From: Nitrospirota bacterium | GTDB taxonomy: Bacteria; Nitrospirota; Nitrospiria; 2-01-FULL-66-17 | Direction of reading: 5' to 3' | Assembly (NCBI GenBank): GCA_049325335.1 | Contig: JBMOMC010000007.1 | Location: 64,001 to 128,000, forward strand | DNA: 64,000 nucleotides | Shown: positions 1 through 64,000 of the stretch, one piece after another | Layout: every line of letters starts with the position of its first letter | Position numbering within the stretch: position 1 is the stretch's first letter | The notes under the pieces: model-generated | What the model was told of the DNA's origin: nothing | Databases searched by the model: none | The model's input: only the letters and a program-made list of their open reading frames with translations | Position numbers and translations under genes: made by a program

Positions 1-1190
1 AACAGATACCGTGCGACCGTCACTAAGAGGACGGCGAGGACCACGGTCCCGGACGCCTGGGCCACGGCCGCGGCCCGTAACCCGATCGTCTCCCGGAACC
101 ACTGTTCCAACACCACGGTCGTCGCCAACGAGACGACTAGGATGACGAGATAGGGACCATTCCGCTGTTTTCCGATGAACAAATTGCCGACGGTCGCGAC
201 AAAGGGAATCACGGTCAGGCCGTAGAGAATCGCCTTTGGCATCACCGGGTCAATCTCGTATGTCGGGAACATGACCCTCAACACCCACGGCGACAATTCC
301 GCCGCGGACACGGCGAGTACAAACACCACCGGCAACGACCGGTTGATCACGTCGAAGAGATACACGGTCGCCGCGCGATCGTTCCGGCCCAACATGCCGA
401 GCGTCTTGACGCTCACGGGCAGGTAGGCGGATATGATGAGGGCGTACGCGGATTGATACCCGGTGGTCAGCAACCCATAAATCGCGATCCCGTCGGGCGA
501 ATAATGCATCGCGGCCAACAACCGAGCTGAATCCAACAACTGAGTCCATAACAAGGATATTGCCGCCAGTTGCAGGGCCGCGGGTAAAGATCCCCGCAGC
601 AACGCCCAATCGATCTCCGCCGGCCGTGGAATCCACGCCGTCCCTAACTTCCACGCCACCAGGACCAGCGACGCCACCTGCGCCGCCAGCCAGCCGAACA
701 GTCCGTGGACAAATACAAACGGAATGGCGAGCAGTCGCGAGAGCGAGAGCCCGATCTGGGCGTTGCGGTAGGCGAGAAAATCTCCACGCACGCTGGTCAT
801 AGACACATAGGTCGTGGTCACGGCCGTCAACCCGGGCAACAAGGCGACGATCGCCGCATCGGCCAGTGTGCCGAAGCGCACCCACATCACGACCGCGGCG
901 ATGACCCCCGCCACGCCCCCCCCCAATAGGCCGAACCAAAACATCGTCCGGTTCCACCGGTCGATGTCGGTCCATGCGTTCGCGGCGTGATGTACCGGCA
1001 TGTCCCGGCCGTACACCGACGAGAGCCCCAAGTCCGAAAACCGGGTGAACGAGAGCACCACGCCGACGAACACGACCTCGGCGAAGTGCTCGACGGACAG
1101 CACATTGGGGATCGTCACCAACAGCAGTAGGGCCGAACCCTGCTGCGCGATGTTGGCGATCACGGTGTCTCTGCTCTGGTTGATCGGCAA
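1..1190 (-). CDS. Wzx-like oligosaccharide flippase (partial, runs off window start)
   Basis: Not in the ORF track. Manual translation from TTG at 1190 (GGGAG upstream) gives an open, very hydrophobic frame LPINQSRDTVIANIAQQGSALLLLVTIPNVLSVEHFAEVVFVGVVLSFTRFSDLGLSSVYGRDMP..., typical of a flippase N-terminus. Last visible gene of the sugar cluster. Confidence 0.75.
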   Translation of the reverse strand, partial: MPINQSRDTVIANIAQQGSALLLLVTIPNVLSVEHFAEVVFVGVVLSFTRFSDLGLSSVYGRDMPVHHAANAWTDIDRWNRTMFWFGLLGGGVAGVIAAVVMWVRFGTLADAAIVALLPGLTAVTTTYVSMTSVRGDFLAYRNAQIGLSLSRLLAIPFVFVHGLFGWLAAQVASLVLVAWKLGTAWIPRPAEIDWALLRGSLPAALQLAAISLLWTQLLDSARLLAAMHYSPDGIAIYGLLTTGYQSAYALIISAYLPVSVKTLGMLGRNDRAATVYLFDVINRSLPVVFVLAVSAAELSPWVLRVMFPTYEIDPVMPKAILYGLTVIPFVATVGNLFIGKQRNGPYLVILVVSLATTVVLEQWFRETIGLRAAAVAQASGTVVLAVLLVTVARYL

Positions 1191-1271
1191 TCACGACTCC
1201 CATCACTTCACAATACTGGGTTCCTTCATCATCGCGAACCGCGCTAGGTGAATCCGCTCCTGAGTCCCCTG

Positions 1272-2336
1272 TCACCAGGAAAGCGCCAGCCGCGATTTGC
1301 GTAACTTCTGGAACAGGGTGCGCGCATACTCATGGGAGGGTTCTTCAAACATCCGATAGGCCAGATAACAGAACACCAACACGACCGGAAATACCATCAG
1401 CCGCTGCGGCCCGGTCCAACGCGGATGCAGGACCTCTCCGATGAGCGTGAACGCGATGATATGGAACAAGTAGATCGAAAAACTACATTTTCCAATCCAT
1501 TCAAAAACCGCCGAAGGGCCCTTTCGACGAGCGGAGGAGATTTCCGCCCCGAGCCAGAACACGACCAGTAGAGAAAACGCATTCAGGGTGAGATAGTATC
1601 CGACGCGAGTATTCAGCGTCAGCCAATAGAGCGAGGATGCGGTCGACACGATCGCCACTCGCCACAGACCGATGGGATGGCCGTCACCAACATACCGTCC
1701 CTGCGTCACCTGTTCTGCCAGGACACATCCCGCCAGCCAGCTCGGCAAGCCAATCAACCAATTCAGATATGGCCCATAGATATGCGCATTGCCGTACTGA
1801 TCGGAACCGAGCACTCCAACCAGGAGATACGACACGACGAATGCGATGGCGAACTGCACCAGCCAACTCACGCGACGACTCAGCAGACTCAACAACGGAT
1901 AGACGGTGTAGTACACGAGTTCACACACGAGGCTCCACAGGATATAACCTTCCACGAAATTGAATCCTGGGATCCGTAACGATGTGGCGAATAGCAACGA
2001 CACCAGGGCGGGAATCATGATCCGCACCCACCGCGCCGCCCAAAACGCGGTCACCGGAACGGGTCGCGTCGTAAAAGGATAGTGAATGCAAAACCCCGAC
2101 ACGACGAAAAACACGATCACCGCTGGGTGTCCGGTAAATGTGTATTGGCTCAGATCCGCCAGGCCGCCGATATCAACGGGAAGTCTGCTCAGAAGATCCG
2201 GCATGCCGGGACCCACGACATGCGCCAACGCGACGGACAAGGCGGCGAACGCGCGAACGCTGTCCAAACCGTCCACCCGCAGGCCGGGAGCCTGCGTCAA
2301 GCCGACGATGGCCGGGGTTGGTGCCCCCCCGATCAC
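1272..2336 (-). CDS. Acyltransferase family 3 (OafA-like membrane O-acyltransferase)
   Basis: GLDSVRAFAALSVALAH, AVIVFFVVSGF, WSLVCELVYY, SFSIYLFH and YRMFEEP motifs. Start moved to GTG 2336 (GTGA overlap with upstream stop). Confidence 0.85.
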   Translation of the reverse strand: MIGGAPTPAIVGLTQAPGLRVDGLDSVRAFAALSVALAHVVGPGMPDLLSRLPVDIGGLADLSQYTFTGHPAVIVFFVVSGFCIHYPFTTRPVPVTAFWAARWVRIMIPALVSLLFATSLRIPGFNFVEGYILWSLVCELVYYTVYPLLSLLSRRVSWLVQFAIAFVVSYLLVGVLGSDQYGNAHIYGPYLNWLIGLPSWLAGCVLAEQVTQGRYVGDGHPIGLWRVAIVSTASSLYWLTLNTRVGYYLTLNAFSLLVVFWLGAEISSARRKGPSAVFEWIGKCSFSIYLFHIIAFTLIGEVLHPRWTGPQRLMVFPVVLVFCYLAYRMFEEPSHEYARTLFQKLRKSRLALSW

Positions 2337-2965
2337 GACTCCAGCCACTTGACCAGCTCGAACACTTCCGCCATCTTCACGCCGATTCGCTGACCGGCGT
2401 TTTCCGCCTCGTTGCGGAAAAAGCTGATCCACTTCTCGCCCACGCGTTGCACCTCGGAGACATGGGCGCGAATCGCCGCCTCCTTGACCGGCCAATATTC
2501 CGTAATATCGGCGTAAAAATTTCCGTGGAAATCGGTGGTCGCGTGGTACCAGTTACTTCGATACATGAGTAACCGCGGAACGTGGCGACAACTATGCAAC
2601 GACGCCCGCGCCACCGCCTGATGGTCGTGGTGGACATCTCCCACCCAGTGCGTGTACACCAACTCGATATTTTTTTCCTGAACGATTCGTAACAACTCGA
2701 TATTCAGCGGATCAACGAACTCCACTTCCAGCGTCTTGAATTGGCCGCAAATCAATTCCTTGACGCCCAAAATCGCCATCGAATTCTTGCCCTCGCTGAG
2801 AGCGATTTCATTCGATCGGACCGTCTGGCTGTTGTAGTTCGAAAACCCGGACACCGTCGCAACATAGACGTACACGTTATCGCCACTCTTCGCATGCCGC
2901 GCCAACACACCGCCACACCCCAGTTCAACATCATCGAAATGCGCACCGATCGCCAGAACGTTCAT
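2333..2965 (-). CDS. PIG-L/LmbE family N-acetylsugar deacetylase
   Basis: AIGAHFDDVELGCGG and THWVGDVHHDH metal-binding motifs. Confidence 0.9.
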   Translation of the reverse strand: MNVLAIGAHFDDVELGCGGVLARHAKSGDNVYVYVATVSGFSNYNSQTVRSNEIALSEGKNSMAILGVKELICGQFKTLEVEFVDPLNIELLRIVQEKNIELVYTHWVGDVHHDHQAVARASLHSCRHVPRLLMYRSNWYHATTDFHGNFYADITEYWPVKEAAIRAHVSEVQRVGEKWISFFRNEAENAGQRIGVKMAEVFELVKWLES

Positions 2966-2990
2966 CTCCCCCTCCTCACCCCATCACGGC

Positions 2991-3950
2991 TCACCGCGTC
3001 AGCAACTCGCGACACACCCTCTCGGCCCCGTCCGGGGCGACCGTTGCCAGCGCCACCTGACTCATCCGAGGAATATCTAAAGCCCTCTTCATGACATCCA
3101 GGTCAACGGCATCATGCGGCCCGGCAAAGAGAGAACAGCCCGCCTCCTGCAAATACCGGCAGTGCGGCACCTCGAATGACTCGTTCGCGATGGTGACCGT
3201 CGGCAGACCGGACGCAGCGGCCTCAAACGCCGTCATCCCGCCGCCGGTGATCGCTAAGTCATGTTGCGCGAATTCCTCCGCCAGCGACGACACGGCTCGC
3301 TTGACCGTCATCGCATTCCCGGTAATCGCTTTTAATGCCTCATCGTGCAGAAACCCGGGGCCGAGAATCACGGTGGCCTCCCGCCGATGCGCAGTGAGCC
3401 ATTGCACGACGTTCACCGTCACGCCATGCGTGTCGCTCCCCCCCAAACTCACTACCACCCCGCGACACTCCGTGCGCAGCCGCCGATTCCGCGCAATATC
3501 CGGGGACAGGATCAGGTACTCCAACCCGGTCAACACGTGAATGCCCTGCGGATCGTCGCCGCGGATCTTCGCGAGTGCGGCGACGTGCACATCGGCCAAT
3601 GCCGCCCCATCGCCGGTGTCGTCGAACGTCACGAGTCGCATGCCGAGCGATTTCACACGCGCCGCATGCGCGACAGAGGTTCGCAGGCGGTCATTGACCC
3701 AGACCGTGCCCCGGTACCGCAGGCTGATGTGAGTTTCCCAATCGGAACGCTCCACGGCGTCGTCACCGGACGGGATGACTTCAAATGGCACCCCCGCCCG
3801 CTTCAGCCAATCACCGGCCGGGGCATGTTCCCCTAGCATGACCACCACGGCATCGGCCTTTGCGTGCCGCAACGAGGCGTACAGGTTCATCATCCGAAAC
3901 AGATGTCCCATCCCCATGGCGTGGGACGACTTCACGCACAGGATGAACAT
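2991..3950 (-). CDS. PseG/SpsG-like nucleotide-sugar hydrolase (GT-B fold)
   Basis: GMGHLFRM, VSLGGSD and DLAITGGGMTAFEAAASGLP motifs. Lies next to SpsF-like and NeuB-like genes. Confidence 0.8.
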   Translation of the reverse strand: MFILCVKSSHAMGMGHLFRMMNLYASLRHAKADAVVVMLGEHAPAGDWLKRAGVPFEVIPSGDDAVERSDWETHISLRYRGTVWVNDRLRTSVAHAARVKSLGMRLVTFDDTGDGAALADVHVAALAKIRGDDPQGIHVLTGLEYLILSPDIARNRRLRTECRGVVVSLGGSDTHGVTVNVVQWLTAHRREATVILGPGFLHDEALKAITGNAMTVKRAVSSLAEEFAQHDLAITGGGMTAFEAAASGLPTVTIANESFEVPHCRYLQEAGCSLFAGPHDAVDLDVMKRALDIPRMSQVALATVAPDGAERVCRELLTR

Positions 3951-4621
3951 CGTTGGATCAACGCCTCCCGCCCGATGTGTTCATTCACGCCGTCGCTCAA
4001 GTATCCGGCAATACGCTGATAGTCTTCCCGCGTATCGATGGTGAGTCGCAACTGCTTCCACGTATGATCGGGGCATACGTCCAGCTTCGCGATGCGAAAA
4101 CGCGACGGATGCTCCAAGATGAATTCATTGACGTGTTCACGATGATGCGCGGCACGTCCGTCGCGCCACGAGACTTCGAGCGCCCCAAAACTGAAGATTT
4201 CCGCGCCCATGCCGACGGGCAGTTCGCCGAAGTTATGCGAATAATCCGCCCCCGAGACAAGGTGCAGATCGACGAGCTGCCGCAAGGCCTCGATGTCCGG
4301 ACACGGATTATCTCCGGTCAAACGGATCACGTGCGCAAAACGGTGCGCTCGTGCGCACTGATAGTACCGATCCAGCACGTCGTGCTCGCTGCCGCGGAAA
4401 CACGCGACGTCGATGCGTTCGCACTCGCGGACGATGGCGTCATCCTGCACCTGATGACTCGTGGCGACCACCAAGGGCCGTGGCAGCTCGCGCAGCCGCG
4501 TGACGATCCACCCCAGCAAGGTCGTGCCCCCCAGCGGCATCAGGACTTTGCCGGGCAGCCTGGTCGAGCCCATGCGGGCTTGCACCACCATGCCGACCCG
4601 CGTATCAGTGGTCTCACGCAT
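3932..4621 (-). CDS. SpsF-like acylneuraminate cytidylyltransferase
   Basis: QARMGSTRLPGKVL, FRGSEHDVLDRY, RLTGDNP, REHV and LRLTIDTREDY motifs. Confidence 0.88.
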   Translation of the reverse strand: MRETTDTRVGMVVQARMGSTRLPGKVLMPLGGTTLLGWIVTRLRELPRPLVVATSHQVQDDAIVRECERIDVACFRGSEHDVLDRYYQCARAHRFAHVIRLTGDNPCPDIEALRQLVDLHLVSGADYSHNFGELPVGMGAEIFSFGALEVSWRDGRAAHHREHVNEFILEHPSRFRIAKLDVCPDHTWKQLRLTIDTREDYQRIAGYLSDGVNEHIGREALIQRCSSCA

Positions 4622-5357
4622 GGAGCGTTGACCGCACTACGTCCGCGGCCCCGCGGCCGCAATTAAACAGCACGTCGAGACACGACAACATCGGCTCGAA
4701 GTCTCCGTGCAACTGCGGATAAATCGGGTGTGCAAATTCCTGCCAGATGACCCGTATGCCCGCCATCCGAAACATGTCCTCATCCAAATAATCCCGAGAA
4801 CCGGAGCCCGTCAGATACACGCTCCCCTGTTTGGCCTGCACCAGCGCCAACAAACGAGCGCTGCTCGCGGCCTCAATCCCGTATTCAGACGAATTGGATA
4901 TGGGGATCTCGATCTCAAAATACTCCATCGCCAGATCAAGCAGCGCGCGATTGAAGTCGATCAGGCGGCGATACCCGCCGCGGTAAACGGCTTCGACCTT
5001 CGGAAACACCTCGGCAAAATACGGCGCCTGACGATAACAGTCGCGCAGTAGATTCAGATTGTCGTCAATCCATTTGGGATCATCGGACAACTCCACGTCG
5101 CAGATCCGCTGGTGATAGTCGCCCTTGCGCACCGACAGGGTGAGCCATATCGGACCACGTCGCCCTTTAATGCGATCTCGATGTTGCCAGCCGCGACGGA
5201 TGAACTGCACGTCATCCAACAGAATAAAGTGCTGCGACAGCAGCAGACGCTGAAAGAATCCCAGGTACGGGACGAAATCGGGCTGATGAATGCAAATCGT
5301 GAGGGAGGGCACGGTGGGGGGACGCCGCGTCATGCCGAGGGATGAGCGGCGGCTCAT
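4614..5357 (-). CDS. WbqC-like family protein
   Basis: IHQPDFVPYLGFF, DDVQF...WQHRDRIK, YLTGSGSRDY and YPQLHGDFEPMLSCLDVLFNCG motifs. Start trimmed to ATG 5357. Confidence 0.88.
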   Translation of the reverse strand: MSRRSSLGMTRRPPTVPSLTICIHQPDFVPYLGFFQRLLLSQHFILLDDVQFIRRGWQHRDRIKGRRGPIWLTLSVRKGDYHQRICDVELSDDPKWIDDNLNLLRDCYRQAPYFAEVFPKVEAVYRGGYRRLIDFNRALLDLAMEYFEIEIPISNSSEYGIEAASSARLLALVQAKQGSVYLTGSGSRDYLDEDMFRMAGIRVIWQEFAHPIYPQLHGDFEPMLSCLDVLFNCGRGAADVVRSTLHA

Positions 5358-5362
5358 GACCA

Positions 5363-6394
5363 CTAAAACATTTCCCATCGGATCAACGTCCCGGCCGGGA
5401 TGAACGACTTCGCAATCCGCCCGACCACCATGGGTAGATACCGCGGTTCGATGCCGTCCGACGGACGACGCACGGCAATGTGGCGCTCGGTCAGCACGGT
5501 CCCCGCGGAAATATCCGACGCCGCGAACAACGACTTGCGCGCCGCCTGTCGCCAGCGCTGTTCAGTGGGGAGAATCCGTTTCACGCCATCGCCGAGCGCC
5601 GGGCCGACGAGTTTGACTCGCTCCACCAATCGGCTGAACTGGATCGGATCCAGCGACGCTTCGTGATCCGGAAGCTTGAGGGCATGATCGAGCGTAAAGT
5701 GTTTTTCGATGACCACCGCGCCCATTTGGGTCGCCAGCACGCTGGTCAACTCGTCCGGGGTATGGTCGGACAGACCGACCGGCAACCCGAACGCTTTTTG
5801 TAAGGTTTCGATCACGCGCAGGTTGGCGTCCTCGGGACGCGAGGGGTACGACACCACGCAGTGCAAGAGCACCAATTCCCGGTTTCCCGTCCCCAACACG
5901 GTTTCCACGGCCGCCTCAACCTCGCCCAACGAGCACATCCCGGTGGAGACTAGCATCGGTTTGCCGGTTTCGGCGATTGCGCGAAGGAACGGCAGGTTGG
6001 TCAAATCGTCGGACCCCGTTTTGTAAAACGGCAGATCGTATTTGCCCAGCAACGTCAAGTCATCGACATGGCTTGGGGTGGACAGCCACCGGATGCCGAG
6101 CTCCTTGCACAAGGCGTCCAGCCCATCGTGATCAGCTTCGCTGAGCTCATAGGCTTTGAAGAAGTCGACCTGGGAGATGCGTCGCCCGTCGTCGAACGTA
6201 AAGTAGCTGCCAGGCGTGGCGATGGTATCGGCGCGGTATGTCTGAAACTTGACCATATCGGCACGACATTGGGTCGCGGCCCGAACCATCCGTTTCACCA
6301 CCTCGATGCCGCCGTAGTTCGCGCCGATTTCGGCGATGATCAACGGATGACCGCGCATGCGGCACTCTTCGAGCATTCGAGAACTAGTGGACAC
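5363..6394 (-). CDS. NeuB/SpsE/PseI-family nonulosonic acid synthase with C-terminal SAF domain
   Basis: IIAEIGAN, VKFQTY, STGM, LLHCVVSYP, GLSDHT and IEKHFTLD...PDH motifs. Confidence 0.92.
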   Translation of the reverse strand: MSTSSRMLEECRMRGHPLIIAEIGANYGGIEVVKRMVRAATQCRADMVKFQTYRADTIATPGSYFTFDDGRRISQVDFFKAYELSEADHDGLDALCKELGIRWLSTPSHVDDLTLLGKYDLPFYKTGSDDLTNLPFLRAIAETGKPMLVSTGMCSLGEVEAAVETVLGTGNRELVLLHCVVSYPSRPEDANLRVIETLQKAFGLPVGLSDHTPDELTSVLATQMGAVVIEKHFTLDHALKLPDHEASLDPIQFSRLVERVKLVGPALGDGVKRILPTEQRWRQAARKSLFAASDISAGTVLTERHIAVRRPSDGIEPRYLPMVVGRIAKSFIPAGTLIRWEMF

Positions 6395-7091
6395 GGCCGA
6401 GGTCCTCGTGCCAGCGATGCATCACCACGTCGCCGCCTTCCACCTGAAAGTGATGCCGCGCATAAAAATTGAATCCCCGCACGTTACTCGCCATTACGTT
6501 GGTCGCGACGCCCACGCCGCGATCTCGCGCCAGCGCCGCCGCATGATCGAGCAAGACGCCGCCGAGCCCAACCCCCTGCTGCGCCGGATGTACGGCGACC
6601 ATAAACAGATTGAGACGGGCCGGGGCCGTCAGACAGGACACAAATCCCGCCAGACGATTGTCCGCATCGATCGCACAAATCACCGTATCGGCGAACGACG
6701 CGCAGTGTTCGTAAATTAGCCGATCCCAAAAGTCCTTCGACAATCGATGACGGCACGTGGGATCCAACATCAAGCGGCTCTCCTCGATGTGGAAACCACG
6801 AATGTGAAAGTCCGGCTCGCACCGACTGACGCGACGAACCCGCCATCGCGTGTCGTCAGCCCCCATCGACTCGCGGGGATCAGCCGCCAGACGGAGATCG
6901 AGCCCGATGTACCGAAACCCGAACGTTTCCAGCCGCGCGACGATCTCCCGGCGTTCCTGCGGAACGCGCGCGAGCACCAATGCATACGTCCCGAACTCTC
7001 GATCCGTCAAATCGGGCGGATAGTCCCGCAACCGACCGACCGGCAATCCCAGTTGTCGGCTGTCCCACTCCATGGGTTGAATTACAGACAT
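6384..7091 (-). CDS. GNAT N-acetyltransferase (WecD-like)
   Basis: N-terminal MEWDSRQLG and acetyl-CoA motif VAVHPAQQGVGLGGVLL...NVRGFNFYARHHF. Start trimmed to ATG 7091. Confidence 0.75.
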   Translation of the reverse strand: MSVIQPMEWDSRQLGLPVGRLRDYPPDLTDREFGTYALVLARVPQERREIVARLETFGFRYIGLDLRLAADPRESMGADDTRWRVRRVSRCEPDFHIRGFHIEESRLMLDPTCRHRLSKDFWDRLIYEHCASFADTVICAIDADNRLAGFVSCLTAPARLNLFMVAVHPAQQGVGLGGVLLDHAAALARDRGVGVATNVMASNVRGFNFYARHHFQVEGGDVVMHRWHEDLGRVH

Positions 7092-8212
7092 GCCTGTAAT
7101 CCATCCACCACCATGTCCATCTGTGCGTCGGATAACGAGGGGAACAGCGGCAAGGTCAGCAGCGATGCGGCGGCTCGGTCCGTAACCGGCACGTCCGCGG
7201 ACACACCCCGATAGGACGAAAACGTGTGGATCGGCCGGTAGTGCATACTGCACTGAATGCCTCGTTCCGCCATGCCGCGCAGGGTGTTGTTGCGCATCGT
7301 TTCGTCACCCGGCAACAACACCGGAAAGATGTGGCAACTCGATTCGGCCGTTCGACCTGAAAATGGCACGCGCACTTCGGGCAACCTTTCAGCAATGACT
7401 CGCTGGTACCGGGCGACACGCTCCTTTCGCTGCGCATTGATGCGAGGCAATTTGCACAACTGCGCGATACCGATCGCCGCACGGAGCTCATCCAGGCGAT
7501 AGTTAAACCCGAGTTCCGCCACGTCATAACCGTACGCGTGCCCCTTAAAGCGCTGATACGTTGACGCGGTGATACCGTGGGAACGCAGGATACGCAACCG
7601 GTCGGCCAGATTCTGATTTCGGGTGAGCACCATGCCGCCTTCGCCGGTGGTCATGTTTTTGTTGCTGAAAAAGCTGAAACAGCCGCTCTCACCGAAGGTC
7701 CCCAGGAGCCGTCCCTTCCAGGCACTCAGCGGCGCGTGCGAGCAATCCTCAACCAGCGCAATACCGCGCTGTTTCGACAAGGCGACCAGCCGATCCATAT
7801 CACACGCGTACCCCGCGTAGTGCACGACCATGACGGCACGAGTGCGCGCGGTGATCTTGGCCGCCACGTCGGAGGGAGACACGTTCAAGTCGGTCTCGCT
7901 GTTCACGTCCGCGAATACCGGTGTCGCCCCGACGTAGCGTATGGCATTGGCGCACGCGACAAAGGTCAGCGAGGGCACGATCACTTCGTCGCCGGGCCCG
8001 ACGCCCAGGGCCAGGAGAGACAGATGCAGGGCCGCCGTACCGCTGGAGACGGCGACCGCCTGATCCTCCCCGCCAAAGGCCGCGGCAAAGGCCGACTCGA
8101 ACTCCCCGATCATTGGACCGGTTGTTAACCAGTTGGACGCAAGCACGTCGAGGACCGCCTGCTTTTCCTCATTGCCGAGGACCAGATCAAAAAACGGGAC
8201 TTTCCAGTTCAT
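7082..8212 (-). CDS. DegT/DnrJ/EryC1/StrS PLP-dependent sugar aminotransferase
   Basis: SSGTAALHL, EDCSHA, FSFFSNKNMTTGEGG and LGFNYRL motifs. Confidence 0.95.
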   Translation of the reverse strand: MNWKVPFFDLVLGNEEKQAVLDVLASNWLTTGPMIGEFESAFAAAFGGEDQAVAVSSGTAALHLSLLALGVGPGDEVIVPSLTFVACANAIRYVGATPVFADVNSETDLNVSPSDVAAKITARTRAVMVVHYAGYACDMDRLVALSKQRGIALVEDCSHAPLSAWKGRLLGTFGESGCFSFFSNKNMTTGEGGMVLTRNQNLADRLRILRSHGITASTYQRFKGHAYGYDVAELGFNYRLDELRAAIGIAQLCKLPRINAQRKERVARYQRVIAERLPEVRVPFSGRTAESSCHIFPVLLPGDETMRNNTLRGMAERGIQCSMHYRPIHTFSSYRGVSADVPVTDRAAASLLTLPLFPSLSDAQMDMVVDGLQACL

Positions 8213-9339
8213 ACTTTGAGTTCCCGTCGTTTAAATCGGTCCGGGGTATTCAGTTCGACGACCTTCTGGGTTCCCGAAACGTATTTCTCGGCCGCCACCG
8301 TCCGCTCACCCACGGTCACATCCGCTTCATAGGTCTTGAGCGGGAGATAACACTCGGCGCACGCACTCAGTTCATCGGCGCCGGCACAGCGCCGATGAAT
8401 CTCGCGCACGCGGGTCATCTCCGGGCCGTGCCAGATGGCATGAATGCTCTGTTGGTTGGCGTCTCCGACGATGACCTTGCCCTCCTCGTCGTTGGAGCAC
8501 ATCATGCATAAACCGTCGGCCCCCACGACCAACCGTTGGTAGATTTGCGGACACGAGAAGTTCTCGATCTTCGGCATCTCGCGCTTGCTCTGCATGAAGT
8601 CGATCAGGGGATTGGCGCTCACCATATCGGTGATCGGGGCGAAAACGTCGTAAAAGGCCTGCGGGTCCCGTTCGATGGCGGGCAAAATGCTCTGCACCTT
8701 GATCACGGGTTTGACGCGCCCGGCCTGTTGCTTGATCTTGGCGTAGTTGGCGATCTTCTCAACCGCTCGCGCATACTTGGCCGGGCGCCGAATCTGCTCG
8801 TAAGTTTCGCCGAGTCCGTCAAAGGAAATCGTAATCCAGTCTATTCCGGCGTCCATGATTTCACGGAACATGTCTTCGTCCAGACGCAACCCGTTGGTGA
8901 GGGTTGAGACCTCCTTAATCCCTTTCTGCTTGGCATATCTCACGCACTCCACCATATTTTTGTGGAGAAATGATTCCCCCCGAAAACTCAGGCGAACGGA
9001 ATACACTCCTCCGGCCGCGCATTCGTCCACGACCTTCGTGAACAGATCATAGTCCATGAGTTTCGCGTTCACCTTTTCCTTAAATTCCGGAGAAATCGTG
9101 TAACACATGGGACACTGGAGGTTACAGACGGACGCCAATTCGATGTCCACGTGCAGCGGATACTCCGAGACATGTTGGGTCTTGGCGTATTCGGTCCAGA
9201 GTCTCCGGTTTTCCCGATAATCCTCCTCGACCCCAAACCCGCGGTTCGTTTCAAACCGCGCGATTCGATCCGACGTCTCCAGCGTAAACTGTCCTTTGTT
9301 GATCGGAATGATCGGCAGACGTTGATCGGCCATGGTCAC
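8209..9339 (-). CDS. Radical SAM protein with SPASM/twitch domain
   Basis: CNLQCPMC (CxxxCxxC) motif and C-terminal CPQIYQRLVVGADG..MCSND...CAEC. Confidence 0.9.
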   Translation of the reverse strand: MTMADQRLPIIPINKGQFTLETSDRIARFETNRGFGVEEDYRENRRLWTEYAKTQHVSEYPLHVDIELASVCNLQCPMCYTISPEFKEKVNAKLMDYDLFTKVVDECAAGGVYSVRLSFRGESFLHKNMVECVRYAKQKGIKEVSTLTNGLRLDEDMFREIMDAGIDWITISFDGLGETYEQIRRPAKYARAVEKIANYAKIKQQAGRVKPVIKVQSILPAIERDPQAFYDVFAPITDMVSANPLIDFMQSKREMPKIENFSCPQIYQRLVVGADGLCMMCSNDEEGKVIVGDANQQSIHAIWHGPEMTRVREIHRRCAGADELSACAECYLPLKTYEADVTVGERTVAAEKYVSGTQKVVELNTPDRFKRRELKV

Positions 9340-10052
9340 TACCTCCTCAGAAAGGTCTCGCTACTCTTCTCGAAGATATCGATGGCGGCGATATAGTCAT
9401 CCGGCCGGCCGATGTCGAGCCAGTACCCATGATGGGGGCGAACGATCGCGGGCTCCTTGGCCGCGATGAGATCCAGCATCAACGAGTCGAACCCGTAACT
9501 GGTGTCACTGGGAATCAAGTCCAACACCCGTGTGTTGACGCAATAGACTCCCATACTCACTTCGCAGCGGATCTTGGGTTTTTCATCGAACTGGCACACC
9601 CTGCCATCCGGATCGGTTCTGAGTACACCGTAGTCGATGGCCTCTTCACGAACGTACGACGAGATCGTAAAAATATTCTTCTGTTTCGTGTGGAACTCAA
9701 AAAACTCGGCGAAATCCAGATCCGTCAACACGTCCCCGTTCATCACCAAGAAATCTTCCGGAAGACTCTTAATGAGTTTTAACGGACCCATGGTGCTCAA
9801 CGGCCTATTTTCGAGGGAGTAGTCGATGTTGATGCCCCACCGCGTCCCGTCATGAAAAAACGCTTTGATGATTTCAGCCTGGTGGTTCACGGCCATGGTG
9901 ATGTGGTCGAATCCATCGGCGGCCAACTGCCTGACGATCACTTCGAGGATCGGGAAATCCCCGATCGGCATCAGCGGCTTCGGCAGGACCACCGTGTACG
10001 GCTTCAGGCGGGTTCCCTTTCCGCCGGCCAAGATGACCGCTCGTTTAGACAT
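9339..10052 (-). CDS. Sugar-phosphate nucleotidyltransferase (NTP_transferase, PtmE/GCD1-like)
   Basis: AVILAGGKGTRLKPYT..PKPL, VMNGDVLTD and YWLDIGRPDDY motifs. Confidence 0.92.
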   Translation of the reverse strand: MSKRAVILAGGKGTRLKPYTVVLPKPLMPIGDFPILEVIVRQLAADGFDHITMAVNHQAEIIKAFFHDGTRWGINIDYSLENRPLSTMGPLKLIKSLPEDFLVMNGDVLTDLDFAEFFEFHTKQKNIFTISSYVREEAIDYGVLRTDPDGRVCQFDEKPKIRCEVSMGVYCVNTRVLDLIPSDTSYGFDSLMLDLIAAKEPAIVRPHHGYWLDIGRPDDYIAAIDIFEKSSETFLRR

Positions 10053-11040
10053 TGTAGATATCCGTCTTGTACCGTGCCAGGTTCTTGCCGTCGCTGAACC
10101 ATTCGATCGTCCTCTTCAAGCCGTCCCGAAGATCGATGGTCGGTCGAAAGCCGGTCAGCTTGTAGAGCTTCGAGTGATCGCAAACGAGCCGCTCGACCTC
10201 GCTGCGCTCCGGACGGATTCGCGCCGATTCGCTGTCAACTGTCACATCGGCCCGCCCTATGAGGTCCTTGATCAAGGTCACCGTCTCACCGATCGAGATC
10301 TCCGCGTGTGAACCGATGTTGACGGCCACGCCCACCGCCTCATCGGACTCGGCCAAGGCGACCAACCCCCGGCACGTATCTTCCACATAGGTGAAATCAC
10401 GGGTCGGATGCAGGCTCCCCAACTTGATCCGTCGTATTCCGGAGAGAATCTGCGTGATCACGGTCGGAATAACCGCCCGGGCGGACTGCCGAGGGCCGTA
10501 GGTGTTAAACGGCCGCGCGATGGTGACCGGCAACTGAAAGGCGTGAAAAAAACTCAACGCCAGGGCGTCCGCGGAAATCTTGCTCGCGCTGTACGGCGAT
10601 TGCGGCTGCAACGGATGGTTTTCGTCGATCGGCACGTACCGTGCCGTGCCGTACACCTCGCTCGTCGACGTGTGAACCACGCGATCCACGCCGTTTTCCA
10701 GTGCGGCCTGCACCACGTTGACGGTTCCGGTGATATTCGTCTGAACGTAGCTATCCGGTGCACTATAGGAATACGGGATGGCGATCAGGGCGGCTAAGTG
10801 GAAAATCACATCAATATCCTGAGAGATTTTTTTCAGCAGGTGGGCGTCCCGGATATCGCCGACGACCACGTCGATGTCGTTCCGGCACCCGATCTCTTCC
10901 AGCCACCCCCACGTGTTGAACGAGTTATAGAGACTCAGGGCGCGAACGGATGCGCCGCGTCGGACGAGCATCTCCGCAAGGTGGGAGCCGATGAATCCGT
11001 CGGCCCCCGTGATCATCACTTTTTTCCCGGAAAGATTCAT
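10045..11040 (-). CDS. NAD-dependent 4,6-dehydratase, LegB-like
   Basis: TGADGFIGSHL, YNSFNTWGWLE, HLAALIAIPYSY, QPQSPYSASK and RPFNTYGPRQSARAVIPT, characteristic of the LegB subgroup. Confidence 0.88.
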   Translation of the reverse strand: MNLSGKKVMITGADGFIGSHLAEMLVRRGASVRALSLYNSFNTWGWLEEIGCRNDIDVVVGDIRDAHLLKKISQDIDVIFHLAALIAIPYSYSAPDSYVQTNITGTVNVVQAALENGVDRVVHTSTSEVYGTARYVPIDENHPLQPQSPYSASKISADALALSFFHAFQLPVTIARPFNTYGPRQSARAVIPTVITQILSGIRRIKLGSLHPTRDFTYVEDTCRGLVALAESDEAVGVAVNIGSHAEISIGETVTLIKDLIGRADVTVDSESARIRPERSEVERLVCDHSKLYKLTGFRPTIDLRDGLKRTIEWFSDGKNLARYKTDIYNV

Positions 11041-11141
11041 CGCTCGCTCGCCGTCCGTGAGACGTCCCGCCCGACATCACGCCGCCGGTATCCGCCGCCC
11101 GCCGCATACACACAGGCTTCCCGAAGGCTTCCGTCCACCAC

Positions 11142-12110
11142 CTACTGTGCCCTCACCCGTTCACAGCCCCGCAATACTCCCGACACCCCCGCGCTCCCGA
11201 ACCATGCGTAGGTCCGCTCAACGCCTTCCCGCAACCTCGTGTGCGCCTTCCATCCCATCGCGTGCAGACGGGATACGTCCAACAGCTTGCGGGGCGTGCC
11301 GTCCGGTTTGGTCGGATCCCAGACGATCGCCCCCTCGAACCCGACGACCGTGCCGATCAACGACGCCAAATCCCGAATCGAGATGTCCTCTCCGACCCCG
11401 ACGTTGATCGGTTCACTCGCCTCGTAATGGCGCATCAGAAACAGACACGCGTCAGCCTGGTCGTCCACGTGCAGGAACTCCCGTCTCGGATTTCCCGTCC
11501 CCCATACGACCACCTCACGTTTCCCCGCGATCGTGGCTTCATGGAACTTCCGGATCAGTGTCGGAAGGACGTGGGCCGTTTCGAAATCAAAGTTGTCGCC
11601 GGGGCCGTATAGATTCGTCGGCATCGCGGAGATGAACCGCGTCCCGTATTGACGATTGTAGGATTGACACATGACGATGCCCGCGATTTTCGCGACCGCA
11701 TACGGCGCATTGGTGGGTTCGAGCGGTCCGGTCAGTAAATACTCCTCCTTGATCGGTTGCGGGCAGTCGCGGGGGTAGATGCAGGAACTGCCCAGGAACA
11801 GCAGTTTCCGCACGCCGTGGCGATAACTTTCGTGAATGACGTTGGTTTGGATCGACAGGTCGTCGTAGATGAACTCCGCCGGTGCGGTGTAATTGGCCCA
11901 GATCCCGCCCACCTTCGCGGCGGCAAGGAACACGTAGTCGGGGCGTTCGGCGTCGAACAAAGCGCGGACCGCTGCCCCGTCCCGCAGATCGAGCTCCTGC
12001 GAGGTCCGCACCACCAATCGCCGGTAGCCCTCGGCTTGCAGCCGCCGCACAATGGCCGATCCCACCATGCCGCGGTGGCCGGCGACGTAAATTTTGGCGT
12101 CTCGCTCCAT
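11142..12110 (-). CDS. fcl: GDP-L-fucose synthase
   Basis: [48 protein letters not shown] and [10 protein letters not shown] motifs. Confidence 0.96.
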
Positions 12111-12115
12111 ACGGG

Positions 12116-13238
<1,123 letters not shown>

Positions 13239-13284
13239 ACCGAGCCATGCGTTCGCACACCATAACGACGGGCACTGCATGCCG

Positions 13285-14067
13285 CTAGAGCGCCGTCCGT
13301 CGAAACGCCAGGAGTTTGTATCCGGTGACGAAACAGGCGGCGCGAAGCCGTTTCACAAACAACGTCCACCGCCGTGTCGGCGCATGGTGTTGGGCCGCGA
13401 GATAATTCTCGTCAAACTGACGTTCATAGTTCGCCCCACTTTTGCTGGTGTCATACCAACGAAAACACGCCAGGCGATCCGGCAGGTACAATGGATCGCT
13501 GACTTTGCCGAATCGCAACCACAATTCGTAGTCAAACGCCAGAGGAAACCGGGGATCGAGCAGGCCGACCCCGTCAAAAAGCGACCGGCGCCAGAACACG
13601 GTCATCTGGCTGATAAAGTTCTCCCGGAGCAACCGCGAATACGAATACCGCGCGGCGCACCAATGTTTGTAGGCGCTGACCACGTGCCGGATGACGCGAT
13701 CGTGCTCGTCGATGATATCGCAACGTCCGTGCAACCACTGGAGGTTGTGATCGCGGTCAAACGCGTCTTTCACCCGCGCCAACGCGCCGGGCCGCAGCAG
13801 ATCGTCGCTGTTGACCCAACCCACGATGTCGCCGGTGGCGAGCCGGAAGCCTCGGTTGATCGCGTCGATCTGGCCGTGATCGCGCGCGCTGCTCCAGCGG
13901 ATGCGGCCGTCGTATGTGCGGAGAATCTCGAGGGTCTCGTCGGTGCTTCCGCCGTCGAGCACCAAATACTCCAACTCAAAATCGCCACGCTGGCCGAGGA
14001 TGCTCTCGATCGTGCGTTCGATGAATCGCCCTTGGTTGAACGAGGGAGTGATGATCGAAATCTTCAC
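13285..14067 (-). CDS. Glycosyltransferase family 2 (WcaE-like)
   Basis: KISIITPSFNQG, DGGSTD, AINRGF, WVNSDD and AFDYELWLR motifs. GTG start at 14067 overlaps the upstream stop. Confidence 0.9.
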   Translation of the reverse strand: MKISIITPSFNQGRFIERTIESILGQRGDFELEYLVLDGGSTDETLEILRTYDGRIRWSSARDHGQIDAINRGFRLATGDIVGWVNSDDLLRPGALARVKDAFDRDHNLQWLHGRCDIIDEHDRVIRHVVSAYKHWCAARYSYSRLLRENFISQMTVFWRRSLFDGVGLLDPRFPLAFDYELWLRFGKVSDPLYLPDRLACFRWYDTSKSGANYERQFDENYLAAQHHAPTRRWTLFVKRLRAACFVTGYKLLAFRRTAL

Positions 14068-15431
14068 GGCGCGCCCTTGACCGACCGGCGCGTCGAGACG
14101 GTCGTGCACAGAATGAACGCGACCCACAACGCGGCCAACGGCGCGACATGCAGAATCAACCGGTGCAACAGCGTGTGATCGAACAAAAACTTCGTCATCG
14201 ATTCCTTGGTCACGAACAGCCACACCAGCACGGCAAAATAGATGACGACCGGCCAAGACAAAAAGATATGCTCCGCCTGAACCGTCGAGCGCAAGCGCAA
14301 TAGAAACACCACAAAGAACACCGTCCACACCAGCATCCAGTTGCCGCTCATAAACAACGATTGCCCGAACGCGGCGGCAACCGGCCAGACCCGATCAACG
14401 CTACCGGCAAGCGGGGCCAGGTTCGACACCAACGCCGTTTCGAACCCGGCGCGAGGCCGCACCGCCGCCCAGGCGGCCCATACCGCGGCGGCCGGACCCA
14501 GATACACCAGGCGCTCCTTCACCGACACCTTCATCACCGTGAGCAACAACGCATTGGCGATGATGAAGACCGGGCCATCCACTCTGGTCAACACCGCGCC
14601 CACGCCAAACAGCGCGGCCACGAACAGCCCGTGTCGACGATGCGTGCAGAGAAAGTGCGTCAGCGCCACGCTCTGCCCCAGCACAAAATACGCGAGCGGG
14701 AGGTCGGTGTACGGTTCGTGACTGTGTTGAACGGTCAGGGGGATGGCGCCGACAAACAGCGCGCCGAATACCGCGAGGCCCGGCGAAAACCGTTCCCGCA
14801 AGGCTCCGTATGCCATGAGACCCATGGCCGGGAAATATCCCCACACCGCGAGTTTGATCGCGGTTTCGCTCCAGGATCCGGAGAGCAAGACCGCCCAGAC
14901 CTGTTGCAGCGGGGGTCCCAACGGATAATCCGGGGTGTTGACGGTCCCTAAGAGATTGAGCGGAATCATGCCGGTCGCGTAAATCATCTTGGCTTTCACG
15001 GCATAGACGTACCACGCGTCCCATGCCGTGATGGGCCGAACCCAGGCTCGCAGCAGGGTCAGCAGGGTCAGCGCCGAGCCGATCCCGATGCCGACGATGC
15101 CCCCGATACCGAGTCCGGCCCAGAACGTCTCGCGCCGACCCTGCGTTCCAACCGGCGCCGTCACACGGAACGGAACGCTCGTGAACCCCGCCCATCGTCC
15201 GATCACCCACCCCACCACAGCGGACGCGACCACGGCCAGCGCAACCGAGATCAGGGAGAGCGGTAGTCCGAGAAGGCCCATGCCACCCATGACCAGCATG
15301 ACCCACACCGTGCCGATGCCGTACGCCATCCCACATCGCGCGGCGGGATGAAAGGACCCCAGCCACGGCGTGACCAGGAACCCAAGACCCCACAGGCTGA
15401 CGAGGCCGAACACCGCCATCACCGACGTCAC
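14064..15431 (-). CDS. GT-C fold membrane glycosyltransferase (ArnT/PMT-like)
   Basis: More than 10 hydrophobic segments, with WDAWYVYAVKAK...DYPLGPP, YTDLPLA and TRVDG motifs. GTG start at 15431. Confidence 0.7.
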   Translation of the reverse strand: MTSVMAVFGLVSLWGLGFLVTPWLGSFHPAARCGMAYGIGTVWVMLVMGGMGLLGLPLSLISVALAVVASAVVGWVIGRWAGFTSVPFRVTAPVGTQGRRETFWAGLGIGGIVGIGIGSALTLLTLLRAWVRPITAWDAWYVYAVKAKMIYATGMIPLNLLGTVNTPDYPLGPPLQQVWAVLLSGSWSETAIKLAVWGYFPAMGLMAYGALRERFSPGLAVFGALFVGAIPLTVQHSHEPYTDLPLAYFVLGQSVALTHFLCTHRRHGLFVAALFGVGAVLTRVDGPVFIIANALLLTVMKVSVKERLVYLGPAAAVWAAWAAVRPRAGFETALVSNLAPLAGSVDRVWPVAAAFGQSLFMSGNWMLVWTVFFVVFLLRLRSTVQAEHIFLSWPVVIYFAVLVWLFVTKESMTKFLFDHTLLHRLILHVAPLAALWVAFILCTTVSTRRSVKGAP

Positions 15432-16567
15432 GTCGCGCGTACCCGAAAGAGGCAAAATCGTTCAGCCTCTCTCACGAGAACCAGATCGGATTCCAGCGTG
15501 CCGCACGGCGCGTGGGCGCCGGCGAAATAGTGCAGCCGGAGCGTGGCGTCGCTGAGCACGAGCGGAACCGGCGCCAAATAATAGCCGGCGCGTCCACGCC
15601 AGTATTGGCCCAGGGAATCCGCCTCGTGGACAATCAGTTCGATGGAATCGCGCGCCGTCGCCATCGCGGCCACGTCGCGCATATCCCGTGAGAGGGGTGC
15701 GCCGTCCATGGTGTGATACGCCTCATCTGCGCTAAGCCCCCAGAACCGCTGTACGTCGATGCCGAGGGCCACCGACTGATGGTAGATCAGAAAACCCACC
15801 CCAAGCCCCCAGATCGCCATCAGGCCTTGCGCGGCTCTCGTACGAATCGCCACCCGCCACCCCGCCGTGCCGCGCAGCCCGAACACCACGATCGCCAATA
15901 CGACGATCGCGAAAAACAGCCAGTGCCAGAGCGATCGGCCGCGAATCGACGGCGGCTCCACGAAATTGATCGAGGAGCCCGCGAGGGCGAGGCTGACCCC
16001 TGGGTTGGGCGATACCGCTTCCCCCAGCAAAGACGCCACGGACACCGCGACGAACCGGACCGACCCCACCGCGACGGGCTGCGGAACGAGCGACGGGATG
16101 AGAACCGCTTCCCGCACAACGCCCAGCGGCAACCCGGATAAGTCCAGGTCCAACGTTTCCATGGTTTCGCCACGGGTCGTGAACCGGAGCGACAGTCGCT
16201 TCGTCCCCCCGCCGGTGTCCACCACCAAGCCGAGCAGTCCCTCCGAGGCGCGTTCCGTGCGCAACGACACGGTGAGCCGTCGATAGTCCCGAAGGTCGAG
16301 CGACAGGGGACCGCTCCGCAAGATGGGAGGGTCTTTCCGCGGGGTCAGACCGATCCCATTCGCCAGGAGAGTCACCTCGGCGTTGGGCGACGTCCACGTC
16401 GTCGCCTGTCCGCCTGAAAACTCCCACCGATCCTGCCCCATCCGCGCGGAATCGAACTGACATCCGCCGAGCAGCCATCCCATCCCCGCCACGACGAGCA
16501 CGAGACCGTTGCGCCATCGCGGATCGCCCATCCCCGATTGTTTCCTCACGCGCCGCCCCATCCCCAT
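15428..16567 (-). CDS. Hypothetical membrane protein, possible lipoprotein, with a periplasmic beta-rich domain
   Basis: LLGGC lipobox-like sequence, a beta-rich domain, then two TM helices. Tightly coupled to both neighbours. Confidence 0.55.
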   Translation of the reverse strand: MGMGRRVRKQSGMGDPRWRNGLVLVVAGMGWLLGGCQFDSARMGQDRWEFSGGQATTWTSPNAEVTLLANGIGLTPRKDPPILRSGPLSLDLRDYRRLTVSLRTERASEGLLGLVVDTGGGTKRLSLRFTTRGETMETLDLDLSGLPLGVVREAVLIPSLVPQPVAVGSVRFVAVSVASLLGEAVSPNPGVSLALAGSSINFVEPPSIRGRSLWHWLFFAIVVLAIVVFGLRGTAGWRVAIRTRAAQGLMAIWGLGVGFLIYHQSVALGIDVQRFWGLSADEAYHTMDGAPLSRDMRDVAAMATARDSIELIVHEADSLGQYWRGRAGYYLAPVPLVLSDATLRLHYFAGAHAPCGTLESDLVLVREAERFCLFRVRAT

Positions 16568-16570
16568 ACG

Positions 16571-17506
16571 TTATTTCGGGGTCGCTTGAATATCGAGGAT
16601 AATCGCCTGGAGCATCAGCTCAAAGCCGATCAAAAAGGGGAGCACGCCCAACATCACGGTCCCGGTCGTCGCGATCTCGCCGAAGACCCACGACCGCCAC
16701 CACGTGTACGCGCCGAAACCGGCGCCCCAGACCAACAGCGGCAAGCCCAACAGGAGAAACAGCGCCACCGGCGAAAAATCCCGCAACACGTACTTCTGAT
16801 AAATCCGGTACCAGAATCGACGAAACAGGTACGGGGGGAACGACCCCAGCACGCGCGAGACTTTCAGATTGGACACTTCGTCCCCGTAGATCGCGGGAAT
16901 CGCCACGTCCTTCACGCGGAATCCCAAAATATTAAGATGGATGAGGAGATCGTTTTCAAAGAAAAACCGCCGAGCCAGACGAGCCAGATCCAGTTGCGCC
17001 AACGCCTCGCGACGAATCGCGAGATAGCCGTTTTGAGGATCGAACACGTTCCAATACCCCGAGGTCAACTTGGTTAGAAAGGTCAACACAAAGTTGCCGA
17101 ACAGCCGGTGCCGAGGCATGGCGGAGAGTTCGGCCGAGTGCAAAAACCGATTGCCCTTCGCGTAATCATAGCCTTGGATCGTGACGGCATCGAGGAGCGC
17201 CGGCAGATGCCCGGGGTCCATCTGCCCGTCGCCGTCCATCTTGACCACCACTTTCACGCCGTCTTCGAGCGCCCGGCGAAAACCCGTGATAGTCGCGCCT
17301 CCGACGCCTTCATTGACCTCGTGGCGGAGCACCGTCACGCGGTCCGACGCGACGCTGCGCGCCGTGGCGAACGTCTCATCCCGGCTCGCGTCGTCCACGA
17401 CGAACACACGGTCGACCCACTCGGGCATCCCCTCGATCACCTTCCGGACCGAGCGCGCCACGTTGTAGGCCGGAATCACGACGCCTATGGTGCGACCGCG
17501 ATACAT
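16571..17506 (-). CDS. GT2, DPM1-like polyprenyl-phosphate sugar synthase with two C-terminal TM helices
   Basis: VVIPAYN, VDDASRD, VKMDGDGQMDP, GNRF and DPQNGY motifs. Confidence 0.85.
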   Translation of the reverse strand: MYRGRTIGVVIPAYNVARSVRKVIEGMPEWVDRVFVVDDASRDETFATARSVASDRVTVLRHEVNEGVGGATITGFRRALEDGVKVVVKMDGDGQMDPGHLPALLDAVTIQGYDYAKGNRFLHSAELSAMPRHRLFGNFVLTFLTKLTSGYWNVFDPQNGYLAIRREALAQLDLARLARRFFFENDLLIHLNILGFRVKDVAIPAIYGDEVSNLKVSRVLGSFPPYLFRRFWYRIYQKYVLRDFSPVALFLLLGLPLLVWGAGFGAYTWWRSWVFGEIATTGTVMLGVLPFLIGFELMLQAIILDIQATPK

Positions 17507-17605
17507 CCTGTCACCCCGTGACGACCGCCGCGGTCTGCCCCGCGATGAACCATGGCCTCACCGCGCGCCGGATCTCGCGCCGAACAACCGCCTCGCGCGT
17601 CGCCC

Positions 17606-17977
17606 TCATGGTGAAACCGATTTGGCGTCGTGATCGCTCAGTTGTTTGAGCTCCGTTTTCAGGATCGCCAATTCCTGGGACACGTCCTTGACCCGATCAT
17701 AGAGACCGGACAGCTTGGTGGAATAATACAGGTTGATAATGATGAGGAACAGCAAACCGAAGAAAAAGAGCGTCGACGTCGGCAACACGCCCCCGATCAA
17801 CTCCGTGAGGGACACCAGCAGGCGGTACCAGCTCGCGAGCACGATAATCACGACGCCCGTCAATAACCACAACCACGAATACTCCTCTCTGAGCATTCGT
17901 CTCCGCACAAGATCGACGATCAAGACAAACAGGAGAAGGCTGATGCTGATGGCGACAATTTTCTGCTGAATCGGCAT
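17606..17977 (-). CDS. DUF2304-like small membrane protein (partner of DPM1-like GT2)
   Basis: Three TM helices, LREEYSWLW and a coiled tail DVSQELAIL. Lies directly after a DPM1-like GT2. Confidence 0.8.
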   Translation of the reverse strand: MPIQQKIVAISISLLLFVLIVDLVRRRMLREEYSWLWLLTGVVIIVLASWYRLLVSLTELIGGVLPTSTLFFFGLLFLIIINLYYSTKLSGLYDRVKDVSQELAILKTELKQLSDHDAKSVSP

Positions 17978-17994
17978 GGAACGTCTCTCCCTTG

Positions 17995-18801
17995 TTATGT
18001 ATCAACGCGCCGGACAAACCGGTCGTTTCGCAGCAACGTGACGAAGATGGACAAGAACATCTTGAACAGATAGTACACCGGCTTCAACCCGCTGTGCATC
18101 GACTCGCCGACCATTCTGGCGTGCATGGTGACCGGTATTTCCCGAATCCGTAACCCCGCCTTGTGCAGCATGATGATGACATCCGCGTCCGGGTAATCCA
18201 CGGGATAATACGGACTCGCGTAAAAACGCAGGGCGTCCCGATTCAAGGCCTGAAAGCCCGACGTCGGATCCGTTGATCTCTGCCCGGTGATGATCGACAC
18301 CACCTTCCGAAACACGTAAATTCCGGCCCGCCGCGACAACGCAGCCTCATACCGCGGGCTGTCGGCCAAAAACCGCGATCCGATCACCACATCCACGTCG
18401 CCTTTTCGAATTTCATCGAGCAAGGCTTGGATCGAAGCCGGATCATGTTGTCCATCCGCATCCATCTGGACCACATATTGATACCGCTTCATCAAGGCGA
18501 ACTTAAACCCGGTCTGGACCGCGGCCCCATACCCCATGTTAAACGGCAGCTTCGCGACCAGGGCGCCCGCTTTCTCCGCCGCCCGAGCGGTTCGGTCTCT
18601 CGATCCGTCATCCACGATGAGAATATCGACTCCGGGCGCCTTCGACCGGATCTGGTCCACCGTCGTGGGAATATTGCGCTCTTCATTAAACGCCGGAATG
18701 ACGATCAGCACCTTCCCCTGGTCAACGCGCGCGGAACGTTCGAGCGTCACGTCACGACCCGGGATATCGGCGCGGTACGCCGGCGACCGCGGATTGATCA
18801 T
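17995..18801 (-). CDS. GT2, DPM1-like polyprenyl-phosphate glycosyltransferase
   Basis: IPAFNEE, VDDGSRD, NMGYGAAVQTG, QMDADGQHDP, GSRF and TDPTSGF motifs. Confidence 0.9.
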   Translation of the reverse strand: MINPRSPAYRADIPGRDVTLERSARVDQGKVLIVIPAFNEERNIPTTVDQIRSKAPGVDILIVDDGSRDRTARAAEKAGALVAKLPFNMGYGAAVQTGFKFALMKRYQYVVQMDADGQHDPASIQALLDEIRKGDVDVVIGSRFLADSPRYEAALSRRAGIYVFRKVVSIITGQRSTDPTSGFQALNRDALRFYASPYYPVDYPDADVIIMLHKAGLRIREIPVTMHARMVGESMHSGLKPVYYLFKMFLSIFVTLLRNDRFVRRVDT

Positions 18802-18817
18802 CCGTCACCTCCATCAT

Positions 18818-19852
18818 TCATTCCCGTAGGACGACGTCGCGCATGGTAACGCCATGGTCGCGCAACCAGCGATGGACCTCTTCGCGCGCGATCCGCCCCG
18901 ACCGATCGCGGCGGCGGGCGCGCCACATGGCGGGCGCACCGCGGAGCGCCGCCAGGTAGGCTCGGCCGACCATCCGGACGAGCGCCCACGGCGAGGAGGT
19001 CTTCACGGCGCGCCCTGCGGCCCCTTGCCCACTCACGGCCGCGTAGGTCTGCCAGATCAGCCGCGCGATCGTCCAGAGGGGCGAGAGAGCCAGCGCCGAC
19101 CACGGGAACGATTTTACCATCACCCACACGCGGTTCCGCTCCACCAGAAACACTTTCCGCAGCGAATATTTTCCCGCAGACAGCGAATACCGGTGGCGCA
19201 CCACCGCATCCGGCGCATACCGGCACCGCCAGCCCGCCAGTCGCGCCCGCAGCCCCAGATCGATGTCTTCGCAGTACATAAAAAATCGTTCGTCGAACGT
19301 CCCGATCTCCGCCAGCATCGCGCGGCGGTACAATGCCGCGCACCCGCTGGGCACCAACACCTCTTCCGAACGATCGAATCGACCGTCGTCGCGTTCGAGC
19401 CGGCCCCGCCCCCGTCCCAGTCCGTCCCGGGCGAGCAGCAGTCCCGCGCTGTCGATCACCGTGGGATCATCGTGGGAGATGATTTTCGAGGCGCACATCC
19501 CCACGCGCACATCGCGCTCCGCTTCGCAGACCAGCGCCGCCACCCAACCGGAGTCGGCGGTCGCGTCGTTGTTGATCAGCGCCACGTAGTCGCCCGAGGC
19601 CTCGGCCATGCCGTCGTTGTTTCCGCCTGCGAAACCTCGGTTCTCCCGATTGACGATCACCCGAATCTTCCCGCCGTATCGCTCGCGCAGAAGCGGCACC
19701 GAGCCGTCCGTGGACCCGTTGTCCACCACAAGAATCTCCAGCCGCGGATAGGTCTGGGCCAACAACGAATCCACGCATTCCGACACGTAAGATTCGCCGT
19801 TCCAATTCACGACGATCACCGACACACGCGGCGGACCGGAGGCGGTCGTCAC
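18818..19852 (-). CDS. GT2 (WbbL/rhamnosyltransferase-like)
   Basis: VIVVNWNG, NRGFAGGNN, LINNDA and FDERFFMYCEDIDLGLR motifs. Confidence 0.88.
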   Translation of the reverse strand: MTTASGPPRVSVIVVNWNGESYVSECVDSLLAQTYPRLEILVVDNGSTDGSVPLLRERYGGKIRVIVNRENRGFAGGNNDGMAEASGDYVALINNDATADSGWVAALVCEAERDVRVGMCASKIISHDDPTVIDSAGLLLARDGLGRGRGRLERDDGRFDRSEEVLVPSGCAALYRRAMLAEIGTFDERFFMYCEDIDLGLRARLAGWRCRYAPDAVVRHRYSLSAGKYSLRKVFLVERNRVWVMVKSFPWSALALSPLWTIARLIWQTYAAVSGQGAAGRAVKTSSPWALVRMVGRAYLAALRGAPAMWRARRRDRSGRIAREEVHRWLRDHGVTMRDVVLRE

Positions 19853-21981
19853 GACCCGCGCCCCTCGCTCGAGGCTCCGGACGGAACGCCGCCCATGTAC
19901 GCCTCCGCGTACCGGCGGGCCGACGCGTACGCGGGCGTCTCGGGCGCGTCGCGAAGAAACGCGCCGTAGGCAAGCCGCGCGTCATCGGACTTGCCCTCCC
20001 GCTCGTACAGCCGACCCAAATTAAAGTGCGCTTGAAAAAACGACGGCGCGCGCGCCAGGAGATCCCGGTACGCGGCCTTGGCCTCGGGAAGATTCCCCCT
20101 CGCCAGCAAGACGTTGGCCCGGTTGTACCGCGCGTCGTGTAGGTCGGGATGAATCGTGAGCGCCTCATCGTAGGCCGCCAGCGCCTGCTCCGGACGGCCC
20201 GCGCGTTCGGCCAGAAACCCCAACCCCAACCAGGCTTGGGCCGACAACAACGACGGCCTCCCGCGCTCCTGCGCCAGCACGGCCTGGTACTGCTCCGCCG
20301 CCTCGCGCGAGCGGCCGATGTGTCCAAACGCCTCGGCAACCCGCAACCGGGCGTCGGGACGGTGCCGTCCGCGGTCAAGCGCTCCAACCGCCCGTTCAAG
20401 CGTATGGGCGGCCAGCGCGGGTTCGCCCAACGCCTCATAGGTTGAAGCCAATGCCGTGAGCAAATCACTGGCATCCGGTGCTAATGCGACGGCCCGTTCG
20501 AACATCACGCGAGCCGCAGCGTAGTCCGATCGGGCCACATACACCAACCCCGCATTGTGGTACGGCAACGCGTACTCCGGCGACAGTCGGATCGCCTCAC
20601 GATAGGCCTCCAGCGCGCGCGCGTCATCGCCCCGCACCGCGTACTCGACGCCCAAGTTCAGCCGAGCGACCGGATGGCCCGGGGACTTTTCCACGGTATC
20701 GCTCCACAGCCGCAGCGCGTCGGTCCACACCATGTTCCGCGTCCACGTGGCCGTCGCCAACACCGCGGTCACGACCAGTCCGCCGGTCACGATCGCGCGT
20801 CGAAGCCCGTGGCTCCGCCCCAGGCGATCGAATGCCGCGGCGGCACACCCGGCCGCGCCGGCCAACCCCATCCAGGCCAAGTAATCGCGATGTTCTTGAA
20901 ACCGGATATGGAATGGATACCCCATGATCGGCACTAACGCCGCGACGAACCACAGGAGGCAGAATGCCGCCGGTCGACGATCGTCGGATGACGTCCGCAG
21001 CCACCGCACGGCCGTTGCGCACATCGCGAGCAGTACGGCCAGTCCGAGTACCGCCGTCGGCCGCCACGGAACGGTCACGGTCGGCACGTGGTATAGAACA
21101 TTGAGATCGAACGGCCACGCAAACACCGTCACGTGCTTCGGGAACACGGCCAGTTGCGTCCACAGATTCTCCCAGACGCCCAACGCGTCGCTCGGCGCGC
21201 CGGCGATCACGTTCCAGATCGCGCGATGAGCATTGGTCGCGACCACGTACGCGGCGGCCAGCGTCGCGACGATCCCATACGGCGCGAGCCACGTTCTCCA
21301 CCCCAGCGCGCGCGACCACCCCGCGTCGTAACACAGCCAGATCAGCGGGACCACGACCGCGACCTCCTTGCTCCCAAGCCCGAGTCCTAGCGCGACGACG
21401 GCCGCCGCGCCGGCGGTCATGGCGGCGACGGGACGCGCCGACGACTGCGCCAGCCGCATGAGGATAAAGGCGCCCACGGACGCAGCGCCCCACAGCCCCA
21501 CCAGCAGGGACGATCGCGCCGCAAGGTAATTCACCGCCTCACTATTGGCCGGGGTCACGGCGAACAGCGCGCCGGCCGCGATCGCGGGCAGGGCCCGACG
21601 CGCGATCAACCATACCACGCCCATCAAGACCGCGACCGCGGTCCAGTGAAACAACACGTTCAACACGTGAAACCCGAACGGGTCAATTCCGCCGAGTCGG
21701 ACATTCCACGCATAGGTGAGGAACGTGATCGGACGATAGTGCCCGACCCCGATGGTCGCCGCCCGCGACCCAAACCACGACCAATCCACCTCGGCAGTCT
21801 GTAACTGGGGGTTCTCGACGATGGTGTGCCGATCATCGAATTGAAACGGTCCGTGCAACGAGTTCCCGTATAACGCGATGATCAGCGGCAAGAGGAGAAC
21901 CGCCGCGAACAGCACCCGGCGCCGCTCCGCTCGGTGTTCTGGTGATCCGTTGTCGGCGACCACGCCCTGGAACGGTGTCAT
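19849..21981 (-). CDS. TMTC-like GT-C protein O-glycosyltransferase with C-terminal TPRs (copy 8)
   Basis: FQFDDRHTIVENP, YRP, EAVNYLAARSS, SKE and QEHRDYL motifs, then TPRs. ATG at 21981 overlaps the upstream stop. Confidence 0.85.
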   Translation of the reverse strand: MTPFQGVVADNGSPEHRAERRRVLFAAVLLLPLIIALYGNSLHGPFQFDDRHTIVENPQLQTAEVDWSWFGSRAATIGVGHYRPITFLTYAWNVRLGGIDPFGFHVLNVLFHWTAVAVLMGVVWLIARRALPAIAAGALFAVTPANSEAVNYLAARSSLLVGLWGAASVGAFILMRLAQSSARPVAAMTAGAAAVVALGLGLGSKEVAVVVPLIWLCYDAGWSRALGWRTWLAPYGIVATLAAAYVVATNAHRAIWNVIAGAPSDALGVWENLWTQLAVFPKHVTVFAWPFDLNVLYHVPTVTVPWRPTAVLGLAVLLAMCATAVRWLRTSSDDRRPAAFCLLWFVAALVPIMGYPFHIRFQEHRDYLAWMGLAGAAGCAAAAFDRLGRSHGLRRAIVTGGLVVTAVLATATWTRNMVWTDALRLWSDTVEKSPGHPVARLNLGVEYAVRGDDARALEAYREAIRLSPEYALPYHNAGLVYVARSDYAAARVMFERAVALAPDASDLLTALASTYEALGEPALAAHTLERAVGALDRGRHRPDARLRVAEAFGHIGRSREAAEQYQAVLAQERGRPSLLSAQAWLGLGFLAERAGRPEQALAAYDEALTIHPDLHDARYNRANVLLARGNLPEAKAAYRDLLARAPSFFQAHFNLGRLYEREGKSDDARLAYGAFLRDAPETPAYASARRYAEAYMGGVPSGASSEGRGS

Positions 21982-24110
21982 GTGCCCCCCAATCGCGCCA
22001 AGCCCGACTCCGCGAGGCGCCGAAACTCGTCCCCCTCGGCACGGGACCCGACAATCCGACGCACCGCGCGGTAATGCCACACCGCGCGCGCGCGGTCGCC
22101 CTGCCGCTCGGACCCGATCGCCAAGTTGAGGTGACTGAGCCCGTGATTCGGATCGCGGGCGATCGCGCGCTCGTACGCGGCGGCGGCCGCGTCCCAGGTC
22201 CCGCGCCGGGCCAAGATCATCCCGATACGGAATTCCGGGTCGGGGTCTTCCGGGGCGAGCGCCGCGGCCCGCCCAAACGCGTCCAGCGCCTCGTTCTCCC
22301 GTCCCAACCGCTCACGGGCCGTCCCCAGGTTGAACCAACTCGCCCCGGAATTCGGGTGCCCGCTCGCCAAGGTCGCAAACACCGTTTCCGCCTCTTCCCA
22401 TCGTTCCAGCTTCAAGCACACCGCGCCCAACGCCTCCCGGGCGGTGTCATCCGACGGATCAAGCGCGACCACCGCTCGGTACCGCTCCGCCGCCTCCGCG
22501 AGCCGCCCCGCACGCTCCAAGATCACGGCGGACCGGCCCAATGCCGGGGCATGTCTTGGGTAGTCCCGAACCAACTGTCCATACACGTCCAACGCCTGGT
22601 CGGACCGGCCCACGGCTTCGTAGGCCTTGCCGAGATTCATCCGCGCGTGGGAGTCCGACGGCGCCAGGCGAAGGGCAATGGTGAACTCTGCAAGCGCACG
22701 GTCGTACCGCCCCATCCGGCCGTACAACGCACCAAGGAGGCTGTGCGTGCGCACGCGGGACGGGTCAACGGCAAGGGATCGCTCGAGCGCGCTGCGCGCG
22801 GCCTCAAGGTCACCGGTTTCCGCCAGCCAAATCGCCCTAGCATTATGACCGAGCGCACTGTTCGGATATTTCGCGAGGGAGTCATTCCAGACCTGTTCCC
22901 CATCGCGCCAGACTGCGGTGCGGGCGATATCAACCCACACCGCGGCGACAGCCAGCGTGACGGCGGCCGCGATTCCCGCGGCCTGTGCGACCCGAACGCG
23001 CCCCATGGACCTCCAGGCGCTCGCGGCCGCGCCTCCGACCGCCCACGCAAGCGCCACGCCGCCCAAGTAACTCCGGTGCTCCTGATACAGCACCAGATGG
23101 GTCACCAGCGGCAGGGTCAGAACCGGGAGGAGCCCAACCCAGAACCACACCAGGCACCACCCGATGCGTCGATTGGTCCGCACCGCGGCGTACGTAAGCC
23201 CCAGTGCCGCGACGAACACCAGCGTCCACCATGCACTCTCGCCAGCGGACAGCACCTTTGGCCAGGCGTAGTCAATGGCGAGTCCTGTCGGCCAGAACCA
23301 GTGCCCGAGCGAAAACGTCGCGAGTTTTGCGACCAATCCAATGGCGTGAAGCGGATCGTTGACAACAGGGACGGCCGTCACGCCGCCCAACAACGCCGCG
23401 CGCACCACCAACAACCCGGCAACCGCCGCCCAAAACACCACGGACCGGGCTAAGGTCCCCCGCCACGAGTATTCGCGCGATACCGCGCGCGCGCGATCCC
23501 AAATCATGATCAATACGGGGAGTACCGCCGCCGCTTCTTTCGTGCCCAAAGCGCCCAGCGCGGCAACAACGGCGCCGCCCAGTACGGCCCGCCTTCGCCA
23601 CGGAGCGAGCGAGGAAGCGCCCACCATCGCCTCGTCGTAGCACCAGACAGCCGCCAGCACCCACAGGGTCATCAACGAGGATGACCGCGCCGCAATATAA
23701 TTCACGGCCTCCGCGTTCAACGGATGCAACGCCACCACCAGCGCGGCGATGAGCGCGGCGACCGAATCGCCCCAGAGTCGTTTGGCGAGCAGCCACGCCA
23801 ACACCACCACCGCGCCGTGAACCGCCAGATTCCCGAGATGGTATCCCCGTGCGCCATCACCCCAGACCGCGCGATCCAGCGCGTAGCCGGCCATCAACAC
23901 CGGCCGATAGCCGCGGCTTTCCACCTCGCCGCTCACCCCTTCTCCCGACAAAAACCACTGCGACGAGCCACCGAACGACTCCAGGGACCGGTTGTTGACC
24001 ACGGTATGGAAATCATCCAGCACGAATCCGTTGTGGACCACCCCGCGGTACGCGAACGTCATGACGCCCAGGATCAGCGCGAGCACCGCCCAATCTCGGC
24101 GGAGAATCAC
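21978..24110 (-). CDS. TMTC-like GT-C/TPR protein (copy 7)
   Basis: FVLDDFHTVVNN, YRP, HPLNAEAVNYIAARSS, TKE, GLAIDYAWP and YQEHRSYL motifs, then TPRs. Confidence 0.85.
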   Translation of the reverse strand: MILRRDWAVLALILGVMTFAYRGVVHNGFVLDDFHTVVNNRSLESFGGSSQWFLSGEGVSGEVESRGYRPVLMAGYALDRAVWGDGARGYHLGNLAVHGAVVVLAWLLAKRLWGDSVAALIAALVVALHPLNAEAVNYIAARSSSLMTLWVLAAVWCYDEAMVGASSLAPWRRRAVLGGAVVAALGALGTKEAAAVLPVLIMIWDRARAVSREYSWRGTLARSVVFWAAVAGLLVVRAALLGGVTAVPVVNDPLHAIGLVAKLATFSLGHWFWPTGLAIDYAWPKVLSAGESAWWTLVFVAALGLTYAAVRTNRRIGWCLVWFWVGLLPVLTLPLVTHLVLYQEHRSYLGGVALAWAVGGAAASAWRSMGRVRVAQAAGIAAAVTLAVAAVWVDIARTAVWRDGEQVWNDSLAKYPNSALGHNARAIWLAETGDLEAARSALERSLAVDPSRVRTHSLLGALYGRMGRYDRALAEFTIALRLAPSDSHARMNLGKAYEAVGRSDQALDVYGQLVRDYPRHAPALGRSAVILERAGRLAEAAERYRAVVALDPSDDTAREALGAVCLKLERWEEAETVFATLASGHPNSGASWFNLGTARERLGRENEALDAFGRAAALAPEDPDPEFRIGMILARRGTWDAAAAAYERAIARDPNHGLSHLNLAIGSERQGDRARAVWHYRAVRRIVGSRAEGDEFRRLAESGLARLGGT

Positions 24111-25972
24111 CGCACCACCTGATGCGAGGAGCCGTCCGCCTCGCGGGCATTTGCGATTTCAAGAAACGCCCGGGCCTCCTCGGAGTCCGGCCGCCGCGCC
24201 GCCACGGCGGCCAGGACGGCGCGCGCGTCCACCCAACGCTCCTGTTTCAGCAACAGGGCGCCCAGACGAATCTGGGCGTCATCGTACACGGGATCGTCCG
24301 GCGCCACGCGCCGCAGACGCTCGATCGCCTCGTCGGTTCGACCCCGCGCGTCCAAAATCGATGCGGTAAGGAGTACCGCCGGAGTCGCCCACGGGTCGTC
24401 TTCGATCGCGCGTTCGTATTCCTCCAGCGCCTGATCGATCAGCCCCAAGTCCTCGTACGTCGCCCCCAGGCGGATGCGGGCTTCCGCGTACCGCGAGCGA
24501 TACTCCAGGGCGGTACGATAGGCGGTCACCGCGCGCAGGGATTCCCCGCGCGTCGCATAGATCCGTCCCAACATCATGTGCGCATAGGAATGCATGGGGG
24601 CAGACCGCAACACGAACAAGAATTCGCGTTCCGCCTCCTCCCATCGCCCCTCGTTGACCAACCAGGTTCCGCGTCCCGCGTGCGCCATGGCGCTGTCCGG
24701 ATACCGAGCCAACACATCGTCCCACAACCGAATCCGATCCCCCCACACCCACGTGCGCTCCCCGTCGCTCCAGACCGCGAGGGCAACCATCGCCGCCACC
24801 ACGGTCGCGGTGACGGCCCGACGCACGGCGTGCGTTCCAACCCATCTCATCACGCGCCGCGCAACACCTCCGACCAACCATGCCGCGCCGATTTCCGCCA
24901 AATACACCCGATGCTCTTGGTACAGCGCGACCCGGGTGATCATGGGCAACGCCAGGGTCGGCAACAGCGCCGCGAGGAACCAGCCGCCGCACCAGGTCGC
25001 CGGACGGTCCCCGCGGGTCAGCCCCCAGAACCCGCCGGCCAGCAACGCCACCCCCGCGACGGCGGCGAGCGCCGCGCCGCCGGAAAGAACCGTCGGCCAA
25101 GCGTAATCGGCCGCAAGGCCCACGGGCCACAGCGAGTGCATCGCGGCCGTAAGGACGATCTTCGCCGCAAACGCGCCTCCCTGGAGAATCGACGTCGCCG
25201 ACGCCATCGGTTCGGACGCGCCGTCGGCCAGCACCGCCGCGCGGAGAGCCAACCAGATCCCGAGGAGTCCCCAGAACGGCGACGACCGTTTCACGCTCTC
25301 GTGCCACGGCGAGGCGTCCCCGAACCGCGCGCGATCCCAGCAGATGACCAACACCGGGAGGACCGCGGCCGACTCCTTCGCGCCCAACGCGCACGCGCCG
25401 GCGCCGAGCGCTCCCGCCAACCATCCGCGCGCAGATCCCGTTCCCCCGCGACCCGTGCGCGCCTCGGCCCACCGGTCGTAACACAGCACCGCGACCAAGA
25501 CGCCCGCGGCGGCTAACGTCGAGGATCGCGCGCTGATATAGTTGACGGCCTGCGCGTTCATCGGATGCACCGCCATCCACGTCGCCGCGGCCAGCGCCGA
25601 AACGCCGGTTCGCCACAGTCGCGCCGCGAGGACATACACCAGCGCCACCACGAGAAGATGGACGGCGACATTCGTGGCGTGAAACCCGGCCGCACGCTCT
25701 CCCCACATCGCATGATCGGCCGCATAGCTCGCGACCGTCACCGGCCGAAAATTCGCCCCGCTTCGGTACCCGACGACCGCATACGGCGACGCAATCCATT
25801 CCGCAATACGCGCAAAGGATCGCACCGCGGGATTGCCCGTCACGGTGACGACGTCATCGTACACAAATCCTCCGGACAACGCGCCGCGGTAAGCGGCCGT
25901 CGTCCCCAGCAGGAGGAGCGCCAACGCAAACCACGACGCCGGACGCCCCGGACCGACCCACCGCGTAATCAT
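24107..25972 (-). CDS. TMTC-like GT-C/TPR protein (copy 6)
   Basis: FVYDDVVTVTGNP, FRP, HPMNAQAVNYISARSS, AKE, GLAADYAWP and YQEHRVYL motifs. ATG at 25972. Confidence 0.85.
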   Translation of the reverse strand: MITRWVGPGRPASWFALALLLLGTTAAYRGALSGGFVYDDVVTVTGNPAVRSFARIAEWIASPYAVVGYRSGANFRPVTVASYAADHAMWGERAAGFHATNVAVHLLVVALVYVLAARLWRTGVSALAAATWMAVHPMNAQAVNYISARSSTLAAAGVLVAVLCYDRWAEARTGRGGTGSARGWLAGALGAGACALGAKESAAVLPVLVICWDRARFGDASPWHESVKRSSPFWGLLGIWLALRAAVLADGASEPMASATSILQGGAFAAKIVLTAAMHSLWPVGLAADYAWPTVLSGGAALAAVAGVALLAGGFWGLTRGDRPATWCGGWFLAALLPTLALPMITRVALYQEHRVYLAEIGAAWLVGGVARRVMRWVGTHAVRRAVTATVVAAMVALAVWSDGERTWVWGDRIRLWDDVLARYPDSAMAHAGRGTWLVNEGRWEEAEREFLFVLRSAPMHSYAHMMLGRIYATRGESLRAVTAYRTALEYRSRYAEARIRLGATYEDLGLIDQALEEYERAIEDDPWATPAVLLTASILDARGRTDEAIERLRRVAPDDPVYDDAQIRLGALLLKQERWVDARAVLAAVAARRPDSEEARAFLEIANAREADGSSHQVVR

Positions 25973-28131
25973 GACGCGTCGCGTCCTCCGCCCCCCGCCC
26001 CGGATCTCCGGCGACCTTCCAGTCGATTGATCGCGGCTCGCGCAGCGTCCCGCAACGTCGGGCCCGCCGCGTCGGACACCGGCGCTCGGAGCACGATCCG
26101 ATAGTGGGCCAACGCGGACTCGGTTTGCCCAAGACGTTCGCCGGCGCCGGCCGCGACAAAGTGCGCGACCGCGTGAGCGGGGGCAAGCGCGAGCACGCCG
26201 TTGGACCACTCGGCGGCCTCCGCCCACCGCCCCAGACGCGCGGCGAGCAACGCCAGTTCGAGCCGCGCGTCGACGTCCGCCGGATCGGCCAGCGCCGCCT
26301 CCCGGAAGAACGGCTCCGCTAAATCATCCCGTCCCTCGCGCGCGTGCGTCACCCCGATGTAGTATCGTGCCGCAGCCGAATCAGGGTGTCGGGCCAACAC
26401 CGCGGTGAATAATGCGCGGGCGTCACCCCATTGCGCCGTGTCCAACAACGCCGCGCCCAGGGCAACCCGCGCTTCATCGTCATTGGGGTCGATGTGCAAG
26501 GCTCGGCGATACCGTGCCATGGCGTCGTCCCGCCGCCCCTGACGATCCAACAGCGCGCCGGAGCGAACCCACGCGGTGCTCCACTCCGGATCGGACCGCA
26601 ACACGCGCTCATACAACGCCAGCGCAGCGTCAGCGCGCCCGAGATGCGTGTATGACTCGGCAAGGTGGAGTTGGACGAACGACGAGGAGGGGTGAAGCCT
26701 CAACGCGAGTTCAAACGACGCGACGGCTCGCTCCCAGTCGCCCAGGCGGGTGAACAACACCCCCAAGTTGCTGTGCGCCGTGGAAAGGCCCGGCGCCAGA
26801 CGCACAGCCGATTCCAACGCCCGCTGCGCCTCGTCCAATCGTCCCGCATCCATGAGCAACATGCCTTTGGCGTTGTAGGCCATCGCGCTGTCGGGATATT
26901 TGGTCAGCACGTCGTCCCATAACCTGGAGGCGTCGCCCCACACCGCGGTTCGGCCGACGGTCGCCCAGACTGCGCTCGCAACCAGGACCCCCATCGCGCC
27001 ATACCGCACAACGCGCCAGCCCATCGCCACCCCCGGTCCGCGCATCACCCGCGCCAGCCCCCACCCCGCGCACCAGGCCAATCCAATACCCGCCAAATAG
27101 ACGCGATGGTCCTGATACAGCATCAGCCGGGTCACGAACGGAAGCGCCCACATCGGCAGCAACGCGATCCAGCACCACGCCGCGCACCACCCCAATCGTC
27201 GGTCACGCCGCGCGACGGCGAACGTGACGAGTCCCGCCGCCGCCGCGCCCGCGATCAGCAGCCCCGCTTCCCATCCGCGAACCGTGACGGGCCACGCGTG
27301 ATCCACCGCGAGCCCCGCCGGCCACACCCAGTGCCCCACCGACGCCAAGGAGATCTTGAGCGCCAGCACCGCCCCCTGCCACCCTGCCGCACCGGCGCCC
27401 GCCGTGCTCATCGCATGGCCGCCGTCCAACACCCAGCTTCGCAGCGCGAGAAACGCGCCCCCCAGCGCCCACCACGCCCATGATCGCCGCATTGTCGTCG
27501 CCAAGGGCGCGGTTCCGTCGGTCCGCGCGCGGTCCCAGGCGATGATCAGCGCGGGCAACACGATCGCCGCCTCTTTGGCTCCCAACGCCGACAGCCCGAA
27601 CGTCATGGCGACCGCCGTCCATCCCCAGTGGCGACTCGCCGACGCACGGTCCCACGCCCACACCGCGGCAAGGATGGCGAGCGTCATCAGCGACGAGGAC
27701 CGCGCCGAAATATAGTTGACGGCCTCCGCGTTCAGCGGGTGGAGGGCCAGCACGGCTGCGGCGCCCACCGCCGCCCAATCGTCGTTCCACAGTCTGCGCG
27801 CCAGCACGAACGTGAGCGCCACCACGCCGAGATGGATGAGCAGGTTGGTCGCGTGGAAACCCGCCGGCCCCTCGCCCCAGACCGCGTGGTCCAGCGCGTA
27901 ACTGGCGACCGTGACCGGACGATAATTCTGGATGCCCCGCTGACCGCTGACCGCATACGGCGAGGTGAACCACGTCCCGATATGACGCAGCGAGGACACG
28001 GCCGGGTTATCGCGCACGGCGTGTATGTCGTCGACCACGAACCCGTTGGCCACCACACCGCGGTAGGCGAAGATCGTGACCGCCATGACCAAACCCAGCG
28101 CGAACCACGCGGCGCGTGGTCGTGTCGTCAC
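25969..28131 (-). CDS. TMTC-like GT-C/TPR protein (copy 5)
   Basis: FVVDDIHAVRDNP, YRP, HPLNAEAVNYISARSS, AKE, GLAVDHAWP and YQDHRVYL motifs. GTG at 28131. Confidence 0.85.
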   Translation of the reverse strand: MTTRPRAAWFALGLVMAVTIFAYRGVVANGFVVDDIHAVRDNPAVSSLRHIGTWFTSPYAVSGQRGIQNYRPVTVASYALDHAVWGEGPAGFHATNLLIHLGVVALTFVLARRLWNDDWAAVGAAAVLALHPLNAEAVNYISARSSSLMTLAILAAVWAWDRASASRHWGWTAVAMTFGLSALGAKEAAIVLPALIIAWDRARTDGTAPLATTMRRSWAWWALGGAFLALRSWVLDGGHAMSTAGAGAAGWQGAVLALKISLASVGHWVWPAGLAVDHAWPVTVRGWEAGLLIAGAAAAGLVTFAVARRDRRLGWCAAWCWIALLPMWALPFVTRLMLYQDHRVYLAGIGLAWCAGWGLARVMRGPGVAMGWRVVRYGAMGVLVASAVWATVGRTAVWGDASRLWDDVLTKYPDSAMAYNAKGMLLMDAGRLDEAQRALESAVRLAPGLSTAHSNLGVLFTRLGDWERAVASFELALRLHPSSSFVQLHLAESYTHLGRADAALALYERVLRSDPEWSTAWVRSGALLDRQGRRDDAMARYRRALHIDPNDDEARVALGAALLDTAQWGDARALFTAVLARHPDSAAARYYIGVTHAREGRDDLAEPFFREAALADPADVDARLELALLAARLGRWAEAAEWSNGVLALAPAHAVAHFVAAGAGERLGQTESALAHYRIVLRAPVSDAAGPTLRDAARAAINRLEGRRRSGAGGGGRDAS

Positions 28132-30503
28132 CGCCCCTCTCCCCGTAACCACGCGATCCCGTCGCTGCGGCCGCGGTACAGAATCCGGGCGAACGCCCTG
28201 GGACCGGAGAATTCCACCGTGGCGTTGTCATCGCGATTGGGTGCGGCGCCCGTGAGCAGGCCGGTGATGGTGCCGGTGTGGCCGACCAGCATCGCGTAGG
28301 CGTCGGCGGGTGCGCGCACCTCTACCCGGGACAAATCCGCCGCGATCCCCGCGTCCAGAAACGCCGCGCGGACGCGGGCCTCATCCAACGCCAACCGCGA
28401 GGCCGACCCGATCACGAATAAATCGCCCGGCGTCGGCTCCACCGCCACGAACGACGGAAACGCGCGCGCAAACGCGGCCAGCACCGATCGGAGCTCTTCT
28501 TGGCCCACCGCATCCGCCGCGATCCACTGGCCGAACACCCCGCCCGGCGTGAGCCGGGTCGCGGCGATCGCAAAAAATTCTTCGGTGAACAGCGTGGCGG
28601 CGCCCGCCACCCACGGAAGGGACGGCTGGGAGATGATCACGTCGTACCGATCCGGGGAGAGCAACAGGAAATTGCGGCCGTCTTCCGGCCACACGCGCAC
28701 GCGGGGATCCGCCAGGGGCCGGCCGTTCTCGGGTTCGAATCGCCGTGACGCCTCGATCACCGCGCGTTCCAGTTCCACCACGTCCACCCGCTCCACGGGA
28801 TAGTGAAGCACGGACCCCGCGGTCGCACCGCTGCCCAGGCCGATCACCAACACCCGGGCCGACGACGGCGCGAACCAAAACGGCCAGTGGCCGATCGAGA
28901 CCTGGGTCCGCATAAACGGGTCGCCGGACTCGGTGCGGCCGTTGATCGTGAGCAACCGCCCATCCGCCTCGGTTCGGGTCACCACCACCGTGGCGGTTAA
29001 TCCCTCGCGTTCAAACACGGTTTCGCCCTGCCGCAGTCGGGCCTTGACCCCCTCCACCCCCTCGCGCTCCGCCGCCGCGAGATATCGTGGAAGGTTCCAG
29101 TACACCCCGGAAGACATCAAGGTCGTACTCCACGGAGGAATTGTCGCGGCCACCAGCACGGCGGCCACGGCGGCCGCGACCAGCCCGCGCCACGCCGTCC
29201 CCCGCGCGAGTGACCCGTCGCCTAACACCAGCCACGCGCCCACCACGGCGCATGCGGACGCCGCGACTAGGAGGCCGCCCGGCACGCCCACCAGCGGCAC
29301 CAGGACAAACCCGGCCGCTACCGCCCCGCTGATGGCCCCCGCGGTGTTGACCGCGTACAACCGTCCGACCTCCGCGCCCACGGCACGCGGATCCCGAGCG
29401 GCCAACGCGACGGCCACCGGGAACACCACGCCGAACCCGAACGCCGGGGCGAACATCACCACGAACGCCAACGCAAATTGCACCACCGGAATGACCGCGG
29501 TGCCCAATCCGCGCAAAGACCCCACGGCCGCGATCAACGCCATCGGGAGCCTGCCGATCAACGCCAGGGTCGCCAACGACGCCACGGCCACGGCCAGTTC
29601 AACCGCGCCCAATGTCGCGAGGCGCGGCACGCTCCGACGCACCAGCCACGCCCCGTACGCCGCGCCAGCCGCCAATCCGGAGAGAAACGTGGTCAACATG
29701 GCGGAGAACGCGTACACAGAGGACCCGAGCACCAGACTCAAGGCCCGTGACCACACCACCTCATTAATCAGCGCCGCGGCCCCCGATACCCCGAGCGTCA
29801 CCAGCACGCGACGGCGAACACCGAGCTCAACCGCCCATGATTCCGCGTCATCGACCACCGCGGCCGCCGCGATCGGTTCCCCTCTCGCCTCGCCTCGCGC
29901 CAACACCCACGCTGTCAGCGCCGCGACCAGATTCCCAGCGGCCGCAATCCAAATGGTTCTGGTCACTCCGATCGCGGGCAACAACACGAACCCGGTGCCC
30001 ACCGCGCCCGCAATGGCCCCGGCGGTATTCACCGCGTACAACACGGACACGCGCCGCGCGATCGTCCCCGTCCCGCTCGCCACCGCGCGGCTGACCACCG
30101 GCAGCGTCGCGCCCATCAACACGGTCGGCACCGCAAGGATCGCCGCCACCAGCGCGACCCGAGCCCCCATGACCACCAGCGACGAGTTCGCCGCATGGCG
30201 CCACACGGCCTGATACACGGGGACCACCGCATCCAAGAGGCTCGGGATCGCAAGCGCGTACGCGGCCACCGCGACTTCGATCATGGCATAGACCAGGAGC
30301 GGCCGGCGGGCACGATCCACCAACCGCCCTCCCAGCGCGCTACCAACCGCCAGCCCCCCCATGAACACGGCCAACACCGTGGTGACGGCCAACGTGGTGG
30401 ACCCGAACACCAACACCAGGAGCCGACCCCACACGACCTGATAAATCAGTCCCGACGCGCCCGAGAGCACGAACACCAGGCTCAGCCACGCAAAACGCGT
30501 CAT
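28128..30503 (-). CDS. Fused multi-TM / spermidine-synthase-like SAM-dependent transferase
   Basis: LSGASGLIYQVVWGR and two LYAVNTAGA repeats in the membrane part. C-terminal VLVIGLGSG, VELE, EDGRNFL and YDVIISQPSLPW. Confidence 0.85.
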   Translation of the reverse strand: MTRFAWLSLVFVLSGASGLIYQVVWGRLLVLVFGSTTLAVTTVLAVFMGGLAVGSALGGRLVDRARRPLLVYAMIEVAVAAYALAIPSLLDAVVPVYQAVWRHAANSSLVVMGARVALVAAILAVPTVLMGATLPVVSRAVASGTGTIARRVSVLYAVNTAGAIAGAVGTGFVLLPAIGVTRTIWIAAAGNLVAALTAWVLARGEARGEPIAAAAVVDDAESWAVELGVRRRVLVTLGVSGAAALINEVVWSRALSLVLGSSVYAFSAMLTTFLSGLAAGAAYGAWLVRRSVPRLATLGAVELAVAVASLATLALIGRLPMALIAAVGSLRGLGTAVIPVVQFALAFVVMFAPAFGFGVVFPVAVALAARDPRAVGAEVGRLYAVNTAGAISGAVAAGFVLVPLVGVPGGLLVAASACAVVGAWLVLGDGSLARGTAWRGLVAAAVAAVLVAATIPPWSTTLMSSGVYWNLPRYLAAAEREGVEGVKARLRQGETVFEREGLTATVVVTRTEADGRLLTINGRTESGDPFMRTQVSIGHWPFWFAPSSARVLVIGLGSGATAGSVLHYPVERVDVVELERAVIEASRRFEPENGRPLADPRVRVWPEDGRNFLLLSPDRYDVIISQPSLPWVAGAATLFTEEFFAIAATRLTPGGVFGQWIAADAVGQEELRSVLAAFARAFPSFVAVEPTPGDLFVIGSASRLALDEARVRAAFLDAGIAADLSRVEVRAPADAYAMLVGHTGTITGLLTGAAPNRDDNATVEFSGPRAFARILYRGRSDGIAWLRGEGR

Positions 30504-32395
30504 GGCCGCGTCCGATTCAAGATCACGGCCGCGATCCGCCGGTGATCATCAAAACCCGGATCGGGTGGCAGGCGACGCAACAAGTCCTCCAATTCGCCGC
30601 GCGCGTGCTCCCGCCGTCCGAGCGCGTTCAGCGCCACCGCGCGGTTGAGCGCCGCGTCGTAATCGTACGGCGACACAGTCAACACCGCCGAGAACTGTTC
30701 CAACGCCTCGTTCCACTGCCGACGGTGCAAGTACAAGGCGCCGAGGTTGTTCCGCGCCAACACCTGAGCCGGGTCCAGCGCGATCGCCTCGCGGTACCAC
30801 CGTTCCGCGGCCGCCTCATCCCCGGCGCGCTGGGCCAACAGCCCGAGGTTGGCGCGCGCGACCACGTTGCGCGGATCCAGTTCGATCGTGCGCCGAAACA
30901 ACGCGGCGGCATCCTGATCGCGCCCTTGGCGCAACGCGATCGTGCCCAGCAGCCGATACGAGGCCGCGTATTCCGGCGCAAGTTCGACGGTTTTTCGCAA
31001 CAAGGCCCACGCCTCCTCATCGCGTCCGCGGCGAAACGCCACGACTCCGAGGGCATAATACGGGGTGGCTTCGTTGGGGGTCACAGCCAGCGCCCGACGG
31101 TTCGCGGCCTCCGCCCGGTCAAAATCGTTCCGGTCCAAATAGGCGGAGCCCAGATTGATATACGCGCTGCGACTCTCCGGGGCCAACCGGACCGCTTCCT
31201 CCCAGAGCCTGACGTCGTCGTTCCATACGAACGCGCGCGCGCGATCGGTTGAGATCGCCCACCCCAACCAGGCCGAGGCGGCGATCACCGCCGCCAGTCG
31301 GGCCAGCCGAGGCGCCGCACGGCCGACCGCGCCGAACAATCCACGCGCGGCCAGCGCAGTGAGCCACGCCAGCGCGAGCGCGGAAAACGCCATCCGGTTC
31401 TCCTGCAGCAGCCCCTTGACCGTGGACCACGGCAGCGGCGCCAACGGCAGCAGCCCGCTCACCGCCCACAACACGCACCACGCCGCGATCGGTTGTCGTC
31501 GCCGCGCCCAGACCATGAACCCCAGGCCGGCGATCACAACGGCCACGAGGACGACCGCCAGCGTCCCGTCGAAACTAGAGACAAACGTCAGCGGGTGTTC
31601 GATGCCGAGCGGCCACGGCGCAACCCACCACCCCAGCGAACGAACCACCATTTCGAGAAACGTCCATAGGGGATACGCGGGGACGGCCCCGCGCTGTTCG
31701 CCCCCGGCCCCGATCTTCAGCCACCACGCAACCAGAAACACGCCCAGCGTCGCCGCGTACGGAACAACCGGACGCCACGCCTCCATCAAGCGAGCGGACC
31801 GCCCGCTCGCGTCCCGGTCCACCCGAATCGAGGAGTCCGTCATCGCGAGCGCGGCCAACGGAACAATCGCCGCGGCCCCTGATTCCTTGCTCAACAACCC
31901 CACGGCAAACGCACTCACCCCCAGCGCGGTCCACCCCGCGCCGCCCGCCCGGCGACGCAGCATCGCCCACACCGCGACCACTCCGCCGAGCGCGGCCAAC
32001 AGCGACGAGCGCGCGACCACATAGTTGACAGCCTCCGCGTTGAGCGGATGCGCCGCGTACGCCACGGCCGCGAACGCGGCCCACCCATCGTCGCGCAGCA
32101 CCATGCGGCCGACCACGAAGGCCATCCACGACAGCAACGCGTGCAGCGCCAGATTGACCAACAAGTAACCGAACGGGTTCATCCCGCTCAGCGCGTAATT
32201 GGCGGCCAACGTGAGGATCGTCACCGGTCGGTATCCAGTTGTCAGATACGAGACCGGTTCCCAGGTTCGAATCGCCGGGTTCTCGATGACGTGAGGCCGG
32301 TCGTCCAAATGAAACCCGCCCCACAGCGCTCCGCCGTGCGCCGCGGCCACAACCACCGCGATCACGCCCGCCGCCGGCCACAAGCGGACGGTCAC
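30500..32395 (-). CDS. TMTC-like GT-C/TPR protein (copy 4)
   Basis: FHLDDRPHVIENP, YRP, HPLNAEAVNYVVARSS, SKE, PLGIEH and QENRM motifs, then TPRs. Confidence 0.85.
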   Translation of the reverse strand: MTVRLWPAAGVIAVVVAAAHGGALWGGFHLDDRPHVIENPAIRTWEPVSYLTTGYRPVTILTLAANYALSGMNPFGYLLVNLALHALLSWMAFVVGRMVLRDDGWAAFAAVAYAAHPLNAEAVNYVVARSSLLAALGGVVAVWAMLRRRAGGAGWTALGVSAFAVGLLSKESGAAAIVPLAALAMTDSSIRVDRDASGRSARLMEAWRPVVPYAATLGVFLVAWWLKIGAGGEQRGAVPAYPLWTFLEMVVRSLGWWVAPWPLGIEHPLTFVSSFDGTLAVVLVAVVIAGLGFMVWARRRQPIAAWCVLWAVSGLLPLAPLPWSTVKGLLQENRMAFSALALAWLTALAARGLFGAVGRAAPRLARLAAVIAASAWLGWAISTDRARAFVWNDDVRLWEEAVRLAPESRSAYINLGSAYLDRNDFDRAEAANRRALAVTPNEATPYYALGVVAFRRGRDEEAWALLRKTVELAPEYAASYRLLGTIALRQGRDQDAAALFRRTIELDPRNVVARANLGLLAQRAGDEAAAERWYREAIALDPAQVLARNNLGALYLHRRQWNEALEQFSAVLTVSPYDYDAALNRAVALNALGRREHARGELEDLLRRLPPDPGFDDHRRIAAVILNRTRP

Positions 32396-34176
32396 GGCGC
32401 CGTCCCGTTGAGCACAGTCCGGATACCGTCCCGATACCGATCAAACGCCGGATCCCGCGGAAAGCGACGTTCCACATCCCCTAGGACGGTTTCGGCCTCG
32501 GTCCGCCGTCCCAGCGCGGCCAATGCCAGTCCGCGGTTGTACGCCGCCTCCAGAAACGCGGGGTCACCTTGGAGCGCAGCGGTGGTCAAATCGAGTGCCT
32601 CGGCAAAATCCTGTCTCTCCAAGTAGATCGCGGCCAAATTATTGAGCGCATCCCGCTGGCCGGGATTGATGTCCAATGCGCGCTGAAACATGGCCTCCGC
32701 CCCGTGGGTATCCCCGGCCCGCAGCGCGAGCACGCCTAGTTGCACATGAGCGCTTTCATCCAGCGGGTGTAACGCGATCGCCCGTTCGAACGCTGCTTTG
32801 GCTTCGTCGGCCCGACCACGGCGCTCCGCCAACAGCCCGATGAGGTAGTAGACGCGCGGATAATCCGGCAAGACTCGCTGGATCGCCCGAAACTCCGCCT
32901 CAGCGAGGGCGTATTCCCCCTGCGCCATGTTCGCAGCGCCCAGATTGAGGTGCGCCAAGACATTCTCCGGCGACCGATCGACGACCTCTTGCCACAACCG
33001 CCGATCGTCTTGCCAGACCACGGACCGCGACCGATCGACGACGACGGCCGCAACCGCCAGGACAACACCCGCGCCCACAACACTCCACCGCAGGGCTCGT
33101 CCGAAACGCGCCCTTCCAAACCTCATCCACGCCGCGCCCGCAAGCGAGGCGGTCGTCAGTGCCAGCCCCGCAGCGGAAAACCCCATCCGATTCTCCTGGA
33201 GCAACCCCACGGCGGTGATCCACGGCAACGGGGCCAGCGGCGCCAGTCCGGCCAGCGCCCAGAGCAGCCCCCACGCCGCCGCAGGCGCCCGCCGCGCCAA
33301 GATTACGAACACCGCCGCCAGCGCCACGGCTCCGACCACCAGCGCTGCAGCCAACCTTGCATCGAACCGTAGGAGAAACGTCAGCCGATGATCCAATCCC
33401 AACGGCGACGGCCACACCCACAACGCCAGCGATCGTGCGACCATTTCCGTAAACGTCCAGAACGGCCGCGGCGCCGGCTCTCTCGTCCCCACGCTCTCGC
33501 CGTCGTACCCCGCCCCGAGAATCAGGTGCCACGCGAGGAAAAGGACGACCACCGCGCTGTAGGCTGAGGCGGCGACCACCAGGCGCGTGTTCTGCCGCCG
33601 CAACGACGGCAGCAGCCACCGAGCCGCGAGCAGCGGGACCGCGAGTGCCACCGCCGACTCCTTGCTCAAGAGCGCGGCGGCAAACGCTCCCAGTCCTATC
33701 ACCAACGTCCAGGGTCCGTCGCGTCGCTCCGCGTACCGAATGAACGCCCAGGCCGCAGCCACTGCACCCACGGTTGCCAGCAGGGAGAATCGCGCGGTCG
33801 CGTAGTTGACCGACTCGGCATTAATGGGGTGCAGCGCGAACAGCGCGCCGGAGACCGCGGCCCACCGCAGATCGCCCAAGACCTCGCGCGCAAGCAAAAA
33901 CACCAGCACCGAGGCCAGCGCGTGCAACCCCAGATTGGTCAGCAGGTACCCGCGCGGCGTCAATCCCCCGAGCTGATAGTTCAGCGCGAATGACAGCACC
34001 GCCATCGGACGGTATCCCGAAACGATATACTCCATCGGCCGCCACGTTCGAATGGCGGGGTTCTCGGTGATCGCGGAGGAGTCGTCGTAATGAAACCCGC
34101 CGTGCAGCGCCCCACCGTGCGCGGCGAGCACCGCAACCACGAGGAGTCCGGCCACCGCATACGGCCTGAGCATCAC
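32392..34176 (-). CDS. TMTC-like GT-C/TPR protein (copy 3)
   Basis: FHYDDSSAITENP, YRP, HPINAESVNYATAR, SKE, PLGLDHRLTF and QENRM motifs, then TPRs. Confidence 0.85.
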   Translation of the reverse strand: MMLRPYAVAGLLVVAVLAAHGGALHGGFHYDDSSAITENPAIRTWRPMEYIVSGYRPMAVLSFALNYQLGGLTPRGYLLTNLGLHALASVLVFLLAREVLGDLRWAAVSGALFALHPINAESVNYATARFSLLATVGAVAAAWAFIRYAERRDGPWTLVIGLGAFAAALLSKESAVALAVPLLAARWLLPSLRRQNTRLVVAASAYSAVVVLFLAWHLILGAGYDGESVGTREPAPRPFWTFTEMVARSLALWVWPSPLGLDHRLTFLLRFDARLAAALVVGAVALAAVFVILARRAPAAAWGLLWALAGLAPLAPLPWITAVGLLQENRMGFSAAGLALTTASLAGAAWMRFGRARFGRALRWSVVGAGVVLAVAAVVVDRSRSVVWQDDRRLWQEVVDRSPENVLAHLNLGAANMAQGEYALAEAEFRAIQRVLPDYPRVYYLIGLLAERRGRADEAKAAFERAIALHPLDESAHVQLGVLALRAGDTHGAEAMFQRALDINPGQRDALNNLAAIYLERQDFAEALDLTTAALQGDPAFLEAAYNRGLALAALGRRTEAETVLGDVERRFPRDPAFDRYRDGIRTVLNGTAP

Positions 34177-35999
34177 GGTCCGTCCCCCTCCAGCACGTAC
34201 GCGATGCCGGCGCGGTACCGATCAAACGCGGCGGCAGGCGGAAGACGCCCGAGCACGTCCCGCAACACGGCCGCGGCCTCCGCTCGCCGCCCCAGGGCCG
34301 CCAACGCCAGGCCCCGGTTGTACGCCGCCTCAAGAAATTCCGGGTCACGCTCCAACGCTGCGGTCACGAGCTCCAACGCCTCGGTAAACGCTTGCCGTTC
34401 CAGGTAAATCGCGGCCAGATTGTTCAGCGCGTCCCGCTGAGCCGGATCGATGGCGAGCGCGCGGCGAAACGCGGCTTCCGCCGCCGCGGTGTCTCCTCCC
34501 CGAAGCGCGAGAATACCCAGGTGCGCGTGCGCGCCTTCCTCCATCGGGTTCAACGCGATCACCCGCTCAAATGCGGCTGTCGCGTCTTCCGTACGCCCGC
34601 GGCGCAACGCCAGAAGCCCGAGATTGTAGTACACCCGCGGGTATCCCGGAGACCGCGCCGCGATTCCCAGGTATTCGGCCTCCGCGCGGTCATGGTCGCC
34701 GGCCAACATGTATGCGGCGCCCAGATTGATCCGAGCGGGTATGTTCTCCGGCCAATGCCGGACCACTTCCCCCCACAACAGTCGATCGTCTCGCCAAACC
34801 GCGGACCGAGACCGGTCCACCACGGCGGCCGCGATTGCCAGCGCGAGGCCCGCGCACGCGAAGCCCCACGCCGCCGCGCGGCGCGACCGCGCGGGGCTCA
34901 CCGCGGCCCACGCCGCGCCCGCCAGCGCCGCGGTCGCCACGGACAGACCCGCGGCTGAGAACGCCATGCGGTGCTCCTGAAGCAATCCCGCCGAGGTCAG
35001 CCAGGGCAGCGGGGCGAGCGGGGCCAACCCCGCCAGCGCCCAGAGCACCCCCCACGCCGCAACCGGAAGCCGGCGGATCCAAAAGACGACCAGCGCTGCG
35101 AGCGCCACTGCCCCGACCACGAGCCAACCGGCCAGCCACGGGTCGAACGATAAGATGAACGTCAACCGATGGTCCAGTCCCAACGGCCAGGGCCACACCC
35201 ACAGCGCCAACGATCGCCCGATCATTTCCGCCAACGTCCACGCCGGTCGCGGGGCCGGCAACCGCGAGATGACCCCGCCGGCCGTCACCGTCAGAAACAG
35301 CGCCACAAACAGCGCGGCGAGCGCGGTGTAGCCCAGCGCCGTGCGCAACGCGCGCCGGCCGTGGGTGCGGCACGCCGGCACCAACCACCGAGCCGCGAGC
35401 AGCGGTGCGGCCAACACCACCGAGGACTCCTTGCTTAGGAGGGCGCACCCGAACGCGACCAGGCCCGCGAGCAACGTCCCCGGGCCGCCGCGCTGTACGT
35501 ACCGGAAAAACGCCCCCGTCGCAGTCAATGCGAACACCGTCGCGAGCAACGAAGAACGCGCGGTGACATAGTTGACGGCTTCGGCGTTGATCGGGTGCAA
35601 CGCAAACACCACCCCCGCCACCGCGGCCCAGCGCGGATCACCGAGCGCCACCCACGCCACCCAAAACACCAACCCGGCCGCAAGCGCGTGCAACGCCAGA
35701 TTGGTCGCCAAATAGGCGGAGGCCTTCAGGCCGCTCACGCGATAGTTCGCGGCCAACGACATCACGGTCAACGGACGGTATCCCGCGGCTTGGCGTTCGT
35801 TGACCACCGCGTCCACGGTCAGAAACGCGCGCGCGGGTTGCCAGTTTCGCACGGCCGGGTTGCCCGCCACGCCGAAGTGGTCGTCGTAGTGAAACCCGCC
35901 GCCGAGCGCCCCGCCGTGGGCCGCCAGCGCCACGAGCGCCATGCCGATGAACGCCCCCGCCAGGGTCGCGGTGTCGCGCGACGGCCGAAGCGCCTTCAT
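34173..35999 (-). CDS. TMTC-like GT-C/TPR protein (copy 2)
   Basis: FHYDDHFGVAGNP, YRP, HPINAEAVNYVTARSS, SKE, PLGLDHRLTF and QEHRM motifs, then TPRs. Confidence 0.85.
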   Translation of the reverse strand: MKALRPSRDTATLAGAFIGMALVALAAHGGALGGGFHYDDHFGVAGNPAVRNWQPARAFLTVDAVVNERQAAGYRPLTVMSLAANYRVSGLKASAYLATNLALHALAAGLVFWVAWVALGDPRWAAVAGVVFALHPINAEAVNYVTARSSLLATVFALTATGAFFRYVQRGGPGTLLAGLVAFGCALLSKESSVVLAAPLLAARWLVPACRTHGRRALRTALGYTALAALFVALFLTVTAGGVISRLPAPRPAWTLAEMIGRSLALWVWPWPLGLDHRLTFILSFDPWLAGWLVVGAVALAALVVFWIRRLPVAAWGVLWALAGLAPLAPLPWLTSAGLLQEHRMAFSAAGLSVATAALAGAAWAAVSPARSRRAAAWGFACAGLALAIAAAVVDRSRSAVWRDDRLLWGEVVRHWPENIPARINLGAAYMLAGDHDRAEAEYLGIAARSPGYPRVYYNLGLLALRRGRTEDATAAFERVIALNPMEEGAHAHLGILALRGGDTAAAEAAFRRALAIDPAQRDALNNLAAIYLERQAFTEALELVTAALERDPEFLEAAYNRGLALAALGRRAEAAAVLRDVLGRLPPAAAFDRYRAGIAYVLEGDGP

Positions 36000-37645
36000 G
36001 GGCGGACTCCGGCCCGAGCCGCCTCGATCGCGACGATCCGATCGCGGACCGCGGTCGCTTGCGGCGCTAGATCCAGCGCCCTTTGGTAGGCAACGAGCGC
36101 GCGCGCCGTTTCACCCCGCGTCTCAAGCATCCGCCCCAGGTTGGCCCAGGCCTTCACGTCCGACGCATCCCGGGCGACGGCGCGCTCGTACGCGGCGATC
36201 GCCTCGTCGCGCCGCCCCAGGCCGGCGTACGCCAACCCCAGGTTAAAATCCACGCGCGGCAACGACGCGTCCAACCGAGCGGACGCGAGCCACGCCTCGA
36301 CCGCGCCCGCAGGATCGCCGTGACGCAGACGAGCCGCGCCCAAGCTGTGGTGATATGCCGCTTCGCGCGGATACCGTTGAACCGCGTCGGTCCAAAACCC
36401 GATTTCATGCCGCCACCGTTTGCCCGCCTCCACATCCGTCGCAATCAGCCCGAGCACCACGCTCGCCGCGACCGCGAGGCTCGCGAGACGCGCCATCCGT
36501 CGGGACCGCGGCGCGCCTGAAGCGGCCGCGACCCGGTTGACGAACGGATCCGCCATCGCCCCGGCGCACAATGCAAAGCCCACCGCCGCCTGGTAGCCCC
36601 GGTGGGGCTGAAACCACGCCACGGTCGTCACGAACGGCAGCGCCAGCCCGGGCAACAAGCCGGTGAGTCCGCACAGCAAGCCCCATGCACCGACCGGCGC
36701 GCGCCGCCGGAGCGCCCACGCCACAACGCCGAGCCCGACGAACGCGCCCGCGCCCCACCACACGCTCGGATGCGCCCAGGCGACCCACGCCGCGGGCCGG
36801 AGCGGATCCACCGCCCACGGCGCAATCCAGCCGGTCAGGTGCCGGCCCAATACCGCAAACCCTGACGCGAGGGCAACAAGCGTCGGCGCCGACGTGCCGT
36901 GCGCGGTGGCGCCCACGATCGTCACCGCGGGCGCGACGCTCGCGGCCGCCACCGCGGCGTGGAGGCCGATACGTCGGCCCAACGACGACCAGTGCGAGCC
37001 CGCCCCCACCAGCTCCCACGCCGCAAACCATACCAACCCGACGATCGCGCTTTCCTTACTCCATACCGCGAACGCCAGACCGACCAGGCTCGCCGCGAGC
37101 CACTCGCCGCGCGCCGCGGGGTCCGCGCGCCACCGCAGGTACGTCCAAAACGAGACCAGCAACCACACGGTGCTCAGCACCGACGATCGCGCGCTCAGGT
37201 AATGCGCCGCCTCGGTCTGCATGGGGTGAAGTCCCACCAACAGCGCCGCGCCCAACGCGGTCGCGCGATGGAGCCCCACCATCGAGGCCACCGCGAACGT
37301 GAGGCCAACCGTCAGCGCATGCCATAGCAGTTGCGTGGCGTGAAACACGGACGCGCGTCCCCCACCGATCAGATGGTCCACCGCATACGAGGAGAGCGTG
37401 ACGGGACGGAATCCCCGGCCCTGCGAGTCACGACTGGTTGCCCCAGCCGATGTCCACAGCGTTGCCCAGTCGTGCGACGCGACCGCGGGGTTTTCGACGA
37501 TAAGGTGGTAGTCGTCGTACAGAAAGCCGTTGTGAACGGCTCCGCCAAAGGCGATCGCCACCGCGAGCGCCAGCCCCAGCCACGGGCAGGCCCTGAGCAG
37601 CCCCCGCGCATCCACAGTGCCGCCCTCTGTCACGCGCTGGCTCAC
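35996..37645 (-). CDS. TMTC-like GT-C/TPR protein (copy 1)
   Basis: FLYDDYHLIVENP, FRP, HPMQTEAAHYLSARSS, SKE and QPHRGY motifs, then about 3 TPRs. Confidence 0.82.
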   Translation of the reverse strand: MSQRVTEGGTVDARGLLRACPWLGLALAVAIAFGGAVHNGFLYDDYHLIVENPAVASHDWATLWTSAGATSRDSQGRGFRPVTLSSYAVDHLIGGGRASVFHATQLLWHALTVGLTFAVASMVGLHRATALGAALLVGLHPMQTEAAHYLSARSSVLSTVWLLVSFWTYLRWRADPAARGEWLAASLVGLAFAVWSKESAIVGLVWFAAWELVGAGSHWSSLGRRIGLHAAVAAASVAPAVTIVGATAHGTSAPTLVALASGFAVLGRHLTGWIAPWAVDPLRPAAWVAWAHPSVWWGAGAFVGLGVVAWALRRRAPVGAWGLLCGLTGLLPGLALPFVTTVAWFQPHRGYQAAVGFALCAGAMADPFVNRVAAASGAPRSRRMARLASLAVAASVVLGLIATDVEAGKRWRHEIGFWTDAVQRYPREAAYHHSLGAARLRHGDPAGAVEAWLASARLDASLPRVDFNLGLAYAGLGRRDEAIAAYERAVARDASDVKAWANLGRMLETRGETARALVAYQRALDLAPQATAVRDRIVAIEAARAGVRP

Positions 37646-37661
37646 GTCGAGCGGCTTGTGG

Positions 37662-40600
37662 TTACTTGCTCAATCTAAGCACGTAGTCGTTGTTGGCCTC
37701 GACCCTGACCCGATAGTCGGCGCCCCCGCTGGCATTCCCGTTGGGGTCCAACTCGATCGGACGCGAACTGGTGACCCGCGCCGTTCCCAAGAACCGAATC
37801 TGCACTTCCCCGACCGGGCGCACCACGGCGTCCACCGTGGCCCCGCTCATCACGATCGTGGATGTCGAGCCCACGATCACGGGAAACGCGGTGTTCACCA
37901 CGCTGTCGGGATACACGTACACCAACCGGCTGCCGATGCCCACGCTGCGCATGCGCAGCCACACCATGCCGGGAGGCGCGTTGAAGATGGCAAACCGGCC
38001 AGAGGGCCCGGTCGCCACGGCGCCGGGCACCGCATCGCCGCTGGAGTCCAGGTACACCACGGTGCCGACATCAAAACCGTCGGCCCGCGTCGCGGCCACG
38101 GCCACGCCCGCGCGCGGCCCCGCGGTCTGCGGCAACACGATCACCCGCTGGAGGGGTACCGAGGGATTCGAGAGCGCGACGTCGGCGGCGCCGTCTCCGG
38201 TCAGATCCCCGAGCGCCATAAAGGACGGGGCGCCGCCCACGGTCACGATTTGCTCCGACGTAAAACTTCCCTGGCCGTTGCCCTGGCGGAGCAAGATCGT
38301 CCCGTCTCCCCGGTTGAGCACGACCAGGTCCAAGGCCCCGTCGTTATGCACATCCATCAGCGCCACGGCCGCCGGATCATTGCCAGTTGGAACGGGTGTC
38401 GGCGTCTGCAAGCCGCTCGCGCTGTTGAGGAAAATCCACGCCGTATTCGCCGCGCGGTCGGTCACCACCACGTCGTTCAGCCCGTCGAAATTCAGGTCGC
38501 CGATCGCGGCCGCGCTGAACCTCGCGGCATCGCCGGTCGGCACCGTGTACCCGCGAAAGCCATTGTTCCCGAGCGTGCGGACGACGATCGCACGCTCGTT
38601 GACGAACACCACGTCCGGAACGCCGTCCGAGTCCACGAACCCCGAGATCACGGCCTGGGGCGATTCGCCGACCACCGTGTCGGACGGATCACCCATTCGG
38701 AAACCGGATCCCGTGCCGAACAGCGCAATGAGGCGGCCGGATGTGTGGTCGGTGATGAACACATCCGGGTTCCCGTCGCGGTTAAAGTCCTCGACGGCCA
38801 TGGCGTTCGGGTCCACCGCCGAGGTACCGACTTCAAGGCTGCCGCCGAACACAAACTGTCCGCGCCCGCGTCCCTCCAACATCGACACGGACCGAGAAAT
38901 TCGATTGAGCACCACCAGGTCCGCCAACCCGTCATCGGTAAAGTCCACCACTGACACCGCTTCGGGACCGTCCTCGACGCCGCAATCGGCATCCCCGATG
39001 CGACAGTCCGGCCGGCGGCCGATGCGCTGCGACCGCACGAACGACCCGTCGCTGGTGTTGAGCCACACCGTGATCCCCGGCCCAGACCCCGTACCCATCG
39101 GAGTGGTATCCACCACCGCCAAGTCGCGGTACGTATCCGCGTTAAAAAACCCGGTGACCAGGGCGCCCGGCATCCCGAGCGCCGCGCAGCCCGCCGGATC
39201 GTTATTGGGAAACATCGTCCACCCGGCGCACGTACGCGGGACCAGCGCGCCGGATGCGTCGGTCTCGCCGAACCCCGTAACCGTGGTCCGTCCCCAAATC
39301 ACCCCGGTCCCCGCGGCGCGGGTCAACCCTGCGGACGAGGCCACGGCCTCGATGGCCACGGGAGTCACGGCCCCGACCGATACGCCGTTGACGGCCCGAT
39401 CCGTGGTTCGGGTGCCGTACGTATACGTATCCATCAACCCGGCGCCCGCGGTTCTCATCACCACGTCGCGCGACGAGCCGATCGGCACGGTAAATGTCGC
39501 TCCGGCGGTGTAGTTCAAGACACAGAACCCATCTCGTTCAATCCGAAACTCTCCGTAGACTTCGGTTCGGCCACACGGAATCGGTTTCTTATCCTTCGAA
39601 TTTTCGAGAACCGTCGGATCTTGATAACACACCCCACCGCGCTCGACCGTATTCTCCGGACACTCGGTGCGCATCGCCATGGGGTCTCCGCCCGCCACGC
39701 TCAGCGTAATTCCGTCGGCGGGTATGTCGCCGACCAACGCGGCAATGCTCCCAGACACATCAACCGTCACGGGCGGCGCGTTGTTGACTCCCAGCCGCAC
39801 CACGGTCACACCCCCTGCCCGGCTGTCCGCGACGGTATTGCCGGTGTCATCCGGCGACGTCACCTCCAGCGACACGGATCCAACCGGCGCGTTCAACACG
39901 AGAAACCGTCCATCTCCGGTGGTGGCGCGAAGTTCTCGACGCGGGATCCCGGCAAAGTCAAAATACACGATTGTCGGGGCCGGTGTCACGGTGATTCCAT
40001 CCAAGGGCGCCAGGCGCACCGAAATCCCGGGCGTGGGCAAACCGGTTCCCTTGGCCACGGCAGTGCCGATCAGGAGCCCGCGACTCGGGTCCTGAACAAT
40101 CGGCGCTGCGGGCGATAGGCCCGTGTTCACGGCCGCGAGGTACTCAGCCACCGCCCGCCGGGTCACCCCCACCAGGTCGTTGGTAAAGGCATGCATCACC
40201 CGCGTATCAGGATCCTTGGTCGCGGGGCCGGTTCTGAGCCGTTGGTACGTGGGCCAATAGTCCCGGTCGGCTACTCCGCCCGGACCTTCCACCTTCACCA
40301 AGTATTCGCTGGACTGCATCAACGGGAGGGGACTTGCCGTATTCGCGTTGTACGGTACGTCAAACGTGCCGTCTGCGGCGATGGGAAAAACCTCCGGATC
40401 CGAACCAGTGCGCGGCAGCGTCCCCGGCGGTCGCGGCTCATCGGCCAAATCAGCCAACGGCACCCCCAACACGGTAATCCGACCGTTCGCCACCGGCGCC
40501 AACCCATCCTCTCCCATGACGCGTCCGGAAACCGGACCGCTAAAATACGGAAAGTTCACAGCCTCCCCTTCGATCGGGGGAGGCGCCGCCGCCACGGTGA

Positions 40601-41927
40601 TCAATTGGAACGTGGCCGCGTTCCGGAACACCGGGGCGATCAGCGTGGCGAAGTGACGGCCCGGCACTCCTTCCGTAGACGTTTCCGTCACGCGGATCGT
40701 CAGATACACGATCCGCGACGTCTCCTCGGACGGAATGGGAATATTGAGGATCACAAAGCGCCCCGACCCCACGGGTTGCTGGTCCGCGTTGAGGACCGGC
40801 AACCCGGCGCCGTCCAAGTACACGATGACACCGTTGCTCGCGTCTCCGCGGTTCCCCGACGCGAGCGGGGCGCCGGCGTCGTCCGTCAGTTGAATGTAGG
40901 CGCCGTTTCTGGGGCTGCCGTTCTCCGCACGGAGTTGGCCGGCCAAGACGCCTTTGGACGGATCCCACGTCACGCCGGCCGCCTCCGCGGCGGCCCTCAG
41001 GCCCGCCGCGGTTTGAATGGTCAAAAACTCGGTGATATCCGCGGTCTGTAAGTCCGTCAGGCGCGAGCGGTCGGACCGAAAGGACTGGTACGTGTCCACG
41101 AATTTTTCGCCGCCGGACACCTTGACCCAATACAGACCTTCCGACGGCATGCAAAATCGAAACGCGGTGAGCGTCGGCCGGGACACCGCCGCCACGCGAT
41201 CCTGCGTCGGAAGGTCATCGCCGCAGTCCGACGCCTCGCTGACGCGTTGGCCCACGATCGACAACTCCACGTCGGCGCCGCCCAAGTCGGCCTTGCCGAT
41301 CGCCCGCCCGCCCTCGTTGGTGATCTCGCCCGTCACGCCGATGGTCGGGACGACCACCGGCGCCACCGTCACCGTGCCCAGCGACACTTCGTCCGCGAAC
41401 GCGGTGAGTCGACCGGCGCCGCGTCCGCCGGCCACGGCCGTGAGGAAGACCTCTCCCGGGTCCACGTTGAACGCGGTGAAGCCGCCCGAGGCGACCGTTC
41501 CACGCGTCTGGACAAAGTCGGGAGTGCCCCCCAGGCTGTTATAGAAAAAATCGCCCAGTCGGCGGCCGCGCACGTCGGTGGCCGCCAACACCACGTCGGC
41601 CGCCGCGATTCCCCTGGAGGTGAACACCCGACCGCTGACCACGCCGGTCGCCGGGCGTTGCGTAATATTGGCGGCCGAAATCATGTTGATGAGGTCCCCG
41701 CCGGACACGATCAGCAAGTTGCCATCCGCCCCGCTCACCGACGTAAACCCCACCTCGAAACCGAAGTTATAAGTGGTCACGTACGGGACATCGCGAACGC
41801 CGGAGACGCCGCTGGGCGCGCCGGGGAAATCCTCGGTCCCACACCCCGCGAGCAGGAGCAGGACCAGCGTCAGAGCCCGCCGCGCGCGCCCCGTCCAAGG
41901 AGTCCCTTTGAGTCTGCGTGTCGTCAT
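37662..41927 (-). CDS. Large lipoprotein with repeated beta-sandwich (carboxypeptidase-regulatory-like) modules and a 7-repeat FG-GAP/VCBS propeller
   Basis: Start trimmed to MTTRR at 41927. Lipobox LLAGC. Seven D-x-[ND]-x-D-G-x-x-D-like repeats (for example EDFNRDGNPD, GDLNFDGLND, GDLTGDGAAD). Repeated vY.D..G.P...GRF...N.P modules. Confidence 0.8.
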   Translation of the reverse strand: MTTRRLKGTPWTGRARRALTLVLLLLAGCGTEDFPGAPSGVSGVRDVPYVTTYNFGFEVGFTSVSGADGNLLIVSGGDLINMISAANITQRPATGVVSGRVFTSRGIAAADVVLAATDVRGRRLGDFFYNSLGGTPDFVQTRGTVASGGFTAFNVDPGEVFLTAVAGGRGAGRLTAFADEVSLGTVTVAPVVVPTIGVTGEITNEGGRAIGKADLGGADVELSIVGQRVSEASDCGDDLPTQDRVAAVSRPTLTAFRFCMPSEGLYWVKVSGGEKFVDTYQSFRSDRSRLTDLQTADITEFLTIQTAAGLRAAAEAAGVTWDPSKGVLAGQLRAENGSPRNGAYIQLTDDAGAPLASGNRGDASNGVIVYLDGAGLPVLNADQQPVGSGRFVILNIPIPSEETSRIVYLTIRVTETSTEGVPGRHFATLIAPVFRNAATFQLITVAAAPPPIEGEAVNFPYFSGPVSGRVMGEDGLAPVANGRITVLGVPLADLADEPRPPGTLPRTGSDPEVFPIAADGTFDVPYNANTASPLPLMQSSEYLVKVEGPGGVADRDYWPTYQRLRTGPATKDPDTRVMHAFTNDLVGVTRRAVAEYLAAVNTGLSPAAPIVQDPSRGLLIGTAVAKGTGLPTPGISVRLAPLDGITVTPAPTIVYFDFAGIPRRELRATTGDGRFLVLNAPVGSVSLEVTSPDDTGNTVADSRAGGVTVVRLGVNNAPPVTVDVSGSIAALVGDIPADGITLSVAGGDPMAMRTECPENTVERGGVCYQDPTVLENSKDKKPIPCGRTEVYGEFRIERDGFCVLNYTAGATFTVPIGSSRDVVMRTAGAGLMDTYTYGTRTTDRAVNGVSVGAVTPVAIEAVASSAGLTRAAGTGVIWGRTTVTGFGETDASGALVPRTCAGWTMFPNNDPAGCAALGMPGALVTGFFNADTYRDLAVVDTTPMGTGSGPGITVWLNTSDGSFVRSQRIGRRPDCRIGDADCGVEDGPEAVSVVDFTDDGLADLVVLNRISRSVSMLEGRGRGQFVFGGSLEVGTSAVDPNAMAVEDFNRDGNPDVFITDHTSGRLIALFGTGSGFRMGDPSDTVVGESPQAVISGFVDSDGVPDVVFVNERAIVVRTLGNNGFRGYTVPTGDAARFSAAAIGDLNFDGLNDVVVTDRAANTAWIFLNSASGLQTPTPVPTGNDPAAVALMDVHNDGALDLVVLNRGDGTILLRQGNGQGSFTSEQIVTVGGAPSFMALGDLTGDGAADVALSNPSVPLQRVIVLPQTAGPRAGVAVAATRADGFDVGTVVYLDSSGDAVPGAVATGPSGRFAIFNAPPGMVWLRMRSVGIGSRLVYVYPDSVVNTAFPVIVGSTSTIVMSGATVDAVVRPVGEVQIRFLGTARVTSSRPIELDPNGNASGGADYRVRVEANNDYVLRLSK

Positions 41928-41940
41928 CGAACGGACCACC

Positions 41941-43416
41941 CTAAAAGCTATATTGCAATTCGGAATAAACGCGCGAATGGTTCGTAAAAAACCCCACGAA
42001 ATGAAACTGACCTGGCAACGGCTCCTCCCCCGGTTTGGCGTCGGAAATGGCCCCATGCAACAGGTCCGCGCCGACGCTGAGTTTGACGCGTTGCGTCAGC
42101 CCGTACTCCATACGCGGTCGCACCAACCACTCCCGGTCGTTGCGAAACAAGAGCACCAAGGCCTGCACCACCAACCGATCGTGCAGGAGCCCCTTGCGCA
42201 CGAACGCGCCGTAGACCGTATCGACCTGGTCCTGGATCATGTTGGGCTCCCAGTCCGGAATGCGGTGTTGCAACACCTGCGCCGACCATTCCGCGCCCAA
42301 CAATGTGCCGTCCACACCCACTGCGTATTTGAGATAGTCTTTCTGCACCTCGCCCAACTGAAGGACGTTCGTCCCGTCCGTCCTGGTGAACCGACTGAGA
42401 ATGGTGCCGAAGAGTTTGTCCTGAACCCAGGCCGCCTCGGCATTGAGAATGAGGCGCCCGAGCGCGGTGGACACCGTGGCCCCGAAAATCTCCAGCCGCC
42501 CCACCCGCGGTTTGAAGGTCACCTCGGTCCTGTTGTTGAACTGACTGGGGCTCTCCACCGTCCGGAACGCAATGGGAAAGTCGTCCCAGGTGGAGAAGTA
42601 ACTGGCGGACAGATCCCACCCGCCGATCAACCGGGAGAGCTTGAGCGCCCATTCGCTATTGTGGACCGTTTGCGCGGGGCGTTTCATCCCCGGAAGGAAC
42701 CGAAACTGTTCAAATTCGCTCTCCCGCGCGGCCGGCTCGTGGGTGCGAAGGTCAGGAATCCACAGACCTTCCAAGGTTGTCTCCCCCATGTACAGGTCGG
42801 CTTTGAGCATCCACAGGGGAATGTAGCGGTCATTGACCTCCCGCAAAATGAATTCGTGGAAATCGAGCGGATTGATCTCGTCCGTGACCCGCGCGCCCTC
42901 GACCACGCCCCACCGAACGATCTGCCGCCCCGCGCGAATGTCCAGGACGCGAAAGTGCACATCCAAGTAGAACTCGCGGAGCTCGGCCCCGGTTTTACGG
43001 ATCTCCACGTTGCGGATATTGTCGATCGTGACCGCGTTGACCTCTGGGCCGGTGTCGATTTCGGACGTGAGGATGGATTCCGGGCCCTTGCGCGGGCTGA
43101 TGGTATCGATGTCGACCAAATCATACGCCGCGTCGTAGTACCCCCGCACCCGCGCGGAGAGCTGCGCGCGCGGACCAAACGTATACCGCGGCTCGAGATT
43201 GACGATGTTGAGCACCTTGACCAAACCGGCGGGTTGGTTGAGGCGCCAAGCGGTTTCGTTGCGCAGATATCCGTTCAGCGTCAGGTGTTCCCGCCACCCG
43301 GGAGACGACGGCGTGTCCCCCGTATCTTGGCTCCACGCCGGTGCGGCGGACACCAGTAGCCCGGCGACCATCACTGCCGCGGCCAGGCGGATCATCCTGC
43401 CCATCGAACGCGTCAC
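41941..43416 (-). CDS. DUF1302-like outer-membrane beta-barrel protein
   Basis: Signal peptide, ELREFYLD, IRAGRQIVRWG, DEINPLDF and C-terminal ELQYSF (Bam signal). Confidence 0.75.
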   Translation of the reverse strand: MTRSMGRMIRLAAAVMVAGLLVSAAPAWSQDTGDTPSSPGWREHLTLNGYLRNETAWRLNQPAGLVKVLNIVNLEPRYTFGPRAQLSARVRGYYDAAYDLVDIDTISPRKGPESILTSEIDTGPEVNAVTIDNIRNVEIRKTGAELREFYLDVHFRVLDIRAGRQIVRWGVVEGARVTDEINPLDFHEFILREVNDRYIPLWMLKADLYMGETTLEGLWIPDLRTHEPAARESEFEQFRFLPGMKRPAQTVHNSEWALKLSRLIGGWDLSASYFSTWDDFPIAFRTVESPSQFNNRTEVTFKPRVGRLEIFGATVSTALGRLILNAEAAWVQDKLFGTILSRFTRTDGTNVLQLGEVQKDYLKYAVGVDGTLLGAEWSAQVLQHRIPDWEPNMIQDQVDTVYGAFVRKGLLHDRLVVQALVLLFRNDREWLVRPRMEYGLTQRVKLSVGADLLHGAISDAKPGEEPLPGQFHFVGFFTNHSRVYSELQYSF

Positions 43417-43417
43417 G

Positions 43418-46400
43418 TCAGAAGGTCTTGCTGACCGACAGGGACGAGGTGTACTTGCGGTAAGGGCCGGTCGCCTGAGCCAGGTTATTCCGCAGTTCGT
43501 CGATATCTTCGGTGCGGTTGAGAGAAAAACTCGAATCGTTCTGCGTCAAATGCGCTCCGAACGAGATCACCAGGTCGCTGCGAAACGTGTAACTGAGATC
43601 CACCCCGTAGCTCTTGGACACGCTCTGAAGAAACACCAGGGTCTCAATCGTGGTGTCGCCGCGCACCGTAGACCTGCGCGTCGGGTTGACGTAGTCGGTG
43701 AACCCTAGACTGTAGGTGAGACTCAGTCCCATCCCAGCCCACAGTTGTCGGCTGAAGCTCACGGCCAGACCTTTCGATTGGCTGACCTGGTCGGCGCGGT
43801 TGGCATCGTTCGTCGACCCGGAAAAACTCCCGCCCACGCTCCCGGAGGCGCCCAGGGACTGCGACAGGGACAGGGAGTAGCCCGTACTCGCGTTTCTCGC
43901 GGTGCTGGCGCCCAGCCCGATCGACGTGTTATAGGAGAGCCCAATCGTCAGACTGGACGGCAACTGCCCGCGTCTAGTCCATGACGCGCCGAGTGATTGG
44001 CCCAGCGACGCCGGTCCATCACTCCCATGGCCGTACGACCACCCGAGGGATCCGCCCACCTCCATGATCGGACTCAGTATGTACTCACCCGAGGTCGACA
44101 GCGCCATACTGACGGACGCGCCCTGCTGATAGACCAACGACGACGATTCCGACAGGGTGAGCCCGCTCCGGAGCCGGACCTGCTCCTCGTTGATCAACGT
44201 GTACGTCATGGTCCCGCCAACGCTACTGGAGACCTCGCTGATGGGATCGGTCTCGCTCGACGCCAAATTCGAGTCATAGCTCCACGGCGTGGCGCGTAAG
44301 GTTAGGCGATAGGGTCTGAGCCGTTGCTCCAGCGTGGCAATGGCGTCTTCCGCGCTCCGGCGGAGGTCCACCGCCTCTTTTTCGGTTCGGTTCGCCAGCA
44401 GCTCCCGCACCTTTCGGTAGTGACGCAACGACAAGGCCATCCGGCGCTGCTCTCCGTAATAAAACGCGAGGTTCCAGTGGACGATGGGGGTGGACGTCCC
44501 GTTCGCCAACTCCACGTTGCGTTCAAACGCCGCGAGCGCGTCGTCGAAGCGTTCGAGGTGCACGAGTACGGTGCCGATCGACGCATATGGAAGCGGCGTA
44601 TTCGGCGCCAACTCCGCGGCCTTGCGGTACGCAGCCAAGGCTTCCTCCCAGCGCTTTTGCTGCTCGAACAGAAACCCCAATTGCAGCGACGGTTTGGCGG
44701 ACTGAGGATTGACCGCGGCCGCCCGCTCCAGCGCTTCCTGAGCCCGGCCGTATTCTTGGAAGTCGGTCAGAATCGCGCCCACGTTGAGGTACGGTTGGTA
44801 ATCGTAGGGGAACCGCTGCGAAGAGGCCATAAACGCATTCAACGCGTCGACGAACCGGCCTTGTGCGCCGAGGACCCCGCCCACCGTGAGCCACCCTTGC
44901 CCCTCCTCAAACCGCCCCAGATAGTCCACCGCGTCCGCACGGCGTTTGTAGGCTTCCTCGAGGAACCACGCGCCTTCTCCGTTGGTGATCGCCAAATCGA
45001 ACCGTCCGACTGCGGCGCGGTATTCAGCCTGCGCTTCCGGCAAGCTGCGGGCATCCCGCGCCTGTTCCGCGCTGTTCTGGAACAACACGCCCAACCAAAA
45101 GTGCGCCAGGCCGTAGGTTGGTAAGACCTCCAGAACGCGCTCGAACGCCCGGGCGGCCACCACCGTGTTCCCGAGGTTAAACGCGGCCAACCCGCGGTTA
45201 AACGCGTAGTACGGATTGCCTTCGTCCAGCGCCGCGGCGCGGGTAAACCCCCGGTACGCGGCCTCATAGTCCAGGCGCTGAAACGCCTCCGCGCCCTCGC
45301 TGAATGATCGGCGCGCTTCCACGGCGAGGCCGCTCTTGAGGGTGTAGACTTTTTCGCGGGCTTCTTCGAGCGCCGGCAATCGACGCCGCGCTTCCACCCC
45401 CTCGCGCACGGGCCCCCGCAACTCCACGACCCGCTGATAGTGCTGGATCGCCTCGTCGAACAACCCCTGCCCGGCTTCGATCTCCGCCAATAAGAACCAC
45501 GCGGGGTAAAAGTCGGGGTCGCCCTCCAACCCTCGCTTGAGCATTCCCATCGCTTCAACGGTCCGGCCGCGTTTGGCCACGATCAACCCAAGCGCCAAGT
45601 TGGCGGGAGCCTGCGTGGGCACCACCGAGACCACGCGCTCAAACAGGCGTTGCGCCTCGTCCACGCGTCCGGACCGGATGGCCTCTTCAGCCGCGCGCAT
45701 CCAGGCGCGCACCTCCACGGCCTGTTCCGGCGTTGCCCCAAGCTGAGACAACCGTCGTTCCGCAAAACGCACGTCCGGGTGGTCCGCCCGCGTCTGGGCC
45801 GCGGCGCGATACGCGGCGACCGCGTCGCCATGACGTTCGGTGCGCTCCAAGAGCCGGCCCAGATTGACCTGCGCGGGGAAAAACGAGGGCTCAACCCCGA
45901 CGGCCGTCCGCCACCGCGCCTCCGCGTCTTCCTCGCGCCCAGCGCGCTCGGCCAAATTCCCGAGGAGCAACAGGGTCTGCAAATGTTTGGGCACCCGCTC
46001 GATGACCGACAGCAACTCGGCTTCCGCGGCCGCGGTCTCCCCGGCGGACAGGGCGCGCGCCCCAGCCAGAAACGCACGTTCAGCCGCCCGGTAGGTCTCG
46101 GCATCGGGGCCGAGTTGATCCAACCGCGAGGCGGCGCGGCGCGCGGAGTCGGAGTCCGGAGCCAGGTCTATGACCCGCCGGTACGCGGGGATGGCATCAA
46201 CCGCGCGGCGTCCGGCCTCGTACGCGCGGCCTAACGCCAACCATGCGGTCGGGTCGTCTGGAAACGCGTCCACCGCGGCGCGCAAGCGGTCGATCGCCTC
46301 CGGCGTCAAGCCCTGCTGCAGCAATGTCATCCCCTCTTGCACCGCCTCCTGCGCCGTCCCTAATTGCGACCACGCGGGGACGGGCACACCAGCCAGGATC

Positions 46401-46456
46401 ACCCAGACCGCAACCATAGGGGCGCACAGCCGTGCGCCCCTACCCCTGATGACCAT
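43418..46456 (-). CDS. Secreted multi-TPR protein with C-terminal outer-membrane beta-barrel (Slam/BcsC-like architecture)
   Basis: Signal peptide (PAWS/Q), about 700 aa of TPRs, then SYDSNL and alternating Ser/Thr-hydrophobic strands ending SLSVSKTF. Confidence 0.75.
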   Translation of the reverse strand: MVIRGRGARLCAPMVAVWVILAGVPVPAWSQLGTAQEAVQEGMTLLQQGLTPEAIDRLRAAVDAFPDDPTAWLALGRAYEAGRRAVDAIPAYRRVIDLAPDSDSARRAASRLDQLGPDAETYRAAERAFLAGARALSAGETAAAEAELLSVIERVPKHLQTLLLLGNLAERAGREEDAEARWRTAVGVEPSFFPAQVNLGRLLERTERHGDAVAAYRAAAQTRADHPDVRFAERRLSQLGATPEQAVEVRAWMRAAEEAIRSGRVDEAQRLFERVVSVVPTQAPANLALGLIVAKRGRTVEAMGMLKRGLEGDPDFYPAWFLLAEIEAGQGLFDEAIQHYQRVVELRGPVREGVEARRRLPALEEAREKVYTLKSGLAVEARRSFSEGAEAFQRLDYEAAYRGFTRAAALDEGNPYYAFNRGLAAFNLGNTVVAARAFERVLEVLPTYGLAHFWLGVLFQNSAEQARDARSLPEAQAEYRAAVGRFDLAITNGEGAWFLEEAYKRRADAVDYLGRFEEGQGWLTVGGVLGAQGRFVDALNAFMASSQRFPYDYQPYLNVGAILTDFQEYGRAQEALERAAAVNPQSAKPSLQLGFLFEQQKRWEEALAAYRKAAELAPNTPLPYASIGTVLVHLERFDDALAAFERNVELANGTSTPIVHWNLAFYYGEQRRMALSLRHYRKVRELLANRTEKEAVDLRRSAEDAIATLEQRLRPYRLTLRATPWSYDSNLASSETDPISEVSSSVGGTMTYTLINEEQVRLRSGLTLSESSSLVYQQGASVSMALSTSGEYILSPIMEVGGSLGWSYGHGSDGPASLGQSLGASWTRRGQLPSSLTIGLSYNTSIGLGASTARNASTGYSLSLSQSLGASGSVGGSFSGSTNDANRADQVSQSKGLAVSFSRQLWAGMGLSLTYSLGFTDYVNPTRRSTVRGDTTIETLVFLQSVSKSYGVDLSYTFRSDLVISFGAHLTQNDSSFSLNRTEDIDELRNNLAQATGPYRKYTSSLSVSKTF

Positions 46457-46610
46457 GGCCTCCCATCCGCATCCACCGCCCCCACAGAGTGACCCCCACG
46501 GTTACCGCTTCATTCCCTTAACCGCTCGGAAAAACTGGGGATTTGACGCCAACCACAGGAAGGTACCACAGGGGGGCCGACCACACCAGGTGCGCGGGGC
46601 GGTGCCATGC

Positions 46611-46644
46611 AAAAAAAAGGGGAAGCCCATTGCTGGGCTTCCCC
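46611..46644 (-). terminator. Rho-independent terminator after the large secreted protein
   Basis: Minus strand GGGGAAGCCC-AGCAAT-GGGCTTCCCC followed by T8. Confidence 0.92.
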
Positions 46645-46672
46645 TGTACTGCGTACTACACCTACCGGGTGC

Positions 46673-48631
46673 TTACGGGAGCTGAGTAACCGAGAGTCCC
46701 CCGTTGACAGGCGGATGACCGACCTCATCGAAGTCGGGGAACGCCGGCCAGTTGATGTTGAACGTAATCGACACACCCGTCGAGGGCGGTGCCACGTGCG
46801 GCGAACAGTTCAAGCAAGACATCAGGTAGCTGCTGTTCGTCGGATCATCGTCGCGTTGCTCGACGAGTTGGTTCAACCCGAAGTTGGCAGCAGTTGCCCC
46901 GCCGTTCTCGCTCGCGCCCAAGAAGCTGAACGCATGCCCGTTCGTCTCACGGATCCACCCGCGGAGACCGTTTTCAATGGCCTCTTTGTAGTAGATCGTC
47001 CCGTCATCCGCGCTTCCGTAGAAGCCGTCGGCTCCGGGATCTGACACACAGGAGTTCCAGTAGTACGTGACCCCGCTCACCACCACCGGGGTGCCGAACA
47101 GCGTCGCGCTGTCCGTACATGCCACGTACACGCCGGCGCTCTGATACGGATCGCCGGCCACACGCGCCGGGTTCAGGTCGTTCCCGAAGCGTTTCAACAC
47201 GCTGTCGGCAAGCCCACCGGGGTTGTTGGAGTTGTACACCATGGCCATGGTCACGCCATTGGCGTCAAGTGTCGTCGACACCACGGCGTCGATGGCTCCG
47301 CCTTCGGCCGGATCTCCGCACATGTCTTCGCCGTAGTTATGACCACGGTCCCCACAGATCACCCACGAATACGGGTCCGCGCCTTCTTCCGAGTGTACGT
47401 TCGGCCCGCTGTACACGCGGAACTGGCTGATGATTTGCTGCTCAAAGCCCGTGTTCGGGGTTTGCGGAGCGCCGGTGATTTCATCCGGCGCTTCACCACC
47501 CAAGTATTGGGCCAGGCGGTCGTCGATCACGGACGGCAGTTTTTCCAGATCCGTCAACGTCTTGGTCACCAGGACTGTACCGCCGTTGTTCAACGCCCCA
47601 ATGGTGTCGAGTTTGGTCACCTGGGTGATCTCCAACGCCGTGGCGTCTTCCGCCGCGTTGTCGCTGCCGACGCCGCCGGTGTTGCCGTTGGCGCCTTTGA
47701 TCACGTACAGGTGGAGGTCCTCGTAGTCATTGGGCGTCCCACCATCGATGATGTAGAATTCACACCATCCCGAACCACCACACCCATCGGAATTGTTCTG
47801 GGTGAGGCTGCTGCCGTCCTGATCCAGCGCAAAGTGCCCGTCCAAGTTGCTCATCGCGCGCCACCGAATCACGGTGTGATTGCGCGCAAAGCTCATGGAC
47901 GACCGGATGCTCTGGTTAAACGCCGAGGCATCCAACGCCGGAACCGTGACGGCGTCGCCGCCGCCGGCCGTGTATTTGACCATCAGGTTGTCGACCCAGG
48001 CGGCCCGTTCGTGCGGCCAGTACCGGGGGAACTTCCCAGTGGTCAACGGCTCGCCATGGGCGTCCGTCATTTCCAAAATTCCGTTCAACGCGCCCTGGAA
48101 CGACGAGTTGGCCAAGGCCAACCCAACGTCCCCGCCGGGGCCCGCGGTGCCGACTTCAGGGAAGAACGGGAACCGCTGCGCCAACGGCGCAAACCCGCTC
48201 AACCACTGCCCGCCCGAAAACGAGGGCTGCATCAGCATACGATACCCGGTCCGGTGATGGTCGCCGGACGGCGGAATAAACGGGGTGCCAAACCGCGGAT
48301 CATAGTACAAGCCAGTGGTCCAGGCCGTGAGTGAGGCCGCGCCCCAGTTCCCACAGTCGCCGGCGCCCAGGCTCAGCCCCGCGTTATTGATAAGCGCGTT
48401 ACACGGCCGAATCGTGCCGATGTAGGGGACGTGGATCAACGTCGTCGTCCCCGCAATGCCGGCCGTTTGTCCGGCCGTCAGGAACACGGGGATCAACCGC
48501 CCGCTCCCAGCCGCGCCGGTACCGACTGTTTCGTTGATGGTGAAGAGGTTGGATGCCGACGCGGGCGACGCAAGAACCGCGAGCCCGAGGGCAGCCAGAC
48601 CCAACACCATAGATTTGCTGTGTCTGATCAT
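46673..48631 (-). CDS. Secreted Gly/Thr/Asp-rich protein of unknown function (candidate surface or structural protein)
   Basis: AGGAAAGG RBS before MIRHSK at 48631, with an alternative in-frame start at 48700. Sec signal ...ASPASA/SN. Ten Cys, DPGADGFYGSADD motif and C-terminal CLNCSPH. Confidence 0.75.
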   Translation of the reverse strand: MIRHSKSMVLGLAALGLAVLASPASASNLFTINETVGTGAAGSGRLIPVFLTAGQTAGIAGTTTLIHVPYIGTIRPCNALINNAGLSLGAGDCGNWGAASLTAWTTGLYYDPRFGTPFIPPSGDHHRTGYRMLMQPSFSGGQWLSGFAPLAQRFPFFPEVGTAGPGGDVGLALANSSFQGALNGILEMTDAHGEPLTTGKFPRYWPHERAAWVDNLMVKYTAGGGDAVTVPALDASAFNQSIRSSMSFARNHTVIRWRAMSNLDGHFALDQDGSSLTQNNSDGCGGSGWCEFYIIDGGTPNDYEDLHLYVIKGANGNTGGVGSDNAAEDATALEITQVTKLDTIGALNNGGTVLVTKTLTDLEKLPSVIDDRLAQYLGGEAPDEITGAPQTPNTGFEQQIISQFRVYSGPNVHSEEGADPYSWVICGDRGHNYGEDMCGDPAEGGAIDAVVSTTLDANGVTMAMVYNSNNPGGLADSVLKRFGNDLNPARVAGDPYQSAGVYVACTDSATLFGTPVVVSGVTYYWNSCVSDPGADGFYGSADDGTIYYKEAIENGLRGWIRETNGHAFSFLGASENGGATAANFGLNQLVEQRDDDPTNSSYLMSCLNCSPHVAPPSTGVSITFNINWPAFPDFDEVGHPPVNGGLSVTQLP

Positions 48632-48802
48632 CGTCTGTACCTTTCCTGATTGAGCCTCTTCCCCCCATGGGAAGAGGTTATACCTAAGTTGCTTCCGCAT
48701 GTCTCATCACCCCCTTTCCTGCGATAGAGTCGCGGGGCTCACGCCCCGGTTGAAGCCATGGTTGAGAACAACACGTTCAACGGTTCAGTTGATCCGTTGG
48801 TA

Positions 48803-49546
48803 TCAACACTGATGCGCCGGACCGATCAGGGTCAGGCCATCCGGACGGCCGTCATTGTTGGCGTCGGTGAGATCGCCGTTAAACGTAAACGTCCCTCCGC
48901 ACGTGGACAAGACCCCGTCTTCCCGCAACGACTGGGTGTAACTACCTTGACTCGCGATCGGGTTACCGTCCGCGTCCGTCAGCGACCGTACGCTGAAACT
49001 CATATCGAACACCTGTCCCTTCTCCGCCACATTCTGCGAAAATTTATATTCGATTTGTGTGCACCGAGTGGTGGGGGCCGACGGCCCCACCGCGGCGCAC
49101 GCGCTGGTTTCCGTGCTGAGACGAGACAGCAACCCGCTGTCCATGGTCTGGAAGGCGCCCGCTAATTCATTGACCCGACTCGTGGTCAGCGGCGAGCAGG
49201 ACGTAATGGAAAACGGCGGCTCGGTCGCGCCGCCGCGGTCGCAGTTTTGGATCACATCCACGCTGCTGCTGCCCTGGGGCACCCCACACCCGAATTGGCT
49301 GCTCGCACACGCGCCCAAGGCACTGGGGGCGAAGGGATTGGACGTGTCCGGGAACGGATCAGACGGCCCAGTGATCGCAGTCGGATCAAAGCCGCGAAGT
49401 TGGGCCATATTCGCATTGGCGACGTTGCTCAGATTCAAGGTGAAGGCATTTTGACCGAACGCCGTCGAGTTCCACCCCGAGATGAGGCTCCCGATCACCA
49501 CCAATCCTCCGATGACAGCACGGCGGTATCCCGACCACCTCCGCAC
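48803..49546 (-). CDS. Secreted Cys-rich protein of unknown function (start uncertain)
   Basis: Signal-like VRRWSGYRRAVIGGLVVIGSLISGWNSTAFG/Q, eight Cys including the last residue, and a DANNDGRPDG Ca-binding-like motif. The 5' extension in the ORF track is AT-rich promoter DNA. Confidence 0.65.
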   Translation of the reverse strand: MRRWSGYRRAVIGGLVVIGSLISGWNSTAFGQNAFTLNLSNVANANMAQLRGFDPTAITGPSDPFPDTSNPFAPSALGACASSQFGCGVPQGSSSVDVIQNCDRGGATEPPFSITSCSPLTTSRVNELAGAFQTMDSGLLSRLSTETSACAAVGPSAPTTRCTQIEYKFSQNVAEKGQVFDMSFSVRSLTDADGNPIASQGSYTQSLREDGVLSTCGGTFTFNGDLTDANNDGRPDGLTLIGPAHQC

Positions 49547-49561
49547 CGGCGGATATCCTAA

Positions 49562-49577
49562 TGCAACGTATAGGCCA
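49562..49577 (-). promoter_or_regulatory. Putative sigma54 (-24/-12) promoter
   Basis: Minus strand TGGCCT-ATACG-TTGCA with exact GG-N10-GC spacing, at the end of an AT-rich stretch upstream of the two secreted genes. Confidence 0.6.
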
Positions 49578-49749
49578 CCGGCAAGCAACAAATACGATTT
49601 CTTCAACCGCTCTGAAAAATCTATGAATTTCATGCTGTTCAGTTTGATCGGTGCTCTTGATGATGTCGAAGGCATCACTGAACTGGGCACAATGAGAAAA
49701 TGTTTTCCCTCTCGTCGCACTTTTTCCTGATCCGGTTCGCTTTGATGCG

Positions 49750-51081
49750 TCAGAAGTGAAAACTGAGCTCAAGGAGTCCCTCCCAGCCAGACAGTTCAAG
49801 CACCAGATTTGTTCGATCGCGGGCATCTTCTTGGATATCGCCGGTCGTGACGATTTCCGCGGACTCGACGGTCCGACCCTCTCGCGGCGGGAAAAATTGT
49901 TGCGGCAACGCGACGCCGGGGCGAATGGAGAGGGGTTCGGTCGGCGCTTGATTCGGAAACCCGCTCAGAAAATGTTTGGTCACCTTGAGTCGGCGAATCG
50001 TTCCCACGAGATAGTTGGCGCGGCCGCCGACCGAGAGCCATGAGGTGAGCGGGTAGTTTCCGCCGACCCCGAATCGCGCGGTGTATCCCCACCCGAACGA
50101 CTCATCCGAGCTGACCGACGCGAAGTTCAGCTCCGGATTGACCACGTTGACCAACGCGTCCATGGTCAACGTGGCCAAGGTCACGCCCACCAAACCCACG
50201 TTGGCATACACGCCGCGGCCCTGCGGTGTCCGGACCAGGTGATAGCGCCACTCCGCGAAGATCTGATCGAGCACCAGGTTGTAGCGGGCGGACCGCGGCA
50301 CCACGATCGAATCGACGTTGGAGCGCAAGAACAGGTTGATCCGGTCGCGGCCGAACGTCTCGGCACGCCAGCCGGACACGGACAACCCGAACGAGTGGGC
50401 GCCTCCGGCGTGATAGAACGCTTCCACCCCGTATAACAGGCCGCCGTTGAGGCCGTCGACCGCAATGTTGCGTTGTTCGAATCGAAACAGTTCATTGCGC
50501 GGCAACAAAAAATTGGGGTCTTGCAGCACGGTGAGGCGGGTGTCCCTGAGAATGCGATTCAACGTGCCCAGGCGCGGTCGGTAATACCCCGTGATCAAGG
50601 CGTACGACCAGGGGCTGGTGGGCGGCGTCACGGCCGGCCGGGCCGTGGACGGCGCGGGCGCCGGCGCGGCATCCTGAGCGGCGGGCTCGGCCCCGAGACC
50701 CGGAGCAGGAGCACCACCCGCTTCAGCGCCTGCCGGCGATCCCGTCTCCGACGGCGCGGCGACCAACGGCTCGTCCGGAATGGTCTCGGGCGGCGCGGGA
50801 ATGGGTTGGGCCGTCTCGACCGGCGGTGCGACCGACGTCGGGTCCGGTGGGGCGGTATCGGGAACCGCGTCGGGCGGGGGAGCCGACTCCGGCTCGCCGG
50901 AGGTCGGGAGGCCGGTGTCCGACGCCGGGGTCTGCTCGACGGAAGACTCGGTGTGCACCGGGTCCGCGGCACGCGGCGCGCTGTCTTGCGCCGCGGCGGT
51001 TCCCTGCCAAAGCAACGCGGCGAACACGACGGCCGCGAGCCGACGCCGCGCGCGAGCCGAGCGGTTCACGGCGCACACCAT
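49750..51081 (-). CDS. Outer-membrane beta-barrel protein with Pro/Ala-rich N-terminal linker
   Basis: Start trimmed to MVCAVN at 51081. Signal ...GTAAA/QD, about 120 aa of Pro-rich linker, amphipathic strands, and C-terminal LELSFHF. Confidence 0.7.
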   Translation of the reverse strand: MVCAVNRSARARRRLAAVVFAALLWQGTAAAQDSAPRAADPVHTESSVEQTPASDTGLPTSGEPESAPPPDAVPDTAPPDPTSVAPPVETAQPIPAPPETIPDEPLVAAPSETGSPAGAEAGGAPAPGLGAEPAAQDAAPAPAPSTARPAVTPPTSPWSYALITGYYRPRLGTLNRILRDTRLTVLQDPNFLLPRNELFRFEQRNIAVDGLNGGLLYGVEAFYHAGGAHSFGLSVSGWRAETFGRDRINLFLRSNVDSIVVPRSARYNLVLDQIFAEWRYHLVRTPQGRGVYANVGLVGVTLATLTMDALVNVVNPELNFASVSSDESFGWGYTARFGVGGNYPLTSWLSVGGRANYLVGTIRRLKVTKHFLSGFPNQAPTEPLSIRPGVALPQQFFPPREGRTVESAEIVTTGDIQEDARDRTNLVLELSGWEGLLELSFHF

Positions 51082-51098
51082 CCCGGCATGGGAGAGCG

Positions 51099-53597
51099 TC
51101 AGCTCCGGGCCGCGACCGGTTTGCCCACGCGCGCGCCCAGGATAAAGCTCGGCTGAAGCCCGGCGATCAGCAACGGCAGGATGATCAACGCGCCTAAGGC
51201 GCTGGTCGCCATGGCAATGGGCACCAGAATGCCTTCCATGTGCAGGTAATACCCGGAGAACGGCAGGGTGAGGTACCCCGCGGAGATCGCCACCGCCACG
51301 TAACAGATCGCCTTGCCCGAGGTCGTGATCGTCGCGCGCAACGCGGCGTCGAGCGCCAACGGAGACCGGCTGCTTCCCTCGATGATGTGATGGAACGTCG
51401 CCTGGCCCCCTGGTCGGCCTTGGTGCTCTTCGCGGAGCCGGAACAAAAAGTAAATGGCATAGTCCGCGCCCATGCCCACGGCCATGGCGGAAATGGCCGC
51501 GGTCCCGATTCCCAAGGTCACGCCCCCGAATCCCATGACCGCGAAGTTGACCACCACCGCCAAGCCCAATGGAATCAACACCAGGCACGCGCCCAGCAAC
51601 GAGCGCAGGACCACGGCCGACGCCACGAAAATGATCGCGCCGATCTGCACGATGTTTTCCAGCTTGCCGTCCACCATGGTCCGGTTGAGCGCCACCGTGA
51701 CCGGCGAGCTGCCGGCCACGCCCACCGTCACCCCCAGCCGCTCGAACGTCGCACGCTGCGCGTCCACCACGGCGATGAGTTGTTCGGCCAACGCGGTGGA
51801 GTCGGTTTTCAGAAAACTCCAGATCACGGCGCGGCGGTACCGATAGTCGATCAGCCGCGCGAAATCCGCGGGGTTCCCGGAGATCGAATACAGGAACAAA
51901 AAGTTAGACACCTCGCCGTCGTCAGCCGGAATGCGGTCGAATTCAGGCTGGTCCCCGTGAAACGTCCGATTCATTTTCCGGAGATAATCCACGAACGATT
52001 CGGTCTTGCCCACGCCGGGCACGGCCGCGATGCGCTGCTGCAGGTCCGCGACCGCCGCCACCACGTCGGCGCGTTTGAGCGCGTCTTGCTCCCGCCCTTC
52101 CACCATCACGTAAAACGTGGACGTGCCCCCGAAGTGCGTGTTGAGCGCGCGCTCGTCGATGCGCAAGCGGGTGGATTCGAAAAATTGGTTCTTCAGGCTG
52201 TTGTTGACCACCACCCGGGACGCGCCCACCGTGCTCACGGCCGCCACCACCGCCACGCCCAGCGCCACCCACGCGCGGCGGTTCCCGGTCACCACGTCCG
52301 CCAGCCGCGCCAACAGCCGGTCCAGCCCGTCGCGAACCGCGGCGGTGACGCTCGGCGGGCGCAACAACGACCGCAGCGCCGGAATGAACGTCAACTCCAA
52401 CACCAAGGCGCTCATGATCCCGAACGCGGTCAACAACCCGAACGCGCGAAAGGTCTTGAGGTGAAACGTGACCAGCGAGGCAAAACTGGCGGCCGCGACC
52501 AGGCCCGCGGTGATCATCACCGGCGCCATCTTGGCCGTGGCTTCGATCACGGCCTGCCGGTTGTCGCGGCCAGCCGCGAGTTCCTCGTAATACCGCTTGA
52601 GAATCTGGATGGCGTGGCCCGCGGCGATCGCCATGATCAAGATCGGGGTCATGGTGTTGAACGGGTCCATCGGAATCCGGAACGTGCCCATGAGCCCGAG
52701 CGCCCACACCACGGAAATGAGCGCCGTGGCCAAGGGCAGGGCCATGCCTTGCAGACTGCGGAAGGCCCAGTACAACACCCCCATCATGATCACCAGCGAA
52801 ATCGGGAACAGGTACACAATCCGCTTGGAATCGGCTTCCAAATACGAGAGCGCAATGGGCAACCCGCCAATGTGCACATCCACGTCGTTTCCGGCCGCGC
52901 GCGCAATCACGTCGTCCAACGCGCGCCGAATCTGCTCATCCCCCATCCGAAAGCCGAACGCGGTCTGGATCGCGCCGCGACTGCCGCCGAACCAGGATTC
53001 GCTGGCCCAATCATCCGAATTTTTGGGCCACTCCTGGGGCGTGCCGCTCGGTTGCGCCGGTTTGTCCTGCCAGGTGGGGACCCACTCGCGATAGTCGGTG
53101 ATGATCGCGGCGGCGCGTCCGTCTGCGGACACCAGGCCGTTCACGTACAGATCGTTCGACATCACGCGACGCCGGAACGCTTCCGCCTCCTCGGGCGTGG
53201 TCGGGACCTCGGGCATCAGGCGTTCGACCTTGATCGACTCGCCGTCCGCGGTCACGAACTTGACCTTACGATCCGTCAGGCTGACCACGTTTTCTTCTTT
53301 GATCCCGGGGATCTTTTTGACTTCGTCGGTGAGGGTTTTAAGCGTGGCCAAGTGTTGCGGCGTAAAGATGTCCCCGTGTTTGGGGACCACGCCCACAACC
53401 ACCACGCGACTGCCGCCGAAGACCTCTTCGATGACGTTATTGAGTTGGACGTACGGGTGTTGTTGGGGCAGGATGGTCTTGGGGTCGATGACCATCCGCA
53501 CCTTCGCCATTTGCACGGCAAACAGGACGGTCAACGCAGCCGTGGCGCACAACACCCACCACGGACGGCGGACGACGAATTCGATCGCTCGTCTCAT
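51099..53597 (-). CDS. MMPL/RND superfamily exporter
   Basis: Two repeats of TM, periplasmic domain and 5 TMs. IAAGHAIQILKRY and GMGADYAIYFLFRLREE motifs. Confidence 0.9.
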   Translation of the reverse strand: MRRAIEFVVRRPWWVLCATAALTVLFAVQMAKVRMVIDPKTILPQQHPYVQLNNVIEEVFGGSRVVVVGVVPKHGDIFTPQHLATLKTLTDEVKKIPGIKEENVVSLTDRKVKFVTADGESIKVERLMPEVPTTPEEAEAFRRRVMSNDLYVNGLVSADGRAAAIITDYREWVPTWQDKPAQPSGTPQEWPKNSDDWASESWFGGSRGAIQTAFGFRMGDEQIRRALDDVIARAAGNDVDVHIGGLPIALSYLEADSKRIVYLFPISLVIMMGVLYWAFRSLQGMALPLATALISVVWALGLMGTFRIPMDPFNTMTPILIMAIAAGHAIQILKRYYEELAAGRDNRQAVIEATAKMAPVMITAGLVAAASFASLVTFHLKTFRAFGLLTAFGIMSALVLELTFIPALRSLLRPPSVTAAVRDGLDRLLARLADVVTGNRRAWVALGVAVVAAVSTVGASRVVVNNSLKNQFFESTRLRIDERALNTHFGGTSTFYVMVEGREQDALKRADVVAAVADLQQRIAAVPGVGKTESFVDYLRKMNRTFHGDQPEFDRIPADDGEVSNFLFLYSISGNPADFARLIDYRYRRAVIWSFLKTDSTALAEQLIAVVDAQRATFERLGVTVGVAGSSPVTVALNRTMVDGKLENIVQIGAIIFVASAVVLRSLLGACLVLIPLGLAVVVNFAVMGFGGVTLGIGTAAISAMAVGMGADYAIYFLFRLREEHQGRPGGQATFHHIIEGSSRSPLALDAALRATITTSGKAICYVAVAISAGYLTLPFSGYYLHMEGILVPIAMATSALGALIILPLLIAGLQPSFILGARVGKPVAARS

Positions 53598-53691
53598 AGA
53601 TCCCTCCCACCAGACCGTGGAAGGTTCTCCAACATTCCCGGCAGGAGCCCGTTAGCCGTCACCACTCGGCTCCTGACCAGGGCATGAAACA

Positions 53692-53731
53692 GCCACCCCC
53701 GTCCCACGTGAGGGGCGGGGGTGGCGTTCGG
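53692..53731 (-). terminator. GC-rich hairpin between the LolA-like and MMPL genes (terminator or stabiliser)
   Basis: Minus strand GCCACCCCCGCCCC-TCACGT-GGGACGGGGGTGGC (stem 53692-53725) followed by only a short T-rich tail (TGTTTC). Confidence 0.4.
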
Positions 53732-53757
53732 CATGTGGCGCCGTGACGTGACCCAAT

Positions 53758-54564
53758 CTATCGTCGGGGGCCGCTCCGGACCGCGCGGTCGGTAAAATCG
53801 TCGTCGGTTAATCCCACGTTGTTCTTCAGGTCGCTGATCTCGAATAAGGTCTTGTGCTCGGTCTGCACGTTTTTGACCTCCGAGCGCTTCCAGGCCCACA
53901 CGTCGTTGGGACGCTGCCATTCGATCACCTGGGTCTTGAGCAGGTCTCCCTTGCGGTCATAGTAGTCGACCCGCACCGGGTTGAACGCCGTGGTCGGCAC
54001 CCAGGTGAGCTTCTTGCCGTACAGACTCTCCTTGTCCTTCGGCACGCTTTGCACCACGTAGCAATCACCCGGCGGCGCTCCGCACTGCTCCGCGCGCACC
54101 ACCGTGTGTTCATCCTCGGTAAGCTCCCGTTGTCCCAAATCCGCGAACGTGATGTCCGAGCCCATGAAGGCGTCATCCTGCTCGCGGGTGGTCATGCGGC
54201 GAATCTGTTTCAGGCTCGGCAGATACAACCGCAGATCATCGGGTTGTCCGGCTTTACTGTAGTCCCAGATCAAAAAGCCCACCCCGCGCTGATCCGGCGG
54301 AAACTCGGTGGCGAACAAGGTTTTGCTGTCGAACCCGTCTTTGCCCGCGTACGACTTCCAATACCGCTTGGTCACGATTTTCTGCTCGTCGCCCCGCTTG
54401 TCGATCTTGCGCAACGTGACCGTGGACACCTGATCGTTCGCCGTGTACAGCTCCCTGGTCTTTTTCATCACGTCGAACCCGGACAACTCGGCCGCCCCCG
54501 CGCCCGAAATCCCAGCGGCCGCGAGCATGCCGCCGACCGCCGCCCCGATCAAGAATCGCCGCAT
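53758..54564 (-). CDS. Outer-membrane lipoprotein-sorting (LolA-like/DUF1329-related) protein
   Basis: Signal peptide, RGVGFLIWDY, LYLPSLKQIRR, AFMGSDITFADL and YYDRKGDLLK motifs. Start trimmed to ATG 54564. Confidence 0.85.
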   Translation of the reverse strand: MRRFLIGAAVGGMLAAAGISGAGAAELSGFDVMKKTRELYTANDQVSTVTLRKIDKRGDEQKIVTKRYWKSYAGKDGFDSKTLFATEFPPDQRGVGFLIWDYSKAGQPDDLRLYLPSLKQIRRMTTREQDDAFMGSDITFADLGQRELTEDEHTVVRAEQCGAPPGDCYVVQSVPKDKESLYGKKLTWVPTTAFNPVRVDYYDRKGDLLKTQVIEWQRPNDVWAWKRSEVKNVQTEHKTLFEISDLKNNVGLTDDDFTDRAVRSGPRR

Positions 54565-54584
54565 CGCCGTTCTCCTCCCCACGC

Positions 54585-55652
54585 TCACAACGGTTTGAGC
54601 CCGGTGAGCACCGTAAAGGGACTCACGGCCGGCATCGGAACCCGCTTGATCTTGGTGAACCCGGACGCGGCCAGCCACTCCCCGACTTCCCGCGACGAGT
54701 GGGCCGCTCCGCCCGGCGTGTGGAGCAACTGATTGACCCCGATCATCGCGGAGAGCACAGGCCCGGATTTCTCGTCGTTGAGCATTTGATCCTGCACGAT
54801 CACAAGGCCTCCGGGCGTGAGCGCCTGATAGGCCTTACGGAAAATCTCTTGGATCACGGCGGGGGATTCCTGGTTGAGCATCGAGGAGAGCAGGGCCACG
54901 TCGTACCCCTGCCCGAAGGCGTCGCTCAAATAGTCCGCGGGTTTGGTTTCGACCCGGCCAGTCATCTGGTAACTCGCGACAATTTCGCGCGTGACGGCCA
55001 AGGTCTGCGGGCGATCGAGCACGGTCGCCGACAAGCCCTTATTGGCCTTGCAAAACATGATGGGAAACGTCCCGGGTCCGCCCGCGATGTCCACCAGGTG
55101 CGACCGGCCTTTGAGGGAGATCTTCTTCGCCAGCAGTTGCGCCTGCGCCACGCCGCGGTAGTGCATCCCATAAATGTAGGTGCGGGTCGCCTCCTCCCCT
55201 TGATCGTGCGGCTTCTGCACCGGCGGTTTCCCGGTCATCACCGCGTCGATCAACTTGCCCCACGTGGGGTACCAGTCCTCGAACATCGAGACGATTCCGC
55301 CCTGATACCGCGGGCTGGTCTTGACCAAGAAGGTATTGGCCAGCGGACTATTGCGGTACCGGTCGTGGGCGCGCTCCAATAATCCGAGCGACGTGGCGGC
55401 GATCAGCACGATCTCCAGGCCGCGCGGGTCCGCGCCGATCTCGCGCGCGAGTTCCTCGGCGGACATACTCTTGCCGGCCAGACGATTGAACACATCCAGC
55501 CGATTCGCGACGTGCAGCACTTTGGAGTGCCAGTACGCGGAACTGATCCGCGCAACCGTCATGGGGTCAAGCGTTTTCGCGGTGGGACGCTTGCGCGCCG
55601 CGCGCCGCCCTGCCGATTTACCGTGTGTCGCTTTCGCCGTCACTTTCGCCAT
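54585..55652 (-). CDS. SAM-dependent O-methyltransferase (Methyltransf_2 plus dimerisation domain, BchU/CrtF-like)
   Basis: Winged-helix dimerisation N-terminus (SAEELAREIG...YRNSPLA), LVDIAGGPG and ALTPGG motifs. GAGGAGG RBS. Confidence 0.9.
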   Translation of the reverse strand: MAKVTAKATHGKSAGRRAARKRPTAKTLDPMTVARISSAYWHSKVLHVANRLDVFNRLAGKSMSAEELAREIGADPRGLEIVLIAATSLGLLERAHDRYRNSPLANTFLVKTSPRYQGGIVSMFEDWYPTWGKLIDAVMTGKPPVQKPHDQGEEATRTYIYGMHYRGVAQAQLLAKKISLKGRSHLVDIAGGPGTFPIMFCKANKGLSATVLDRPQTLAVTREIVASYQMTGRVETKPADYLSDAFGQGYDVALLSSMLNQESPAVIQEIFRKAYQALTPGGLVIVQDQMLNDEKSGPVLSAMIGVNQLLHTPGGAAHSSREVGEWLAASGFTKIKRVPMPAVSPFTVLTGLKPL

Positions 55653-55784
55653 CGTGCCTCCTCAACAGCGGGTCATGTGTACGCCGTTACTTCCCGTGAA
55701 CGCCTCATCGCGCGCGGACCATCGCGATACCGGCGCACAGTATACTCGAAATCAACGACTTCCTCACCAGCGGCGTTCCGATCG

Positions 55785-57170
55785 TTAGAACATCAGATCA
55801 AGCGCCGCGGTAAACCGGTTGTCGATCTGGTCGTTGCCGTCAAAACTGGTGGCCTCCGTCTTGGAATGACTGTACTCGCCGTGCAGGATCAGCGCGACAC
55901 GGTTTGTCTCCATCCAGTCATAACGCACCGCCCAGGTGACGCCATCGAGGTCGCCCGTGTGCGAGTCGGTGGTTGCGTCGCCCTGGTCTAAGTTCCGGAT
56001 GATATCGTAGCGGAGGGCCCACAGCAGCGACCAGTCGGCCAAGAGGTCGTATTGGAGTTCGAGAAATCCGCCCCAAAACGACGCGTCCTGAGGATCGCTG
56101 CCCCCGAATAATCCGGCGCTGTCTCTGCCGTACGCCACGAGCGTGAACAGGCGAAGCGGCGCGGACCGAATGTCGCCGTCAACCCCGATCCGATAGAATG
56201 GATGATTGGATTGCCCGGTCCCGGGAATGGGCTCAGCGGTCGGCGTAAACTGCGCATTCGCGGAAGCCGTCCCCCAGTACAGAAACCCGCCGGCATGACT
56301 CCGCTCAACCGGTTGGTACACTCGCAGGTAATAATCGAGCGCCTTGTTGCTGTCGGCGCGGCCGTTCGTCCCGTTGATCAGCGCCAACGAATAGGCGAGG
56401 CCCCCCGGCGCCCGGCCCGAGACTTCCGCCCCACGCTGCGCGCGGCTCCAATCCAACGTGGTCTCGGGATCGTCGGCCGCCGCGCTGCCGGTCGGGAAAT
56501 AACCATAGATGGGAATGGCGACCTGCCGCCCGGAGACCGACGCGGTGGAGAGCGAATGCCGTCGATACTGCGACATGGGCACATCGAGTTCAAACGCCCC
56601 GAACTTCATGTTGATCTTTAACGATGAGCCGATCGCGATGTCGTTCACCCTGACCCATGCGGAGTCCAATTCACCGGCCTGTCCCTCAGCCGTCCACAGA
56701 TCCGCGTTCGACACCTCCGGCCGATACCTGACAAAAAAGTTCGTGTTCCGAGCCAACGGACCTCCCAACAACACCTCCAGGCGCTCGGTTCCAAAGGTTC
56801 TGGTTTGAACCTTGGCGTCACCAAGATCCGTATCCTGGTTGTCGCGGGAGCGGTAGCTGTACCCGAAAATCGTCCGAGCGCTGAGCGGCCAATCGGCGCG
56901 GTCAACGCCCGCCGGCGGATCCGTCGCACCCGGTTCCGGCGTCGGCTCCGTCCCGGGTTGCGTAGGCCCGACCAGGCGATGGCCGTTGACCCGGAATGCT
57001 TCGCCCGCGTCATTGAGCGCCGGAGGAATCGTGTGGCAGTGCCGACAGGGTACGTTAAGTGTTCTCGTGAAGGCGGGAATCGCTCCGGCTTCGGACCGCC
57101 ACCCGTCGGCCAACACGCCCACGATCACCACGCCTAGGAACCACGTCCACCCGCTGCGTCGCACCGCCAT
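55785..57170 (-). CDS. Cyc2-like monoheme cytochrome c-porin fusion
   Basis: Signal peptide, then AIPAFTRTLNVPCRHCHTIPPALNDAGEAFRVNGH, which matches the Cyc2 N-terminal pattern AxPxFAR...CxxCH...PxL. Porin-like body ending ALDLMF. Confidence 0.8.
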   Translation of the reverse strand: MAVRRSGWTWFLGVVIVGVLADGWRSEAGAIPAFTRTLNVPCRHCHTIPPALNDAGEAFRVNGHRLVGPTQPGTEPTPEPGATDPPAGVDRADWPLSARTIFGYSYRSRDNQDTDLGDAKVQTRTFGTERLEVLLGGPLARNTNFFVRYRPEVSNADLWTAEGQAGELDSAWVRVNDIAIGSSLKINMKFGAFELDVPMSQYRRHSLSTASVSGRQVAIPIYGYFPTGSAAADDPETTLDWSRAQRGAEVSGRAPGGLAYSLALINGTNGRADSNKALDYYLRVYQPVERSHAGGFLYWGTASANAQFTPTAEPIPGTGQSNHPFYRIGVDGDIRSAPLRLFTLVAYGRDSAGLFGGSDPQDASFWGGFLELQYDLLADWSLLWALRYDIIRNLDQGDATTDSHTGDLDGVTWAVRYDWMETNRVALILHGEYSHSKTEATSFDGNDQIDNRFTAALDLMF

Positions 57171-57226
57171 ACCGATTCTGCCTCCCTGCCCCGTCACCGA
57201 ACGAATCCGTGCCCTGTTGGTCGCGC

Positions 57227-57255
57227 GGAGGGGCGTTCACGGTGAACGCCCCTCC
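57227..57255. repeat. Perfect 14-bp inverted repeat (intergenic hairpin)
   Basis: GGAGGGGCGTTCAC-G-GTGAACGCCCCTCC between the ferritin-like and Cyc2-like genes, with no T-tail. Confidence 0.8.
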
Positions 57256-57295
57256 GAACATTCCGACGACCGCGCGTCAAGCCGCGACGCATCAG

Positions 57296-57637
57296 TCAGT
57301 GATGGTGCGCGTGATCCGAGTCGTGCGCGTGGTCCCCTTCGTGGCCATGATCCTCGTCGTGCCCGTGTCCGGCCGCAGCCTTCTGCCCGGCGTCCAGCTT
57401 GCCGATAAACTCCATCAGCGTGGCGACCGCGTGTTTGTGTTCGTCGCGGATGTGGCCCAATACGTGGACCACGTCATCGACACCAGGAAAGTCCTCACTC
57501 GCGATGACAGGGATTTGCCCGTCATACTTATTGATCATCTTTAACTCTTCGATGAGGTCGTCCCGCAGGTCGGCGACCGCTTTGTCCACGTCGCTGCGAA
57601 CGCCGTGGGCGTGACCATTACTGTGTGTGTTGCACAT
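57296..57637 (-). CDS. Small ferritin-like (EncFtn-type two-helix) protein with His-rich termini
   Basis: LIEELKMINKY...HIRDEHKHAVATLMEFI core and C-tail GHGHDEDHGHEGDHAHDSDHAHHH. GAGGAGG RBS. Confidence 0.7.
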   Translation of the reverse strand: MCNTHSNGHAHGVRSDVDKAVADLRDDLIEELKMINKYDGQIPVIASEDFPGVDDVVHVLGHIRDEHKHAVATLMEFIGKLDAGQKAAAGHGHDEDHGHEGDHAHDSDHAHHH

Positions 57638-57679
57638 CCGACACCTCCTCGTGAGAAGAAATCCGCGGGTACGCCCGCG

Positions 57680-58390
57680 CTACGTGGGTTGAACGCCCAT
57701 CCAGACCACATTCGGCCAGCCAGTGGTGTAATCCACCCGGGTCATACTCCCGGGCTCGATCACCATGCGCTTCCCGTGTTCCAACGCACAGCCCAAGGCC
57801 GCGCACAACGCGGCGCGAATCGTGCCGACATGGGTCACGGCCACGACAATCCCGCCGGGATGCCGGGCGATGAGGTCCGCCACCGCGGCCTCGACTTTCT
57901 GACCGAATTCCTCCAACGACTCGCCGCCCTTGGGCGTAAACCCCAACGGGTCGGCTTTCCACGCCATCCAGCCGTCGGGGTCCTCGCGCCTGACCTCGTC
58001 AACCAATCGCCCGTTCCACCGGCCCATGCTGCGTTCCAGCAACTCGGGCCATGCCGTCCCCTGAAGCCCCAACACGCACTCGATCGATGCCGCGGTCTGA
58101 CGCGTGCGCAACGTTGGGCTGACATACAGCCCCGCGACCGGCAGCCCTTGTCGCTCGAACCAGCGCCCCAGGGCTTGCGCGTGACCCGCCCCCTGCGTGT
58201 TGAGCGTGGGGCCTTCGCCGTCTTCATAAAACCGATCCGGATGATAATCCGTGGCACCGTGCCGACACAAGATCAGCGTGCCGAGGAGCGATTTACGGCC
58301 CCGCATCGTGGCCTGTTCGTGATCCGCCTTGTCCAACGGTTGACCGATCATGGAATCCGGACGCAGGGTGGTTGACCAGACCGGCGCCAT
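57680..58390 (-). CDS. Histidine phosphatase family protein (CobC/GpmB-like)
   Basis: LCRHGAT, SPTLRTRQTA, LERSMGRWNG, GGESL and VTHVG motifs. Confidence 0.9.
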   Translation of the reverse strand: MAPVWSTTLRPDSMIGQPLDKADHEQATMRGRKSLLGTLILCRHGATDYHPDRFYEDGEGPTLNTQGAGHAQALGRWFERQGLPVAGLYVSPTLRTRQTAASIECVLGLQGTAWPELLERSMGRWNGRLVDEVRREDPDGWMAWKADPLGFTPKGGESLEEFGQKVEAAVADLIARHPGGIVVAVTHVGTIRAALCAALGCALEHGKRMVIEPGSMTRVDYTTGWPNVVWMGVQPT

Positions 58391-58391
58391 C

Positions 58392-59162
58392 TCAGGCCCG
58401 TTCCCGCATGAACATCCACATGGACCAGGCCACGGACAGCGCGCAGAACACGGTCACCACGCCCACCGCCAACCCGAAATCCGCGTCCCACCGTTGCCCG
58501 GCCAACAACGTCCGCGTGGCCTCAACGCTGTAGTGTACCGGGTTGACCGACGCAATCGCGGCGATCCAGCCCGGCATGAACACTTTGGGGATAAACGCCG
58601 ACGTAAAGAACATCAAGGGCAACGTCATCATATTCCCCGCCACCACCAAGGGTTCCTCGCGGCGAAGTTTCAGCGCGATGCCGTTGGACAGGCTGGAAAA
58701 CCCGATGCCCATGCCGAACACCGTGACGAACAACAATACCAATCCGGACGCGCCGACGTGAATCTTCGCGCCAAGCAGCGCGGCCACCGCCAGCACGATG
58801 GTGACCTGCAACACCACCAACACCCCGTTGTGCAGCACGCGGCTCAACACGATCGCGGGCCGGTTGACCGCGGTGACCATCATCTTCTCGATCGTGCCGT
58901 ACGTGATCTCCCGCAACAGGTTGACGCCAGCCCACGAGGAGCCGAACAGCACGGTCATCACCACGATGCCGGGAGCCAAAAAATCCAAGTAACTGTCCGA
59001 GGGGAACCCAGCCATCCGCGCAAAGTGCGCGAACAACTGACCGAAGATCACCAGCCAGATCAGCGGCTGGACCAAGCCGAACACGGTCCACATCGGCATA
59101 CGGAACGTGATGCGGGAGTATTTCACGAACAGATGCCAGGTATCAGCGAGGGCCGCGCTCAT
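58392..59162 (-). CDS. ABC-2 type exporter permease (DrrB-like)
   Basis: LVQPLIWLVIFG, YLDFLAPGI and MPGWIAAIASVNPVHYSVEA motifs. Start trimmed to ATG 59162. Confidence 0.9.
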   Translation of the reverse strand: MSAALADTWHLFVKYSRITFRMPMWTVFGLVQPLIWLVIFGQLFAHFARMAGFPSDSYLDFLAPGIVVMTVLFGSSWAGVNLLREITYGTIEKMMVTAVNRPAIVLSRVLHNGVLVVLQVTIVLAVAALLGAKIHVGASGLVLLFVTVFGMGIGFSSLSNGIALKLRREEPLVVAGNMMTLPLMFFTSAFIPKVFMPGWIAAIASVNPVHYSVEATRTLLAGQRWDADFGLAVGVVTVFCALSVAWSMWMFMRERA

Positions 59163-59167
59163 CGCAC

Positions 59168-60424
59168 TTACCGTCCTTTGTCCTTGTCCCAGGTTTGTTG
59201 CGGCCACGACCCGGAGCCGGAGTCCTGTCCGTGCCCGGCGCCGTTCCAGTTTCCCGGCCCGCCGTCGCCCGATTCGCCCGACCACTGTTTCCACGCCGGC
59301 GAGCCGGACCCGTTGGTCTCGGTGGTCTCAGGCGCCGCAGCGGGTTTCTCCGTCCGCGCGGCGGCCGATCCCTTGTCCTCGGCAGACGACTCCGCCCACT
59401 GCTTATTGCCCCAGGAGCCGCCCCCCCCTTTTTGCCACTTGGTCCACCACGCCTCCCCGCCGGACGACCCGGTATCGGCTGAAAATGCTTTTCCGGTATG
59501 CTTTAGGAAGACGTCGTCCAGGCTGGGCCGCGACAAGGTAATCGACCGAATGCCCGCGCGCGCGGCATCCAGCGCGGGCAACAGCTTGGGCAACGCTTCG
59601 CGGCCCTCCTTGACGACCACGTGCAGACTGTCGCCCTCGGCCACGATGTCTTTGACCAACGGATGGCTCTTAAGAACCTGCCACACTGACGGCCCCGGCG
59701 CGCCGTTGTCGAACGTCAAGCGGATGGCGTCCCCGCCGACCCCGTCCTTGAGCGCTTCGGGCGTCCCCACCACTTTGACTCCGCCTTGGTCCACGATCGC
59801 CACCCGGTGGGCCAGCTTATCGGCTTCTTCCAGGTAGTGCGTGGTCAGGAAAATCGTCATGCCGTCGGACGCGTTGAGCCGTCGAATATAGTCCCACAAT
59901 GCGTGGCGGGACTGCAGGTCGAGTCCCAACGTCGGTTCATCAAGGAACAACACCCGCGGCCGGTGCAGCAACGCGGTGGCGATGTCCAACTTGCGTTTCA
60001 TGCCGCCGGAGTACGACGAGACCACCTGGTCGGCGACGGACTCGATGTCGAACAGGGCCAACAACTCGTTGGTTCGTTCCGCGATGATGCGGGCCTCTAG
60101 ATGGTAAAGCCGGCCCTGCAACACCAAGTTCTCTCGACCGGTCAGGAAATAGTCCACTCCGGCTTCTTGCGCCACGTACCCGATCACGCGACGGACCGCC
60201 GCGGGCTCACGAACCACGTCGAACCCAGCCACCGACGCGGCGCCGCTCGACGGTCGACTCAGCGTGGTCAGAATCTTGATCGTGGACGTTTTCCCGGCGC
60301 CGTTGGGCCCCAGAAACCCGAGGATCTCGCCTTCGGACACGGACAGGTCCATGGCGGACAACGCGGTTCGTCCGCCATAATACACTTTGGACAAGCGTTC
60401 GGCGTGAATGATGGGAGAGGACAT
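59168..60424 (-). CDS. ABC exporter ATP-binding subunit (DrrA-like) with Trp/Gly-rich C-terminal extension
   Basis: GPNGAGKT, YSGGMKRKL, LFLDEPT, TTHYLEEAD and PSLDDVFLKHTG motifs, then a low-complexity tail of about 100 aa. Confidence 0.92.
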   Translation of the reverse strand: MSSPIIHAERLSKVYYGGRTALSAMDLSVSEGEILGFLGPNGAGKTSTIKILTTLSRPSSGAASVAGFDVVREPAAVRRVIGYVAQEAGVDYFLTGRENLVLQGRLYHLEARIIAERTNELLALFDIESVADQVVSSYSGGMKRKLDIATALLHRPRVLFLDEPTLGLDLQSRHALWDYIRRLNASDGMTIFLTTHYLEEADKLAHRVAIVDQGGVKVVGTPEALKDGVGGDAIRLTFDNGAPGPSVWQVLKSHPLVKDIVAEGDSLHVVVKEGREALPKLLPALDAARAGIRSITLSRPSLDDVFLKHTGKAFSADTGSSGGEAWWTKWQKGGGGSWGNKQWAESSAEDKGSAAARTEKPAAAPETTETNGSGSPAWKQWSGESGDGGPGNWNGAGHGQDSGSGSWPQQTWDKDKGR

Positions 60425-60427
60425 GCG

Positions 60428-60955
60428 TTACCGCGCCGCGTGCGCGCGCTCACCACGCGACGGCGCGATGAACGTGCCCGACTTTCCTCCCGTCTTCTTC
60501 AACAAGCCGACGTCTCCAAACGTCATGCCTTTGTCGATGGCCTTACACATGTCATAGATCGTCAGCAGCGAAATCGACACCGCCGTGAGCGCCTCCATTT
60601 CCACGCCCGTTTGCCCATGCACTTTGACGGTCGCGGTGACCGTGATGGCGCACTGGCCGTCGGCATTGGGAGCCTGATGTTCGGTGAACGCAATATCCAC
60701 GCCGGTCAGCAACAACGGGTGGCACATGGGAATCACGTCCGACGTGCGCTTCGCCCCCATAATCCCGGCCACTTGCGCCACGGCGAGCACATCGCCCTTT
60801 TTGATCTGGCCCGCGCGGATGCGTTCGAACGTGGCGGGTAACATGTACACCGTGCCTTCGGCGATCGCGGTCCGGTCGGTCTCGGACTTCTCGCTCACGT
60901 CAACCATGCGGGCGCGCCCCTCGGCGTTAAAATGCGTCAGATCGTTTTCGGCCAT
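60428..60955 (-). CDS. moaC: Cyclic pyranopterin monophosphate synthase MoaC
   Basis: [44 protein letters not shown] and KTGGKSG motifs. Confidence 0.97.
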
Positions 60956-61389
60956 GTCAGCTCCTTACGTCGATAATGAAGGTCGCCTGGACGCCGTGCG
61001 ACTCGATCAACAAACCGGCACAGCGCACTTTAGTTTTGCAAAATCTACACCTCTGAGTTCGCAGGACCACGTGTACCCGGCATGTGGCTCGGCGATGACT
61101 ATTCCCATGCTTGACTTTGAGACCAAAATCCGGAATAAATCCGTCCCGTAGTGGTTTAAGTGCTATACCGACGACACGAATTATTTATTCAGTAATGTTT
61201 CATGAAATAGCTCGTGGGTTATAACAGTCCATCCTTCAGCAGTCAATGCGTTCGCGTCGCCAACACCGTGACGCGTGAAGGGAAAAGCAGGGAAGACTTT
61301 TTCCCCTTTTTCTTGATTGAAGAAATTTCTTGGACGTGTACGTTGTTTTAACTCTTGGATTCAGAAGCGTTTCCTTTAATGCACGTAAA

Positions 61390-61405
61390 TGGCACTGTAC
61401 TTGCT
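61390..61405 (+). promoter_or_regulatory. Sigma54 (-24/-12) promoter for moaD-moaE-moaA
   Basis: TGGCAC-TGTAC-TTGCT is a perfect consensus, about 30 nt upstream of moaD. Confidence 0.8.
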
Positions 61406-61436
61406 TAAACTCTAAGAGCTTGAAAGAGAGGATCGA

Positions 61437-61694
61437 GTGGTCACCGTGAGATTCTTTGCTGTGCTGAAAAAACTCGTTGGACGAGAGATGATGCATGTGG
61501 ATGTCGGCTCCGGACAAATGACGCTAAAAGACTTACTTGATCGACTGGATAAAGACATCCCGTCATTCCGGACAACGCTCCGAGAAGGCCGAACCCTGAT
61601 CGCCGTGAACCAAGAAACCGCGCAAGAGGACACGCTCATTTCAGACGGCGATGAAGTCGCGTTTCTCCCACCGTTTGCCGGTGGACAACTCTAA
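61437..61694 (+). CDS. moaD: Molybdopterin synthase sulfur carrier subunit
   Basis: VRFFA, IAVNQE and DGDEVAFLPPFAGG motifs, with a QL extension. Confidence 0.92.
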   Translation: MVTVRFFAVLKKLVGREMMHVDVGSGQMTLKDLLDRLDKDIPSFRTTLREGRTLIAVNQETAQEDTLISDGDEVAFLPPFAGGQL

Positions 61695-61705
61695 CCCGAG
61701 GCGAG

Positions 61706-62164
61706 GTGACGCTGATGATGCCGCAGGAAACCGGGTCGACGCTGGAATGGATCAGGATTCAAGAGGAAGACTTCTCGGTTGAAGAAGAAACCAACCGCAT
61801 TAAAGAACGTTCAAAGCGCATCGGCGGCATCGTCACCTTTCTGGGAACCGCGCGCGACTTTTCCAAAGGCCGAGACATTAACCGCATCGACTTTGAATAC
61901 TACCCTGGCATGGCGGAAAAACGCTTAAACGAAATCCGCGAACGCGCATTGCAGGATTACGACATCATTGAAGTCAGCATCATCCATCGGGTTGGCCGCA
62001 TCGAGACCGGCGAAAACATCGTGTTGATCCTGGTCGGAGCCGAACACCGTAAAGACGCCTTTCGCGCGTGCGAGTGGTGCATCGACGAATTAAAGCGCAT
62101 CACGCCGATCTGGAAACGCGAGGAAACCACGCAGGGCGAAGTGTGGGTGGTTGAACATCCGTAA
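61706..62164 (+). CDS. moaE: Molybdopterin synthase catalytic subunit
   Basis: GGIVTFLGTAR, EYYPGMAEK, HRVG, AEHRKDAF and IDELKRITPIWKRE motifs. Confidence 0.95.
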   Translation: MTLMMPQETGSTLEWIRIQEEDFSVEEETNRIKERSKRIGGIVTFLGTARDFSKGRDINRIDFEYYPGMAEKRLNEIRERALQDYDIIEVSIIHRVGRIETGENIVLILVGAEHRKDAFRACEWCIDELKRITPIWKREETTQGEVWVVEHP

Positions 62165-62264
62165 TAGGGCAATGAGTGACTCACGACGGCTCGTCTCTGG
62201 ACGAGTAAGGTAGATTGACCCCCGGGCCTCACGGCTCCGGGCGGTCCCAAGCGAGGGGGAGAAC

Positions 62265-63308
62265 ATGATCGAAAAGGCGGTCGCGCAATCACAGGTCGTG
62301 GGGTCTGAACAGGAGTTCGCCATCCTGAAGGACAACTTCAACCGCAAGATCAGTTATATGCGGATTTCCATCACAGACCGGTGCAACCTTCGCTGCACCT
62401 ATTGCATGCCGGCCTGGGGGTTCGAATGGATGGATCGAAACAGCCTGCTCACCTACGATGAAATTCATCGGTTGGTCGGCGTGGCGGCCAAACGCGGCTT
62501 GTACAAGGTCAGGGTCACCGGCGGTGAACCGCTGGTACGCGACGGCGTGGTGGACTTCGTGGCGGGCCTCAAGGCCATCAACGGTATCCGTGAAATTGCG
62601 TTGACCACCAACGCGGTGCTGCTCAAGAAATACGCGCAAGGCCTGAAAAACGCGGGGCTCGACCGAGTCAACATCAGCCTCGACTCCCTCGATCCCAAGA
62701 AGTTCGAAGAGATCACGCGCGGCCACGTGTTCTGGAAGGTGTGGGAAGGCATCGAAGAGGCCGAACGCGTGGGACTCAACCCCCTCAAGATCAACATCGT
62801 GCTCCAGAACGGCGTGAACGATATGGAAGCCGTCGACTTCGCCAAGATGACCATCGATAAGCCGTACGAGATTCGCTTCATCGAATACATGCCGGTCAAC
62901 GACTACGAAGACTGGAAGAGCAAATACATCCCGGTCGCCGACATCAAAAACCGAATTGCCAGCGAACTCGGCGAGCTGATTCCGGTTCAAGAGTCCGAAT
63001 CCGATGGCCCGTCCAAGAACTTCCGCTTAGAGGGCGCCAAGGGAGTGGTGGGATTCATCACCGCCATCAGCGACAACCATTTCTGCGAGAAGTGCAACCG
63101 AGTCCGCTTAACCGCGGATGGCAAGATCCGGCCGTGCCTGTTCTCGGCTATTGAGGTGGACTTCTTGGATGCGTTGCGGAACAGTTGCAGCGACGAAGAC
63201 ATCGACATGCTGTACGACCAGGTGTTGGGAATCAAACCGCAGGCTCACGACCTGGATAAATTTTCTGAAGAAAAGATGCTCAAGGCTATGGTGAATATCG
63301 GCGGGTAA
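62265..63308 (+). CDS. moaA: GTP 3',8-cyclase
   Basis: RISITDRCNLRCTYCMP, TGGEP, RFIEYMP, FCEKCNRVRLTADGKIRPCL and C-terminal IGG. Confidence 0.97.
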   Translation: MIEKAVAQSQVVGSEQEFAILKDNFNRKISYMRISITDRCNLRCTYCMPAWGFEWMDRNSLLTYDEIHRLVGVAAKRGLYKVRVTGGEPLVRDGVVDFVAGLKAINGIREIALTTNAVLLKKYAQGLKNAGLDRVNISLDSLDPKKFEEITRGHVFWKVWEGIEEAERVGLNPLKINIVLQNGVNDMEAVDFAKMTIDKPYEIRFIEYMPVNDYEDWKSKYIPVADIKNRIASELGELIPVQESESDGPSKNFRLEGAKGVVGFITAISDNHFCEKCNRVRLTADGKIRPCLFSAIEVDFLDALRNSCSDEDIDMLYDQVLGIKPQAHDLDKFSEEKMLKAMVNIGG

Positions 63309-63329
63309 CCGTCTCACTCTCCTCCCCCC

Positions 63330-63372
63330 AGAGAGCCCTTGGACCCTCGTGGTCCGAGGGCTCTCTCTTTTT
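63330..63372 (+). terminator. Rho-independent terminator after moaA
   Basis: AGAGAGCCCTTGGACC-CTCGT-GGTCCGAGGGCTCTCT followed by a T-run. Confidence 0.85.
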
Positions 63373-63522
63373 CTCCCCCACCTTTTTCTTGACAACGCAC
63401 TTTTCCCTCTGTTAGGTTCAAAAAGGGCGATCGAGACGCCCAAAAGTTCCAGAGGTTTTACTAGGATTGGTAAAAGTCATACCCTGATTTCCCCATGACC
63501 TCACCTTCAGCCTAAGGAAACC

Positions 63523-64000
63523 GTGATCGACCAACCAAATCTCGGCCATGTCTGCATTCTGGCTGACGACGAACTCGTCGGCCTCGCACAAAGCCTCATC
63601 GGGCCAATGAATCTTGCCTTGTCTCGCGCCAAAGACGAACAGGAGCTGGCGCAACTCGTTCGCCATACCCACCCACTCCTCGCTATCGTTCACAGCTCCA
63701 AGAAATCAATCGACTTACCGGACCTTTGTACCGGACTCAATCGGATTCAAGACGATCTCGCGATCATGATCGTCCTCTCGATCGAACACCTGCACCTCCA
63801 AAAACTCATTGCCGCGTCACCCAAATTAAAGGTATTGACGGAACCCATTGATTTATCGGTCTTCAGCCAGCGCCTCCTCGAATCAACCGGGCTTTCCAGT
63901 CCCATTGATCGCGCGATTGGACAGGACGATATCAGGAATCAAAGCGATTTCGGGCACCTGCTGGGTCTCAGTCCGAAGATGAAAGAGACCATGATGATCA
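63523..64000 (+). CDS. Sigma54-dependent enhancer-binding protein with degenerate receiver domain (partial)
   Basis: Not in the ORF track. GTG at 63523 after AAGGA gives VIDQPNLGHVCILADDE...LAIVH...KVLTEPIDL...FGHLLGLSPKMKETMMI. The last motif is the usual entry to the sigma54 AAA+ domain. Confidence 0.6.
   Translation, partial: MIDQPNLGHVCILADDELVGLAQSLIGPMNLALSRAKDEQELAQLVRHTHPLLAIVHSSKKSIDLPDLCTGLNRIQDDLAIMIVLSIEHLHLQKLIAASPKLKVLTEPIDLSVFSQRLLESTGLSSPIDRAIGQDDIRNQSDFGHLLGLSPKMKETMMI

Follow-up and report, generated by a model that had tools for sequence, protein, structure and literature searches.

The window analysed here, a stretch of 64,000 nucleotides from an uncultured member of the Nitrospirota, carries a co-oriented and mostly coupled run of genes on the minus strand (Table 1). 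From the TPR barrel gene to the GT2 gene at 18818, intergenic gaps measure at most 16 bases or give way to overlaps, mostly of 4 bases. All genes named in the original prediction are present on that strand: two secreted proteins, S1 and S2, outside the families of Pfam and NCBIfam, a protein combining TPRs with a barrel, a DUF1302 barrel, a 1421-aa FG-GAP protein, eight genes joining a membrane domain to TPRs, four GT2s, a DUF2304 protein (E 3e-21), a GT-C-like gene (PMT_2, E 2e-5, slightly below the cut-off) and, beyond 13225, nucleotide-sugar genes. That inventory overlooked the 791-aa membrane protein with a SAM domain that interrupts the TMTC-like array, a membrane gene without an assigned family, and the upstream half of the locus, which extends to about 63300. 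The starts of several genes are shorter than the longest ORF. Comparative genomics, in which genomes (G) and families (f) are numbered, divides the locus into an upstream block (module A), a core cassette (module B) and the TMTC-like array (module C).

Table 1. Genes and other features of the locus, listed from high to low coordinates of the window
Feature	Module	Position	Strand	Basis or remark
MoaA, single copy	A	62265..63308	+	Pfam, copy number
MoaE		61706..62164	+	Pfam
MoaC, head of module	A	60428..60955	-	Pfam; position conserved
ABC exporter, ATPase and ABC-2 permease	A	58392..60424	-	Pfam
Histidine phosphatase	A	57680..58390	-	Pfam
Small ferritin-like protein, His-rich ends	A	57296..57637	-	NCBIfam EncB family, E 2e-9, under cut-off
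Secreted probable barrel, N-terminal CxxCH		55785..57170	-	Sequence and motif scan
SAM O-methyltransferase	A	54585..55652	-	Pfam
LolA-like/DUF1329 periplasmic protein	A	53758..54564	-	PF17131 E 4e-45, PF07044 E 4e-10
MMPL/RND transporter	A	51099..53597	-	Pfam, NCBIfam
Small probable outer-membrane barrel, Pro/Thr/Glu-rich N-terminal linker	B	49750..51081	-	Fusion-protein similarity
S2, secreted protein	B	48803..49633	-	Start may be 49546 or 49498
S1, secreted protein, 652 aa	B	46673..48631	-	68 homologues, predicted model
Intrinsic terminator, 12-bp stem and T run, between S1 and barrel genes	B	46618..46645	-	Hairpin detection
TPR array, C-terminal barrel resembling Slam/DUF560	B	43418..46456	-	Pfam TPRs, ESM Atlas
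DUF1302 barrel	B	41941..43404	-	PF06980 E 3e-16
Large FG-GAP lipoprotein, 1421 aa	B	37662..41927	-	Lipobox LAGC; lipid-anchor Cys at 41843
TMTC-like T1	C	35996-37645	-	Motifs, tree
TMTC-like T2	C	34173-35999	-	Motifs, tree
TMTC-like T3	C	32392-34176	-	Motifs, tree
TMTC-like T4	C	30500-32395	-	Motifs, tree
Membrane protein, spermidine-synthase-like SAM domain, 791 aa		28128..30503	-	NF037959 over cut-off
TMTC-like T5	C	25969-28152	-	Motifs, tree
TMTC-like T6	C	24107-25972	-	Motifs, tree
TMTC-like T7	C	21978-24110	-	Motifs, tree
TMTC-like T8	C	19849-21981	-	Motifs, tree
GT2, conserved after array in G001-G004		18818..19852	-	Pfam, gene neighbourhood
PpgS/GacI-like GT2 and DUF2304 activator		17606..18801	-	NF058614 E 8e-30, under cut-off; PF10066
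DPM1/AglJ-like GT2, two C-terminal helices, conserved after array in G001-G004		16571..17506	-	NCBIfam, neighbourhood
Membrane protein without assigned family		15428-16567	-	Variable glycan region 13285..16567
PMT_2-like GT-C		14064-15419	-	Variable glycan region 13285..16567
GT2		13285-14067	-	Variable glycan region 13285..16567

The conserved unit is the outer-membrane cassette, not the glycosyltransferases. The order small barrel, S2, S1, terminator, Slam-like TPR barrel, DUF1302 barrel and FG-GAP lipoprotein is shared by six families of the class and extends to other classes, being kept in f1, f4, f6, f7, f8, f12 and f23 and partly in f27. S2 is found in 29 of 251 class genomes and the DUF1302 orthologue in 33, in the same families with the addition of f9 for the latter. 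The small barrel has no Pfam match and shares 34% identity (E 8e-49) with residues 817-1098 of a 1585-aa fusion protein in G012; in f7 the three barrels are fused in a single ORF of 1581-1606 aa. The FG-GAP lipoprotein has full-length counterparts.

Neither secreted protein has a match in Pfam, NCBIfam or the PDB, and no homology to Csg or Fap subunits or translocons was found there. S2, with 75 homologues, has a predicted model that consists of an open beta-meander of six strands and an N-terminal arm which is conserved and unfolded. It has no fold match in the PDB, and its best structural neighbours are outer-membrane barrel segments with background-level Z (Z 7.9, rmsd 4.2, 112 aligned), FapF at Z 6.0 also being background. 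The S1 model, of modest quality (pTM 0.60, pLDDT 61) and likewise without a fold match in the PDB, is a long antiparallel sheet with insertions, and the protein ends in a CxxC..H..H module that also caps unrelated passengers, namely Ig-repeat and beta-helix proteins. In every case the protein in the S1 slot is secreted and rich in Gly, Thr and Gln, but its sequence is replaced between families, as is expected of an exposed structural protein; comparison did not demonstrate homology of S1 to S2 or to the slot proteins of f6, f7, f12 and f27. A terminator-like hairpin with a T run, diverged in sequence, follows the slot at 17 of 20 loci. As the terminator separates S1 from the machinery genes, S1 is probably produced in excess over the export machinery, with a hint, suggestive only, of S-layer-like abundance. 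S1 is the candidate major subunit, and S2 a candidate minor subunit or nucleator.

Curli (csg) and Fap loci encode a minor subunit, an abundant major subunit and an outer-membrane translocon, and feature Gln/Asn/Gly-rich strands. The cassette resembles them in layout and in such strands, but shares no sequence or fold match, and its models are antiparallel meanders rather than beta-solenoids. The likeness to Type XI secretion (Slam/DUF560) lies in a TPR region followed by a SlipAM-like barrel, with candidate cargo encoded next door; comparison with PF04575 in the ESM Atlas gave features of 0.94 and TM of 0.78-0.84, with two structure rows at the naming bar. The present protein differs in its roughly 700 TPR residues, in having no direct PF04575 match (its barrel part alone has no hmmscan match at E 1), in its two further barrels and in occurring outside the Proteobacteria. 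Type XI cluster-1 cargo has a C-terminal 8-stranded barrel, whereas the S1 and S2 models show open sheets and no such cargo is among their top fold matches; cluster-3 loci mostly lack 8-stranded-barrel cargo.

The motif set of TMTCs (DD of EL1, RP of M2, R, KE of M4, PxxP of M6, ExR of M7) and its order have been described, together with full-length but uncharacterised prokaryotic homologues (PMC7801869). All eight array proteins have a multi-pass membrane domain followed by a TPR array, with D31 D32, R56 P57, K172 E173, P313, P318 and R330 invariant, and share with animal TMTC1-4 (CAZy GT105), protein O-mannosyltransferases that take mannose from a lipid-phosphate donor to Ser/Thr, their domain order, these motifs and the presence of several paralogues; the acceptors proposed for the animal enzymes are beta-strand proteins. 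Over 39 cassette-linked rows, DD and KE are kept in all, the E of M7 in 33 and the D of M5 (DW) in 13, the W of M5 being mostly replaced by H or Y. The HKS of SHKSYRP in M2 is lost, and M3 (RxD) keeps only R. The array further differs from the animal enzymes in being bacterial, in standing in tandem beside an export cassette and in lacking a PF08409 (TMTC_DUF1736) match, none being found in the genome at E 0.1 or by hmmscan. Checks of the GT-C fold gave PMT_2 for T2 only (E 0.0014, below cut-off), no PDB sequence match, and 4-7 membrane segments by rough hydropathy against the 11 helices of the fold. The genome holds 17 TMTC-like genes, nine of them outside the array. Within the genus, arrays of 6-8 genes consist of different paralogues, and in the tree the linked TMTCs do not form a single clade (16 changes, of which at least 11 are forced). 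The array has expanded separately in each lineage.

Downstream of the array, the PpgS/GacI-like GT2 with its DUF2304 partner is a probable polyprenyl-phosphate-sugar synthase, such pairs being known (10.1101/180810). Together with the GT-C (14064-18801) it recalls PpgS/Rv3632 and GacI/GacJ/GacL (10.1101/180810), but the known cases modify polysaccharide, and the block, whose presence at this place is particular to the genome, may not serve the TMTC array. Neither the PpgS-like pair nor the variable glycan region lies here in G001-G004, and the DPM1/AglJ-like GT2 is the best candidate for a donor synthase.

Module A is separable from the cassette, being unlinked in f7 and f12. Its methyltransferase, phosphatase and ABC exporter accompany the MMPL, LolA-like/DUF1329, DUF1302 and propeller genes in f1, f4, f23 and f27, and the His-rich ends of the ferritin-like protein are retained in f23/f27. 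MoaA adjoins the cassette in other lineages too, at three different positions. The CxxCH barrel, which from its motif we take to be Cyc2-like, has no match in Pfam or PDB sequences; it stands at this position in f1 and after the FG-GAP gene in G011.

The cassette appears to export an abundant surface protein without known structural match via three outer-membrane channels. Our main reading, to which we give a probability of about 0.5, is an export-and-assembly system, not described before, whose product is an abundant surface polymer and to which periplasmic glycosylation is added in particular lineages. The original prediction envisaged a self-contained line with a fixed target for every TMTC paralogue and a glycan built by the downstream genes. 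The secreted proteins, barrels and FG-GAP lipoprotein do form a deeply conserved cassette, and the tight coupling of the run, the known donor-synthase pair and the one-to-one partners of T1, T4 and T8 in G003 agree with it. Self-containment is not supported, however: of the 24 cassettes whose downstream DNA is known, 13 lack a TMTC gene next to them, the block of PpgS-like GT2, DUF2304, GT-C and nucleotide-sugar genes is not at this place in G001-G004, and paralogue specificity fits at most three of the eight genes. The outcome that the prediction named as refuting it, secreted-protein homologues occurring routinely without TMTC arrays, is partly observed: in f7 S2 is present in 8 of 15 genomes and TMTC genes in none, which largely refutes the strict pathway as a general statement. 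We consider that pathway improbable. An alternative, in which the array serves the neighbouring variable surface-glycan region or general envelope glycosylation with acceptors elsewhere, its position reflecting the clustering of envelope genes and persistent old gene order, is the strongest competitor, though unlikely. Of 251 class genomes, 80 have TMTC genes, and 60 of these lack S2; there are nine further copies in the own genome and up to 20-21 copies in G014 and G034; G153 has a four-gene tandem with neither S2 nor cassette; linked and unlinked copies mix by lineage; and sugar-pathway genes lie downstream in G000-G004, G009 and G258. On the other hand, TMTC genes lie in or directly after 11 of the 24 cassettes (and 9 of the 11 that have a true S1), in four families belonging to more than one class and at three different positions, being inside it in G004, G287 and G300 and immediately behind the TPR barrel gene in G282 and G296; the array genes are coupled through 4-base overlaps; and most copies of G287 (3/4), G282 (4/7) and G296 (5/8), as well as 4/9 in G009, are at the cassette, whereas 2.9% of the own genome lies no farther than 5 kb from an unlinked TMTC gene. 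This adjacency overstates the coupling because the lineages are related and the region keeps old gene order. With 9 of 29 S2 genomes devoid of TMTC genes and TMTC genes so frequent without S2, glycosylation would be an optional, lineage-specific add-on, not integral to the cassette.

Modules A and B might instead move hydrophobic or small molecules, S1 and S2 forming an oligomeric conduit or binding proteins and the GT-C enzymes perhaps using a lipid-linked acceptor, which we consider a rather poor prospect. DUF1302, DUF1329, BNR-propeller and RND genes form a co-fit four-gene module for small-molecule or envelope transport (10.1101/072470; PMC13499233), and all four types are present here (PF06980, PF07044/PF17131, FG-GAP, MMPL); the co-travelling enzymes and exporter of module A, and the resemblance of S2 to barrel segments, agree with this. 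Yet the propeller here is an FG-GAP lipoprotein of about 1400 aa, the S2 Z-scores are background, and the four-gene linkage is not kept: f12 has MoaA, MMPL and methyltransferase together but far from module B (about 1.1 Mb in G079), where the DUF1302 gene still travels with S2/S1 and the TPR barrel. Module A also owns a second DUF1302 gene in the f4, f23 and f27 loci examined, and the terminator and replaceable slot fit a bulk subunit better. Least probable of all is a metal-binding or electron-carrying S1 polymer, whose CxxC..H..H would bind either metal or a cofactor, derived from pterin-dithiolene, that module A makes and exports, with a Cyc2-like cytochrome-porin alongside. Its case is a terminal CxxC in 106 of 128 S1-family matches (in 95 of them followed by at least two His), the placement of MoaA between S2 and S1 at four f23 loci and immediately ahead of S2 in f4 and f6, and the His-rich ferritin-like protein and CxxCH barrel in the locus. 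Against it, moaA, moaC and moaE each occur once, in genomes that also encode MoeA and molybdopterin-family oxidoreductases, so that ordinary Moco synthesis explains the moa genes; module A can be unlinked, the Cys/His module is missing from the f6, f7 and f12 slot proteins, the f23/f27 loci lack the CxxCH barrel, and the CxxC may be a plain disulfide.

Under the export-and-assembly reading, S2 and S1, which carry signal peptides, would cross the inner membrane via Sec, and the TPR array of the Slam-like barrel would take up the subunits and pass them outward, the three barrels acting as one complex as their fusion in f7 suggests. Once outside, the open beta-meanders would associate through their edges to form a sheet, filament or layer, in which S2 would be the minor subunit and the FG-GAP lipoprotein would act as anchor or adhesin; the portable C-terminal strand pair and CxxC/His module may dock S1 and passengers into the structure. 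Where present, the TMTC-like enzymes, in which the family motifs are observed, could attach single sugars to Ser/Thr residues of cassette products while these are still in the periplasm, from a polyprenyl-phosphate sugar presumably made by the adjacent GT2. Ser+Thr makes up 14-16% of the S1-slot proteins of TMTC-linked cassettes (8 proteins) and 15-24% of TMTC-free ones (12 proteins), the former not being richer, which counts against this reading. Also against it stand the scatter of linked TMTCs in the tree, the modest quality of the S1 model and the lack, in the S1 and S2 models, of the barrel typical of cluster-1 cargo.

The complete combination, a three-barrel translocon in Nitrospirota that exports new-fold beta-meander subunits of a surface filament or layer, with portable CxxC/His docking of passenger adhesins and TMTC-glycosylated beta-strands, is put forward tentatively; if true, bacterial TMTCs would have their first natural substrate, and O-glycosylation of the cadherin type would have a precedent in bacteria. 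As the array follows the cassette in several lineages, the cassette offers a concrete lead to bacterial substrates of relatives of the cadherin-glycosylating enzymes. Solo S1 paralogues have no TMTC genes nearby, and a PMT-type GT-C lies downstream of the paralogue at two of six such loci. The SAM-domain membrane gene also stands beside the cassette in f4, where it is fused to TPRs, and in f6 and f27.

The genes named in the original prediction, which took this stretch for a self-contained line for glycosylating, exporting and assembling surface proteins, all exist on the minus strand according to sequence and profile checks; its interpretation holds in part only. From the TPR barrel to the GT2 gene at 18818, neighbouring genes are spaced by at most 16 bases or overlap, mostly 4 bases. 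Two elements were overlooked: a 791-aa membrane protein with a spermidine-synthase-like SAM domain (NF037959), which splits the TMTC-like array into four and four genes, and an upstream continuation comprising a small probable barrel, MMPL, a LolA-like/DUF1329 protein, an O-methyltransferase, a CxxCH barrel, a ferritin-like protein, a phosphatase, an ABC exporter and moa genes. The SAM-domain gene accompanies the cassette, with a TPR-fused version in genome G009, and its product is possibly a glycan- or lipid-modifying transferase. Homologues named by source are labelled Nitrospirota or Nitrospiria; the S2 set includes, besides these, one Nitrospira label, an unclassified bacterium and a vent metagenome.

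Families f1, f4, f6, f7, f8, f12 and f23, some of which show insertions or losses, share one gene order: small barrel, S2, secreted protein (S1 in this genome), TPR barrel, DUF1302 barrel and FG-GAP lipoprotein. In f27 the small barrel, the secreted protein and the TPR barrel are retained and S2 is shifted upstream. The DUF1302 orthologue occurs in 33 of the 251 genomes of the same class, the carriers being the S2 families and f9. A full-length query with the FG-GAP lipoprotein hit 39 of 41 genomes on the strength of its repeat; the comparison was therefore restricted to rows that reach into the N-terminal part. In f7 the TPR barrel, small barrel and DUF1302 barrel are fused into one chain, encoded by ORFs of 1581-1606 aa. 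The C-terminal barrel of the TPR barrel resembles Slam/DUF560 in language-model features (0.94) and in predicted structure; Pfam does not call Slam/DUF560 there. In f6, f7, f12 and f27 the position of S1, or slot, holds secreted Gly/Thr/Gln-rich proteins that do not align with S1 and show no profile link to it (best 17.7, in f6). Just past the slot, 17 of 20 loci have a hairpin at least as stable as -18 kcal/mol with a T run after it, a count made without a shuffled baseline; G037, G071 and G091 lack it. This would be the layout expected for a bulk subunit ahead of its machinery. The cassette may be likened to curli and Fap loci. Codon statistics were uninformative. Whatever the role of glycosylation, the cassette encodes an outer-membrane machine that is conserved and that occurs in nature as a three-barrel fusion. 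With it, Slam-like export would reach outside Proteobacteria, a DUF1302 barrel would be suggested to act in the traffic of proteins instead of small molecules, and a description would be gained of the surface of Nitrospirota cells from groundwater and the sea, which are not yet imaged.

Location of the features discussed (window positions unless a genome or locus handle is given)
Feature	Location	Strand or details
Nucleotide-sugar/O-antigen-like cluster, part 1	1-13225	Gmd, Fcl, epimerase, nucleotidyltransferase, radical SAM/SPASM, DegT, GNAT
Nucleotide-sugar/O-antigen-like cluster, part 2	1-13225	NeuB, WbqC, cytidylyltransferase, deacetylase, acyltransferase, probable flippase
GT2 after the array	16571-17506	
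GT2 after the array	18818-19852	
SAM-domain membrane gene	28128-30503	
TPR-fused SAM-domain gene	L039:3670-7263 (G009)	
TPR barrel	43418-46456	
Hairpin + T run after S1	46618-46645	-
S1	46673-48631	-
S2	48803-49633	-
CxxCH barrel	55785-57170	
Ferritin-like protein	57296-57637	
moaA/moaC/moaE	60428-63308	
Three-barrel fusion ORF	L093:12754-17508 (G012)	tested by sequence; G032, G057, G059, G061 by length + DUF1302 match
Second S1-family paralogue	G000:C40:6503-8176 (L002)	
Short S1 homologue locus	L085 (G014:C3:2676-25214)	
Unlinked TMTC-like genes	G000:C43:132197-136417; C7:3-3670	
Second MMPL gene	G071:C1:2209047-2218983	

The two secreted protein families of the cassette have no structural match. 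S1 has 68 close homologues (54 representatives at the 50% level), and its family occurs in 11 of the 251 class genomes and, in another class, at four loci belonging to f23 (profile E 5e-36 to 1e-55). In the S1 model (pTM 0.60, pLDDT 61.5) insertions separate long antiparallel strands, which lie at 215-248, 367-408 and 587-607; homologues of only 310-400 aa retain these strands but not the insertions (Prob 100, or 99.7 minus the N-terminal 28 residues). Foldseek returned no match for this fold at E 0.001, and with a best Z of 7.5 in VIA and a best score of 0.78 in the ESM Atlas no candidate stands out. A terminal CxxC is present in 106 of 128 S1-family sequences and at least two His follow it in 95 of 128, many of the others being fragments. 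The last 60-85 positions of the S1 profile recur at the end of P0101, a lipoprotein with four Big_5 domains (E 3e-16), and of P0105, a beta-helix fragment (E 3e-11), both proteins being otherwise unrelated to S1. The second S1-family paralogue of this genome, G000, is followed by a PMT-type GT-C gene, as in G003. In G014 a short S1 homologue precedes two secreted proteins and a 5611-aa ORF and has no adjoining barrel genes.

S2 has 75 homologues and is found in 29 of the 251 class genomes (f1 4/6, f4 1/1, f6 5/5, f7 8/15, f8 1/2, f12 9/9), and beyond the class in two more families of the phylum, f23 (6/7) and f27 (5/11). Its model shows six long strands at 103-206 with pLDDT of about 90 or above, and an N-terminal arm that is unfolded yet conserved. 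Foldseek searches of PDB and viral structures gave no match for S2, and nothing rose above background in VIA (best Z 7.9); PDB sequence searches with S1, S2, the TMTC-like proteins and the CxxCH barrel were also without a match. Homology between S1 and S2 seems possible on inspection and reaches Prob 38 with full-length alignments, but the signal is lost (Prob 0.2) once the first 28 residues are left out, and homology is not demonstrated. At three f12 loci (L146, L147, L151) additional S2-like paralogues adjoin large secreted proteins, apart from the cassette.

The TMTC-like array by itself is not new, such genes numbering 17 in this genome and being present in 80 of the 251 class genomes; PMC7801869 describes full-length prokaryotic TMTC homologues as existing but uncharacterised. 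The eight membrane domains of the array (T1-T8) share 26-62% pairwise identity and invariant DD, RP, R, KE, PxxP and QxxR motifs. Compared with human TMTC1-4, as treated in PMC7801869, they match the DD motif, M2, M4, M6 and M7, whereas M3 keeps Arg alone and the DW motif is not retained. In profile searches of this genome PF08409 matched none of the TMTC-like genes, and PMT_2 matched T2 only, below cut-off. T1, T4 and T8 correspond one-to-one with genes of G003, T2/T3 and T5-T7 being variable. Two GT2 genes also follow the array in G001-G004; missing from this place in those genomes are the PpgS-like GT2, DUF2304, the gene at 15428, the extra GT-C, the last GT2 and gmd/fcl. GT2 with DUF2304 is a known donor-synthase pair in polysaccharide pathways (10.1101/180810). 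Two unlinked TMTC-like genes of this genome adjoin multiheme cytochrome ORFs, and in G071, at a distance from the cassette, a second MMPL gene and a TMTC-like pair are about 5 kb apart.

Linkage, meaning a TMTC-like gene inside or directly after the cassette, was counted over 24 cassettes in which slot and downstream DNA are both seen, excluding those cut by a contig end (G021, G263, G271), one whose slot sequence was not retrieved (G061) and three loci with no gene in the slot (G258, G014, the second of G012). Eleven are linked (G000-G005, G009, G287, G300, G282 and G296, that of G005 across a contig break within FG-GAP) and 13 are unlinked (G011 twice, G019, G031, G036, G012, G032, G037, G059, G063, G071, G091 and G279), G036 being counted so with two TMTC-like copies 15-21 kb downstream. 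Nine of the 11 cassettes with true S1 are linked. Among S2 carriers 20 of 29 have a TMTC gene, the nine that lack one being eight f7 genomes and G063; 60 genomes carry TMTC without S2. Linkage is strong in the genomes that have it: the linked genes occupy three different cassette positions and make up 3 of 4 TMTC genes in G287, 4/7 in G282, 5/8 in G296 and 4/9 in G009, whereas the 5-kb surroundings of unlinked copies cover 2.9% of this genome. As the genomes are related, these figures do not amount to a statistical test. A FastTree tree of 109 rows (three of them truncated duplicates) shows no single clade of cassette-linked TMTCs: within each lineage, linked and unlinked copies fall together, with 16 changes, at least 11 of them forced. 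The linked copies thus look like separate expansions with no dedicated clade. Around solo S1 paralogues the DNA examined held no TMTC gene, and a PMT-type GT-C follows the paralogue at two of six such loci (G000, G003). Ser/Thr enrichment in TMTC-linked S1 was looked for and not found, Ser+Thr content not favouring the linked proteins.

In the mechanism that we propose, S2 and S1, for which signal peptides are observed, would cross the inner membrane by Sec and may then receive single sugars in the periplasm from TMTC-like enzymes, the donor being a GT2-made polyprenyl-phosphate sugar; this optional step is drawn by analogy with TMTC1-4 (PMC11292533). The TPR array would capture the subunits and pass them to the Slam-like barrel within a three-barrel complex of the kind seen fused in f7, and outside they would assemble edge to edge, with the FG-GAP lipoprotein as a likely anchor. 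We put the whole pathway at about even odds (roughly 0.5), its cassette half being firmer than its glycosylation half. The parts resemble TMTC/GT105, Slam/T11SS (by comparison with 10.1101/2024.09.26.615229) and the DUF1302 module, strict membership being established for none. Searches of the open full-text literature turned up no description of the cassette, no tested bacterial TMTC and no acceptor; the accessible parts of PMC3110197, PMC9040806 and PMC11033732 do not mention the cassette. Homologues of TMTC are common among bacteria. The locus names candidate acceptors for them, and close counterparts of the cassette with eight, three, one or no TMTC genes provide natural controls.

In f1, f4, f23 and f27 a block made up of MoaC, the ABC exporter, the phosphatase, the methyltransferase, the LolA-like protein and MMPL stands ahead of the cassette; in f12 this block and MoaA lie far from it, so the block is separable. 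DUF1302, DUF1329, a propeller and an RND transporter form a known co-fit module, proposed as an envelope-component exporter (10.1101/072470, PMC13499233). Between S2 and S1 in f23 (loci L161, L165, L159, L158), and just before S2 in f4 and f6, lies moaA, and it is on this linkage of MoaA to the cassette that a metal or cofactor reading of S1 rests, one to which we give low odds. The only moaA, moaC and moaE of this genome are those at the locus, genomes with one copy of MoaA also encode MoeA and molybdopterin-family enzymes, and a dedicated second moa set was sought and not found; we cannot explain the linkage beyond old gene order. The C-terminal motif of MoaA is here our own assumption. The CxxCH barrel is a secreted probable barrel with an N-terminal CxxCH, which we take to be a Cyc2-like motif, and two more such genes occur in this genome (contigs C1, C6). 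The ferritin-like protein, of 113 aa with His-rich ends and a conserved Cys2, is a possible metal chaperone.

Follow-up and report, generated by a model that had tools for sequence, protein, structure and literature searches.

A conserved moa-linked operon and a MoeA paralogue lacking domain IV in Nitrospirota, and a possible side branch of molybdopterin metabolism

Molybdopterin (MPT) is the ligand of the molybdenum and tungsten cofactors and, in animals, the source of a waste product. The 64,000-nt stretch of DNA analysed here (the window; Nitrospirota bacterium, GTDB 2-01-FULL-66-17, GCA_049325335.1, contig JBMOMC010000007.1, positions 64,001–128,000 of the forward strand) holds, at positions 49750–63308, four genes of MPT synthesis beside genes for a phosphatase, a methyltransferase and a chain of envelope transporters, and the question that this locus raises is whether these neighbours act on the product of the moa genes. 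A first-pass annotation had proposed that an MPT derivative is made and exported; this reading gains from the conserved linkage and the block-tracking MoeA described below, and loses the prospect of a separate moa set and its argument from missing genes.

Gene content and molybdenum cofactor background

Gene calls were made with Pfam and NCBIfam profiles over the annotated part of the window (37.6–64 kb). On the plus strand lie moaD, the sulfur carrier (61437–61694; PF02597), moaE, the large subunit of molybdopterin synthase (61706–62164; PF02391), and moaA, the GTP 3',8-cyclase (62265–63308; TIGR02666 above cut-off), which is divergent from the block in the window genome. The block itself runs on the minus strand from moaC, the cPMP synthase (60428–60955; TIGR00581 above cut-off), through a DrrA-like ABC ATPase whose C-terminal tail is Trp-rich, acidic and of low complexity (59168–60424; TIGR01188 above cut-off), an ABC-2 (DrrB-like) permease (58392–59162; PF01061), a CobC/PspA-like histidine phosphatase (His_Phos_1; 57680–58306; PF00300), a small His-rich ferritin-like (EncB-like) protein (57296–57637; NF058679 below cut-off, E 1.7e-9), a Cyc2-like porin with CxxCH at residue 42 (55785–57170), a class-II dimerising SAM methyltransferase (Methyltransf_2; 54585–55652; PF00891/PF08100), a LolA-like periplasmic carrier (53758–54564; PF17131) and an MMPL/RND permease with a Trp-rich insert (51099–53597; PF03176) to a small OmpW/CarO-like outer-membrane beta-barrel (49750–51081), which has no Pfam family and is assigned by predicted fold. 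From moaC onward the intergenic gaps are 3, 5, 1, 42, 98, 132, 20, 160 and 20 nt, the 1-nt gap referring to the longest phosphatase ORF; homologues place the likely phosphatase start at 58306. The profile calls and measured gaps agree with the genes and tight packing first described, and the arrangement is far beyond chance.

Peripheral to the block, also on the minus strand, are a Cys-rich protein (48803–49720) and a Cys/His-rich protein of 675 aa (46673–48700), both with a likely signal peptide and of no known family, and a TPR protein with a DUF1302 barrel gene (41941–46456). The first comes after the barrel or moaA in families f1, f4, f6 and f22, the second accompanies the block in f1 and f4, and the TPR–DUF1302 pair also stands after the block in f4 and f6.

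In genome G091 the block is covered by RNA contigs of four runs, all from one study; in two of the runs single contigs span moaC through the LolA-like gene, and all four runs break upstream of moaC. Contigs of this kind demonstrate neither transcripts nor their levels, and DNA may have contributed. Between window positions 46000 and 64000 there is no Rfam match up to E 1, the Moco riboswitch included, and a promoter scan found 1 site where 3.8 are expected by chance. A -35/-10-like site can be seen by eye at 61246–61219; it fails the rule of the promoter scan.

The window genome (G000, 99% complete) has one copy each of moaA, moaC, moaD and moaE, and nearly all carriers of the block have one moaC and one moaA. 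Since the window copies are the only ones, the genome has no second moa set dedicated to a special product, and no such set was found among the other carriers checked for moaC and moaA copies; the separate housekeeping set that the first-pass annotation asked about does not exist. The same annotation had drawn on the lack of mogA, moeA, modABC and molybdoenzyme genes, none of which is indeed found among the annotated genes at 37.6–64 kb. This argument is void because such genes sit elsewhere in the genome: a canonical MoeA (C44), a MogA/MoaB-like gene (C1:373k), a ModA-like binding protein (C1:125k, by Pfam match only), a NasA-like enzyme and four sulfite-oxidase-family genes. Carriers lacking canonical MoeA were not seen (MoeA_N is present in 94 of 94 near-complete genomes), nor were carriers lacking molybdoenzyme families among the five tested, with PF00384 in 5/5, matches that include NuoG and were sorted only in G000, and PF00174 in 3/5.

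In these respects the locus belongs to a housekeeping Moco pathway, with all four Moa families and with MoeA, MogA/MoaB and molybdoenzyme genes in the same genome. It resembles canonical Moco biosynthesis (moaACDE, mogA, moeA) in that its Moa proteins exceed family cut-offs (NCBIfam for MoaA and MoaC, Pfam for MoaD and MoaE), the moa genes are single-copy, and canonical MoeA and molybdenum enzymes are encoded. It differs in setting the moa genes among those for a phosphatase, a methyltransferase and a chain of envelope transporters, and in the accompanying second MoeA, which lacks domain IV.

Conservation of the block and its transport chain

In 33 of 39 carrier genomes moaC heads the ABC–phosphatase–methyltransferase–LolA-like series (same strand, at most 7 kb from the clade methyltransferase). 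The block is present in ten families of three Nitrospirota classes, deep-branching carriers including the manganese oxidisers of Ca. Manganitrophaceae, and wherever a carrier locus is long enough to tell, moaC is the first or near-first gene of the block. The synteny of moa with the phosphatase, methyltransferase and MMPL genes is therefore conserved, through several moa gene orders. Two findings had been named beforehand as jointly telling against an MPT product, and they part company here: the window moa genes are the only ones, but the linkage holds across ten families. The moa–phosphatase–methyltransferase–transport operon is an ancient and real linkage.

Around this core the arrangement varies. 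Linkage of moaA to the block is seen in 18 of the 39 carriers, with moaA found yet unlinked in 13, and among families the gene takes four positions, for example after the barrel or ahead of moaC. In part of f7 and f12 moaA and moaE lie apart from the block, moaE being distant from it in both single-contig f12 genomes tested, whereas f4, f9, f22 and f26 carry a MoaD–MoaE fusion of about 228 aa between permease and phosphatase. Genes upstream of the block differ family by family, so that the flanks change while the moa linkage stays; Nitrospira-type genomes keep moaC–moaE–moaA without the block. The ABC pair is absent from a minimal form (G055, G061 and G087), which in G055 and G061 reads moaC–phosphatase–methyltransferase–LolA–MMPL–barrel–moaA. 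An Oxidored_molyb-domain gene lies between phosphatase and methyltransferase in G009, and an FmdE gene joins the operon in f9, f22 and f26. As a genome-wide marker FmdE is uninformative: it occurs in 5/5 carriers, but unlinked and with another motif type outside f26. Elsewhere, FmdE genes mostly adjoin metal transporters (PMC2954224). In f7 and f12 a secreted paralogue family with a beta-meander fold and no clear match follows moaA.

Membership was counted gene by gene over 42 loci. The LolA-like carrier is found in 39, the phosphatase in 37, the permease in 35, and the barrel and the EncB-like protein in 17 each. The first-pass annotation had counted the Cyc2-like porin and the His-rich protein as members; neither is core. 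The porin has a single N-terminal CxxCH on a porin-sized protein, and presumably the wider Cyc2 signature, judged by eye, but it lies within the block in only 4 of the 42 loci, all of the window's own family f1, and the distribution of its homologues does not follow that of the block (f7 0/15, f12 0/9, f2 4/8, f3 12/35). This position and distribution rule it out as core gene or marker, and it is a local passenger. The His-rich EncB-like protein is patchy, being absent from the f7 and f12 loci examined; it combines a Cys/His motif at the N terminus with a His-rich tail, does not retain the ferroxidase-type Glu/His in f22, and is likely a divalent-metal chaperone accessory to the block.

DrrAB-type ABC systems are exporters, and MMPL–LolA modules usually transport lipids. 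The ABC ATPase tail contains 6–13.5% Trp against 0.3–1.3% in the core in all 14 sequences aligned, and the MMPL protein has an insert of 34–186 aa with 3–11 Trp that resembles this tail in 13 of 14 block copies and is absent from both paralogues on C45. The barrel, single-copy in the genome, gave an AlphaFold2 model (pLDDT 74.5, pTM 0.73) whose Foldseek matches are CarO and OmpW (E 3e-4 to 1e-3). MMPL–LolA–DUF1302 modules as such are generic, as the paralogues on C45 illustrate, and reveal neither substrate nor transport direction. The block uses the same transporter families as the HpnN and BstA-type systems, which we take to be envelope modules of MMPL/RND, LolA-like and DUF1302 proteins, although its HpnN and BstA profile matches are weak and far below cut-off, and it differs in the Trp-rich repeat common to MMPL and ABC ATPase, the dedicated OmpW-like barrel and the fixed moaC link.

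The phosphatase, the methyltransferase and a short MoeA

The phosphatase retains the features of histidine phosphatase branch 1 (RHG, second Arg, Glu and second His), with the catalytic RHG and second His intact; R15, H16, G17, R67, E91 and H159 are invariant in 15 of 15 sequences, as are the clade residues R25 and Y27. It scores below the NCBIfam cut-offs for CobC (100 bits against 162.9) and for the phosphoserine phosphatase PspA (76.7 against 350). Gammaproteobacterial-type orthologues score 235–243 bits, compared with 138 for the genome's own paralogue. A complex prediction of a short MoeA dimer with the phosphatase scored 0.00, which gives no answer either way.

The methyltransferase forms a distinct clade whose best solved relative is DsyB (7wdq, E 1e-46). 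An LSSMxNQE motif is present in 16/16 and 120/120 sequences, the genome's paralogue having LHH instead, and the catalytic His after strand 4, which we take to be the class-II O-methyltransferase motif, is missing, as it is in DsyB, an S-methyltransferase. The protein thus shares fold and SAM motif with DsyB, RedM and SibL, and differs from them in being a clade of its own. It is not a DsyB: of the MTHB-binding residues Tyr97, Gln101, Tyr129, Tyr142, Gln146 and His291 (PMC10989797), only Tyr142 is matched in an HMM alignment. Nor is it read as a quinone methyltransferase, from which it is set apart by description only, the mpq enzymes being described as UbiE/PlqQ-like (PMC11874023).

Carriers also encode a second MoeA that keeps domains I–III and lacks domain IV (G000:C6:162836–163861 in the window genome), with no MoeA_C in Pfam and 20–41 residues beyond the GHPP motif. 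The position of E. coli Ser303 is Glu in 120/120 copies and in 118/119 of a second, gammaproteobacterial-type set, and that of Asn300 is His in 107/120. The core is otherwise kept in the Nitrospirota-type set (Glu for Asp59 in 119/120; Thr, Glu and Lys each in 120/120), and Arg replaces the Lys297 equivalent in 114/119 of the gammaproteobacterial-type copies; the roles of residues other than Ser303 and Lys297 are those that we assume for MoeA. Ser303/Ser328 orients molybdate (PMC13197769), so that the protein, with its acidic/Thr core present but domain IV and this Ser absent, does not read as a canonical Mo-insertase. Compared with the MoeA/gephyrin-E family (archaeal MoeA1/MoeA2, the W-specific MoeA1 of Methylorubrum, actinobacterial Glp) it shares domains I–III and the acidic/Thr core, and differs in the missing domain IV and in the changes GNPVS to GHPPE, Asp59 to Glu and Lys279 to Arg. 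It scores highest against PRK14498 and MoeA structures from archaea, and this lineage has been proposed to handle tungsten (PMC11733289, in whose text neither "nitrosp" nor "truncat" occurs); Arg291 belongs to the W-specific MoeA1 and a contact of Arg353 to domain IV (PMC13197769).

Across 401 genomes the short MoeA and the methyltransferase are both present in 26, both absent in 371 and discordant in 4 (70–78% complete); across 121 genomes the figures are 35, 74 and 12. On a ribosomal-protein tree, built with FastTree and without a clade test, this distribution calls for three to four separate losses. Several block-less lineages have small genomes, in which co-loss is weak evidence, and kin are not independent; family f17 retains a short MoeA on a long branch, and no block was found in it. 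In G014 the short MoeA lies 47 nt before moaC and lacks the Glu; in all other Nitrospirota genomes examined it is unlinked. Since a metagenome scan with the G014 protein confirmed 0 of 105 candidate stretches, the in-operon position rests on one genome. That this remodelled MoeA tracks the block is nonetheless an independent pointer to pterin chemistry.

Orthologues of the methyltransferase and short MoeA also occur in proteins named Gammaproteobacteria, including records named Ca. Tenderia electrophaga, whose short MoeA is ALP52240.1. In 80 gammaproteobacterial-type metagenome loci, 36 of which span 10 kb or more, the methyltransferase is mostly solitary; the order phosphatase–X–LolA–methyltransferase is found in 4, a short MoeA lies 6 kb from the methyltransferase in 1, and moaA, moaC, moaD, moaE, MMPL and barrel genes are found in none.

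What the block may make

A moa operon that includes a phosphatase, a methyltransferase and transport genes, together with a remodelled MoeA, suggests diversion of the Moco backbone into a new exported molecule. We consider it an even chance that a side branch of MPT metabolism yields and exports a dephosphorylated, methylated and perhaps metal-bound pterin. Ordinary Moco would still be produced via canonical MoeA, while the short MoeA would capture MPT or MPT-AMP and release it either Mo-free or carrying a divalent metal that the His-rich and FmdE-like proteins would provide. The phosphatase would cleave off the terminal phosphate of MPT, the methyltransferase would act on a dithiolene sulfur or a ring nitrogen (S- or N-methylation), and the less polar product would exit via the ABC and MMPL transporters, LolA-like carrier and barrel, to bind metal or serve as a redox cofactor on the surface of the cell. 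Against a side branch stand the housekeeping nature of the moa genes and the canonical MoeA and molybdenum enzymes of the carriers. Pyocyanin, a redox-active heterocycle methylated by PhzM and exported by RND systems, is a likeness in logic only: there too a class-II methyltransferase tailors an exported redox-active heterocycle, but the block has no phenazine genes and its scaffold genes are those of the pterin-dithiolene pathway.

The alternative that survives best, although we think it rather unlikely, is a shared operon with separate chemistry: housekeeping moa genes would be co-regulated with, or once interrupted by, an unrelated lipid or small-molecule dephosphorylation, methylation and export, and the short MoeA would share only the carriers' lifestyle. 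A single moa set, block-free moaC–moaE–moaA in Nitrospira-type genomes, moaA and moaE unlinked in part of f7 and f12, a methyltransferase that is solitary in most of the 80 metagenome loci and the usual role of MMPL–LolA modules as lipid carriers all speak for it. It is harder to see, however, why moaC keeps its head position through family and class divergence and rearrangement, why moaD–moaE, FmdE, Oxidored_molyb and short MoeA genes each enter the operon in some lineage, or why short MoeA and methyltransferase are both shared with Gammaproteobacteria, and the block holds no constant lipid-synthesis gene.

An improbable reading is a disposal route, in which surplus or damaged MPT or Moco would lose its phosphate, have its metal-binding dithiolene quenched by S-methylation and be excreted. 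Its precedents are urothione, the human Moco end product, which needs a thiol methyltransferase (PMC9607355), and the bis-thiomethylation that quenches the dithiols gliotoxin and holomycin (PMC10500201), and the gene content fits it equally well. Like the animal pathway (Moco catabolism; TPMT), this bacterial counterpart of urothione formation would involve dephosphorylation, S-methylation and pterin excretion; here, however, the methyltransferase is class-II dimerising and not TPMT-like, synthesis genes are co-located, and export crosses a bacterial envelope. It would be wasteful to co-transcribe synthesis with destruction, a system with two transporters, a carrier, one or two barrels and metal chaperones is elaborate for waste, and the block is absent from most Moco-making Nitrospirota.

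About as improbable is uptake by the block of a metal complex or pterin, with methylation freeing the metal and the short MoeA serving tungsten or another metal for an ordinary cofactor: the archaeal affinities of the short MoeA, an Arg at the Arg291 equivalent in 114/119 gammaproteobacterial-type copies and the metal transporters beside FmdE genes are consistent with it, but domain IV, home of the Arg353 contact, is missing, the pocket Glu should repel an oxyanion, DrrAB-type systems export, and the block has neither substrate-binding protein nor TonB receptor.

Our literature searches did not find the conserved operon, the shared Trp-rich transporter repeats or the remodelled MoeA described, and these would remain of note even if the pterin link fails. 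Minimal operon and MoeA subfamily are expressible candidates that can be assayed directly. To return to the exported pterin, its more specific form is unlikely though of wide consequence: operon and domain-IV-less MoeA would make a new pterin-dithiolene, dephosphorylated, methylated and possibly with a divalent metal in the His/Glu pocket, and export it to serve as a cofactor on the surface or as an electron shuttle through which the cells draw electrons from metals or minerals. The carriers include chemolithoautotrophic manganese oxidisers and probably also a cathode electroautotroph, and this form, if true, would link Mn(II)-oxidising Ca. Manganitrophaceae with the electroautotroph Ca. Tenderia electrophaga and be the first extracellular use of the molybdopterin scaffold without Mo or W. 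Bacterial diversion of molybdopterin into an exported molecule, if true, would in itself represent a new class of natural product or cofactor.

Conservation and gene order of the block

The block lies in window G000:C7:64001-128000 and runs on the minus strand from moaC through genes for an ABC ATPase, an ABC-2 permease, a phosphatase, a His-rich protein, a CxxCH porin, a methyltransferase, a LolA-like protein and an MMPL transporter to a barrel, with moaD, moaE and moaA on the plus strand beside moaC. All genes named in the first-pass annotation were verified by Pfam and NCBIfam, and the gaps from moaC onward are 3, 5, 1, 42, 98, 132, 20, 160 and 20 nt. The last gene belongs to no family; structure prediction gives a small beta-barrel (pLDDT 74.5), with CarO and OmpW as top Foldseek matches (E 3e-4 to 1e-3). 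At window 61437-64000, GC is 0.52-0.56 in moaD, moaE, moaA and the sigma-54 activator beyond, below the block's 0.60-0.67; this activator adjoins the moa genes in families f1 (the window's own), f6 and f8 and may control them. Window 1-37600 holds, from ORF starts and on the block's strand, a long series of glycosylation and membrane genes (NDP-sugar enzymes, glycosyltransferases, several paralogous membrane proteins), which may modify surface proteins.

The block methyltransferase clade (at least 49% identity; next matches 30-37%) is present in 39 of 121 genomes of the class, here called carriers, and moaC lies within 7 kb on the same strand in 33 of them; the moa-phosphatase-methyltransferase synteny that the first-pass annotation proposed to look for is kept in relatives. 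The other six are assemblies of 150-600 contigs, with the genes on separate contigs or moaC not found. Scanning 185,579 species genomes with two strict motifs, which missed the gammaproteobacterial branch discussed below, gave 43 loci, or 42 after one archaeal partial match was dropped; the titles are Nitrospirota taxa for 41, among them Ca. Manganitrophaceae, and 'uncultured bacterium' for the last one. Many of the 42 loci are truncated; the gene counts in them are LolA-like 39, phosphatase 37, permease 35, ABC ATPase 33 (one an unrelated ABC), moaC 32, MMPL 25, moaE 18, barrel 17, His-rich protein 17, DUF1302 12, moaA 10, moaD 7 and porin 4.

Gene order varies around this core. Families f22 and f26 have the order moaC-ABC-moaDE fusion-(secreted protein)-FmdE-phosphatase-His-rich-methyltransferase-LolA-DUF1302-MMPL-barrel. 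Of the 39 carriers, 18 have moaA linked and 13 have it unlinked or on a separate contig; in the other 8 no moaA was found. The gene lies upstream of moaC in f26, downstream of the barrel in one f22 locus, in f12 and in part of f7 and f6, and divergent together with moaDE in f1 and f8. Two single-contig f12 genomes have moaE unlinked, G055 and G061 have a minimal block with no ABC genes, and in G009 an Oxidored_molyb-domain gene separates phosphatase and methyltransferase. The genes upstream of the block differ in every family, and the non-carrier loci examined (two f3, two f15, one f5) are plain moaC-moaE(-moaA). We conclude that the block linkage is old and under selection.

Some peculiarities were seen in single lineages. 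Three same-genus genomes (loci L031:8551-8952, L032 and L033) have an additional Ig-like gene of about 133 aa between porin and methyltransferase, which the window lacks, and minimal-operon genomes carry a sulfite-oxidase-family (MsrP-like) gene divergent from moaC (L051:2996-4018 in G061, and L052). In the single-contig genome G071 (L041:6359-7355) moaA is broken over two frames, possibly by assembly error. Downstream of moaA in f7 and f12 stand 3-6 tandem Cys-rich paralogues with likely signal peptides (L040:13818-18967, L041, L051:12133-15473, L061); the family has 80 representatives in a 50% library, and its predicted model has five strands in a beta-meander without a clear fold match, so the proteins may assemble as subunits into an oligomeric barrel or fibre.

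A single moa set and a remodelled second MoeA

The first-pass annotation, which read the block as a possible export pathway for a molybdopterin (MPT)-derived metabolite or cofactor, had asked about a second, housekeeping moa set; tblastn of the 99%-complete genome (G000) gives one copy each of moaA, moaC, moaD and moaE. It had also argued from the lack of mogA, moeA, mod and molybdoenzyme genes in the window, which proves uninformative: elsewhere in G000 there are a full-length MoeA, a MogA/MoaB-like gene, a ModA-like protein, a NasA-like enzyme and four sulfite-oxidase-family genes, the remaining two PF00384 matches being NuoG-like. Because the window's moa genes are single-copy and the rest of the Moco genes and Mo enzymes are elsewhere, they are the housekeeping genes, and the absence of their partners from the window carries no meaning.

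Outside the window G000 also has a second MoeA paralogue without domain IV (short MoeA; minus strand, G000:C6:162836-163861, or L123:2837-3862). In a MoeA_N family search carriers have such a second MoeA of about 335 aa, and no more than one MoeA occurs in f2, f3, f5, f10, f11, f13, f15 and f16; the short form was verified by sequence in 27 genomes. With two matches, or one weak match, scored as present, the 121 genomes divide into 35 with short MoeA and methyltransferase, 74 with neither, 4 with methyltransferase only and 8 with short MoeA only (six of them f17). Across the phylum, 26 of 401 genomes have both, 371 neither and 4 are discordant (all 70-78% complete), a count leaving out 38 weaker matches in open frames of 416-511 aa, taken as full-length MoeA. 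Short MoeA is co-distributed with the block. The f17 copies are nested within f7 on long branches, as expected of decay once the block was lost; f10, f11, f13, f16 and f17 have small genomes. In a ribosomal-protein tree built on 21 proteins and 41 genomes, with low deep support, the carriers f26 and f22 fall outside the class and non-carriers form three to four nested groups.

The short MoeA has different neighbours in different lineages. It is 47 nt upstream of moaC in G014, as a divergent copy without the Glu described below, and among the loci examined in f7 and f12 it is frequently next to a MogA/MoaB-type gene or rhodanese. In f1 it comes after an FAD oxidoreductase and a Reg_prop-like propeller gene, and similar propeller genes come after the methyltransferase in L231, L240 and L290. 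In f6 and f26 tldD-pmbA adjoins it (L137, L138, L143, L146, L167, L171, L175), with a HAD-like gene between in f26.

Short MoeA consists of domains I-III only. Numbered against E. coli MoeA, Ser303 is replaced by Glu in 120/120 homologues, Asp59 by Glu and Lys279 by Arg in 119 each, and Asn300 by His in 107; Lys282 and the Thr/Glu core are retained. Ser303/Ser328 orients molybdate, according to PMC13197769. From these residues we infer that short MoeA would keep pterin binding without acting as a molybdate insertase, and that its His/Glu pocket would suit a cation.

Candidate pathway and its alternatives

Gene identities, the single moa set, synteny, co-occurrence and residue changes form the observed basis of a joint reading that we consider about evenly balanced between right and wrong: short MoeA would divert MPT(-AMP), the phosphatase and methyltransferase would tailor it, and the modified pterin would be exported via the ABC and MMPL-LolA-barrel systems. 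The competing explanation that the genes share a common operon and serve unrelated chemistry is rather unlikely, though credible. Related genes also occur in a second phylum. The G014 methyltransferase shares 55-65% identity with a set of relatives, the few named ones being Gammaproteobacteria; these gammaproteobacterial-type sequences nest inside the block clade, and a fragment from one cluster of this kind bears the name Ca. Tenderia electrophaga, an electroautotroph (PMC5371394). The corresponding short MoeA relatives have the His and Glu in 117/119, including Tel_03255 of that organism. Among 80 metagenome loci, 36 of them at least 10 kb, four closely similar ones have an orthologous phosphatase-X-LolA-methyltransferase run, two further ones LolA adjoining the methyltransferase, and one a short MoeA within 6 kb of it; moaA/C/D/E, MMPL and barrel were found in none of the 80. 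This partial context supports a shared module and counts against strict linkage.

The phosphatase keeps an intact catalytic set with a clade-specific Arg and Tyr, and scores below the NCBIfam cut-offs for CobC and PspA. The methyltransferase is nearest to the S-methyltransferase DsyB, then to the N- and C-methyltransferases RedM and SibL; unlike O-methyltransferases it has no catalytic-type His, and five of the six DsyB substrate residues are absent. S- or N-methylation of a substrate other than that of DsyB is our best guess. The same two activities could serve disposal, as in urothione formation (PMC9607355 and PMC10500201), which we judge improbable.

Returning to tailoring and export, Trp-rich acidic low-complexity repeats of one kind, highly variable in length (34-219 aa), occur in the ABC ATPase tail (14/14; window 59168-59500) and the MMPL insert (13/14; about 52950-53085). 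Because these common repeats are missing from the genome's paralogues, the two transporters have evolved as a unit; these two proteins probably face different compartments. The His-rich protein looks more like a metal chaperone than a ferroxidase. The CxxCH porin is a block member in f1 only. In non-carriers of f2 a Cyc2-like CxxCH porin gene directly follows moaA (G043:C96:1993-5006, G007:C62:8-3028), and a paralogue of the window's porin lies near a ModA-like gene (G000:C1:122726-126336); some such porins may be linked to molybdate uptake instead of electron transfer. Uptake or tungsten handling by the block itself (PMC11733289 and PMC2954224) is the least probable account. Genes for multiheme cytochromes with 24, 14 and 11 CxxCH motifs (G000:C43:87047-92946, C1:236388-246983) suggest that the organism may be capable of extracellular electron transfer.

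No paper describing the operon was found in a literature search covering mostly work outside subscription journals. In the main text, PMC9040806 does not mention 'molybd', 'moa' or 'MMPL', PMC10203281 'moa', 'MMPL' or 'pterin', PMC5371394 'molybd', 'methyltransferase' or 'pterin', and PMC11733289 'nitrosp' or 'truncat'. The operon is real and ancient and apparently new to the literature, and several distinct genomic indications suggest that its chemistry may be that of molybdopterin.
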